Source: Xylanibacter ruminicola 23 | GTDB lineage: Bacteria > Bacteroidota > Bacteroidia > Bacteroidales > Bacteroidaceae | Assembly (NCBI RefSeq): GCF_000025925.1 | Contig: NC_014033.1 | Location: 1,920,001-1,952,000 of the forward strand | Length of the DNA stretch: 32,000 nucleotides | Direction: 5' to 3' | Part shown: positions 1 through 32,000 of the stretch, in pieces | Numbering within the stretch: position 1 is the first letter of the stretch | Layout of the letters: the number at the start of each line of letters is the position of its first letter | Notes under the pieces: model-generated | What the model was told of the DNA's origin: nothing | The model's input: only the letters and a program-made list of their open reading frames with translations | Databases searched by the model: none | Program-made: the position numbers and the translations under genes

Positions 1-748
1 GCGATACAAACACGTGGTCGATACGACTGGCGGTCTTCAATTCAGGATCCCAGCTGTTAAAGGTACCGTTCTCGGCAAAGCGGAACTGCGCCTTCTCAAA
101 GCTGTCGTCCAATACACCCGACTGTGTAAAGATACCATAAATCTCGTTAGTCTGATCCACATTAAAGTCACCTGTCAGCACCACGGGCTTACCCTTAGCA
201 ATCTCTTTGATACGCTGCACCACCAGTTTAGCACCCTCACGACGGGCCACAGTACCTACGTGGTCCATGTGCAGATTAAAGTAATAGAACTTCAGGCTGG
301 TACCCTTGAGTTTAAAATAGCCCCACGAGCAGATACGCACACAAGCAGCATCCCAACCCAAACCAGGCTTCTCAGGGGTTTCCGACAACCAGAAGTCGCC
401 GTGATCCAACAGTTTGATTTTGTTACGGTCGTAGAAGATGTTTGAGTGCTCGCCAGCATGCTTACCATCATCGCGACCTAAACCGATACAGTCGTAATCG
501 GTCAGTTGCTTTAATAAGTCCTGACGCTGCGACTCCAATACCTCCTGAGCACCAAAGATGTCCGGATGCTCAAACAGTATCTGACCGCACAATACCGGCA
601 TGCGCTGCTGCCAGGCATTACCTGCTTTGGCATCGCCGTCGTTCTGATAACGAATGTTGTAACTGCCCACGTAAAGTTCCTGGGCCTGTGTAGTAATGCT
701 GGCTGCCATCATCATGGCAACCAGCATAAGTTTACTGAATACTTTCAT
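1..748 (-). CDS. endonuclease/exonuclease/phosphatase (EEP) family secreted protein; the 3' end runs off the window
   Basis: Absent from the ORF track because no stop lies in the window. My reverse-strand translation from the ATG at 746-748 reads MKVFSKLMLVAMMMAASITTQAQELYVGSYNIRYQ...VLTGDFNVDQ...SRIDHVFVS. This shows a signal peptide plus EEP-like motifs. Confidence 0.75.
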   Translation of the reverse strand, partial: MKVFSKLMLVAMMMAASITTQAQELYVGSYNIRYQNDGDAKAGNAWQQRMPVLCGQILFEHPDIFGAQEVLESQRQDLLKQLTDYDCIGLGRDDGKHAGEHSNIFYDRNKIKLLDHGDFWLSETPEKPGLGWDAACVRICSWGYFKLKGTSLKFYYFNLHMDHVGTVARREGAKLVVQRIKEIAKGKPVVLTGDFNVDQTNEIYGIFTQSGVLDDSFEKAQFRFAENGTFNSWDPELKTASRIDHVFVS

Positions 749-787
749 TAGTAGCGTTTAATTATTTGTGTAAATGAATTGAATAAA

Positions 788-2362
788 TTATCTGTTCGAT
801 TCTACTTCGGCACGCTTTGCACGATAGTAACGATCCACGAAATCAATCTGCTCACGGTTGGGCACATTAATCAGCGATGCACCATTGCTGAACTGCATAG
901 TGGTTGGCTTGCTCTCGTCGAAGGTTGGCCAGTAAGGCAGCCCCTTACCGTTAGGATTACCCGTCTTGGCAAAGTTCACCCAGTACTGCTGAATGATTTC
1001 GGCCAGAGCACTCTCGGTAGGATACTTCTGAGGTTGGTCGAGGAACATACCGTTCAGGTACATGATATCATCGGCATGAGCCACACCCTTACGACGCGGA
1101 TCACGTGAAAAACTCATCTCCGAAGGCTGAGCCAGATAAGCCGCATAAGCCGCACTCTTACCAGTCTTGGCCTGCAAGCTAACCCATGCATACGATGGCC
1201 ATGCAAAGCCCATATCACGGAAGGCATCGCCAAAGCCGTGCCAAGCCTCGTCGTTGGTAGCACCAGGATAGAACTTCAATGCCTCGTCGGCCCAAGCACC
1301 AAAAATGCTCTTCAGCGTTTTCTGATAGTCCTCGGCAGTAATGTTACCTGGGGCAAACAGCGCACCCTCGTCGCTATTGGTCATCACGATTACAGGCACA
1401 TCGTTATACTCGCCGCGCTCATACATACGATACTGGTCGTCGCAAATCACGTAACCATCCACGCAAGGCCAGAAACCAGCAAAGCCCACGTTACCATCGC
1501 ACAGTGCCATGGCATCCATGGCACGCAGCTGCTTCAGATTCTTTTTCTTCAGATGCTTCATAAAGGCCACACCCTGCTGCTCGGCACCCTTCTGCGAGGC
1601 ATCAAGTCCTAACGAACGTGGCGCATCGCTCCAAGGCGCAAACGAGCCACCGCTATGACTGATACAACGATGGAACAAACCACGTGCCAAAGGCGATGCA
1701 CACAGCATGCTACAGCTGATGGCACCAGCACTCTCACCAAAGATGGTTACCTGATCAGGATCGCCACCAAACTGGGCAATGTTACGCTGTACCCACTGCA
1801 GGGCATAAATCTGGTCTAACAATCCGTAGTTACCCGAATGGCCGTCTTTGCTTTCCTTAGTCAGTTCGGGATGGGCCATAAAGCCTAAGGCACCTGTACG
1901 GTACTCGATGCTCACGATCACTACACCACGCAGTGCCAGGTGCTTCCACAGGTCGCCACCATACCACTCGGTCTGGAAACCGCCACCGTGAATCCATACC
2001 ATCACAGGCAGTTTGTCGTTTACGGTCTTAGCTGGTGTGGCAATACCCAGATACAGGCAGTCCTCGCTCATCATATCGGCCGTACGACCAGGACGTGTGG
2101 GCTGAGGAGGCATTTTTCCAAACTCATCGCACACGCGTACACCCTCCCAGGCCTTGGCAGGCTGTGGAGCGCGCCAACGCAGATTACCAACAGGAGGTGC
2201 TGCGTATGGGATGGCCTTATACACGGCCAGTCCATCGTCCAGTACACCTTGTACATCACCAGTCTCTACATGTGTTGCCAACAGCGGTTGAGCCTCAGCA
2301 ACAAAGCTGGTTGCCATCACAACAGCAACCAGCATCAGTCTTCTAAGTAACACTTTCATCAC
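788..2362 (-). CDS. type-B carboxylesterase/lipase (para-nitrobenzyl esterase-like), secreted
   Basis: 524-aa ORF with an N-terminal signal peptide (MMKVLLRRLMLVAVVMATSFVAEAQ). It has the HGGGF oxyanion motif and the GESAGA nucleophile-elbow motif. Confidence 0.9.
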   Translation of the reverse strand: MMKVLLRRLMLVAVVMATSFVAEAQPLLATHVETGDVQGVLDDGLAVYKAIPYAAPPVGNLRWRAPQPAKAWEGVRVCDEFGKMPPQPTRPGRTADMMSEDCLYLGIATPAKTVNDKLPVMVWIHGGGFQTEWYGGDLWKHLALRGVVIVSIEYRTGALGFMAHPELTKESKDGHSGNYGLLDQIYALQWVQRNIAQFGGDPDQVTIFGESAGAISCSMLCASPLARGLFHRCISHSGGSFAPWSDAPRSLGLDASQKGAEQQGVAFMKHLKKKNLKQLRAMDAMALCDGNVGFAGFWPCVDGYVICDDQYRMYERGEYNDVPVIVMTNSDEGALFAPGNITAEDYQKTLKSIFGAWADEALKFYPGATNDEAWHGFGDAFRDMGFAWPSYAWVSLQAKTGKSAAYAAYLAQPSEMSFSRDPRRKGVAHADDIMYLNGMFLDQPQKYPTESALAEIIQQYWVNFAKTGNPNGKGLPYWPTFDESKPTTMQFSNGASLINVPNREQIDFVDRYYRAKRAEVESNR

Positions 2363-2373
2363 TTGTTTAATTA

Positions 2374-3513
2374 TTATTTTTTAGTTGTTGTACATTCATT
2401 TACCAGATACACAATACTCATATAAGGTATGCCTGTGTTCGATTCGAGACCAATCTCACAGGTACGACTGTTAGAGTAGCCCACCTCGATATGGTTAGCC
2501 TCAATCTGTGGGCGCAGCTTGCGCAATCCGTACTTATTCAGCTCTGGGAAGGTAAAGCCTCTGTCGCCAGCAAAGCCGCAACACCCCACACCCTCGGGTA
2601 GGAACACGTTGTTTGAGCACAGCTTAGCCAAAGCTATCATATCCTTATCTACACCCATCTGTCGGGTAGAACACGTCAGGTGCAGTGCTATATGACGGTC
2701 GATAGGATGGAAATCCAATCGAGGTACCAGGAACTTCATAATAAACTCGGCAGGCTCGTAGAGGTGCATCTTATGCATCACCTTCTTCATACGGTGCAGA
2801 CACGGACTCTGGGCGCACAGCACAGGATACTTACCCTCCTCGCTGGCTTTCCACAGGGCTGCCTCCAGTTCGGCACTCTTACGGTCGGCAATATCCAGCA
2901 TACCCTTACTCTCCCATATCTGGCCACAGCACATACGCTCCATGCCCTCTGGGAAGATTACCTCGTAGCCAGCCTTAGCCATCAACTGTATCACCTCATC
3001 CACCAGGTCGTGAATCTTGCCACCACTCTTCGACTGTCCCATGGTCTGATTGATACAGCTGGGGAAGTAAACCACCTTTGAACATTGAACATTCTTGCCT
3101 TGCAAGCCAGCAGAGCTGGAGCGGAACATTGAACATTGAACATTTTTATCTTCTGTTTGCGCAGCAGAATGGTCAATGGTCAACGGTGAATGGTCAATGG
3201 AATTAATGATAAACTGCGTCAGGTCGCTCTTCTTGGGCTGGCGATGCTTCTTAGGCATAGCGGTAGTCCAGAGTGGCAGGCCCATCTTGTTCATCGTACG
3301 ACATACGGTAGTCATCAGTGTCGGACCGAGTGTGACGTGTGCGGCATGTGCCACGTCGAGCACTACGCGCAGTCCGCTCTTGATGCCCGCCATATGCTTG
3401 GATGCATAATCACCCACCCAGTAGCCCAACGGACGTGTGTTCATGTCCAGTTGTCGTATCAGGTGCGTCAGCTCGCCTGTGTTTATCTTCATGGGGCATG
3501 ACGTTGAACACAA
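2374..3513 (-). CDS. cysteine-rich (CCG-type) C-terminal fragment of the same Dld-II/YdiJ-family oxidase
   Basis: It is in the same frame as 3568..5547, since 3570-3513=57. CCG-like motifs are present (MCCGQ, GCCGFAG). There is no credible independent start, because the ORF-track start is a TTG inside the Fe-S motif. It carries an in-frame repeat insertion. Confidence 0.7.
   Translation of the reverse strand: MCSTSCPMKINTGELTHLIRQLDMNTRPLGYWVGDYASKHMAGIKSGLRVVLDVAHAAHVTLGPTLMTTVCRTMNKMGLPLWTTAMPKKHRQPKKSDLTQFIINSIDHSPLTIDHSAAQTEDKNVQCSMFRSSSAGLQGKNVQCSKVVYFPSCINQTMGQSKSGGKIHDLVDEVIQLMAKAGYEVIFPEGMERMCCGQIWESKGMLDIADRKSAELEAALWKASEEGKYPVLCAQSPCLHRMKKVMHKMHLYEPAEFIMKFLVPRLDFHPIDRHIALHLTCSTRQMGVDKDMIALAKLCSNNVFLPEGVGCCGFAGDRGFTFPELNKYGLRKLRPQIEANHIEVGYSNSRTCEIGLESNTGIPYMSIVYLVNECTTTKK
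3079..3203. repeat. composite heptamer-array element inside the oxidase CDS
   Basis: TGAACAT x2 (3079-3092), a spacer holding two short palindromes, GAACAT+TGAACAT x2 (3124-3143), a second spacer, then ATGGTCA ATGGTCA ACGGTGA ATGGTCA ATGG (3169-3200). The arrays are mutually inverted. Confidence 0.9.
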
Positions 3514-3567
3514 GCCATCGGTAGCACAGGTCTGATCGCCATAGTACTTATACTGCTTCTGCAGGCG

Positions 3568-5469
3568 CTACAGGCGCTCGTCGTCCTCACCAGTCTTAAT
3601 CAGATGACAAATCTCGCGCTGTACGGCAATACGCATACGAGAAGATAGTGTGAGTCCGCACGACATACAGTTAACCTCGCAGAATCCGCACTCAATACAC
3701 TTGTTGGCACGCTTCACCTGCTCGATGGTTTCCTTGGCTGTACTCAGCTTGTGATCCATCAGGTAGTGTCCGCCATCAGGCACACTCTTGAAGTCGTAAT
3801 CCAACTCTGGCAGCGGCTTCAGACACTTGATAAAGCAGTCGGGATCGTCGTTGAATATCACACCCTGGTTCAGCAGTCCGTTCGGGTCGAAAATAGCCTT
3901 CAGCTCCTTCATCACCTCGTAGGCATTCTCGCCCCACTCGTACTTCACAAATGGTGCCATATTGCGACCCGTACCGTGCTCGGCCTTCAAACTGCCGTCG
4001 TAGCCCTCTACCACCAGCTTGGCCACATCGCGCATCATCTCGGCATAACGGGCCACCTCGTGCTCATCGGCAAAGCTCTGATTCAGAATAAAGTGATAGT
4101 TACCCTCGAACGCATGACCGTAGATACATGCATCGTCGTAGCCATGATCGGCTATCAGCTTCTGCAACTTCACGGTAGCCTCAGGCAGACTCTCGATGGG
4201 GAATGCCACATCCTCAATCAGGCACGAGGTGCCTACCGGACGTGTACCGCCTACCGATGGGAATATACCGCTACGGATGGCCCAGTACTTACCGTACACA
4301 GCCGGATCCTCGGTAAACTCGGCAGGAATATAGAGTTTGAATGGACCTAAGCACTCCTTAATCTTCTCGATCTTCAACAGCAGCTGATCGTGGGTAATAC
4401 CCTTGGTCTCGGTCAGTATAGCCGTTAAGTTATGGTAATCGCCAGGCTGCACGCCCTCAATCTTACCGGCATCCACATCCTGCTTATACTGCAGATAAAC
4501 GGGATCATCAACCGATGATAGCGACTTATAGTCGAGCATCTCGGCACTCTTCACCATCAGGTTCTCGGCGCTCATCTCCAGGTCTTCGTCGCCAGCCTTC
4601 AGCTTCTTCATAGCCACCACAGCCTCGCAACTCTCCTTCATGGTCATAAAGTAAACCATGGCCGATGCCTTGAACGGATAGTCCTTCAGTGTTTTCATCG
4701 TTACCTCCGACAGGAAGGCCAGTGTACCCTCGCTACCTACGATAGAGTGTGCGATGATATCAAACGGGTCGTCGTAAGCCACCAGTGGGCGCAGATTCAA
4801 ACCCGTTACATTCTTAATACTGTATTTCTTGGTAATGCGATTAGTCAGCTCCTGGTCGGCACGTACCTTGTCACGCAGTGCCTCGATCTTAGAGATAAAA
4901 TCAGGATGTTGTTTCTTGAATGCTTCGCGACTCACCGGGTCGCCAGTATCCAGTACCGTACCATCCGTCAGGATGATACGCGCCGATAGCAGCATACGGT
5001 CGCTATTGGCATGCACGCCGCAGTTCATACCCGAGGCATTGTTTACCACGATACCACCTACCATGGCAGCACCGATAGATGCCGGATCGGGTGGGAACAC
5101 ACGTCCGTATGGCTTCAGTATCTGATTAACCCTCGCCCCCACTATACCAGGTTGCAGCTTGATGCTCTCGGCTGTATCCGAAAGCATATACTTCTCCCAA
5201 TGCTTGCCAGCCACAATGAGCACGCTGTCGGTACAGCTCTGTCCCGAGAGCGATGTGCCAGCAGCACGGAAGGTAAAGGGCAGTTTATACTTGTCGCACA
5301 ACTGTACAATCTTTGATATCTCGGCCTCACCATCACTACGAAGCACTACCTTCGGAATCTGGCGATAAAAACTGGCGTCGGTACCCCAACCTAAGGTACG
5401 TAGCTCGTCGGTGTAAATGCGCTCGGCAGGCATGAATCGCCGAAGTTCTGATAAGAATTCGTTTAGCAT
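3568..5469 (-). CDS. FAD-binding oxidase / 4Fe-4S N-terminal fragment of a Dld-II (YdiJ-family) D-lactate/2-hydroxyacid dehydrogenase, ended by an in-frame TAG
   Basis: The ORF shows FAD-binding PCMH-type and FAD-linked oxidase C-terminal features plus CIECGFCEVNC. The likely start is the ATG at 5469 (MLNEFLSELRRF), downstream of a TATATTTG box at 5508-5515. The TAG at 3568-3570 is followed in frame by the next fragment. Confidence 0.8.
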   Translation of the reverse strand: MLNEFLSELRRFMPAERIYTDELRTLGWGTDASFYRQIPKVVLRSDGEAEISKIVQLCDKYKLPFTFRAAGTSLSGQSCTDSVLIVAGKHWEKYMLSDTAESIKLQPGIVGARVNQILKPYGRVFPPDPASIGAAMVGGIVVNNASGMNCGVHANSDRMLLSARIILTDGTVLDTGDPVSREAFKKQHPDFISKIEALRDKVRADQELTNRITKKYSIKNVTGLNLRPLVAYDDPFDIIAHSIVGSEGTLAFLSEVTMKTLKDYPFKASAMVYFMTMKESCEAVVAMKKLKAGDEDLEMSAENLMVKSAEMLDYKSLSSVDDPVYLQYKQDVDAGKIEGVQPGDYHNLTAILTETKGITHDQLLLKIEKIKECLGPFKLYIPAEFTEDPAVYGKYWAIRSGIFPSVGGTRPVGTSCLIEDVAFPIESLPEATVKLQKLIADHGYDDACIYGHAFEGNYHFILNQSFADEHEVARYAEMMRDVAKLVVEGYDGSLKAEHGTGRNMAPFVKYEWGENAYEVMKELKAIFDPNGLLNQGVIFNDDPDCFIKCLKPLPELDYDFKSVPDGGHYLMDHKLSTAKETIEQVKRANKCIECGFCEVNCMSCGLTLSSRMRIAVQREICHLIKTGEDDERL

Positions 5470-5507
5470 AGGGCGCTTGGGTTTAGTTATACTTCGATTT
5501 TTGTGAG

Positions 5508-5515
5508 CAAATATA
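5508..5515 (-). promoter_or_regulatory. Bacteroidetes-type -7 box (TATATTTG) for the oxidase gene
   Basis: The reverse complement of caaatata matches TAnnTTTG. It lies 38 nt upstream of the ATG at 5469. Confidence 0.45.
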
Positions 5516-5608
5516 CAAAATTTTTCGATATCACCACACTTTTTCAACGTTTTTTTGACTCTTTTGATTTTTTCACAAAAAAATCGTGGTACGTATCAAA
5601 AGTTTTCG

Positions 5609-5616
5609 TATATTTG
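5609..5616 (+). promoter_or_regulatory. -7 box (TATATTTG) for lactate permease
   Basis: Matches TAnnTTTG, 41 nt upstream of the ATG at 5658. Confidence 0.45.
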
Positions 5617-5657
5617 TCGGCAGAACTTATATAAATATTCACTAACACTAAAATCCT

Positions 5658-7262
5658 ATGTCAGCATTAGTATCTGCTATCCCTATTCTGTTACTCATTG
5701 TATTAATGATGGGTTTCAAGGTATCTGGCTACAAGAGCGCTATCGTTACGCTGATTGTAACCGTTGTATTGGCACTGTTCGCAGCACCAGCCTTAGGCAT
5801 TGTGCCCGAGAAGTATGCACAGGCAAGCATTGTTGGCATCACGCTATGGTCGGTAGTCGAGGGACTGCTCAAGGCCTGCTTCCCTATCATACTTATTATT
5901 ATATGTGCGATATTCAGTTATAACATCCTTTGCGAAACCAAGGAGATCGAGACGATTAAAACGCAGTTTATCCAGATGACCTCGGATAAAGGTCTGCTGG
6001 TACTGCTGCTTACATGGGGTCTTGGTGGTGTGCTCGAAGGTATGGCAGGCTTTGGTACGGCTGTGGCCATCCCGGCAGCCATCCTGATTGGCTTAGGTTT
6101 CAAGCCCATGTTCTCGGCTGTAATCTGTTTGATTGCCAACACCGTAGCTGTAGGCTTTGGTGCTGTGGGATTGCCCGCCACCACACTGGCCAACCAGGTT
6201 GCTGCCAGCGGTACCGCTACCCCCGAGGAGCTTTGCGAGGTAGCCACCTTTATTATCCTGCAGCTGTCGCTCATGTTCTTTATCACCCCGTTCCTTATCC
6301 TAATGCTTACCGATAAGACCAAGGTTGTCAAGAACATCTGCATTGCATTGTTTGTGGGTTCGTTCTCTATTATCGTGCAGTTCTGCTGTGCCCACTTTAT
6401 CGGTCCTGAGACACCAGCCATTCTGGGTTCGGTAGCCGCCATCGCCGCCATGCTGATTTACAACAAGCTGTTTATACACGATGAGAATCCTAATGACGAG
6501 GTGAAGGTTGAGAAGAAGAACTTCGGTCTGGTTAAAACGCTCAAGGCCTGGAGTGTTTACGGTTTGATTATCTTCTTCATCCTGATCAGTAGTAAGATTG
6601 TGCCTCCTGTTAACGAGCTGTTGGGTAGTACACTGGTTACCAAGTTCGAACTGCCCGTTATTGGCAACACCTTTAAGTTTGGCTGGCTGTCGAATGCCGG
6701 ACTGATGATTTTCCTGGGTGCTGTGATTGGCGGATTGATTCAGGGCATGAGTATCGGTGCCTTGCTGAAACTGCTGGCCAAGACCACACTGAACCTGCAG
6801 AAGACGGTGGTTACCATCTGCTGTCTGGTGGCCATGGCTATGCTCATGAACAATGTAGGTATGACTAACGATATCGCTAAGGGTCTGGTAATGCTTACCG
6901 GCGTGGCCTTCCCATTCTTTGCACCGCTCATCGGTTCTATCGGTACGTTTGTTACAGGTAGTGCCACCAACGCCAACATTCTGTTTGGTAAGCTGCAGGC
7001 CACTGCCGCTACCGACTTAGGATTGGTTAACCAGGGCACTTTCTTTGGTGTGAGTGGTAGCGAGACCAACTGGCTTGCTGCAGCCAACTGTGCCGGTTCC
7101 GAAGGTGGTAAGCTGCTGTCGCCACAAAGTATCGCCATCGCAACCGCAGCATGTGATATGGAGGGTCAGGATGGCGATATTATGCGTAAGACCATGCCGT
7201 TCGCTATCTTCTGGATACTGATGAACGGCCTGATGGTATTCTTAGGCTTGCACGTTATTTAG
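5658..7262 (+). CDS. lctP: L-lactate permease (LctP family)
   Basis: 534-aa polytopic membrane protein with LctP-family length and sequence character. It is divergent from a Dld-II-type oxidase, which is the classic lactate-utilisation pairing. Confidence 0.9.
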   Translation: MSALVSAIPILLLIVLMMGFKVSGYKSAIVTLIVTVVLALFAAPALGIVPEKYAQASIVGITLWSVVEGLLKACFPIILIIICAIFSYNILCETKEIETIKTQFIQMTSDKGLLVLLLTWGLGGVLEGMAGFGTAVAIPAAILIGLGFKPMFSAVICLIANTVAVGFGAVGLPATTLANQVAASGTATPEELCEVATFIILQLSLMFFITPFLILMLTDKTKVVKNICIALFVGSFSIIVQFCCAHFIGPETPAILGSVAAIAAMLIYNKLFIHDENPNDEVKVEKKNFGLVKTLKAWSVYGLIIFFILISSKIVPPVNELLGSTLVTKFELPVIGNTFKFGWLSNAGLMIFLGAVIGGLIQGMSIGALLKLLAKTTLNLQKTVVTICCLVAMAMLMNNVGMTNDIAKGLVMLTGVAFPFFAPLIGSIGTFVTGSATNANILFGKLQATAATDLGLVNQGTFFGVSGSETNWLAAANCAGSEGGKLLSPQSIAIATAACDMEGQDGDIMRKTMPFAIFWILMNGLMVFLGLHVI

Positions 7263-8055
7263 CAGGCTGCAGGTACCAGCGTACCGTCCAGCTTAGCTCA
7301 GCACCGGGAGCCAGGGTTGTATAAGCACCTTGGCTCTCGAGTTCTATATAGGTCTTGCCACGGTTCACGTACACCTGAATCTCGGCCTCACCAGGAGCAG
7401 GCTCATCAGCCTTCAGGTCGGCAAACTTCTTGGTCAGCACCAGTCCGTTGTTCTCGTAGCTCAGCCAGCCCTTACCGTCGGCATTCACCTTACGGTTCTG
7501 CTGGGCCTCGTCGGCAGCATAGCAAGCCACTCCGTCTTTCTGCTCAAAGTTCATCAAGCCAGCAGGCCAGATGCTCTCCACAGGGGCATCAAACTTAATC
7601 ACACCGGCATTAGGCACACGGGTAATCTCCCAAGGAGCCACTTTACGTTCCTCACCACTCTCGTTTATGATCGAATAGGTAATCACAATGGCACCATCCT
7701 TCTTGTCGGTACTGAAGTCCTTGCGCACACGGTACTTCAGCTTCTCCGATACCGGACTGGTCATCACCAGATGCCCGTCTTTCTCTACCACCTCGTACAC
7801 GCCCTTGTCGAGTTCGAATACGGGAGGCCAGTTCCACTCCTTCTGCGGACTTGTCCAGAAGGTGCTACCGAAGCTTTCGGGCCACCTGAGCTGCGAAATA
7901 ACTTCCTGATCCTGATACTTGAGCGACGTGATTTTAGCGCCCTTTTCGGGGGTGATGGTCATGGTTACATCACCAATCTTCACCTCTTTGGTCTGAGCCA
8001 TAGCAGCCGATGACATGAGCAGGGCTACAGCCGAAAGCATTACAATTCGTTTCAT
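7255..8055 (-). CDS. secreted protein, DUF4380-like (aldose-epimerase-like beta-sandwich), function unknown
   Basis: The ORF is 7255..8094. The preferred start is the ATG at 8055 (MKRIVMLSAVALLMSSAAMAQ signal peptide). The family assignment is from memory of similar Bacteroidetes proteins. Confidence 0.6.
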   Translation of the reverse strand: MKRIVMLSAVALLMSSAAMAQTKEVKIGDVTMTITPEKGAKITSLKYQDQEVISQLRWPESFGSTFWTSPQKEWNWPPVFELDKGVYEVVEKDGHLVMTSPVSEKLKYRVRKDFSTDKKDGAIVITYSIINESGEERKVAPWEITRVPNAGVIKFDAPVESIWPAGLMNFEQKDGVACYAADEAQQNRKVNADGKGWLSYENNGLVLTKKFADLKADEPAPGEAEIQVYVNRGKTYIELESQGAYTTLAPGAELSWTVRWYLQPAK

Positions 8056-8165
8056 ACTTATAGTTGATAATGATTTTTTTGATGTTAGACGCACGCCAAG
8101 GGCAAAAGTTAAGCCTCATTATAGTTCGTTAACGTTAGTTGTTTTGTTTTGTGCGCGCTTAATCG

Positions 8166-8173
8166 TACCTTTG
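8166..8173 (+). promoter_or_regulatory. -7 box (TACCTTTG) only 8 nt before the MFS start codon
   Basis: Matches TAnnTTTG. The context is TTTGCACCCGAAATG. Confidence 0.45.
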
Positions 8174-8181
8174 CACCCGAA

Positions 8182-9471
8182 ATGGATAAACTTTGGAATA
8201 GGAACTACTGCAAGGTAATGGCAGCCAACTTTACGTTGTTTTTTGCCTTTTACGTGCTTACACCACTGTTGCCGCTCTACCTGAGCGAGCACTTCGGAGC
8301 CACTAAGGACGTGATCGGACTGGTGCTTTCGGGCTATACCATCACCGCCCTGCTGTTTCGTCCGTTCAGCGGCTATGTAGTAGATTCGTTTCCCCGCAAA
8401 ATGGTGCTCATGGTGTCGTTTAGCGTGTTTGCCATCTTCTTTGCCGGCTACCTGGCCGCCTCTACCCTGTTGCTGTTCACCATTGTGCGCACGCTGCATG
8501 GCGGTCCGTTCGGCGCCCTCACCGTGGCCAATTCTACCGTGGCCATCGATGTGCTGCCCAGCAGCCGTCGTACCGAGGGTATCGGCTATTACGGCTTGAG
8601 CAACAATCTGGCCATGGCCATCGCCCCCACCATCGGCATTTTCATCTACCAGCTTACCAACAGCTTCGAGTTTCTGTTCTGGTTAGCGCTCATCGTAGCC
8701 ACCACAGGCTGGCTGATCGATAGTACTGTAAAGCTTAAGCCTAGAGATTCTAGCCAGGCTAGAAGCTCAAGGCTCTCACTCGACCGCTTCTTCCTTACAC
8801 GTGGCTGGCTGTTGGGCCTGAACATGGTGGCTTTTGGCTTTAGTTTTGGTGTGCTTAGCAACTATCTGGCCATTTATGGTAAGGAGGTAATGGGTATTAC
8901 CGGTGGCACAGGCACCTATTTCATGCTGTGCTCAGTAGGTCTTATCCTCAGTCGCCTGCAGGGTAGCAAAGCCCTCCGCGACGGTCGTGTAACCCATAAC
9001 GCCGCTACCGGTATGGTCATCTCCCTGGTAGGCTACACATTGTTTATACTCATGCCAACCTTGGCTCAAAGTTCCATGGTCAATGGTCAATGTTCAATGG
9101 TCAATGGTCAATGTTCAATGGTCAATGGTCAATGGTCAATGTTCAATGGTCAATGGTCAATGTTCATCGGCTACTACGGTTCCGCATTGTTGATTGGTTT
9201 AGGCAACGGTCATATGTGGCCTGCGTTCCAGAACATGACCATCAATGTGGCCACCAACAAACAGCGTGGCACTGCCAACAGTACCATCCTTATCTCGTGG
9301 GATATCGGTATGGGATTAGGTATTCTGGCTGGTGGTATCGTAGCCGAGCTCATTAGCTATAGCGCAGCCTTCTGGACGGTAGTACTCGTTAACGGTACGG
9401 GTGTAGCCACGTATTTCCTGGCTACGCGCGCCTTCTTCCTGCGCCGTAACCTCAATCCTACCGTACGATAA
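8182..9471 (+). CDS. MFS transporter carrying a 13-unit heptamer array in frame
   Basis: The ORF is 8149..9471. The start is the ATG at 8182 (MDKLWNRNYCKVMAANF). It has multiple TM helices and MFS-like loops. Confidence 0.85.
   Translation: MDKLWNRNYCKVMAANFTLFFAFYVLTPLLPLYLSEHFGATKDVIGLVLSGYTITALLFRPFSGYVVDSFPRKMVLMVSFSVFAIFFAGYLAASTLLLFTIVRTLHGGPFGALTVANSTVAIDVLPSSRRTEGIGYYGLSNNLAMAIAPTIGIFIYQLTNSFEFLFWLALIVATTGWLIDSTVKLKPRDSSQARSSRLSLDRFFLTRGWLLGLNMVAFGFSFGVLSNYLAIYGKEVMGITGGTGTYFMLCSVGLILSRLQGSKALRDGRVTHNAATGMVISLVGYTLFILMPTLAQSSMVNGQCSMVNGQCSMVNGQWSMFNGQWSMFIGYYGSALLIGLGNGHMWPAFQNMTINVATNKQRGTANSTILISWDIGMGLGILAGGIVAELISYSAAFWTVVLVNGTGVATYFLATRAFFLRRNLNPTVR
8750..8762. repeat. perfect 13-nt palindrome CTAGCCAGGCTAG inside the MFS CDS
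   Basis: Read directly from the sequence. The identical 13-mer recurs at 11429-11441 inside mfd. Confidence 0.9.
9076..9166 (+). repeat. tandem heptanucleotide array, 13 units (ATGGTCA/ATGTTCA)
   Basis: The units run contiguously from 9076 to 9166 in the pattern GGT GGT GGGT GGT, where G=ATGGTCA and T=ATGTTCA. The array translates as SMVNGQCSMVNGQCSMVNGQWSMFNGQWSMF. Confidence 0.95.
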
Positions 9472-9480
9472 AATCAATGA

Positions 9481-10308
9481 TTAGCGTACCAGCCCCTTCT
9501 TCATGTCGCGCATCTTACAAGGTATCCAAACCGTAACATGGGTACCCTTGCCTTTCTCCGACTTCAGGTCGATGGTGCCATGCAGCCCCTCAACAATCGA
9601 CTTGCAGATAGATAAGCCCAGACCCGAACGCTGATTAAACAGTGCCAGCGAATCGTTACCCTGAATGAGTGTTGAGAAGTTCGACTTGAAGTCCTGAGGC
9701 TCACCGTCGCCTGTATCAATCACTTCTATCTTCAAGCCATTATCGGCATAATCATAATCGATGGTAATGGTACCCTCCTGGGTGTGCGCAAGCGCATTGT
9801 GCAACAGGTGTGTCATCAGCTGATACATCAGGTTGGTATCTACCATGCCCTTGGCGTGAGGCGATAATGGCGAACGTACAACTACTTGTACATTGGCACC
9901 TGCGTCGCGCTGAGCCTCACGGCGATACGACGCTATCAGCTCGGCCAGATTCACCTCTATCAAGGTAAAAGTGGCCATATTACTATCAAAGCTCGACAGT
10001 TCGAGTAGCTGCGATATAAAATACAGCAGCTGCTTACCATTCTGGTTAATGGTAGTCATCATGGCTTTCAGTTTCTTCGGATCAGACTCTTCATTATCCA
10101 GCAGCTTCTGACTATCGGTAATAATAGCATTCAAAGGCGTACGCAAGGCATGACTCACATTGGCCATAAACACCGTTTTAATACGCTCGCTACGCTGTGC
10201 ACGACCTATTTCATTTCTTAGGCGCACGTGATAATAATGCTGCACCAAAAAAAGACAGATTGCAAACAAAACCAGAATCAGAATAAAAATAATCGATTGC
10301 CAACTCAT
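9481..10308 (-). CDS. sensor histidine kinase (one TM, HisKA and HATPase_c, no obvious sensor domain)
   Basis: 275 aa. The H-box is SHALRTPLNAI and the C-terminal ATPase region contains the G-box-like segment SGLGLSICKSIVEGLHG. Confidence 0.85.
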   Translation of the reverse strand: MSWQSIIFILILVLFAICLFLVQHYYHVRLRNEIGRAQRSERIKTVFMANVSHALRTPLNAIITDSQKLLDNEESDPKKLKAMMTTINQNGKQLLYFISQLLELSSFDSNMATFTLIEVNLAELIASYRREAQRDAGANVQVVVRSPLSPHAKGMVDTNLMYQLMTHLLHNALAHTQEGTITIDYDYADNGLKIEVIDTGDGEPQDFKSNFSTLIQGNDSLALFNQRSGLGLSICKSIVEGLHGTIDLKSEKGKGTHVTVWIPCKMRDMKKGLVR

Positions 10309-10334
10309 AATGCTGTATTTTAGGTTTTAGACTG

Positions 10335-10342
10335 CAAAGATA
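10335..10342 (-). promoter_or_regulatory. -7 box (TATCTTTG) for the histidine kinase
   Basis: The reverse complement of caaagata lies 26 nt upstream of the ATG at 10308. Confidence 0.45.
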
Positions 10343-10352
10343 AGAAATAATC

Positions 10353-10390
10353 CGAAAAAAAAGAAGCAGTTAACATTTGTTAACTGCTTC
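10353..10390 (-). terminator. rho-independent terminator of hsp20
   Basis: On the minus strand a 12-bp perfect stem, GAAGCAGTTAAC-aaat-GTTAACTGCTTC, is followed by a T8 run. It starts 13 nt after the hsp20 stop. Confidence 0.8.
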
Positions 10391-10402
10391 TCCAATGTTT
10401 TA

Positions 10403-10828
10403 TTATGCAATGTCTATCTGTCGCGATAGCTTTACCTTCTCTTCTTCTATCTTAGGCAACTCTACGGTAAGTACTCCGTTCTCTACGCGTGCCTTAATGT
10501 CCTCCTTCTTCACATCGTCGGGCAGTATCAGTGTCTGCTCAAACTTCGAGTACGAGAACTCGCGGCGCAGATAGCGCATATTCTTATCCTCATCCTTGTG
10601 CTCCTGCTTCTGTTCCATCTTAATAATCAGGTTGCCCTCATCGTTAATATGAACATTAAAATCCTCCTTCTTCATGCCCGGTGCTGCAAGCTCTACGGTG
10701 TAGGCCTTGTCGCTTTCTTTTACGTTAATAGCAGGTGCTGTGCAATTTGCCTTCGGCATATACTCGGTGTCGAACAAATCTGCAAATACACTTGGAATCC
10801 AACTGTTAGTTCTCATTACTGGCATCAT
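10403..10828 (-). CDS. Hsp20/alpha-crystallin family small heat-shock protein
   Basis: 141 aa with an alpha-crystallin domain pattern (AYTVELAAPGMKKEDFNV ... ENGVLTVELPK). A strong SD, AGGAGGT, sits upstream of ATGATG. Confidence 0.9.
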   Translation of the reverse strand: MMPVMRTNSWIPSVFADLFDTEYMPKANCTAPAINVKESDKAYTVELAAPGMKKEDFNVHINDEGNLIIKMEQKQEHKDEDKNMRYLRREFSYSKFEQTLILPDDVKKEDIKARVENGVLTVELPKIEEEKVKLSRQIDIA

Positions 10829-10938
10829 AATTTTTACCTCCTAATTCTATTTTTTTAAATTGTTAAACCATGTTGTTGAGCGCCTAGTGGCGTTCACAAT
10901 CCATGATTGCAAAACAGATACCAGAGGCAAAGTATGCG

Positions 10939-13900
10939 TCAGATTGACATAATCTCCTGACAGATTGTCAGTGCAGAAGCTACAGTAGGTACTTCCGAAA
11001 TCACCACCGAATGCTTGCCCTTACCCTCGCGGAAGTTGCACTTACGGGGATAGCGCGACACGTACTGCAGTATCTTACCAAAGGCCTCGCTCTGGAAGTA
11101 AGGACTATCGTCGCGACTCACAAAGTAGAAGAACATCTTCTGCTGCTTCAGCATGATTTTCTCGATACCCAGCTGCTTACCGGCCACACGTAACGGTACC
11201 ACCAGAATCAGCTCCTCGCTCACAGCTGGTATGGCACCAAAACGGTCAACCAAACGCTTGCGATAGGCATCCAGCTGCAACTCCAACTGGGTACTGTTGG
11301 CCAGGTTGTCAAGCTCACGATACAGCAGCATGCGCTCCGAATCGCTCGGCACATACTGATCGGGGAAGTACATCTCGATATCGCTATCCAGCGCACAGTC
11401 GTCAACCCAGGAGATATTACTAGTCTCACTAGCCAGGCTAGCCGGGCTAGTTTTTCCAGCGGCAGAATCTGCCGCTGAAGCGGCCGATTCGGCCGAAGCT
11501 AGGAATTCGGGCTCTTCGTTTTTAAGCTCACTCATTGCCTGACTCAGAATCTTCTGGTACGTTTCGTAGCCCAAGTCGGCAATAAAGCCGCTCTGCTCCG
11601 AGCCCAACAGGTTTCCGGCACCACGGATGTCCAGATCCTGCATGGCGATGTTAATACCCGAACCTAAGTCGGAGAAGTTCTCGAGGGCCTCCAGTCGTCG
11701 GCGACTCTCCGGGTTCAGTGCCGAGAGTGGTGGTGCCAGCAGATAGCAGAAGGCCTTGCGGTTGCCACGTCCCACACGACCGCGCATCTGGTGCAGATCG
11801 CTCAGTCCGAAGTTATGGGCGCCATTGATAATGATGGTGTTGGCATTAGGTATGTCGATACCGTTCTCAACGATGGTGGTCGAGAGCAGTATGTCGTAAT
11901 CGTAGTTCGAGAAGTCGAGGATAATCTTTTCCAGCTCCTCGGGCTTCATCTGTCCGTGTCCGATACATATACGCGCATCGGGCACGTACTTCTGTATAAT
12001 CTCGGCTATATGCTGCAAATCTGAAATACGGTTGTTCACAAAGTACACCTGTCCGTTTCGGCTCATCTCGTAGTTCACAGCCTCGGCAATAATCTCCGGA
12101 CTAAAGGTATGGATCTCGGTCTGTATCGGATAGCGGTTAGGTGGTGGCGTTTGTATCACACTCAGATCGCGTGCGCCCACCAGCGAGAACTGCAGCGTAC
12201 GTGGTATAGGCGTGGCACTCATCGTGAGTGTATCTACCGATGTCTTCATCTGGCGCAGCTTTTCCTTGGTTGATACACCGAACTTCTGCTCCTCGTCGAT
12301 AATCAGCAGTCCCAAGTCCTTAAACTTCACGCTCTTGCTAATCAGTCGGTGCGTGCCGATGATGATATCTATCTTACCCTCGGCCAGATCTTTCTGTATA
12401 CGATTGGTATCCTTAGTGGTACGTGCACGCGTCAGGTAATCCACCGTTACAGGCATGTCTTTCAGTCGGTTGCTGAACGTACGGAAGTGCTGATAAGCCA
12501 GCACCGTAGTAGGCACCAACACTGCCACCTGCTTGCCATCCACAGCGGCTTTAAAGGCTGCACGCACAGCCACCTCGGTCTTACCAAAGCCCACATCACC
12601 GCACACCAGTCGGTCCATGGGTCGTGCCTTTTCCATATCGGCCTTCACATCCTGCGTAGCCTTCAGCTGGTCGGGTGTATCCTCATACAGGAACGATGCC
12701 TCCAGCTCGTGCTGCAGATACGAGTCGCGACTAAAGGCAAAGCCCTTTTCCTTCCTACGCTTGGCATACAGTTTTATCAGGTCGCGTGCTATCTCCTTAA
12801 TGTGCTGCTTGGTGCGCTCCTTCAGGCGCTCCCACTGCCCCGTACCCAAGGTCGAGAGTCGTGGTGCCTCGCCATTATCCTGCGACTTGTATTTGGCCAC
12901 CTTATACAGCGAGTGGATGCTCACGTAGATGGCATCGCCATGCTGATAGGTGAGCTTGATCATCTCCTGATAGCCATCGCCCTGTGGCATGCGTACCAGT
13001 CCGCCGAACCGTCCCACGCCATGATCCACGTGTACCACGTAGTCGCCAATCTCAAACTGCTGTATCTCCTTCAGCGTCAGCGCCATCTTTCCGCTACGGG
13101 CCTTGTCGCTCTTCAGGTTGTACTTATGGAAACGGTCAAATATCTGGTGGTCGGTAAAGAAGCACACCTTCAGGTCGTCGTCGATAAAACCCTCGTGCAG
13201 TGTCTTATCTACCGGTGTAAAACGTATCTGTGCATGCTCACCCTCGTTTTCGGCACGCTGTGCAAAGATATCCTTCAAGCGTTCGTTCTGCTTGGCACTG
13301 TCGGCCAGTATATACACTTGGTAGCCCTGGTGCAGATAGTTGTCGAAAGCCTGAAACAGCATCTCAAAGTTCTTATGGAACAGAGGCTGAATGGTGATAT
13401 CGAATCGGATGATGCTGCAGTCGGATATCGAGGCACGATGACCGAACTCAATCCTGCGGAAGCCCTCGGCCTGATGCATGAACTGCACGCCTGTTACCAG
13501 CGGCATATCCTCCTGGAAAGCGGCATCGATGGCATCGCGCACATACAGATAGTCCTTGGTGGCAATGATGGTATCCTGGGGCAACAACGACAGGAACGGC
13601 TCCTGAGCTGCCTCGTCGGCCTCCAGTTCGGGCACTATCTCTACCCTGTCACGTGCATCCAGCGAGAGCTGATCCTCTACCTGGAAGGTGCGCACGCTCT
13701 CCACATCGTCGCCAAAAAAGTCGATACGATACGGGTACTCGCAGCTATAGCTATACACGTCGAGGATAGAGCCACGCAACGCAAACTGTCCGGGCTCGTA
13801 CACGTAGTCCACCTCGTTAAAGCCCAACTCGCGCAACTGTTTGGTAATATCGCCTACGGGTACCTCCTGCCCTTTCTCAATCACCACCGTACGGTCGTTC

Positions 13901-14307
13901 AGCGTTTGCTTAGGCACCACCATTTCGGCCAGCGCCTCGGGATAGGTTACGATGAACACCGATTTGTCGATCTGTGTCATAACCTCGGTGCGCAGGATCT
14001 GTGAGGCAGAATCAAGCTGTCCGTACTTGATGGCACGACGGTAGCTGCTTGGGAAGAACAGCACCTGTCGGGTGCCCAACAGCTGTGTCAGGTCGTGATA
14101 AAAGTAGCCCGCCTCCTCGGCATCCTGCAGTATAAACAGGATGGGCGACTTGCACTTAGCAGCCAGACTACCAAACAACATGGGTGCACTCGAGGCCAAC
14201 AGCCCCTCAAGGAAAATACGTCGTGTAGCCGCATTTTCTATCTCATGAGCCAGCGCCGCCACCTGTGGCAACTTGGCATATACCTTCTCTAGTTCTTCTA
14301 TCTTCAT
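10939..14307 (-). CDS. mfd: transcription-repair coupling factor Mfd
   Basis: The ORF is 10939..14331. The start is the ATG at 14307 (MKIEELEKVY), downstream of the -7 box. It has the CarD-like region, the DEAD/H helicase motifs (GDVGFGKTEVA, DEEQKFG) and the TRCF C-terminal domain. Confidence 0.95.
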   Translation of the reverse strand: MKIEELEKVYAKLPQVAALAHEIENAATRRIFLEGLLASSAPMLFGSLAAKCKSPILFILQDAEEAGYFYHDLTQLLGTRQVLFFPSSYRRAIKYGQLDSASQILRTEVMTQIDKSVFIVTYPEALAEMVVPKQTLNDRTVVIEKGQEVPVGDITKQLRELGFNEVDYVYEPGQFALRGSILDVYSYSCEYPYRIDFFGDDVESVRTFQVEDQLSLDARDRVEIVPELEADEAAQEPFLSLLPQDTIIATKDYLYVRDAIDAAFQEDMPLVTGVQFMHQAEGFRRIEFGHRASISDCSIIRFDITIQPLFHKNFEMLFQAFDNYLHQGYQVYILADSAKQNERLKDIFAQRAENEGEHAQIRFTPVDKTLHEGFIDDDLKVCFFTDHQIFDRFHKYNLKSDKARSGKMALTLKEIQQFEIGDYVVHVDHGVGRFGGLVRMPQGDGYQEMIKLTYQHGDAIYVSIHSLYKVAKYKSQDNGEAPRLSTLGTGQWERLKERTKQHIKEIARDLIKLYAKRRKEKGFAFSRDSYLQHELEASFLYEDTPDQLKATQDVKADMEKARPMDRLVCGDVGFGKTEVAVRAAFKAAVDGKQVAVLVPTTVLAYQHFRTFSNRLKDMPVTVDYLTRARTTKDTNRIQKDLAEGKIDIIIGTHRLISKSVKFKDLGLLIIDEEQKFGVSTKEKLRQMKTSVDTLTMSATPIPRTLQFSLVGARDLSVIQTPPPNRYPIQTEIHTFSPEIIAEAVNYEMSRNGQVYFVNNRISDLQHIAEIIQKYVPDARICIGHGQMKPEELEKIILDFSNYDYDILLSTTIVENGIDIPNANTIIINGAHNFGLSDLHQMRGRVGRGNRKAFCYLLAPPLSALNPESRRRLEALENFSDLGSGINIAMQDLDIRGAGNLLGSEQSGFIADLGYETYQKILSQAMSELKNEEPEFLASAESAASAADSAAGKTSPASLASETSNISWVDDCALDSDIEMYFPDQYVPSDSERMLLYRELDNLANSTQLELQLDAYRKRLVDRFGAIPAVSEELILVVPLRVAGKQLGIEKIMLKQQKMFFYFVSRDDSPYFQSEAFGKILQYVSRYPRKCNFREGKGKHSVVISEVPTVASALTICQEIMSI
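11429..11495. repeat. cluster of odd-length perfect palindromes inside the mfd linker
   Basis: CTAGCCAGGCTAG (11429-11441), CTAGCCGGGCTAG (11438-11450), AGCGGCAGAATCTGCCGCT (11458-11476) and CGGCCGATTCGGCCG (11481-11495). Confidence 0.9.
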
Positions 14308-14320
14308 TGTGATTCGCGGA

Positions 14321-14328
14321 CAAAGATA
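14321..14328 (-). promoter_or_regulatory. -7 box (TATCTTTG) for mfd
   Basis: The reverse complement of caaagata lies 13 nt upstream of the ATG at 14307. Confidence 0.45.
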
Positions 14329-14336
14329 CAAAAAAA

Positions 14337-14403
14337 GGCACGAATAACGCGAATTTACACGAATTAATTTATTTTCTTCGCGTTAATTCGCGTATTTCGT
14401 GCC
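14337..14403. repeat. 67-nt palindromic element built from CRCGAATT units (copy A)
   Basis: The left arm is GGCACGAATAACGCGAATTTACACGAA and the right arm TTCGCGTTAATTCGCGTATTTCGTGCC, pairing at 23 of 27 positions. The loop is 13 nt and AT-rich. On the minus strand it is followed by T7. A near-identical copy lies at 22108-22172. Confidence 0.85.
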
Positions 14404-14448
14404 TAAACACACTCTGGCGCTACACGATTTCTTCGACAAGCGAAGCGT

Positions 14449-14550
14449 TTACACGATTTGTACGCCCGAGGCAGCTGCTCCTGCCGCTCCTAACAAGGCG
14501 GTGATTACTGCCACCACGATCTTCGCAATCGTCCTCCAGTTCTTCATCAT
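14449..14550 (-). CDS. 33-aa hydrophobic small protein ('smalltalk'-like), not in the ORF track
   Basis: The sequence is ATGATG...TAA, encoding MMKNWRTIAKIVVAVITALLGAAGAAASGVQIV. AAGGAGGA sits 4 nt upstream of the first ATG. The ORF lies directly downstream of an HU-like gene. Confidence 0.55.
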   Translation of the reverse strand: MMKNWRTIAKIVVAVITALLGAAGAAASGVQIV

Positions 14551-14603
14551 AATTCCTCCTTTCTTAATTTTTACATTATTACATTTTTACATTTTAATAA
14601 GGC

Positions 14604-14619
14604 TGGGGCCGAAGCCCCA
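14604..14619 (-). terminator. UUCG-tetraloop hairpin just after the HU-like gene; a weak terminator or a processing/attenuation site
   Basis: On the minus strand it reads TGGGGC-TTCG-GCCCCA, 5 nt after the stop. The downstream tract is AT-rich but is not a clean U-run. Confidence 0.45.
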
Positions 14620-14623
14620 AACC

Positions 14624-15058
14624 TTAATCCCCGATGGGCTCGTGGCTGCCACCGCCGTTACCACCGTTGCTTGGCTGGGTGTTGCCACCGTTGCCACCAC
14701 CGTTGCTACCGCTGTTAGCGGGCTTAGTGGTGTCGACATCGTTCTTTGGCGCCTCCTGCACACTGCAACCAGTGATGAAGGTCTTCTGACGCAGACCACT
14801 GCCATCGGTCTTTACCTCGGGCTGAAACAGCACGTGCAAGCCTTTGATGTTCTTGCTGATGCTGAAGTCAGCAGCGCTGTCAGCGCCCTCGCCACGGATA
14901 CCGATCTTAAACGATCCAAAGCCATTCAGCTTCACGCGCTTAGAATCCTGTAACTGGTCGGCCATCGTCTCGATGAGCTCAGAGATCACAGCCACGATAT
15001 CGGCCTTTTTCAAGGTACAGTTACGCTGCATGATAGCGGCCAGCATCTCCGTATCCAC
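14624..15058 (-). CDS. HU-family (Bacteroidales HU-like) DNA-binding protein with a Gly/Asn-rich C-terminal tail
   Basis: It shows the HU-fold pattern (TLKKADIVAVISELIETMADQL...VKLNGFGSFKIG) and the tail NSGSNGGGNGGNTQPSNGGNGGG. The start is uncertain, since the first start-capable codon in the open frame is GTG. Confidence 0.75.
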   Translation of the reverse strand: MDTEMLAAIMQRNCTLKKADIVAVISELIETMADQLQDSKRVKLNGFGSFKIGIRGEGADSAADFSISKNIKGLHVLFQPEVKTDGSGLRQKTFITGCSVQEAPKNDVDTTKPANSGSNGGGNGGNTQPSNGGNGGGSHEPIGD

Positions 15059-15167
15059 GGTCTGGGTAATCCAATCGTGCGCCCATAGCCAGGAAAGCAG
15101 CCCAACAAATTGATCCTGGGCTTAGATAATTAGTTGTTGTGTTAGCTACTTCGGTCATTCCGGAATG

Positions 15168-15175
15168 CAAAAGTA
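15168..15175 (-). promoter_or_regulatory. -7 box (TACTTTTG) for the HU-like gene
   Basis: The reverse complement of caaaagta lies 109 nt upstream of the GTG at 15058. Confidence 0.4.
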
Positions 15176-15224
15176 ACAAAAATATTTGAAACTTTAAATA
15201 CTTCTTCGTATCTTTGCCGCAGAA

Positions 15225-15425
15225 ATGGAGAATAAGCTATTCTTTTGGTTGAACTCACCCGAATTAGCAAAATTACGTGTATCAGAACGAGTTGCTAATG
15301 GTGGTCATAATATCCCTCAAGATGTAATTAGTAGAAGATATGTCGCAGGTATTATACTTAAAAATGCAGAGTTATGTCAAATAAAGAAATACAGGAATTT
15401 AACGAGAAATTGCGTCGTGGCTTAG
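15225..15425 (+). pseudogene. fragment of a zeta-toxin/AAA-ATPase family gene (middle portion only)
   Basis: LFFWLNSPELAKLRVSERVANGGHNIPQDVISRRYVAGI resembles the conserved C-terminal half of roughly 190-aa Bacteroidetes zeta-toxin-like ATPases. No P-loop N-terminus is present. The family match is from memory. Confidence 0.5.
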
Positions 15426-15559
15426 AGCTGGCTGAGAAAAGGATGCTTCAAGAAAAAGCTCTAAGAAATCAGGATGTAGTGGTTTGCGGAGCCGACCAGG
15501 TTATACGCCGTATACCTGCCAAACAGGTAATAGCCGATAATCCTATTTTTCAGGATTAG
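15374..15559 (+). CDS. small hypothetical protein, possibly an antitoxin-like partner of zeta-type ATPases
   Basis: 61-aa ORF, MSNKEIQEFNEKLRRGLELAEKRMLQEKALRNQDVVVCGADQVIRRIPAKQV. It resembles small proteins found beside such ATPases. This is recollection, not a search result. Confidence 0.4.
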   Translation: MSNKEIQEFNEKLRRGLELAEKRMLQEKALRNQDVVVCGADQVIRRIPAKQVIADNPIFQD

Positions 15560-15718
15560 AAGTAACTAACAGTACAAATGAAACTAAAAACATGATGAGA
15601 TTAATGGTGGTATGCTGATTATAGATTATGGCATGGCTGCTGATGGGCCTGGATATTACTTCAAAAAGATAATACCAACATTTTCTACATTTGAAAATTA
15701 AATAAAACAACAATAACC

Positions 15719-15860
15719 ATACAAAGAAAAACGAGTTTTCCTTTGGTATTTCGCTCGCTTATTCGTATATTTGAACTCCGTTCGAAGATAGGCTGCACCT
15801 CGGAAATACAAAGAAAAACGAGTTTTCCTTTGGTATTTTGCTCACTTATTCGTATCTTTG
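15719..15860 (+). repeat. direct duplication of a 55-nt promoter-like cassette (15719-15773 and 15806-15860)
   Basis: The copies match at 52 of 55 positions. Each contains an imperfect hairpin (ATACAAAGAAAAACGAGTTTTCCTTTGGTAT) and ends in a TAnnTTTG box (TATATTTG or TATCTTTG). Confidence 0.9.
15853..15860 (+). promoter_or_regulatory. -7 box (TATCTTTG) for the GT2 operon
   Basis: It lies 22 nt upstream of the ATG at 15883. A TTTG sits 20 nt upstream of the box, in the -33 position. Confidence 0.5.
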
Positions 15861-15882
15861 CCACCGATTTAAATGAGAATAT

Positions 15883-16632
15883 ATGAAGCAAAGCGATAGT
15901 ATAGTTATCATACCAACCTATAATGAGAAGGAGAATATCGAGAAGATTATACGCGCGATATTCGGGTTGGAGAAGAGTTTCCATATACTGGTGATCGACG
16001 ATGGATCGCCTGATGGTACGGCTGCCATTGTGCGTAGCCTGATGTCCAATGAGTTTGGCGGACAGCTGCACCTGGTGGAGCGTAGCGGCAAACTGGGACT
16101 GGGAACAGCTTACATTGCCGGATTTAAGTGGGCACTGGAGCGCGACTACGAATACATATTTGAGATGGACGCCGACTTTAGTCACGACCCGAACGACTTG
16201 CCACGACTGTATGCGGCCTGCAAAGACGAGGGCTACGATGTGGCTATCGGTAGCCGTTACGTGAGCGGTGTGAACGTGGTTAACTGGCCTATCGGACGTG
16301 TGCTGATGAGTTACTTTGCATCGAAATACGTGCGCTTGGTAACGGGCTTTAACGTACACGACACCACTGCAGGATTTAAGTGCTACAAGCGCCGTGTGCT
16401 GCAGACCATCGAACTGGATAAGATCCGATTCAAGGGCTATGCCTTCCAGATAGAAATGAAGTACACTGCCTACAAGATTGGCTTTAAGATCAAGGAGGTG
16501 AGCGTGATATTCGTGAACCGACAGGAGGGCGTGAGCAAGATGAGCGGTGGCATATTCGGCGAGGCATTCTTTGGCGTGATGAAACTGCGCTGGGACGGAT
16601 GGACGAGACGATATCCGAAAATTGAAAATTGA
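15883..16632 (+). CDS. GT2 glycosyltransferase, polyprenol/dolichol-phosphate mannose synthase-like
   Basis: 249 aa with VIIPTYNEKENI, VIDDGSPDGT and EMDADFSHDP motifs, typical of the DPM1/Ppm1 family. Confidence 0.9.
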   Translation: MKQSDSIVIIPTYNEKENIEKIIRAIFGLEKSFHILVIDDGSPDGTAAIVRSLMSNEFGGQLHLVERSGKLGLGTAYIAGFKWALERDYEYIFEMDADFSHDPNDLPRLYAACKDEGYDVAIGSRYVSGVNVVNWPIGRVLMSYFASKYVRLVTGFNVHDTTAGFKCYKRRVLQTIELDKIRFKGYAFQIEMKYTAYKIGFKIKEVSVIFVNRQEGVSKMSGGIFGEAFFGVMKLRWDGWTRRYPKIEN

Positions 16633-16650
16633 CCATTGAACATTGAACAT
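16617..16650 (+). repeat. heptamer array bridging the GT2 stop and the acyltransferase start
   Basis: GAAAAT TGAAAAT TGACCAT TGAACAT TGAACAT, followed by TATG. The TGA of the TGACCAT unit (16630-16632) is the GT2 stop codon. Confidence 0.9.
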
Positions 16651-16651
16651 T

Positions 16652-17413
16652 ATGCTTAAGATACTATATAGAATCTACCAGTTTATTGTTTGTTTGCCGG
16701 GAATAGTGCTGATGACGATGATTACAGCACTCGAGGTGGGCATTGGTACCACCATAGGCAATGGCCACTTCTGGGGCTACATGCCTGGCCATATATGGGG
16801 AAAGATTATCCTCAAGATGTTTCTGATACCGGTAAAGGTGGAGGGGCGCGAACATCTGGAAAAGAACCAGAGCTACGTGTTTGTGGCCAACCATCAGGGT
16901 TCGTTCGACATATTCCTGATTTACGGACATCTGAACCGCAACTTTAAGTGGATGATGAAACAGGCGCTGCGCAAGGTGCCATTCTTAGGCTATGCGTGCG
17001 AAAAGAGTCACCAGATATTTGTGGACAAGCGCGGACCCAGCAAGATACGTAAGACCTACAACGATGCACGTGAGATACTGAAGGAGGGCTACAGCGTAAC
17101 GGTATTCCCAGAGGGTGCACGCTCGTTTACCGGGCATATGGGCGTATTCAGAAAGGGCGCCTTTGCACTGGCCGACGAACTGCAGTTGCCGGTAGTACCA
17201 CTCACCATCAACGGATCGTTCGACATCCTGCCACGCATGAAGGGCTTTAACTTTGTGAACTGGCATCCGATGACGCTGACCATACACGAGCCTATCTACC
17301 CCGTAGGACAGGGTCCTGAGAACGTAGAGGCAACGCTGCGACAGGCGTACGACTCGGTAATGTCGGCACTCGCCCCTAAATACCAGGGCTTTGTAGAGAA
17401 TCCCGATCAATGA
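16652..17413 (+). CDS. 1-acyl-sn-glycerol-3-phosphate acyltransferase family (PlsC-like) protein
   Basis: The ORF is 16643..17413. The preferred start is the ATG at 16652 (MLKILYRIYQ). It has an N-terminal TM helix, the NHQGSFD (HX4D) motif and the FPEGARS motif. Confidence 0.85.
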   Translation: MLKILYRIYQFIVCLPGIVLMTMITALEVGIGTTIGNGHFWGYMPGHIWGKIILKMFLIPVKVEGREHLEKNQSYVFVANHQGSFDIFLIYGHLNRNFKWMMKQALRKVPFLGYACEKSHQIFVDKRGPSKIRKTYNDAREILKEGYSVTVFPEGARSFTGHMGVFRKGAFALADELQLPVVPLTINGSFDILPRMKGFNFVNWHPMTLTIHEPIYPVGQGPENVEATLRQAYDSVMSALAPKYQGFVENPDQ

Positions 17414-18345
17414 TTATCATCCGATTTATCATCATCACGGTGCTATTTGTGATAGCACTTACTGCCGTCAGCATCTGGGCCTATAAGCGCCGACAGAAGC
17501 TGGTGATGGCAGGTGCTGCCGTGGTGTGGTATATTGCGCTGTACGGCACCTTTATCGGCTTCCAGAAGCTGGAAGTGAACCATCAGACATATACATCGGC
17601 CGAGCTGCCGAAGGCTTTCGACGGCTACAAGATAGTGCTCTTTTCGGATGCGCACGTGGGCAGCTACACGGGGCGCAACGAGTGGCTGCTGCAAAGGGCG
17701 GTTGACTCGATAAATGCACAGAAGCCCGACATGATTGTGTTTACTGGCGACCTGCAGAACGTGGATCCGCAGGAGATAGCCGAACACCTGAGCACACTGA
17801 GCCAGCTGAAGGCTAAGGACGGCGTGTACAGCGTGCTGGGCAATCACGACTACGATAAGTACTTGCTACAAAAGGATGGGCTTGACACGCAGCCTTGCCG
17901 CGAAACCATCGCTCTGGAGAAGCGCATGGGCTGGCACCTGCTGCAGAACGAGAACTGCACCATTAAGCGCGGCAACGACAGCTTGACGATAGCGGGCTTG
18001 GATAATGATGGCGACGGCAAGCGATTTCCACAGCGAGGCGACGTAAAAAAGGCGTTGCAAGGGGCTACACCATTTGTAATCATGCTGGAGCACGACCCGA
18101 GTGGATGGCGACGCAAGATACTGCCCGATGGGCGCGCACAACTGACCCTGAGCGGACATACGCACAACATGCAGTTTGCACTGTTTGGTTGGGCGCCGAT
18201 GAAGTTGACGGGCAAAGAGATTAACGGCTGGTACGAGGAAGGTAGTCAATCGCTGTTTGTAACGGCAGGCTTAGGGGGATTGATTCCGTTCCGCTTTGGT
18301 GCCACAGGGGAGATCGTGGTGATTACATTAAACATTAAACATTAA
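17410..18345 (+). CDS. membrane-anchored metallophosphoesterase (calcineurin-like)
   Basis: 311 aa with DAHVG, GDLQN, GNHD and SGHTH motifs and two N-terminal TM helices. An ATGA overlap links it to the upstream gene. Confidence 0.85.
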   Translation: MIIIRFIIITVLFVIALTAVSIWAYKRRQKLVMAGAAVVWYIALYGTFIGFQKLEVNHQTYTSAELPKAFDGYKIVLFSDAHVGSYTGRNEWLLQRAVDSINAQKPDMIVFTGDLQNVDPQEIAEHLSTLSQLKAKDGVYSVLGNHDYDKYLLQKDGLDTQPCRETIALEKRMGWHLLQNENCTIKRGNDSLTIAGLDNDGDGKRFPQRGDVKKALQGATPFVIMLEHDPSGWRRKILPDGRAQLTLSGHTHNMQFALFGWAPMKLTGKEINGWYEEGSQSLFVTAGLGGLIPFRFGATGEIVVITLNIKH

Positions 18346-18367
18346 ACATTAAACATTAAACATTTAA
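18325..18367. repeat. heptamer array ACATTAA x5 plus a degenerate unit at a convergent gene junction
   Basis: The units run from 18325 to 18359, followed by ACATTTAAC. The array contains both stop codons: TAA at 18343-18345 on the plus strand and TAA at 18356-18358 on the minus strand. Confidence 0.9.
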
Positions 18368-19171
18368 CCACTTTCTTAGGACTTCGGCGGGAACGGCACG
18401 GCGGCGGGCGTAATCCTGTAACTGATCTTCGCCGATTTTACCAATGGCAAAATAACGGGCTTTTGGGTTGGATATCATCATGCCACTCACACTGGCATGG
18501 GGCTTCATGGCACCGCTCTCGGTAAGGCGGATGCCAATCTGTTTCATATCCAATATCTCATCTAACAGGAAATTCAAACTGGTATCGGGCAACGAAGGAT
18601 AGCCCACAGCGGGACGGATACCCTGGAACTTCTCGACGAGCATATCCTCTATGCTCAGGTTCTCATCCTTGGCATAGCCCCAATACTCCTTACGTACCTG
18701 TTCGTGCAGGCGCTCGGCAGCGGCTTCGGCCAAACGGTCGGCTAGCAGCTGGGTGAGCATCTTCTGATACACATCGCCATCAAAATCGGTCTCTAAGCCA
18801 ATATCAACAGTAGTGGCGAACAAGCCTAGTTTGGATGCCTTGGGCGAAATAAAATCGGCTAAGCACATAAACGGGGGATTGCCTTGCTGCTGGCGCAGAC
18901 AGGGGATGGTGGCTACACGCACGGGGTGCTTAACGCCACAATCGGGGCACAGCTGGGTGCGGTAAATCTCGATATCATCATCCTGACTACGGGCATCGAA
19001 CAGCTCGAAGACGGCATGCATCTGATACTGGGCATCCAGCTCCTGCAACTTGGCAAGGGCTTCGGCGTGCATACGCTGCTTCTCGGCCTCTTCCTTTACC
19101 TGCCAGGCAAAGTAGTAGTACACCCAGTTGATATAGGGCACCAGCTCGGATATGCGGTAGGTAATCTTCAT
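18356..19171 (-). CDS. stand-alone B12-dependent methionine synthase activation (AdoMet-binding) domain protein
   Basis: GIRPAVGYPSLPD...RLTESGAMKPHASVSGMMISNPKARYFAIGKIGEDQLQDYARRR matches the conserved C-terminal reactivation domain of MetH. Confidence 0.8.
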   Translation of the reverse strand: MKITYRISELVPYINWVYYYFAWQVKEEAEKQRMHAEALAKLQELDAQYQMHAVFELFDARSQDDDIEIYRTQLCPDCGVKHPVRVATIPCLRQQQGNPPFMCLADFISPKASKLGLFATTVDIGLETDFDGDVYQKMLTQLLADRLAEAAAERLHEQVRKEYWGYAKDENLSIEDMLVEKFQGIRPAVGYPSLPDTSLNFLLDEILDMKQIGIRLTESGAMKPHASVSGMMISNPKARYFAIGKIGEDQLQDYARRRAVPAEVLRKWLNV

Positions 19172-20499
19172 CTAAACTGAACGGGTTGACCGATATAGTT
19201 GGTATCTACAACGCCATCCTTGTAAACGGTATGACCATTGCAAAGCGTCTGCTCAACACGCCACAGGTAGGTGTGGTTCTCCATCGGACTCCAACCGCAC
19301 TTGCTCTGGATGATGTCCTTGGTTACAGTCCATGCGGCATTAGGACGCACAATCACGATGTCGGCCTGATAACCTTCGCGCAGATAGCCACGGTTACGCA
19401 CACCGAACAAATCGGCTGGGCGATGGCACATCAGCTCAACCAAACGCTCGATGGTGAGCACACCTTTATCAACCAACTCAAGCATGGTTACCAACGAGAA
19501 CTGCAGCATGGGCATGCCACTGGCAGCCTTACAGCAACCACCCTCTTTCTGTTCTAACAGGTGGGGAGCATGGTCGGTACCAATCACTGCGATACGTCCA
19601 TCGGCCACAGCCTGACGCAGCGCATCGCGATCGGCTGCCGACTTGATGGCTGGGTTGCACTTGATACGGGTGCCTAAAGCGTTGTAATCGCGATCGCAGA
19701 AGTAGAGGTGACTTGGTGTCACCTCACAGGTGATGGGTGATGGGTGTGGGGTGTGGGGGATTAGCTCTAACTCCTTGGCCGTAGTGAGGTGGGCAATATG
19801 CAGATGGGCATGGTGCTTCAGGGCCAGCTCTACAGCCAGTTTGGTGCTCTGATAGCAGGCCTCAACGCTACGAATCTCGGGGTGATGGGTTACCTTAGGG
19901 TCGTCGCCATACAGGCGCTTAGCCTCGGCCATATTGCGGTTAATAATGTCGGTATCTTCGCAATGTACCATGATAGGCATCTGGGCGGTAGAGAAAATCT
20001 TCTCTAAAGCCTCACGACGATCTACGAGCATGTTACCCGTTGAACTACCCATGAAGAGCTTGATGCCAGGAATACGATGCACATCGAGTTGCGAAAACAG
20101 ATCGACATTATCGTTGGTGGCACCGAAAAAGAAACTATAGTTGACGTGACTTTTCTGAGCGGCCAGCTTAAACTTTTCGTCGAGGGCCTCGAGGGTGGTA
20201 GTCTGCGGTACGCAGTTGGGCATATCAAAGTAGGTGGTAACGCCACCTGCTGCTGCTGCCCTACTCTCGCTATCGATATCGGCCTTGGCAGTTAAGCCTG
20301 GCTCACGAAAGTGCACATGATCATCAATCAGACCGGGAAGTACGAAACATCCCGAAGCATCAATCACTTCGTCGAATGATGCGTTCGGGATGGTGTTTCC
20401 TTCTACAATCTTAGTTATCTTAGAATCTTCGACGATGACAGAACCGTCGAATTTGTTGGCGTCGTTAACGAGCGTTCCGTGTAGAATCAGGCGTTTCAT
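19168..20499 (-). CDS. pyrC: dihydroorotase (amidohydrolase superfamily)
   Basis: The ORF is 19168..20544. The preferred start is the ATG at 20499 (MKRLILHGTLVND). It has the DDHVHFREPG metal-binding motif and the GTDHAPH motif. Confidence 0.9.
   Translation of the reverse strand: MKRLILHGTLVNDANKFDGSVIVEDSKITKIVEGNTIPNASFDEVIDASGCFVLPGLIDDHVHFREPGLTAKADIDSESRAAAAGGVTTYFDMPNCVPQTTTLEALDEKFKLAAQKSHVNYSFFFGATNDNVDLFSQLDVHRIPGIKLFMGSSTGNMLVDRREALEKIFSTAQMPIMVHCEDTDIINRNMAEAKRLYGDDPKVTHHPEIRSVEACYQSTKLAVELALKHHAHLHIAHLTTAKELELIPHTPHPSPITCEVTPSHLYFCDRDYNALGTRIKCNPAIKSAADRDALRQAVADGRIAVIGTDHAPHLLEQKEGGCCKAASGMPMLQFSLVTMLELVDKGVLTIERLVELMCHRPADLFGVRNRGYLREGYQADIVIVRPNAAWTVTKDIIQSKCGWSPMENHTYLWRVEQTLCNGHTVYKDGVVDTNYIGQPVQFR
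19729..19756. repeat. heptamer array GGTGATG x2 plus GGTGTGG x2 inside pyrC
   Basis: Read directly from the sequence. On the coding strand it encodes PHTPHPSPI. Confidence 0.85.
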
Positions 20500-21238
20500 T
20501 GTTTTCTTGAGCTGGTGCTGGAGTGGGTTGTACATCTTCAACAAGTCCGTTCTGACGAGCCTGAATCTCGTTAGCTACCTGGTAGTACTGCTTCACGTAA
20601 GGATCGGCCTTGAACTTCTTGGTAGCCTTGCTCATAATATCCTCGATCTGGGGAGTAAGGATAGGATACTGGTAGCTGCCAGTAATCATCATAAACACAC
20701 CAGGACCCAGTACATTATCAAAGTTATCGACAATGAAGTTGGTAACGAGCGAATCCTCCTGCATGGCGATGCGATTGGCCTCGGCAGAGAGCTGACGGTT
20801 GATGACGTTCTCGTCGATACCCTCGAGCAGCATCTGACTCTGCTTGTGCGAGAGTTCGTTGAGCTCGTTGCCCAGCTGATCGTGACGCTTCATAAACTCG
20901 TAGAGTTTCTCGTTGAGAGGTGAACCGCTAACGGTACGATTGGTATTGTCGATATGTATCTCGATATCGCCCTGCTCAATCACAACAGGCATCATGAGTG
21001 GCTCATCGTCCATATACAGACTGGCCATCTTGATGGTGTCGAGCAAACCGGCGAATTTAAATTTTCCATGTACAACATCGCACGAGTCGAGATTCTTCAA
21101 CTCGTCGTTGACCATTGTTTTGAGGTAAAGCTTACTTCCATCGAGTGCCGACACAGAGGTTGAGCCCTGAATGTTGTATGATTCAGCACACGATGCGAAA
21201 GTTACTGCTGTTAGTAATGCGTAGAATATCTTGTTCAT
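20465..21238 (-). CDS. lipoprotein, DUF4369-like N-terminal domain, function unknown
   Basis: It has a signal peptide with a lipobox (LLTAVTFASC). The YNIQGS...DGSKLYL pattern is typical of DUF4369. This assignment is from memory. Confidence 0.6.
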   Translation of the reverse strand: MNKIFYALLTAVTFASCAESYNIQGSTSVSALDGSKLYLKTMVNDELKNLDSCDVVHGKFKFAGLLDTIKMASLYMDDEPLMMPVVIEQGDIEIHIDNTNRTVSGSPLNEKLYEFMKRHDQLGNELNELSHKQSQMLLEGIDENVINRQLSAEANRIAMQEDSLVTNFIVDNFDNVLGPGVFMMITGSYQYPILTPQIEDIMSKATKKFKADPYVKQYYQVANEIQARQNGLVEDVQPTPAPAQENNETPDSTRNAR

Positions 21239-21294
21239 AACATATTGTTTTCGGCCGCGAAATTACAACTATATATTGAGGTATGAAAATAATT

Positions 21295-21320
21295 TTGCGC
21301 ATTTTAAAACAAATGCGCAA
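21295..21320 (-). terminator. hairpin downstream of the small membrane-protein gene
   Basis: TTGCGCATTT-6 nt-AAATGCGCAA forms a 10-bp stem, followed on the minus strand by AATTATTTTC. Confidence 0.5.
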
Positions 21321-21328
21321 TCTTTTAA

Positions 21329-21727
21329 TTATTTTTTTGCCTCTTTTTCGAGTTCACTACCAATTCGGTGCATAGAATAAAGCTGCAACAGAGCGGCAAT
21401 CAGGAGCACTATTACCCATTTGTTATACACATATTCTATATAGGTAATATAGCTCAAGCCTAAAAAGTTGCCTTTGCTGGCAAACATGAGCAGGGCTGCC
21501 ACCAGGAACAACACATCGCTGAGCAGCATCATGCGGCGCAGGCGACGGATGGTGAAGTTCTGACCCTCGTAACGCTGCTGCATCTGCATAGAGCTGAAGC
21601 CCAGAGCGCCGATGGCAAAAATATAAGGGGCACTGCCCCACCCTAATAATGTAGTACCGGCTCCAACAGCCATTAATATACCGCCAAACAGAAAGATGGC
21701 GGTTTGCAGTTTATTCAACTCTTTCAT
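21329..21727 (-). CDS. small integral membrane protein (about 4 TM), hypothetical
   Basis: 132-aa hydrophobic ORF. It overlaps the upstream FtsB-like gene by 17 nt. Confidence 0.6.
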   Translation of the reverse strand: MKELNKLQTAIFLFGGILMAVGAGTTLLGWGSAPYIFAIGALGFSSMQMQQRYEGQNFTIRRLRRMMLLSDVLFLVAALLMFASKGNFLGLSYITYIEYVYNKWVIVLLIAALLQLYSMHRIGSELEKEAKK

Positions 21728-22070
21728 TAGTCTCTAACGGTTTTACATCGCGATCATCATCGCTCAATACAAATATATCTTCATCGTCGGCCTTCATGAA
21801 GTAGCGTTCGCGCGCTATCTTCTCGATAGCCTTGGGATTACGGTCTAACTCCTTGATCTGAGCCTGATCGCGGTTGAAATCAGCTTCGAACTGATCCTTC
21901 TCCTCTGTGAGCTCGGCAATACGCTGACGGTTCTTGAAATGACTCCAAAGACTGTTGTCGTCGAGGAAACCTACCAGCAGCACACCTACAATACAAACCA
22001 CGGCATACTTGAAGTAAACCGAGCGCCACACCTGCAGTGCATAAGCCTTAATACTCAACAAAACTTTCAT
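21711..22070 (-). CDS. septum formation initiator family protein (FtsB/DivIC-like)
   Basis: 119 aa with a single TM helix, a coiled coil and the C-terminal IEKIARERYFMKADDEDIFVL motif. Confidence 0.75.
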   Translation of the reverse strand: MKVLLSIKAYALQVWRSVYFKYAVVCIVGVLLVGFLDDNSLWSHFKNRQRIAELTEEKDQFEADFNRDQAQIKELDRNPKAIEKIARERYFMKADDEDIFVLSDDDRDVKPLETNERVE

Positions 22071-22089
22071 AAGCTCATCAATTTGCCTG

Positions 22090-22097
22090 CAAAGTTA
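22090..22097 (-). promoter_or_regulatory. -7 box (TAACTTTG) for the FtsB-like gene
   Basis: The reverse complement of caaagtta lies 19 nt upstream of the ATG at 22070. Confidence 0.45.
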
Positions 22098-22107
22098 CAT
22101 TTTTTTA

Positions 22108-22172
22108 GGCACGAATTACGCGAATTACACGATTTTTTTTATTATTTCGTGTTAATTCGTGCAATTCGTGCC
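22108..22172. repeat. 65-nt palindromic CRCGAATT element (copy B)
   Basis: GGCACGAATTACGCGAATTACACGA, a T/A-rich loop, then TTCGTGTTAATTCGTGCAATTCGTGCC. The left arm differs from copy A by one mismatch and one indel. Confidence 0.85.
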
Positions 22173-22182
22173 TAATTTTCAC

Positions 22183-22190
22183 TATCTTTG
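22183..22190 (+). promoter_or_regulatory. -7 box (TATCTTTG) for dnaX
   Basis: It lies 24 nt upstream of the ATG at 22215. Confidence 0.45.
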
Positions 22191-22214
22191 CACCAAGAAA
22201 TTAAATTGAGCAAT

Positions 22215-24020
22215 ATGGAATATATCGTTTCGGCCAGAAAATACCGTCCGCTGAGCTTTGATACAGTGGTAGGTCAAGCGGCCCTCACTACTACACTGAA
22301 GAACGCAGTGAAGAGTGGGAAGCTGGCTCATGCCTATCTGTTCTGCGGACCGCGTGGTGTGGGTAAAACCACCTGCGCACGTATCTTTGCCAAGGCCATC
22401 AACTGCCAGCACCCTACGGCTGAGGGCGAGGCTTGTAATGAGTGTGAATCGTGCCAGAGCTTTAACGAGCAGCGATCGCTGAACATCTTTGAGCTCGACG
22501 CCGCATCGAACAACTCGGTTGAGCACATCAAGACCCTGATGGAGCAGACACGCATTCCACCGCAGTTGGGCAGGTATAAGGTGTTTATCATCGACGAGGT
22601 ACACATGCTCTCAACAGCCGCCTTCAACGCATTCCTGAAGACGCTGGAGGAGCCACCTGCACACGTGATATTCATTCTGGCCACCACCGAAAAGCATAAA
22701 ATACTGCCTACCATCCTGAGCCGTTGCCAGATATACGACTTTGAGCGTATGACCATACGCAACACCATCGACCACCTGAAGCATGTGGCCGAGCAGGAAG
22801 GCATTACCTACGAGGAGCAGGCATTGGCAGTGATTGCCGAGAAGGCTGATGGCGGTATGCGCGACGCCCTCTCTATCTTCGACCAGGCAGCATCGTTCTG
22901 TCAGGGCAACATCACCTACGAGAAGGTGATTGAGGACCTGAACGTGCTGGATAGCGAGAACTACTTTAAGATTATCGACCTGGCCATAGATAATAAGGTG
23001 AGCGACATTATGGTGCTGCTGAACGGCGTAATTAACAAAGGCTTTGACGGCGGACTGCTGATTCAGGGTCTGGCTAAGCATGTGCGTAACGTGCTGATGG
23101 CACGCGACCCACAGACACTGCCACTGCTGGAGGTGAGCGACCAGATGCGAGCACGCTACGAGGAGCAGGCAAAAAAATGCCAGATAACATTCCTGTACGA
23201 CGCGCTGAAGCTGATGAACCAGTGCGATATTAACTACCGCCAGTCGAGCAACAAGCGCCTGCTGGTAGAGCTCACACTGATTGAGATAGCCCAGATAACA
23301 CAGCCAGCGGAGGACGGCGCGAGTGCGGGGCGCAAGCCCCGACGACTGAAATCCCTGTTTAAGAACATGATTCAGCAACAGAAGCCCAAGAACGCAGCCC
23401 CACAGGTAGCTGCGGCTAAAGTTGCTGTATCGGCTGCTGCAGCTGTTACTGCAGAAGCAACTGGCGAAAGCCAGACGGCTGGCACCACTGCCAGCGAGGC
23501 AAGCACTACAAGCAATGCCAAGCCCAAGCTATCGCTGGGTGGCATCGGCTTTTCATGGAAGAAACTGCGCCAGCAGGATAATGGACCGCAGAAGGGCGGC
23601 ATGCAGATCATCCCAGGATCGATTAACATGCCTACCGGACAGGATGCCGTTACCGATGCACAGTTTACACAAACCGATCTGGAATTCCAGTGGATGGCCA
23701 TGTGTAACCGTATGCCACAGAAACTGAGCGGTATTGCTACCCGCATGAAGAACATGAACCCTGAGATAACAGAGTTTCCTACGGTTGAGGTAGTGGTGGA
23801 TAACGAGCTGATCAAGCAAGAGATTGAGGATATCCAGAAGAGCATTGCCAAAACACTGCAGGTATATCTGCACAACAACCAGATACAGATAACTGTTCGT
23901 GTAGCCGAACAAACGGAACACGTGAAGATACTATCACGACGCGAACAGTTTGAACAGATGGCAGAAAAAAATGCTGCCGTAGCAAAGCTACAGCAGGCAT
24001 TTGATTTAGAATTGGCTTGA
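22215..24020 (+). CDS. dnaX: DNA polymerase III subunit gamma/tau
   Basis: The ORF is 22188..24020. The start is the ATG at 22215 (MEYIVSARKYRPLSF). It has the Walker A motif GPRGVGKTT, the zinc module CxxC..C and the SRC motif (LSRCQ). Confidence 0.95.
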   Translation: MEYIVSARKYRPLSFDTVVGQAALTTTLKNAVKSGKLAHAYLFCGPRGVGKTTCARIFAKAINCQHPTAEGEACNECESCQSFNEQRSLNIFELDAASNNSVEHIKTLMEQTRIPPQLGRYKVFIIDEVHMLSTAAFNAFLKTLEEPPAHVIFILATTEKHKILPTILSRCQIYDFERMTIRNTIDHLKHVAEQEGITYEEQALAVIAEKADGGMRDALSIFDQAASFCQGNITYEKVIEDLNVLDSENYFKIIDLAIDNKVSDIMVLLNGVINKGFDGGLLIQGLAKHVRNVLMARDPQTLPLLEVSDQMRARYEEQAKKCQITFLYDALKLMNQCDINYRQSSNKRLLVELTLIEIAQITQPAEDGASAGRKPRRLKSLFKNMIQQQKPKNAAPQVAAAKVAVSAAAAVTAEATGESQTAGTTASEASTTSNAKPKLSLGGIGFSWKKLRQQDNGPQKGGMQIIPGSINMPTGQDAVTDAQFTQTDLEFQWMAMCNRMPQKLSGIATRMKNMNPEITEFPTVEVVVDNELIKQEIEDIQKSIAKTLQVYLHNNQIQITVRVAEQTEHVKILSRREQFEQMAEKNAAVAKLQQAFDLELA

Positions 24021-24047
24021 GTCATTCCGACTCAAGCCTTTTTCTTT
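24015..24047 (+). terminator. rho-independent terminator of dnaX, possibly bidirectional
   Basis: GCTTGAGTC-attcc-GACTCAAGC forms a 9-bp stem, followed by CTTTTTCTTTC. It overlaps the dnaX stop codon. Confidence 0.7.
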
Positions 24048-24050
24048 CTA

Positions 24051-24407
24051 TTAATCTCCAAGCAGTTTCTTAAGCAGCGCCATGCACTCATCGCGATTAA
24101 CGGGCTTTGAGAGGAAGCCGCAGCATCCAGCCTGTTCGGCAGCTGTACGGTCGCTATCAAAAGCATTGGCCGTAAGGGCTACAACAGGCAGCTCGGGATG
24201 CTTCTCCTTAATCTGGCGAGTGGCCTGCAAGCCGTCCATGACAGGCATCTTAATGTCCATCAGTACCAGATCGTAAGCATTGGCATCAACCATCTCAACT
24301 GCAATCTGACCGTTCTTGGCACGTTCAAACTCAAAATCCTTCTTAAGCAGATACGTCATCAGTACGTAATTGCTGTCATTGTCTTCAGCTACTAAAATCT
24401 TTTTCAT
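24051..24407 (-). CDS. single-domain response regulator (REC only, CheY-like)
   Basis: 118 aa with ILVAEDND, a phospho-acceptor context (DLVLMDIKMPVMDG) and ALTANA. There is no output domain. Confidence 0.9.
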   Translation of the reverse strand: MKKILVAEDNDSNYVLMTYLLKKDFEFERAKNGQIAVEMVDANAYDLVLMDIKMPVMDGLQATRQIKEKHPELPVVALTANAFDSDRTAAEQAGCCGFLSKPVNRDECMALLKKLLGD

Positions 24408-24418
24408 GTGTCAAAAAG

Positions 24419-25900
24419 TTATTTGTTAGTGAGTTTATCTTTCCACATCTTACTCATATCCTCGAGTGTCTTACCCTTGGTCTCAGGCACAAGGCGCCAT
24501 ACAAACAGGGCTGCCACTACGCAGATAATGCCATAGAGTCCGTAAGTGAACCAGTGACCAAAGTCGTCGCCCTCACTCAGGTGCATGTTGAACATGGGCA
24601 CGAACGATGAGCTGACGATGAAGTTTGAAATCCACTGGAATGCCACAGCAATAGCTACAGCACCACCACGGATGGTGTTGGGGAAAATCTCGGCAATGAG
24701 CACCCAGGTGATGGGGCCCCATGAGAACATGAACGAAGCCGAATATACCAACAGCGATGCAGCTGTAAGCATCTCGAGTCCGGCATGTCCGAAGGTAACT
24801 GCCACACCAAAGGCACCAAGTGCCATACCCAACGAACCGCTAATCAACAAAGGCTTACGTCCCCACTTCTCGACGGTGAACACAGCCACCAGGGTGAACG
24901 TAATATTAATAATACCCATAAATACAGTAAGAATCATGGGGTTATCCATTCCCATATCACCAAAGATACGTGGTGCATAGTAAAGCACGGCATTGATACC
25001 TACAGCCTGCTGGAATACTGAGAGCATGATACCCACAAAGATGCAGAGCGCACCGTAGGTGAGCAGCTTCTCGGTCTTAACAACCATGGTATCCTTGATA
25101 TCCTGCAGAATCTGCTGAGCCTTGGCTGTACCGTTGATCTTAGCCAGAATACCCTCGGCCTTCTTATCCTCGCCAATAGAAACAAGGTAACGTGGAGTTT
25201 CGGGTACAAAGCAGATGAGCAGTGCAAACAAGCCTGCAGGTACAGCCTCGCTACCAAACATATAGCGCCAACCGGTAGTAACTGTCCACTGTGCAGCAGG
25301 GGTAATCTCGGCAATCTGCTTACCGATATCCTCAACCAGTGGCTGCAGGTGGTCGCCCAGGATAAAGAAGTTAACGAAGTAAACTACCAGCTGACCGAAG
25401 ATAATGGCAAACTGGTTCCAGCTTACAAGCATACCACGGATATTTGAAGGGGCAACCTCGCCGATGTACATAGGACAGATGGCCGAAGCCAGACCTACAC
25501 CGATACCACCGATAACACGGTAGAAGTTGAACATCAGAGCCAGTGTGTAAGTGGGCTGACCGTACTCGAAGAACAGGAACTCAGGGTCCATTGAGCCGAG
25601 TGCTGAGATAAAGAACAGCAAACCGGCAACGATAAGCGACTTTTTACGTCCCAGGTTAGTGGCCAGGAATCCAGAGATGGCAGAACCGATGATACAGCCG
25701 ATGAGGGCAGAGGCAGAGGTAAAACCATGCCAGCCGTCGGTGTAATCAAAATCCTGCGCTGTTTTGAAAAACGCCTGTAATCCCTTTTCTGCACCGGATA
25801 TAACAGCAGTGTCGTATCCGAACAGCAGACCGCCAAGTACGGCGACCATCACGATTGAAATGAGGTAGGCCTTGCTACCTTGTTCTGTTTGTTGATTCAT
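24419..25900 (-). CDS. sugar porter family MFS transporter (XylE/AraE/GalP-like sugar:H+ symporter)
   Basis: 493 aa with GRKKSL, PETPRYL and EKWGRKPLL motifs and 12 predicted TM segments. Confidence 0.9.
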   Translation of the reverse strand: MNQQTEQGSKAYLISIVMVAVLGGLLFGYDTAVISGAEKGLQAFFKTAQDFDYTDGWHGFTSASALIGCIIGSAISGFLATNLGRKKSLIVAGLLFFISALGSMDPEFLFFEYGQPTYTLALMFNFYRVIGGIGVGLASAICPMYIGEVAPSNIRGMLVSWNQFAIIFGQLVVYFVNFFILGDHLQPLVEDIGKQIAEITPAAQWTVTTGWRYMFGSEAVPAGLFALLICFVPETPRYLVSIGEDKKAEGILAKINGTAKAQQILQDIKDTMVVKTEKLLTYGALCIFVGIMLSVFQQAVGINAVLYYAPRIFGDMGMDNPMILTVFMGIINITFTLVAVFTVEKWGRKPLLISGSLGMALGAFGVAVTFGHAGLEMLTAASLLVYSASFMFSWGPITWVLIAEIFPNTIRGGAVAIAVAFQWISNFIVSSSFVPMFNMHLSEGDDFGHWFTYGLYGIICVVAALFVWRLVPETKGKTLEDMSKMWKDKLTNK

Positions 25901-25902
25901 AA

Positions 25903-27738
25903 CTAATTATTTGTTTTAAGTTTAATTGGCAAACTGAGTGTAAAGGTGGTTCCAGCCGCAGAGGTCTGATCGAGCACAAGTGTGCCACCTAACTTGGCCA
26001 CGGTTTCGTGGCAGTAGGCCAGTCCCAGTCCTAATCCTTCCTTGAATTCATCTACCTTGGTAAAGCGGTTGAAGATGGTACCAATCTTATCCGACGGAAT
26101 ACCACAACCGGTATCCTCGATAGTGAAGTGGAAGTAGTTCTTATCTTTGCTGAGTATAAGACGGATATAGCCGTCGTCGGTAAACTTAGCCGAGTTCTCA
26201 AGAATGTTGCCCAACATCTGCAGCAAGCTGTCGCTGTTGGTGGTGAGCGTCTTGCTATGACCTTCGGCCTGATCTACCAGTTCCAGGCTCACACGGTCGG
26301 GATTAACTGGTGGCATGGCACTCAGGGCCTTGTGGCAGATATCAAGGGCATCGGTTTCCTCTACATCCTTCAGCAGGTCCTTGGTATGCTCATTAGCCAA
26401 AGCCAGCATCTTGTTAACCAACGATGTAATCTGACGGGTGTTCTTACCGATGGTGTCAGCCAGACTTTGACGCTCCTCGGGCTCAAACTCGGCATTAGGC
26501 TCCATCAGCACTTGGGTAAAGCCATTGATGATGTTGAGCGGGGTACGTATCTCGTGACTCACACTACGGATAAAATCGGTTTTCATCTCATCGGCTGCAG
26601 CCACCTGCTTATAAGCGCGTTTCAATTCCTTGTTCTTGGTGAGCAGCATCTCCTGGTAGCGGCGGCGACCATAGATCGATAAGGCCAGCGCAACTATCAG
26701 CATCAAGGCCAGCACCATGGCTATCACCAATACGATGTTCATGATACGGGCAGCCTTCTGCTTCTGGTTCAACAGGAACATCTCCTCTTCCTGATTCTGG
26801 ATGTTCTCGGCTATAATCACACCTGTGATAGAGTCGCGGGTATGCATCAGCTCACGCTGCAACAGGAAAGCCTTATCCGTATTGCCTAAATAAGTATAGA
26901 TATCGCAACTTACCAGATAGCGCTCTTTCAGGTTGGACAGATTCTCTACCTCGGCTAAGGCTGCCTGGGCATTGCCATTGAGCAGCGTTTGATAGATACG
27001 GGCATAGGGCAGGAAGATGTCGCCCTGAGGATTGGCATTCTTGGCATCCGACTGCTCGGCCAGAGCGATATACTTATGAAAATCGGCGTACCTGCGCTTT
27101 TTAAACATCACGATGGCCTTCATGGCATAGGCATCGGTCAGTCCACGCCAATAGTCCTTCTGATCCTTATTGCGTGCCAGCTCCTCTAAGTCCTTATCAA
27201 GCCATTTCAGCGTTTCTGCACTATTGTTATTAAGCTGTATGTGCGCCATACCTAAGTACAGGAAGCTCAGTCCGTCCTTCTCGTACTTGGTACCTTTAAT
27301 CAGCTCGATAGCCTTCTCAAACTCTTTCAGGGCACCAGGAATATTTCCACAGGCATTATACACATGACCTAACATCTTGGGCGCCAGATACTGCTCGTCC
27401 TTAGCCACATCACGACGGCGTACCAGGTCGTCCTTCATGGTGTTGGCAATATGGTAGGCATCGTGAATATTCAAGCGGTCGAGATTATACATCACACCGC
27501 ATACCCACGAGTCGTAATAGCCGGTATTGTCCTTACATTCTATGCAATGAGCCTGATAAGCCCAGCAAGCTGCATACACCTTATGAGAGTCGTCCTGAGA
27601 GCAGGCGGCCCACATCGCATCGCGCAGCTTGCTATGCTTAGCCGTGTCGTTACAAAAGTCAGTCTGAGACACCGCAGGCAACGTAACCAACAGTGTAGCA
27701 GTACATAAGATATATTTAGCCCAATGGTTCAAAGTCAT
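25903..27738 (-). CDS. sensor histidine kinase with a large TPR-like extracytoplasmic domain
   Basis: The ORF is 25903..27813. The start is the ATG at 27738 (MTLNHWAKYILCTATLLVTLPAVSQ). The helical-repeat region spans about 330 aa, followed by one TM helix, the H-box SHEIRTPLNII and HATPase_c. Confidence 0.85.
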   Translation of the reverse strand: MTLNHWAKYILCTATLLVTLPAVSQTDFCNDTAKHSKLRDAMWAACSQDDSHKVYAACWAYQAHCIECKDNTGYYDSWVCGVMYNLDRLNIHDAYHIANTMKDDLVRRRDVAKDEQYLAPKMLGHVYNACGNIPGALKEFEKAIELIKGTKYEKDGLSFLYLGMAHIQLNNNSAETLKWLDKDLEELARNKDQKDYWRGLTDAYAMKAIVMFKKRRYADFHKYIALAEQSDAKNANPQGDIFLPYARIYQTLLNGNAQAALAEVENLSNLKERYLVSCDIYTYLGNTDKAFLLQRELMHTRDSITGVIIAENIQNQEEEMFLLNQKQKAARIMNIVLVIAMVLALMLIVALALSIYGRRRYQEMLLTKNKELKRAYKQVAAADEMKTDFIRSVSHEIRTPLNIINGFTQVLMEPNAEFEPEERQSLADTIGKNTRQITSLVNKMLALANEHTKDLLKDVEETDALDICHKALSAMPPVNPDRVSLELVDQAEGHSKTLTTNSDSLLQMLGNILENSAKFTDDGYIRLILSKDKNYFHFTIEDTGCGIPSDKIGTIFNRFTKVDEFKEGLGLGLAYCHETVAKLGGTLVLDQTSAAGTTFTLSLPIKLKTNN

Positions 27739-27768
27739 TCTAAATAGGTTTATTTGGAAAATCCTCCG

Positions 27769-27776
27769 CAAAAGTA
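27769..27776 (-). promoter_or_regulatory. -7 box (TACTTTTG) for the kinase / porter / REC operon
   Basis: The reverse complement of caaaagta lies 30 nt upstream of the ATG at 27738. Confidence 0.45.
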
Positions 27777-27860
27777 ACGTTTTTCTGCGAAATCGCCAAA
27801 CTTTTTCGGGCATAAAATGTTATTTTTCGTATAAACTACACTAATATCAGAATTTTTATG

Positions 27861-27868
27861 TATTTTTG
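27861..27868 (+). promoter_or_regulatory. -7 box (TATTTTTG) for the arabinofuranosidase gene
   Basis: It lies 31 nt upstream of the ATG at 27900. Confidence 0.45.
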
Positions 27869-27899
27869 TGCCCGCTGACAACTAATTACAAAACGAGAT

Positions 27900-29909
27900 A
27901 TGAAACATTTATCAACAATCCTGCTGCTTGCAGCCAGTATGAGTGCTGGAGCGCAGACTCACGTTCTCGACGTGAACACCAAGAAATTAGGGGCACCCGT
28001 ACAGCCCACTATGTACGGTATCTTTTTCGAGGATATCAACTATGCGGCTGATGGCGGACTGTATGCCGAACTGGTGATGAACCGCTCGTTTGAGTACCCC
28101 AACCACTTTGCCGGATGGGATGTATCGGGCAACGTAACCATCAAGGACGACGGACCCTTTGAGCGTAATCCTCACTACGTACGTATGGCGCCTACAGGTC
28201 ATGGCGACAAGCACTCGATGATTGAGAATCGCGGATTCTTCGGCATGGGTGTTAAGGGCGGTCAGGAGTACCGTCTCTCGCTTTGGGCCCGTGTACCTGA
28301 TGGCGGTAAGGCCAAGCTGTGGATTGATCTGGTTGACAATGCCACCATGGGCGAAGACCAGAAGCTGTGCAACGCTGGCGTAGAGGTTAGCGGCAGCGAG
28401 TGGAAGAAGTACACAGCCACACTGAAGCCAAAGACTACCTTTGCCAAGGCGCACCTGCGCGTATGGGCAGATAGCAAGGTAACCACCGATGTAGAGCATG
28501 TAAGTCTGTTCCCAACCGACACCTGGAAGGGTCGCGAGAACGGCATGCGCAAGGACTTGGCTCAGGCCCTGTTCGATATGCACCCAGGCGTATTCCGTTT
28601 CCCTGGTGGCTGTATCGTTGAGGGTACCGATTTGGCTACACGTTACCAGTGGAAGAACACTGTAGGTCCCGTTGAGAACCGACCACTGAACGAGAACCGC
28701 TGGCACTATACATTCACCAACCGTTACTTCCCTGATTACTATCAGAGCTACGGTCTGGGATTCTTTGAGTTCTTCCAGCTGTGCGAGGACTTTGGTTCAG
28801 AGGCACTGCCAGTCATCTCATGCGGACTCTCTTGTCAGTTCCAGAACCCTGATCCTACCAAGCCTGGTGTACACGTAGCACTCGAGGATCTGGAGCCATA
28901 TATCCAGGATGCACTCGACCTGATTGAGTTTGCTAACGGTCCTGCCGACAGCAAGTGGGGTAAGGTGCGCGCCGAGATGGGCCATCCAGAGCCATTCAAC
29001 CTGAAGTATCTGGGTGTAGGTAACGAGCAGTGGGACTACGACGAGGCACATGGCGGTTTTGGACCTGTGTTCACAGCACGCCTGAAGAAGTTCAGCGATG
29101 CCATCCGTAAGAAGTATCCAAACATCAAGCTCATCGGTACCACAGGTCCTAACTCAGAGGGTTGGGATTTCGACCTGCTGCAGCCTCGTATGAAGGAGCT
29201 GAAGGTTGACCTGTACGACGAGCACTACTATCGCAACGAGGAGTGGTTCCTGAGCCACGGACTGCGTTACGACTCATACGACCGCAAGGGTCCAAAGGTA
29301 TTTGCTGGCGAGTATGCCTGTCACGGCAGCAACAAGCACAAGTGGAACCACTACTATACATCATTGCTGGAGGCTGCCCACATGACCGGTATCGAGCGTA
29401 ATGCCGACATCGTACACATGGCTACCTATGCCCCACTCTTTGCACACGTTGAGGGTTGGCAGTGGCGTCCAGACGCTATCTGGTACGACAACCTGCGCAT
29501 GTTCAAGTCGGTTAGCTACTATGTTCAGCAGCTCTATGCCATGAACAAGGGTACCAACGTACTGAAGCTGACAATGGACAAGAAACCTGTAGCAGGTCAG
29601 CCTGGTCAGGACGGTCTGTTTGCATCGAGCGTATGGGATGCTGCCACAGGCGAGGTGATTGTGAAGGTAGTAAACACTGGCGATCAGACACAGCCCGTTA
29701 GCATTCAGCTGCAGGGCATCAAGGGTGCACGTACAGCCAACACCATCACACTCTGTCACGATGGTATGGACGACGAGAACACCCTGGATCAGCCCGAGAA
29801 GATTATCCCTCAGCCAGGCACATGCCAGGTAGAGGCAGGCAAGCAGGCTGCGGTTATCAACGATAATCTGCCAGCTAAAAGCTTCCGCATTTACAAGATT
29901 AAAAAGTAA
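27900..29909 (+). CDS. secreted alpha-L-arabinofuranosidase (GH51-like, with an N-terminal CBM-like domain)
   Basis: 669 aa with a signal peptide. YGIFFEDINYAADGGLYAELV, RFPGGC, LGVGNEQWD and the C-terminal beta-sandwich are typical of GH51. Confidence 0.88.
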   Translation: MKHLSTILLLAASMSAGAQTHVLDVNTKKLGAPVQPTMYGIFFEDINYAADGGLYAELVMNRSFEYPNHFAGWDVSGNVTIKDDGPFERNPHYVRMAPTGHGDKHSMIENRGFFGMGVKGGQEYRLSLWARVPDGGKAKLWIDLVDNATMGEDQKLCNAGVEVSGSEWKKYTATLKPKTTFAKAHLRVWADSKVTTDVEHVSLFPTDTWKGRENGMRKDLAQALFDMHPGVFRFPGGCIVEGTDLATRYQWKNTVGPVENRPLNENRWHYTFTNRYFPDYYQSYGLGFFEFFQLCEDFGSEALPVISCGLSCQFQNPDPTKPGVHVALEDLEPYIQDALDLIEFANGPADSKWGKVRAEMGHPEPFNLKYLGVGNEQWDYDEAHGGFGPVFTARLKKFSDAIRKKYPNIKLIGTTGPNSEGWDFDLLQPRMKELKVDLYDEHYYRNEEWFLSHGLRYDSYDRKGPKVFAGEYACHGSNKHKWNHYYTSLLEAAHMTGIERNADIVHMATYAPLFAHVEGWQWRPDAIWYDNLRMFKSVSYYVQQLYAMNKGTNVLKLTMDKKPVAGQPGQDGLFASSVWDAATGEVIVKVVNTGDQTQPVSIQLQGIKGARTANTITLCHDGMDDENTLDQPEKIIPQPGTCQVEAGKQAAVINDNLPAKSFRIYKIKK

Positions 29910-29936
29910 TCAAGTATATCGCAACATCATCAAGAG

Positions 29937-29963
29937 TCCCGCTAAACAGCGGGATTCTTTTTT
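29937..29963 (+). terminator. rho-independent terminator of the arabinofuranosidase gene
   Basis: TCCCGCT-aaac-AGCGGGA is followed by TTCTTTTTT. Confidence 0.75.
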
Positions 29964-30038
29964 ATATATACGGGCGCGCGTTCAGTTAAATATTCTAAAA
30001 TAGTGGTATAACATACAGAAAATTAGTAATAAAATATG

Positions 30039-30046
30039 TAATTTTG
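30039..30046 (+). promoter_or_regulatory. -7 box (TAATTTTG) for the 30059 gene
   Basis: It lies 12 nt upstream of the ATG at 30059. Confidence 0.4.
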
Positions 30047-30058
30047 CAGGTTGAAAAC

Positions 30059-31048
30059 ATGTTATACAACTATATGGATAAGAAAGAAATTATTAGCATT
30101 TGTACAAAAGTAGTGGCTGGAATTCTGGTTACAGTCGGCATCTTTGCTGTAGTACCCATGATTATGCTGGCCATGGACATTATCGGTGTAAGAATGGCTC
30201 CAGAGGGAATGGAACTGCCATTTACATTCAAGAAACTTGGACTTGACGCAATGGAAGCTAGCAACCCAGGCGTACTTACAACTTACGTATTTACACTCGC
30301 AACAACATTGCTGGCTGCTATCTATGCCCTGCTGCACGCTATCGGCAGAGCTACATTCAACATTGCACCCATGAAGCGTATTGAGCAGATTGCAGTAGGT
30401 GCCATCTTCGTGGTATCACTCTGCGTATTGCTGCCCACTACCAAGCGTATTTTCGATGCTACAGAGAAGGCCCTGGTACCTCAGGATGAGGATCGCAACA
30501 CCTATATGGGCACACAGATGGATGAGTTTAGCAAGAACTACTTGATTAAGAACGGTTGGACTCTGGTTAAGCACGAGCACTGTAACGACAACTACGTACG
30601 TAAGGGCGAGTACTACACAGGCGACACCGAGCACGCATATCTGGATGCTTGGAACCCTGCAGGACAGCAGGTTTACCACGCAGAGAAGCGCATGCCTGTT
30701 GAGCCTGGTACATACCGCATAATCTGTAGCGCACGTGCCGAGGGTAACGGCTGTTACATCTTTGCAACTACAACCAGCAAGAAGAGCGGTCTGAAGCTTG
30801 TTGAGGTTCCTCACTATGGCAACAGCGGTGGTGAACTGTGGGAGAATGCTCCTGAGGGTTCAGACATCAAGGAGGCCAACAACGGCGAGGGCTTTGGCTG
30901 GAGCAAGGTAGTAGTTACCATCGAGGTGAAGGACGATGATACACTGGTATTCGGTGTGACAACCGATAAGAGCTTCACTGGAAAAGCCTACAACTCAAAG
31001 TGGTTCTCAGCAGCCGACTTCGAGGTTGAGCGCCTGAACATGAACTAA
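30059..31048 (+). CDS. hypothetical membrane-anchored protein (3 TM helices plus a C-terminal beta-rich domain)
   Basis: The ORF is 30044..31048. The preferred start is the ATG at 30059, downstream of the -7 box. I recognise no family. Confidence 0.6.
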   Translation: MLYNYMDKKEIISICTKVVAGILVTVGIFAVVPMIMLAMDIIGVRMAPEGMELPFTFKKLGLDAMEASNPGVLTTYVFTLATTLLAAIYALLHAIGRATFNIAPMKRIEQIAVGAIFVVSLCVLLPTTKRIFDATEKALVPQDEDRNTYMGTQMDEFSKNYLIKNGWTLVKHEHCNDNYVRKGEYYTGDTEHAYLDAWNPAGQQVYHAEKRMPVEPGTYRIICSARAEGNGCYIFATTTSKKSGLKLVEVPHYGNSGGELWENAPEGSDIKEANNGEGFGWSKVVVTIEVKDDDTLVFGVTTDKSFTGKAYNSKWFSAADFEVERLNMN

Positions 31049-31051
31049 TGA

Positions 31052-31897
31052 TTAAGAGTCCTGATGATAGGTTATCAAACCTTCTAAGGGACTCTTTAAT
31101 ATAGTACCCAAATGATAGCCTAGTGTTTGCAGCACTAGGCTTAATTGTGCCTGATAGTACCAAGCGATACTGCCTACAAACGATACGGGCAGTTCGGGAC
31201 GACCATAGCGAGAAAGATGCAGATTTACAAAATCACTGAAAGCGCTGTAAACCATCTCACGGATACCATCATCGTCGAGATGGCGATGAATAAACTCAGA
31301 GAATGAAGCCAGGAAACGATTAGGCTGTGGCTGACGGTAAACCTTATCAATAATATCCGACAATTTGAGTTTTGTTTCCTGTTCAAACATATTACGCACA
31401 CGCTGCGACAGAACGCCTGTATAGATGTCGTGAATCAAATGCTTACCTAACACAGCACCACTACCCTCATCGCCAATAATATAGCCCAGAGCGGGGGTGT
31501 TGTGAACAATCTTATGACCATCGTAAACACACGAGTTTGCACCTGTTCCAAGAATACATGCTATACCCGAAGTACGACCGCACAAGGCACGGGCAGCGCC
31601 TAACATATCGCTATGAGCCTCGATGGTTTGAGCCGCAGGGAATGCCTCACGCAGCAAACCTGTTACACGCTCCTCAACCTCAGGGCGCACACCACTACCA
31701 TAAAAATATACATCAGTAATCTCTACATCACCCAACTGGGTAAGCAGGTCGCGCACAAGCACCTGACGGAACTCGTCGTCTGACATATGGAAAGGATTCA
31801 GACCCACGGTATGGGCCTCAACAGGTTGAATAGAGTTATCGGCATTAATACAAACCCAATCGGTCTTTGTACTGCCACTATCGGCTATCAGTTTCAT
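31052..31897 (-). CDS. BadF/BadG/BcrA/BcrD-type ATPase, N-acetylglucosamine kinase-like
   Basis: 281 aa. It has the N-terminal MKLIADSGSTKTDW phosphate-1 motif and the GTGANS and GDEGSG motifs of ASKHA sugar kinases. Confidence 0.8.
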   Translation of the reverse strand: MKLIADSGSTKTDWVCINADNSIQPVEAHTVGLNPFHMSDDEFRQVLVRDLLTQLGDVEITDVYFYGSGVRPEVEERVTGLLREAFPAAQTIEAHSDMLGAARALCGRTSGIACILGTGANSCVYDGHKIVHNTPALGYIIGDEGSGAVLGKHLIHDIYTGVLSQRVRNMFEQETKLKLSDIIDKVYRQPQPNRFLASFSEFIHRHLDDDGIREMVYSAFSDFVNLHLSRYGRPELPVSFVGSIAWYYQAQLSLVLQTLGYHLGTILKSPLEGLITYHQDS

Positions 31898-31929
31898 AAC
31901 TAAGCAATGTTAAAGCGTTCATTTTGGTG

Positions 31930-31937
31930 CAAAAGTA
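31930..31937 (-). promoter_or_regulatory. -7 box (TACTTTTG) for the kinase-like gene
   Basis: The reverse complement of caaaagta lies 32 nt upstream of the ATG at 31897. Confidence 0.45.
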
Positions 31938-31980
31938 ACAAAAAATTTGGAGAACTTGCAGAAAATAAAGAAAAAAAGAG

Positions 31981-31988
31981 TAATTTTG
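31981..31988 (+). promoter_or_regulatory. -7 box (TAATTTTG) for a plus-strand gene beyond the window end
   Basis: It matches TAnnTTTG at the window edge and is divergent from the 31930 box. Confidence 0.35.
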
Positions 31989-32000
31989 CAAGCAGAATAA

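Follow-up and report, generated by a model that had tools for sequence, protein, structure and literature searches.

Heptanucleotide arrays in the window

In the window (the whole 32-kb stretch analyzed, 32,000 nucleotides, from Xylanibacter [Prevotella] ruminicola 23), tandem arrays of 7-nt units lie within three protein-coding genes, encoding an FAD-oxidase/CCG protein, an MFS protein and PyrC, and in two spacers, between a GT2 gene and an acyltransferase gene and between the convergent genes for a metallophosphoesterase and a Met_synt_B12 protein (Table 1). Arrays were called with Tandem Repeats Finder (TRF), and their gene context was established with Pfam and by reading the open reading frames (ORFs). 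All seven arrays listed in the initial annotation were recovered, with coordinates agreeing to within 1 to 5 nt. Copy numbers ranged from 2.3 to 13, the highest being the 13.0 copies called at 9076-9166; the call in pyrC ran from 19729 to 19761. In an enrichment test, periods 4 to 12 were scored under one scheme (minimum array length, about 2.6 units) and compared with 200 dinucleotide-preserving shuffles. Five period-7 arrays were observed, against a shuffle mean of 0.01 and a maximum of 1, and periods 6 and 9 to 12 gave no array in the window under the same scoring. Period 7 was the sole enriched period. Rfam 15, at gathering threshold, gave no match in the window or in loci L127, L148, and L167.

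The site in the oxidase gene, which lies on the minus strand, is composite. The array pair annotated at 3079-3092 and 3124-3143 stands, but the intervening segment (3094-3123), not recognized there, is a dispersed hairpin element, hereafter core-1, and the most informative part of the site. From 3078 to 3144 the gene reads the stop-free orientation, translating the left array as ..NVQCS.. and core-1 as RSSSAGLQGK. For the array at 3168-3200, the gene reads the TGA orientation, giving SIDHSPLTIDHS; the sole unit in which a TGA would fall in frame carries TCA (TCACCGT, with TCACCG for TGACCA), and similar rescue variants occur in L025, L042, and L135. The segment separating the oppositely oriented arrays may be a remnant of an ancestral hydrophilic linker, to judge from its sequence (CAGAAGATAAA here versus CAGAAGGAAGA in L128). 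Elsewhere, the oxidase reading frame of the window strain contains a TAG codon (3568-3570); the corresponding codon in relatives is GAG.

The MFS gene, whose protein is 100% identical to that of X. ruminicola 23, reads its array, which is preceded by two decayed units (9062-9075), as (SMVNGQC/W)n between two hydrophobic segments, and pyrC (amidohydrolase, dihydroorotase) reads CCCACAC/CCATCAC on the minus strand as IPHTPHPSPI. The GT2 gene ends at a TGA (16630-16632) inside the array at 16617, which continues to the ATG of the acyltransferase gene (16652) and fills the stop-to-start spacer entirely. The array at 18325 holds two TAA stops, those of the metallophosphoesterase gene (plus strand, 18343-18345) and of the Met_synt_B12 gene (minus strand, 18356-18358). 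The initial annotation had described intragenic arrays as stop-free, with a variant unit where TGA would be in frame, and gene-end arrays as suppliers of stop codons; these coordinates bear out each point, the first for MFS, pyrC, and the 3078-3144 part of the oxidase gene.

Table 1. Arrays and core elements at the sites in the window, with sister cores seen in relatives
Feature	Position or length	Strand	Context
Heptamer array TGAACAT, 2.3 units	3078..3093	+	Left flank of core-1; stops on + strand
Core-1, 30-nt double-hairpin element, CTTGCCTTGCAAGCCAGCAGAGCTGGAGCG	3094..3123	+	Between units, ..CATT^..^GAACATT
Heptamer array GAACATT, 3 units	3124..3144	+	Right flank of core-1
Nonrepeat segment, 23 nt	3145..3167		Separates two oppositely oriented arrays
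Heptamer array TGACCAT, opposite orientation	3168..3200	-	Minus strand is the oxidase sense strand
MFS-gene array, 13 ATGGTCA/ATGTTCA units (9076-9166)	9062..9166	- (TGA-containing strand)	
Intergenic array, TGAAAAT x2, TGACCAT, TGAACAT x2	16617..16651	+	GT2-acyltransferase spacer
Array ACATTAA, 6.3 units	18325..18368	+	Between convergent genes
pyrC-gene array, plus strand TGATGGG x2, TGTGGGG x2	19729..19758	+	Read by pyrC on the minus strand
Sister core at 16617 site	33 nt		L127, L129
Sister core at 18325 site	38 nt		Relatives

Orientation of arrays across rumen Prevotella

A census of 54 rumen Prevotella loci (414 kb), which were selected because an array was present and were given crude ORF calls, yielded 151 period-7 arrays, compared with 4 to 17 for each of periods 5, 6, 8, and 9. 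More than half of the arrays (56%) lay outside ORFs, while only about 10 to 12% of the DNA was noncoding. About a quarter were truly within protein-coding genes, where they occurred anywhere along the gene with no concentration at the 5' end. All of the approximately 39 arrays truly interior to ORFs were either in the stop-free orientation or carried a point variant abolishing the in-frame TGA. At gene 3' ends, the stop-bearing orientation was commoner (22:7), and 19 of 39 abutting arrays included the stop codon. No orientation bias was seen at 5' ends (23 versus 22, counting arrays absorbed into ORFs). Among the heptamer units, 50 of 85 contained TGA, about double the expected 23.5. The pattern ATGKTCA was found in many phyla, including in Calothrix, Tolypothrix, Fischerella, and Nostoc.

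The orientation pattern noted at the outset thus holds in the window and in these 54 further loci. The "keep-the-ORF-open" rule is not supported as a property of the element. A run of three or more TGANNNN units puts a stop in every frame of one strand; a coding sequence that survives can therefore read only the other strand, and the pattern would follow from the sequence plus selection.

Variation between strains

The arrays of the window are strain-variable, polymorphic insertions at the DNA level. Alignment of MFS, pyrC, and oxidase orthologues, proposed in the initial annotation as the way to recognize insertions, revealed lineage-specific insertions whose unit number varies; arrays were missing from close relatives in which gene order showed no visible change. 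MFS orthologues carried 1, 4, 7, 10, or 13 units, or no array, with steps of three units (7 amino acids [aa]). Fifteen clusters had the ancestral array-less form, and one lineage carried CTCAATT units at the identical site. In a search that favored full-length proteins, 120 of 120 MFS clusters and 120 of 120 pyrC clusters were in frame, with three-unit steps.

The oxidase array appears abruptly, as a composite block that is missing in a ~90% relative (1003 aa versus 1031 aa). At the pyrC site, most relatives encode LLTDGITAEV, and the array in the window stands in place of the ancestral LTDG; others carry CTCCTTC arrays adding up to 14 aa. The pyrC, oxidase, and both intergenic sites were empty or occupied by other heptamers in relatives, and in L128 the 18325 site showed two imperfect units forming a proto-array. 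The array at each of the three intragenic sites replaces 15 to 40 nt of ancestral sequence and is not a simple addition, which counts against a clean transposon. The units at these sites show no derivation from the local ancestral sequence.

A hairpin core between heptamer units

Core-1 is a dispersed element with a constant insertion site. Its identical 30-nt sequence was found in 46 distinct contexts in rumen metagenomes, with RTT^GAC between two heptamers as the insertion point in nearly every case (T at -1 in 39, G at +1 in 42, and A at +2 in 44 of the 46), and in fixed phase within arrays of differing units. Most copies (47/62 [76%]) lay within long ORFs of unrelated housekeeping genes, with a 42:5 excess of the stop-free orientation. 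Core-1 is translated in three frames (21, 8, and 6 copies) and, in 3 copies, from the opposite strand, the same DNA giving three or four different peptides. Since core and heptamers are read in different frames at different sites, the earlier claim that DNA and not protein is shared was confirmed.

The core family comprises elements of 30 to 42 nt, made of two adjacent small hairpins and an AGCG tail. Hairpin 2 covaries: pairing is kept in 95.5% of cells, double changes occur in 3 of its 5 pairs, and none of 500 shuffles did as well. Fold predictions agree with two internal hairpins. Sister cores with compensatory stem changes were found in relatives, within arrays that are core-less in the window: strains khp1 and RM4 carry them inside the arrays at the 16617 and 18325 sites, where the core-bearing alleles have 6 and 7 units versus 5 in the window. 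Tandem cores were separated by exactly one or two heptamer units. Most arrays had no core.

The RsmF orthologues L133 and L135 (89% identity) have arrays that are equal except for exactly the 30-nt core, present in one and missing from the other. In a further RsmF locus (L180), the flanking unit is GAGAGTT, which the empty orthologue L133 has as a single copy. The heptamers on both sides of the core were identical in 18 of 46 contexts and differed by one base in 9 more. Core insertions outside arrays (L137, L141, L143, and L166) had no flanking direct repeat, and their core was 100% conserved; within arrays, a 7-bp target duplication is indistinguishable from a heptamer unit. No terminal inverted repeats were present, the ends of the core (CTTGCC.. 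and ..GGAGCG) not being inverted repeats of each other. MITEs have such repeats; the structure here is that of two internal hairpins.

Origin of arrays and cores

With moderate confidence, we interpret the arrays as part of a family of selfish, repetitive DNA that has two layers in rumen Prevotella. The first layer would be STRR/LSSR-type tandem arrays of heptanucleotides, mostly with TGANNNT units and about one per 4 to 5 kb, changing unit number through slipped-strand mispairing and turning over so fast that lineages carry different units at one site. The second layer would consist of the double-hairpin elements with their AGCG tail, placed between heptamer units (RTT^core^GAC), which would come and go cleanly among close strains and spread identical copies to dozens of sites, with the arrays as landing pads or possibly as carriers. 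Purifying selection would filter what survives and would be the cause of the orientation pattern. Within genes, insertions would persist only in the stop-free orientation and with a frame-keeping total length, usually in linkers or loops, while the stop-bearing orientation would persist in spacers, at gene ends (where it supplies the stop), or after a point change killing the in-frame TGA. The TGA excess in the units and the stop-bearing bias at 3' ends are not predicted by a purely neutral picture. Because hairpins are present and no target duplication is visible, our leading guess, and it is a guess, is that the core is mobilized by an HUH/Y1-type enzyme acting on single-stranded DNA, as in REP/RAYT or IS200/IS605. 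No RAYT (Y1 transposase) gene was seen among the ORFs examined in the 32-kb window. Gene conversion between arrays could also copy cores without transposition.

The arrays might instead be products of the core. If the core transposed with a 7-bp staggered cut, insertion would duplicate a heptamer, excision would leave the duplicate behind, and arrays would be accumulated duplications, a scheme that would account for the specific excess of period 7 but that we consider unlikely. The one to two extra units of core-bearing intergenic alleles and the match of GAGAGTT to the local ancestral sequence in RsmF are as a 7-bp target duplication predicts; the frequent identity or near identity of flanking heptamers, the exactly one unit between tandem cores, and the enrichment of TGA, the triplet that would be cut at T^GA, also favor it. 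This scheme is opposed by the equal unit numbers of L133 and L135 (although frame selection could mask +7/-7), by the lack of direct repeats around fully conserved cores outside arrays, by the nonlocal units of the three intragenic sites, and by the core-less majority of arrays. We likewise doubt its wider form, in which cores are an undescribed ultra-small (30 to 42 nt) mobile class living mainly in protein-coding genes and arrays are their 7-bp duplications or footprints at T^GA. If true, it would provide a mechanistic origin for the long-noted bacterial excess of heptameric tandem repeats, and the same would be expected in cyanobacteria, where a hairpin lies in phase within an AATGACA array.

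Three other explanations were weighed. Plain microsatellites, each arising locally by replication slippage with a 7-nt polymerase bias, would owe the likeness of their units to mutational bias and carry cores as unrelated passengers. The polymorphism in unit number is typical of simple sequence repeats, the proto-array in L128 and the occurrence of ATGKTCA in many phyla fit, and polymerase slippage has been put forward as the source of the heptamer excess in many bacteria (Mrazek 2007, cited in PMC4692102 and PMC4679880). This origin is nevertheless improbable, since the same or closely related units occur at unrelated sites without derivation from local ancestral sequence, the oxidase array arrived abruptly as a composite block, and an identical 30-nt core in fixed phase among differing units at 46 sites cannot arise locally. 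A role as cis elements, whether intergenic arrays are sites for a regulator that binds single-stranded nucleic acid, with one protein on each heptamer, or act as fail-safe three-frame stops or UTR elements, with intragenic arrays as spill-over, would suit the excess outside ORFs, the orientation bias and stop codons at 3' ends, and the TGA enrichment. The spacer-filling array at 16617 recalls TAACTGA repeats with a proposed post-transcriptional role (PMC4679880), and heptamer repeats influence recF/recO expression in Nostoc (bioRxiv 10.1101/2022.06.06.494920). We regard such a role as quite improbable: a given site has different units in different lineages, close relatives lack the array with gene order visibly unchanged, 5' ends are unbiased, and selection against insertion in genes predicts the intergenic excess equally. 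Contingency loci, switched by the frameshift that adding or losing a single unit causes (phase variation), would match the highly variable unit number and a period that is not a multiple of three. That the intragenic arrays are such on/off switches is very hard to reconcile with the 240 in-frame MFS and pyrC clusters (bearing in mind the preference of the search for full-length proteins), with hosts that are housekeeping enzymes (PyrC, Mfd, RsmF, MiaA, and glycoside hydrolases) and not surface or restriction genes, and with the absence of a 5'-end preference.

Relation to known repeat families

The best reading of the system in the window is as a variant on STRR/LSSR heptamers, cyanobacterial SDRs, and Rickettsia RPEs. 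As in STRR/LSSR repeats (Mazel 1990; Mrazek 2007; Xanthomonas GGGAATC, PMC4692102), head-to-tail 7-nt units form many dispersed arrays, period 7 alone is enriched (in the window and in the 54 loci), several related unit families coexist in a genome, array length and copy number vary between close strains, and inverted array pairs occur. The host here is a rumen bacteroidote and not a cyanobacterium, the units are of the TGANNNT type with a TGA excess that cyanobacterial loci do not show, and the intragenic quarter of the Prevotella arrays is a further difference. The unit of STRR2 is TTGGTCA, at best one base apart from the ATGGTCA/ATGTTCA units of the window.

Direct repeats of TAACTGA have been described in Beggiatoaceae, cyanobacteria, and five Bacteroidetes (MacGregor 2015, PMC4679880). 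Forward copies give stops in three frames and occur only at ORF ends, and reverse copies are translatable within ORFs; the repeats overlap upstream genes at their stop codons, abut start codons, and are missing from the same spacers in related genomes (PMC4679880). The Prevotella arrays share this orientation logic, stop-codon overlap, start-codon abutment, and absence from the same spacers in relatives. With this logic published and heptamer arrays known (PMC4692102), the remark in the initial annotation that it knew of no described class with such properties does not hold for the arrays. The TAACTGA repeats are overwhelmingly intergenic, upstream of start codons, Prevotella is not among their hosts, and no nested hairpin element is reported for them (PMC4679880), unlike in the Prevotella arrays. 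TRF found no TAACTGA unit in the window.

For the core, the SDRs of Nostocaceae, as described in papers citing Elhai et al. 2008 (Genome Res 18:1484), are likewise very small (21 to 27 nt), dispersed, and mobile-like, with short specific targets, but belong to another phylum and have another sequence. The Calothrix locus L072 contains a 45-nt hairpin nested in phase within its AATGACA array, matching the Prevotella architecture; on general background and this single locus, SDRs may be linked to heptamer arrays. Rickettsia RPEs (Ogata 2000), in the summary given in PMC10969869, are also selfish palindromes in frame in unrelated housekeeping genes, tolerated, like the core, as extra peptide segments. 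That summary gives them about 100 to 150 bp, one conserved peptide in one frame, and no tandem arrays, whereas the Prevotella core has 30 to 42 nt, three frames, and several peptides. REP/REPIN and IS200/IS605-derived mini elements are, like the core, short imperfect-palindrome hairpins without terminal inverted repeats, with no visible target duplication (for the core, at insertions outside arrays), clean presence or absence, and a short constant junction flank, and the core is likewise highly repeated. REPs, however, are extragenic, whereas three-quarters of core-1 copies lie in ORFs; no inverted doublets of the core were seen, unlike in REP/REPIN, and the target consensus of the core is only RTT^GAC.

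No description of heptamer arrays in rumen Prevotella was found in the searchable literature. Heptamer tandem repeats, which some bacterial genomes are known to carry for unexplained reasons, are present in an abundant rumen genus, and a discrete hairpin with a fixed insertion point and clean presence or absence among strains offers a handle on mechanism. After the Rickettsia RPEs, this would be a second case of selfish DNA persisting through translatability, with an element about five times smaller and read in several frames. Annotation and comparative genomics of Prevotella are affected in practice: strain-variable junk peptides (such as SMVNGQC repeats and RSSSAGLQGK) occur in many housekeeping proteins, protein lengths differ in 7-residue steps, and repeat DNA supplies the stop codons of some genes.

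Heptamer arrays in the window

Tandem Repeats Finder called seven period-7 arrays, whose positions agree with those given by the initial annotation. Under a single scoring scheme for periods 4 to 12, the window contained five period-7 arrays against a mean of 0.01 in 200 dinucleotide-preserving shuffles, and zero arrays of period 6 or of periods 9 to 12. The array hosts and neighbors were identified with Pfam as an FAD-linked oxidase with a CCG domain, an MFS transporter, a GT2 glycosyltransferase, an acyltransferase, a metallophosphoesterase, a Met_synt_B12 protein, and an amidohydrolase/dihydroorotase. At 100% identity, the MFS protein matched the MFS transporter of the rumen bacterium Xylanibacter (Prevotella) ruminicola 23, which identifies the source of the window. 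The reading initially proposed for each array was correct: the antisense array of the oxidase carries a variant unit, TCACCGT, where TGA would fall in frame, and the GT2 gene and the two convergent genes end at stop codons within arrays. The oxidase gene also has an in-frame TAG, which is GAG in the related strain khp1; this codon aside, its length is that of three relatives, without indels. The TAG may reflect a nonsense mutation or a sequencing error, or strain 23 may read through it.

Features located in the window
Feature	Position	Strand	Source
FAD-oxidase/CCG gene	2374-5469	-	
Period-7 array	3078-3093		Tandem Repeats Finder
Core-1	3094-3123		
Period-7 array	3124-3144		Tandem Repeats Finder
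Period-7 array	3168-3200		Tandem Repeats Finder
In-frame TAG of oxidase gene	3568-3570		
MFS gene	8182-9471		
Period-7 array, 13 copies	9076-9166		Tandem Repeats Finder
Palindrome, ~66 nt, copy 1	14337-14402		
Period-7 array	16617-16651		Tandem Repeats Finder
Period-7 array	18325-18368		Tandem Repeats Finder
Stop codons of convergent genes	18343-18358		
Period-7 array	19729-19761		Tandem Repeats Finder
Palindrome, ~66 nt, copy 2	22109-22174		

Array variation among relatives

The arrays are recent, hypervariable features of the DNA. Comparison of orthologs bears out their interpretation as insertions, which vary between strains in presence, unit, and number in the MFS, oxidase, and pyrC genes. 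Among 120 MFS ortholog clusters (86 to 100% identity), the segment from MPTL to IGYYGS was 6, 13, 20, 27, or 34 residues long, corresponding to 1, 4, 7, 10, or 13 units, in 17, 19, 34, 18, and 5 clusters, respectively. An unrelated ancestral segment of 9 residues was found in 15 of the 120 clusters and an extra block of 10 residues in 12. DNA sequences confirmed this pattern: one lineage carries four CTCAATT units in this position, and no repeat is present in the ancestral allele. The composite of arrays and core in the oxidase is identical in three close relatives, while a ~90% relative lacking it has a short hydrophilic linker there (1,003 versus 1,031 amino acids). At the pyrC site, most relatives encode LLTDGITAEV, the window has five additional residues, and other strains have decayed heptamers or CTCCTTC arrays adding up to 14 residues. 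Since CTCCTTC is stop-free on both strands, some Prevotella heptamers fall outside the TGA type. In the distant relative, the GT2/acyltransferase spacer contains (AGTGAAG)3 and the spacer between the convergent genes only two imperfect units. These differences indicate that the sites are hot spots where array turnover outpaces that of the flanking genes.

About eight CTCCTTC units occupy the pyrC site of another strain (L186, 1501-2859), where they are translated as LPPPSSSFLPPSSFLLPP. The MFS array is putatively placed in a loop by the flanking hydrophobic segments; AlphaFold2 gave a mean pLDDT of 32 for this protein from a shallow alignment.

A hairpin core nested in the arrays

The initial annotation overlooked a 30-nt double-hairpin element, core-1, lying between two arrays of the oxidase gene. 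Its reverse complement is the extra block of the MFS alleles (PLQLCWLARQ or APALLACKAR), and in the oxidase it is translated as RSSSAGLQGK, so that a single 30-nt sequence is read in three frames. The earlier claim that DNA rather than protein is shared between sites thus holds. A scan with 24 nt of core-1 matched 54 rumen contigs, and identical copies were found in 46 distinct contexts across metagenome contigs and relatives. The base preceding the core was T in 39 of the 46 and the one before it T in 38, and the core was followed by G, A, and C in 42, 44, and 33 of them, giving the nearly invariant junction RTT^core^GAC. The flanking heptamers vary by site (GAACATT, GACCATT, GACAGTT, GATAGTT, and GAGAGTT).

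All six frames of core-1 are free of stops. Long ORFs harbored 47 of 62 copies, by 42 to 5 in the orientation where the flanking heptamers are stop-free. The hosts are ordinary genes, encoding RsmF, MiaA, a SpoU methylase, GH2, GH31, and GH97 proteins, an M16 peptidase, a sugar transporter, a histidine kinase, Mfd, the MFS protein, and the oxidase. Translation frames were used 21:8:6, with 3 further copies on the opposite strand, and this unevenness suggests selection on the encoded peptide. Across rumen metagenome loci L131 to L184, the reading found 21 times is the hydrophilic RSSSAGLQGK, versus 8 and 6 for the other two, both hydrophobic, and the version present in the MFS membrane protein is hydrophobic. 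Core-1 and a sister-core pattern were both absent from the viral contigs searched, giving no sign of phage carriage.

In khp1 and RM4, another related strain, the arrays at the sites starting at 16617 and 18325 in the window hold different cores, 33 and 38 nt long, in the same unit phase, and in RM4 core-1 lies within mfd. Metagenome contigs contain further variants, some of them in tandem with a spacing of exactly one or two units. Every core opens with CTT(T)GC..GCAA(A)G, followed by a second small hairpin and a terminal AGCG, and almost all are predicted by DNA folding to form two hairpins side by side. The second stem of nine variants reads CAGC/GCTG, GACC/GGTC, GAAC/GTTC, GATC/GATC, or GGC/GCC. 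In this stem 95.5% of cells pair and three of the five pairs changed on both sides, a covariation reached in 0 of 500 shuffles; it was counted on the 3' halves because MAFFT misaligned full cores. No match to Rfam was obtained for the window or for L127, L148, and L167.

About 14 contigs (L134, L140, L158, L161 to L163, L179, and others) share a promoter-like spacer ending in tandem core-0 and core-1. It is followed by GACATTGAATTATTAACC, which is complementary to the 3' terminus of a gene family whose products end in ..YLGFNDG-stop, and after which the contigs differ. We suspected that the conserved left flank might mark the terminus of a larger autonomous element, but it resembles an orthologous spacer with a promoter rather than an IS.

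Proposed movement of the cores

At one site, two RsmF orthologs of 89% identity differ only by the 30-nt core, which lies inside an array of equal unit number in both, and core insertions outside arrays have no flanking direct repeat. This clean difference and the lack of repeats argue for seamless insertion or excision, which would follow a single-strand mechanism of the REP/RAYT or IS200/IS605 type, or for gene conversion between arrays. Both observations count against another model, in which the core transposes with a 7-bp staggered cut and the arrays are accumulated target-site duplications. A 7-bp duplication at core insertion would agree with the core-bearing alleles of both intergenic sites, which have 6 and 7 units versus 5 in the window, and with another RsmF site whose flanking unit, GAGAGTT, equals the local ancestral sequence; on balance we consider the model of accumulated duplications, or footprints, unlikely. 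For the non-array insertion of L153, the search for an empty ortholog returned only homologs of 34 to 38% identity with a variable linker.

RsmF genes of different species (L135, 10268-11554, and L180, 955-2208) share one core-1 site with an identical core sequence, but the flanking heptamers are GACCATT and GAGAGTT, respectively. A third RsmF gene (L133, 150-1451) is empty there but harbors core-1 elsewhere. This pattern points either to a hot spot or to array evolution far more rapid than that of the core. Resemblance to integron GTTRRRY core sites and to the 7-bp overlap of IntDOT-type recombinases was considered and dropped, since cut position and spacing did not match. No candidate enzyme for core movement was found among the ORFs examined in the 32-kb window.

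Orientation relative to genes

A TGA-containing unit repeated at period 7 places a stop in every frame each 21 nt of that strand, and a surviving CDS therefore reads only the other one. We surveyed 156 arrays, from the window and 54 loci of other rumen Prevotella. About 39 were truly interior to ORFs, all of them open-oriented or with a point variant removing the in-frame stop (L025, L042, and L135, as at 3168-3200 in the window). The keep-the-ORF-open rule of the initial annotation is thus real but not novel, as MacGregor set out the same reasoning for repeats of the heptamer TAACTGA (PMC4679880); it is a consequence of sequence and selection. Outside ORFs lay 88 of the 156 arrays, with non-coding DNA making up only about a tenth, and of 39 arrays adjoining the 3' end of a gene, 19 hold its stop codon. 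At 3' ends, the stop-bearing strand was the gene strand by 22 to 7. Moreover, among 85 Prevotella units that were found independently, 50 contained TGA, versus 23.5 expected, and no such excess was seen in cyanobacterial or other loci. Sequence plus selection does not explain this bias and excess. An orientation bias upstream of genes (23:9) vanished once arrays absorbed by maximal ORFs were re-added (23:22).

Wider distribution and known systems

Searching one-genome-per-species contigs for three consecutive ATGKTCA units returned at least 120 loci. Among those listed, 54 were from rumen Prevotella/Bacteroidaceae, 23 from cyanobacteria, including classic STRR hosts, and the remainder from Chitinophagales, Ignavibacteria, and others, with period 7 dominant in all three groups. 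In Calothrix sp. NIES-2100 (L072, 991-1065), a strong 45-nt hairpin (DNA dG of -14.8) lies in phase between AATGACA units, so the architecture of array plus hairpin is not limited to Prevotella. Other rumen Bacteroidaceae MAGs (L071, 5159-5347; L086, 1884-2006; L088, 1499-1633) contain a larger homologous hairpin insert of 66 to 89 nt (..CTCGGCAATTCAAGCAAACTTGATTGCCCTCGC..), different from the cores and nested in ATGTTCA/ATGGTCA arrays in either orientation.

In the broad sense, the Prevotella arrays are members of the heptamer STRR/LSSR phenomenon (PMC4692102, PMC4679880), and the remark in the initial annotation that no described class was known does not stand for the arrays. The observation itself was confirmed, and its interpretation is partly supported. 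The cores behave like REPs and appear similar to the very small dispersed repeats (SDRs) reported from Nostocaceae by Elhai et al. (2008); like Rickettsia palindromic elements (PMC10969869), they reside in genes. They differ from MITEs in lacking terminal inverted repeats, from REPs in not being extragenic, and from the Rickettsia elements in size and in the single-peptide feature. No description of these arrays or cores in Prevotella was found in the searchable literature.

The window also contains two intergenic copies of an unrelated imperfect palindrome of ~66 nt (GGCACGAATWACGCGAAT..AT-rich loop..ATTCGTGCC), a second dispersed hairpin repeat family.

Follow-up and report, generated by a model that had tools for sequence, protein, structure and literature searches.

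Is the long heptamer repeat within this transporter gene kept there to switch the gene on and off? The question arose from an initial annotation of the window (the whole 32,000-nucleotide stretch of Xylanibacter ruminicola 23 DNA that was analyzed), which had proposed a repeat tract within the following gene as a candidate contingency (phase-variable) locus:

8149..9471, forward strand: MFS transporter gene hosting the array (Pfam MFS_1, E = 3e-45)

Direct reading of the sequence identified 13 tandem heptamers at 9076-9166 (nine ATGGTCA and four ATGTTCA), all in frame, and TRF delimited exactly the same interval, with a period of 7, 13.0 copies, 91% matches, no indels and a score of 154, the highest in the window. 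With G for ATGGTCA and T for ATGTTCA, the order of the units is GGT GGT GGGT GGT, and their translation, SMVNGQC SMVNGQC SMVNGQW SMFNGQW SMF, amounts to about 30 uncharged residues in SMVNGQC/W and SMFNGQW blocks. None of the three sense frames of the unit contains a stop codon, and each antisense frame contains a TGA. These analyses agreed with the initial annotation regarding the number and order of the units inside the CDS, the 7-aa peptide repeat and the stop-free orientation. In addition, ATGKTCAATGKTCA, when allowed at most one mismatch, occurred 19 times in the window, compared with 0.03 occurrences expected from shuffles.

Metagenome contigs often mis-join or break at arrays of this kind (L007, L008, L010, L014, and L136), as would be expected if the 13-unit tract were itself a sequencing or assembly artifact. 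However, an independent 3.58-Mb assembly, GCA_019973335.1 (L095), aligned to the window without gaps along 19,471 bp, differing at a single position, and three ENA contigs (L096-L098) had 99.96-100% identity to it. Exactly 13 units with identical flanks were present in five of five independent same-strain assemblies, an agreement between consensus sequences in which a subpopulation within a culture would be invisible. An artifact, which the initial annotation had raised as a concern, is thereby refuted for the 13-unit allele and has a negligible probability.

The translation start of the MFS gene is probably the ATG at 8182, giving a product of 429 aa. The protein resembles DHA-type efflux pumps, and every NCBIfam match to it fell under its curated cut-off. 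Its gene has lactate permease, Mfd and HSP20 genes as neighbors, with conserved synteny, and is a conserved inner-membrane MFS transporter gene in a conserved housekeeping neighborhood. The array was placed in the turn between helices MVISLVGYTLFILMP and IGYYGSALLIGLGNG. Based on an alignment with NorA, in which the N-terminal half of the protein aligns with TM1-6, and on MFS topology rules, this turn would lie between TM9 and TM10, facing the periplasm. Two other approaches did not refine this placement, as AlphaFold2 run on a 14-sequence alignment returned an unusable model (mean pLDDT of 30.6) and a crude hydropathy analysis was uninformative on the position of the loop.

Some orthologs of the MFS protein have only a 4-residue turn at the array site (NMVG or GWLG), and in other species different heptamers occupy the same turn. 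The peptides derived from these heptamers in many species are 7-aa periodic and without exception uncharged, with a high content of serine and hydrophobic residues. Such peptides, together with the wide variation in their in-frame length, would be in keeping with a functional, adaptively variable loop, for instance in gating or periplasmic interaction, whose length was under diversifying selection. However, many orthologs lack the insert or have just the short turn, unrelated cytoplasmic enzymes carry the same peptide blocks, and the peptide is merely what the heptamer encodes in every frame. An adaptive loop is therefore very improbable.

Variation in the length of the array was extensive. 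Among the 120 closest homologs (85-100% identity) the site measured 16, 23, 30, 37 or 44 aa, equivalent to zero to four blocks, with one block corresponding to 21 nt, 3 units or 7 aa. Zero, one, two, three and four blocks were found in 17, 19, 34, 19 and 5 alleles, respectively, and 12 more alleles had a core, one of the short two-hairpin elements considered below. Of these 120 closest proteins, 89 were both intact and array-bearing. The empty allele is GGCTCAAAGTTTAATGTTCATCGG (L005/L006), relative to which the window allele is longer by 84 nt, or 12 units; overall, comparison at the DNA level revealed the empty site and alleles of +21, +63 and +84 nt. Based on these data, unit number, whose comparison among strains the initial annotation had suggested, is far from invariant, and its view of the 21-nt superstructure as a product of in-frame expansion was supported by alleles that step by three units.

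The reading frame acts as a filter on these lengths. When 85 alleles (those of the window, four relatives and 80 species loci) were read from the DNA independently of gene calls, all 85 were in frame and without a stop, and selection nearly always holds the array in frame. A scan of metagenome DNA with the right flank yielded only seven loci, too small a sample to be of use: in three the contig broke off within the array, and the other four shared a single identical allele. Simulated gains of one and two units truncated the product to 404 and 352 aa, respectively, confirming the expectation that a change of one or two units shifts the frame.

Out-of-frame alleles do exist in nature. A targeted hunt through metagenome assemblies recovered three independent one-unit-loss alleles: L129, with 4 units and out of frame, and L134 and L135, with 9 units each, whose strains are only 96% identical to each other. 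Translations of L129 and L134 end in the predicted ...SSATTVPHC* tail, and L135 was recognized from its out-of-frame spacing and a split gene call. One nonsense allele of the MFS gene (L133) was also found. A chimeric protein query containing both predicted frameshift tails identified no tail-bearing protein, in a search that also missed intact, full-length MFS proteins. P0152/L014, considered as a frameshift fragment, was rejected, as it is a chimeric contig joined at an array. The OFF alleles were found only by the targeted hunt, and the frequency of out-of-frame alleles is roughly 2-3%, a rough estimate from samples that were differently ascertained. Slippage thus does knock out the MFS gene, but rarely. 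The three one-unit-loss alleles and L133 are cases of natural gene loss, of a kind that a phase-variable gene would show likewise.

These alleles are pertinent to whether the array is a true contingency locus, in which reversible one-unit slippage would often toggle the transporter ON and OFF and the array would be kept for bet-hedging, as when a toxic substrate or some selective agent is encountered. In favor of such a locus, 7 is not divisible by 3, a tract of 13 units is long enough to slip frequently, the out-of-frame products are truncated, and in H. influenzae the phase variation of hmw1A/hmw2A is known to be driven by heptamer repeats (PMC8262952). The absence of out-of-frame alleles from the unbiased DNA sample (0/85) runs counter to frequent switching, however, and the in-frame length ladder shows selection for the intact protein. 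In addition, a conserved inner-membrane transporter in conserved synteny is not a surface, restriction-modification or host-interaction gene.

A further consideration is that the array in the MFS gene is not alone. The window has at least five further heptamer arrays (six in 32 kb), and their features, including a core that splits one of them, are as follows:

3078..3093, reverse strand: two GAACATT units (reverse complement of AATGTTC), left part of a core-split array, in frame in an oxidoreductase gene
3094..3123, forward strand: 30-nt two-hairpin core CTTGCCTTGCAAGCCAGCAGAGCTGGAGCG, exactly between heptamer units of the oxidoreductase gene array
3124..3144, reverse strand: three GAACATT units, right part of the core-split array, oxidoreductase gene
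3168..3200, reverse strand: AATGGTC-type array, antisense to its host gene, interrupted, invariant in four relatives
16617..16651, forward strand: five-unit array (GAAAATT x2, GACCATT, GAACATT x2) at the GT2/acyltransferase gene junction
18325..18368, forward strand: six-unit ACATTAA array between convergent genes, holding both stop codons
19726..19761, reverse strand: weak G-rich period-7 tract (GGTGATG/GGTGTGG; 77% matches) in an amidohydrolase gene

The oxidoreductase gene hosting the array at 3078..3144 encodes an FAD/Fe-S (CCG-domain) protein. The antisense array at 3168..3200 has TCACCGT where TGACCAT would be expected, and thereby avoids in-frame TGA codons. Two of the arrays contribute directly to gene ends. 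The GT2 glycosyltransferase gene takes its TGA stop (16630-16632) from the array at 16617..16651, which also abuts the ATG (16652) of the acyltransferase gene; at this junction L001 and L003, both with a 33-nt core, differ by exactly 7 nt (one unit), and L005 has TTGATAA units instead. The ACATTAA array contains the TAA (18343-18345) that ends the metallophosphoesterase gene and the reverse-strand TAA (18356-18358) that ends the MetH activation-domain gene, and the same site in L001 has one unit more and a 38-nt core. The G-rich tract at 19726..19761 is possibly a degenerate member of the heptamer family. In L044 and L067 a core follows a GGGTGMT array that is related in unit sequence.

Beyond the window, a census of 1.35 Mb from 80 rumen Prevotella species identified 144 period-7 arrays of at least three copies, versus 1, 23 and 16 for periods 6, 8 and 9, respectively. 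Perfect lag-7 runs of at least 18 positions numbered 23, versus 0-3 for each other period from 4 to 12 and none in shuffles. About 60 canonical units were spread over 53 of 81 loci. The heptamer arrays are a genome-wide family in rumen Prevotella/Xylanibacter, one for which a literature search on Prevotella heptamer, SSR, MITE and REP found no description. Long ORFs contained 64 of the 144 arrays (44%), a classification whose sole hand-checked case, L076, was intergenic. L076 had been considered as a coding array with a -14 nt difference and was rejected, as the ORF spanning it was a spurious antisense frame. SMVNGQW/SMFNGQC blocks were found in frame in MutY, a class-V aminotransferase, an AMP-binding enzyme, hemolysin III and a PNP/UDP phosphorylase. 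That conserved proteins tolerate the arrays in frame may be due to a heptamer array encoding one and the same 7-aa block whichever frame is read.

Comparison of orthologous array lengths by BLAST separated the coding from the non-coding arrays. All 12 non-zero differences in coding arrays were multiples of 3 nt, whereas in non-coding arrays 12 differences were multiples of 3 and 28 were not (Fisher p = 1.3e-5), many of them being exactly +/-7 or +/-14. As equivalent arrays occur both between genes and within many housekeeping genes, the presence of an array in the MFS gene needs no locus-specific explanation. These data indicated that the proposal of a contingency locus was right in part: the array is real, slippage-prone and variable, and one-unit-loss alleles exist. 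A dedicated switch was not borne out, either by the reading frames of the 85 alleles or by the kind of gene and the scatter of like arrays elsewhere. The MFS array does not look like a dedicated on/off switch, and we regard a true contingency locus as unlikely.

The explanation that we favor, and consider likely, is that the MFS tract is a hypermutable, slippage-prone heptamer array that is tolerated in a transporter loop and filtered by reading-frame selection. The array would be one instance of the lineage-wide period-7 family of rumen Prevotella/Xylanibacter and, being located in a short turn between two transmembrane helices, would add an uncharged loop of variable length that the MFS protein tolerates; the insert is probably neutral. 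Slipped-strand mispairing, the probable mechanism of unit change, would gain or lose single 7-nt units, in keeping with the one-unit differences between non-coding arrays. In the MFS gene, a change by one or two units would destroy the last three helices and be purged by selection, and the survivors would form an allele ladder in steps of 3 units (21 nt, 7 aa). The rare out-of-frame nulls would then represent visible mutational load, presumably non-adaptive in nature.

The cores form a second layer of variation. They are 30-38 nt in length, were found at four orthologous sites where they are present or absent between close relatives, and are placed exactly between units, always after TT. The core at 3094..3123 is present in the window, L001 and L095 (same strain) and absent from L003, L005, L006 and L016, which have five uninterrupted units in the oxidoreductase gene. 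Since this site keeps five units with or without the core, there was no target-site duplication. Other strains have the identical core in their MFS array, read there in the two remaining frames (PLQLCWLARQE and APALLACKAR), and between them different genes use each of the three frames to read a core. At the MFS site at least three different cores were found, depending on lineage (L001/L016, L031, and L055). Direct reading of nine distinct cores identified stems of CTTGC/GCAAG, CTTGG/CCAAG and CTCGG/CCGAG for hairpin 1 and of CCAGC/GCTGG, CGGC/GCCG, CGAAC/GTTCG and CGACC/GGTCG for hairpin 2. The folding energies of individual cores were not significant (z of -1.8 to +0.1), and a scan of the window against Rfam matched no family.

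The precise placement of the cores between units at four sites, their presence or absence in close relatives, their position after TT, and the gain of at least three different ones at the MFS site in different lineages might suggest that core insertion or excision, or the transposase responsible, makes and extends the arrays in place of slippage, the MFS array being a scar or landing pad. However, most arrays have no core and several cores are outside arrays (L019, L025, and L040). Insertion also leaves the unit number as it was, both in the oxidoreductase gene and at the MFS site, where L009 and L016 each have five units, and single-unit differences arise in arrays irrespective of cores. We consider an origin of the arrays through cores to be quite improbable.

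Taken together, the arrays and cores may constitute a two-layer repeat system in rumen Prevotella/Xylanibacter. As proposed, it would comprise rapidly evolving, genome-wide and in-frame-tolerated period-7 arrays and 30-38 nt two-hairpin inserts that enter precisely between units, in fixed orientation and without target duplication, and are translated in all frames, and it would be a Bacteroidota counterpart of the pairing of STRR and SDR in cyanobacteria. As a single joint claim, we give this proposal an even chance of being correct. No description of such a system in rumen Prevotella/Xylanibacter was found in the searchable literature.

These findings have several consequences. In the rumen Prevotella clade, finding a non-triplet repeat within a gene does not in itself point to a contingency locus, as the repeat could belong to an array family that is spread through the genome and under reading-frame selection. 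The family provides a natural experiment in which mutation, seen as single-unit steps in non-coding arrays, is separable from selection, seen as three-unit steps in coding ones. Through the arrays, many conserved proteins in a genus dominant in the rumen have gained variable peptides with a 7-aa period, and at these arrays genes are mis-called and metagenome contigs mis-join or break. The cores, if confirmed to be mobile, would be among the smallest mobile elements known, and the link between heptamer arrays and tiny hairpins, so far cyanobacterial, would be open to study in a second, culturable phylum. If the two-layer reading is true, a shared mechanism linking heptamer arrays and ultra-small mobile hairpins would be implied.

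Several known systems share features with these repeats. In the SSR contingency loci of Haemophilus, Neisseria, Campylobacter and Helicobacter, as here, the unit is not a multiple of 3, slippage alters the number of units and a gene is inactivated when a single unit is gained or lost, and the phase-variable hmw1A/hmw2A repeats noted above also have 7-nt units. By contrast, the system described here has few out-of-frame alleles and an atypical class of host gene, its repeats are spread through the genome without targeting, and in-frame length change dominates over ON/OFF switching. The Rickettsia palindromic elements (RPE) are likewise selfish or neutral DNA located in frame in conserved genes, adding a peptide to a gene that survives, but they are palindromic, about 100-150 nt long and not tandem heptamers, with no unit-number ladder or slippage dynamics. 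REP/REPIN elements with RAYT, and IS200/IS605, resemble the cores as small hairpin elements with oriented insertion beside a short fixed sequence, TT in the case of the cores, and without target-site duplication. Known IS200/IS605-derived elements far exceed the cores in size, and mobilization of an IS200/IS605 or RAYT type is, by this analogy, a mechanistic lead only.

The small dispersed repeats (SDR) of Nostoc punctiforme were reportedly described by Elhai et al. in 2008 (Genome Res 18:1484). SDR (background in part from PMC3116915 and PMC5861425) are, like the cores, very small hairpin-forming elements, often embedded in tandem heptamer arrays; their structure is kept by compensatory changes, and differences in their presence or absence suggest recent mobility. 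SDR are 21-27 nt long, whereas the cores measure 30-38 nt, comprise two hairpins, carry an AGCG tail, have unrelated sequences and a Bacteroidota host, and are in several cases located in translated frames. SDRs had not been found beyond Nostocaceae (PMC5861425).

The closest parallel to the arrays is with the STRR (short tandemly repeated repetitive) sequences of heterocystous cyanobacteria (Calothrix, Nostoc, and Anabaena). An excess of heptameric SSRs is known in Xanthomonas and Nostoc, and the STRR units CCCCAGT, TTGGTCA and CAACAGT differ from those of Prevotella. As in Prevotella, STRR consist of tandem 7-nt units in many dispersed copies, with several unit sequences per lineage and arrays that may form inverted pairs, and their length and sequence vary greatly between close relatives at one position (background in part from PMC4692102). 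In contrast to STRR, which are described as mainly intergenic, 44% of the arrays here are inside ORFs and, judged by sequence, translated; the host belongs to the Bacteroidota of the rumen, and the units are AT-richer and built on a TCAAT-like core. With no sequence relationship between the two, the Prevotella heptamer arrays are an analogue and not a member of STRR, and by this analogy they appear to be functionally comparable to them.

In the TRF output the MFS array spans precisely 9076-9166, with 13.0 copies at period 7, 91% matches and no indels, and its score of 154 was the highest among the tandem repeats of the window. The host ORF, 8149..9471 (+), matched Pfam MFS_1 (E = 3e-45), and the unit order was GGT GGT GGGT GGT (G = ATGGTCA, T = ATGTTCA); the initial annotation had described the units, their order and their place in the MFS gene correctly. 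The peptide produced is SMVNGQC SMVNGQC SMVNGQW SMFNGQW SMF. Whichever of its three frames is read, a heptamer array yields the same seven codons, and the units of this one hold no stop on the sense strand and a TGA in every antisense frame. The window holds 19 occurrences of the motif ATGKTCAATGKTCA, where 0.03 would be expected. The MFS protein showed 100% identity to its counterpart in Xylanibacter (Prevotella) ruminicola 23. An independent 3.58-Mb assembly of the same strain (L095, GCA_019973335.1) aligned gaplessly to window 1-19471 with a single mismatch, and three ENA contigs were 99.96-100% identical to the window. All four carried 13 units; therefore, an assembly artefact, which the initial annotation had named as a refuting outcome, is ruled out, and the consensus length is stable in this strain.

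The N-terminal half of the MFS protein aligned to TM1-6 of NorA, and the array site is flanked by the helices MVISLVGYTLFILMP and IGYYGSALLIGLGNG. In some orthologs a 4-residue turn is all that stands at this site, which is adjoined by Arg/Lys-rich loops, and the heptamer-encoded peptides found there were all uncharged. Judging from standard MFS topology and the positive-inside rule, the site is probably the TM9-TM10 turn, on the periplasmic side.

Length at this site differed widely among the closest homologs.

Segment length between two fixed anchors in the 120 closest homologs (85-100% identity); a block is three heptamer units (21 nt, 7 aa).
16 aa: no array; 17 alleles
19 aa: different loop, no array; 14 alleles
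23 aa: 1 block; 19 alleles
30 aa: 2 blocks; 34 alleles
37 aa: 3 blocks; 19 alleles
44 aa: 4 blocks; 5 alleles
33, 40 or 47 aa: array with an additional 10-aa insert; 12 alleles

The DNA of syntenic loci showed an empty site, reading GGCTCAAAGTTTAATGTTCATCGG, in two relatives (L005 and L006), as well as 5-, 11- and 13-unit alleles. Together with the ladder of three-unit blocks that separates real alleles, these bear out the earlier proposal that the 21-nt superstructure reflects in-frame expansion. Other species carried other heptamers at the same turn, including TTCACTC (encoding SLFTLHS), TCAATTG (LSIVNYQ), TTCTCAA (FSILNSQ) and more. The MFS array really is hypervariable between strains.

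The initial annotation had also stated that a change of one or two units shifts the frame. In simulation, one added unit gave a product of 404 aa whose tail was foreign, and two gave a 352-aa product ending in SSATTVPHC*. The state of natural alleles was assessed in a sample independent of gene calls: 80 rumen Prevotella/Xylanibacter species contributed one orthologous locus each, and the window and four relatives were added. For each allele the frame relation between the two flanks was measured. All 85 alleles were in frame with no stop, with site lengths of 12 to 114 nt. A protein search for the frameshift tails gave no match, but this search demonstrably missed long proteins. A deliberately biased hunt, in which we traced C-terminal fragments starting at an ATG within the array, returned mostly contig edges and four informative cases. 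One allele (L129), in the interior of a 61.7-kb contig, had 4 units where in-frame alleles of the same background have 5 or 11, and its upstream ORF ended in ...GQCSSATTVPHC*. Two more (L134 and L135) had 9 units each, one below the in-frame 10, and their identity was only 96.4%, and therefore they represent different strains. From these one-unit losses we infer that single-unit slippage does inactivate the MFS gene in nature, and recurrently. The fourth allele (L133:556-1833) was in frame but had a TGG to TGA change within a core insert (described below), which is a second route to null alleles from the repeat region. At a very rough estimate from differently ascertained samples, 2-3% of assembled alleles were out of frame, which makes them a small minority. 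The proposal of a contingency (phase-variable) locus is supported only in part: the array is hypervariable and natural OFF alleles exist, but these are rare and the 85-allele sample was entirely in frame.

The MFS array was one of several heptamer arrays in the window.

Other repeat tracts of the window.
3078-3093 and 3124-3144: GAACATT arrays within the FAD/Fe-S oxidoreductase gene
3168-3200: AATGGTC array within the FAD/Fe-S oxidoreductase gene
16617-16651: five-unit array that provides the glycosyltransferase stop codon and adjoins the ATG of the next gene
18325-18368: six-unit ACATTAA array containing the stop codons of two convergent genes
19726-19761: weak G-rich tract

A TRF census (at least 3 copies) of 1.35 Mb, comprising the window and 80 loci, found 144 period-7 arrays with about 60 canonical unit sequences in 53 of the 81 loci; other periods gave 1 (period 6), 23 (period 8), 16 (period 9), 6, 16 and 9. 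Under a uniform criterion, perfect self-match over 18 or more positions, period 7 gave 23 runs, each of the other periods from 4 to 12 gave 0-3, and shuffles gave 0. Sixty-four of the 144 arrays were classed within long ORFs, although one such assignment checked by hand (L076) was spurious. In related metagenomes, SMVNGQW/SMFNGQC blocks occurred in frame in MutY, a class-V aminotransferase, an AMP-binding enzyme, hemolysin III, a PNP/UDP phosphorylase and a GFO/IDH/MocA oxidoreductase.

In many species the intergenic spacer beyond the next gene downstream of the MFS gene was a heptamer-array hot spot, and length differences there were very large (L019:12067, L047:12083, L057:12099, L063:12099 and L076:12050); the corresponding window segment, ~10308-10403, is without an array. 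An (ATGKTCA)x4 motif was present in 26 IMG/VR viral contigs (among L099-L128), and one 145-kb viral contig (3300032030_000015) had both this motif and a core subfamily (see below); the viral contigs with motif or core could be prophages from the same hosts, or else host DNA that was misclassified. Contigs from short-read metagenomes often ended within heptamer arrays (L007, L008, L010, L130-L132, L137-L142), some were chimeric joins of arrays from different loci (L014:1-110, L136:1-60), and at array-broken contigs gene callers began ORFs at the per-unit ATG.

Orthologous array sites were compared between loci, and non-zero length differences were sorted modulo 3. In genuinely coding arrays, 12 of 12 differences were multiples of 3, whereas non-coding arrays gave 12 multiples of 3 and 28 others, evenly spread over the residues (Fisher p = 1.3e-5). 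A thirteenth coding difference, at L076, was rejected as that array proved intergenic. Many non-coding differences were exactly +/-7 or +/-14, and two relatives (L001 and L003) were exactly one unit apart at the GT2/acyltransferase junction. The antisense array at 3168-3200, invariant in relatives, owes its survival within the gene solely to interrupted units, which eliminate the in-frame TGAs. On the simplest interpretation, mutation acts in single units and reading-frame selection shapes what genes show. In the best-supported account, a clade-wide, slippage-prone heptamer-array family would supply the MFS array, purifying selection would hold in-gene copies in frame, and the rare MFS null alleles would be mutational load.

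The extra 10-aa MFS inserts, PLQLCWLARQE and APALLACKAR, corresponded to the 30-nt sequence of window 3094-3123 read in its other two frames. The oxidoreductase genes of the window, L001 and L095 carried this core, CTTGCCTTGCAAGCCAGCAGAGCTGGAGCG, and those of L003, L005, L006 and L016 lacked it. The oxidoreductase array has 5 units with or without it, and therefore the core made no target duplication. Relatives carried related 30-38 nt cores in both junction arrays, L003 had one in its Mfd gene, and many species had such cores.

Core copies and core-bearing loci.
Window 3094-3123; L001:10342-10371(-) and 20584-20621; L003:15227-15256: core copies
L016, L019, L020, L025, L031, L038, L040, L044, L045, L055, L067: further core-bearing loci

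The roughly 18 clear copies all followed TT and were usually, not always, within heptamer arrays, often exactly between units. They share a plan of hairpin 1, hairpin 2 and AGCG, and both sets of stems vary by paired changes (CTTGC/GCAAG, CTTGG/CCAAG and CTCGG/CCGAG; CCAGC/GCTGG, CGGC/GCCG, CGAAC/GTTCG and CGACC/GGTCG). This architecture occurred 42 times versus 7-13 in shuffles; the folding energies of individual cores were not significant. Core presence varies by strain, cores are translated in all three frames across different genes, and one subfamily was in 4 viral contigs. Possibly, the cores are very small mobile elements.

In the Mfd gene of L003 the 30-nt core is in frame, with GACCATT units on its flanks, and Mfd is 1134 aa there versus 1124 aa in L001. 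Close strains had Mfd (window 10939-14331) lengths of 1115, 1122, 1124, 1130 and 1134 aa, of which the core accounts for only part; variation may also come from an Ala/Ser-rich low-complexity stretch near the C-terminal third. At L045:9243-9310 (minus strand), two tandem cores with AAGACATT between them precede an AGGACATT/AAGACATT period-8 array, suggesting an association of cores with non-heptamer arrays too. The window has a period-8 array of its own, ATTTTTAC x3.6 at 14567-14595, upstream of the Mfd gene region. Palindromic 9-10 nt CACGAATTAA / TTAATTCGTG repeats, in both orientations at intergenic 14339-14367 and 22110-22171, are unrelated to the heptamers. Finally, a single base at window 3570 creates an in-frame TAG (DDERL*RLQ; minus-strand codon 3568-3570) that splits the oxidoreductase gene into ORFs 3568..5547 and 2374..3513. 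L095 has C there (GAG, Glu) and a single 1031-aa product, as do all relatives, and the TAG is either a reference sequencing error or a mutation confined to that culture lineage.

Some bacteria, Nostoc and Xanthomonas above all, have an excess of heptameric SSRs, and one proposal is that polymerase slippage favours a 7-nt unit (PMC4692102). Seven-nucleotide repeats can drive phase variation, as at the H. influenzae hmw promoters (PMC8262952). Neither heptamer arrays nor cores of this kind turned up for Prevotella in our literature search. The main interest lies in the genome-wide in-frame arrays and the tiny, mobile-looking cores. The closest analogues of this combination are the cyanobacterial STRRs with embedded SDR elements. 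SDR elements within these STRRs were reportedly described by Elhai (2008), cited through PMC3116915 and PMC5861425. For in-frame repeats in conserved genes, the closest precedent is the Rickettsia palindromic elements.
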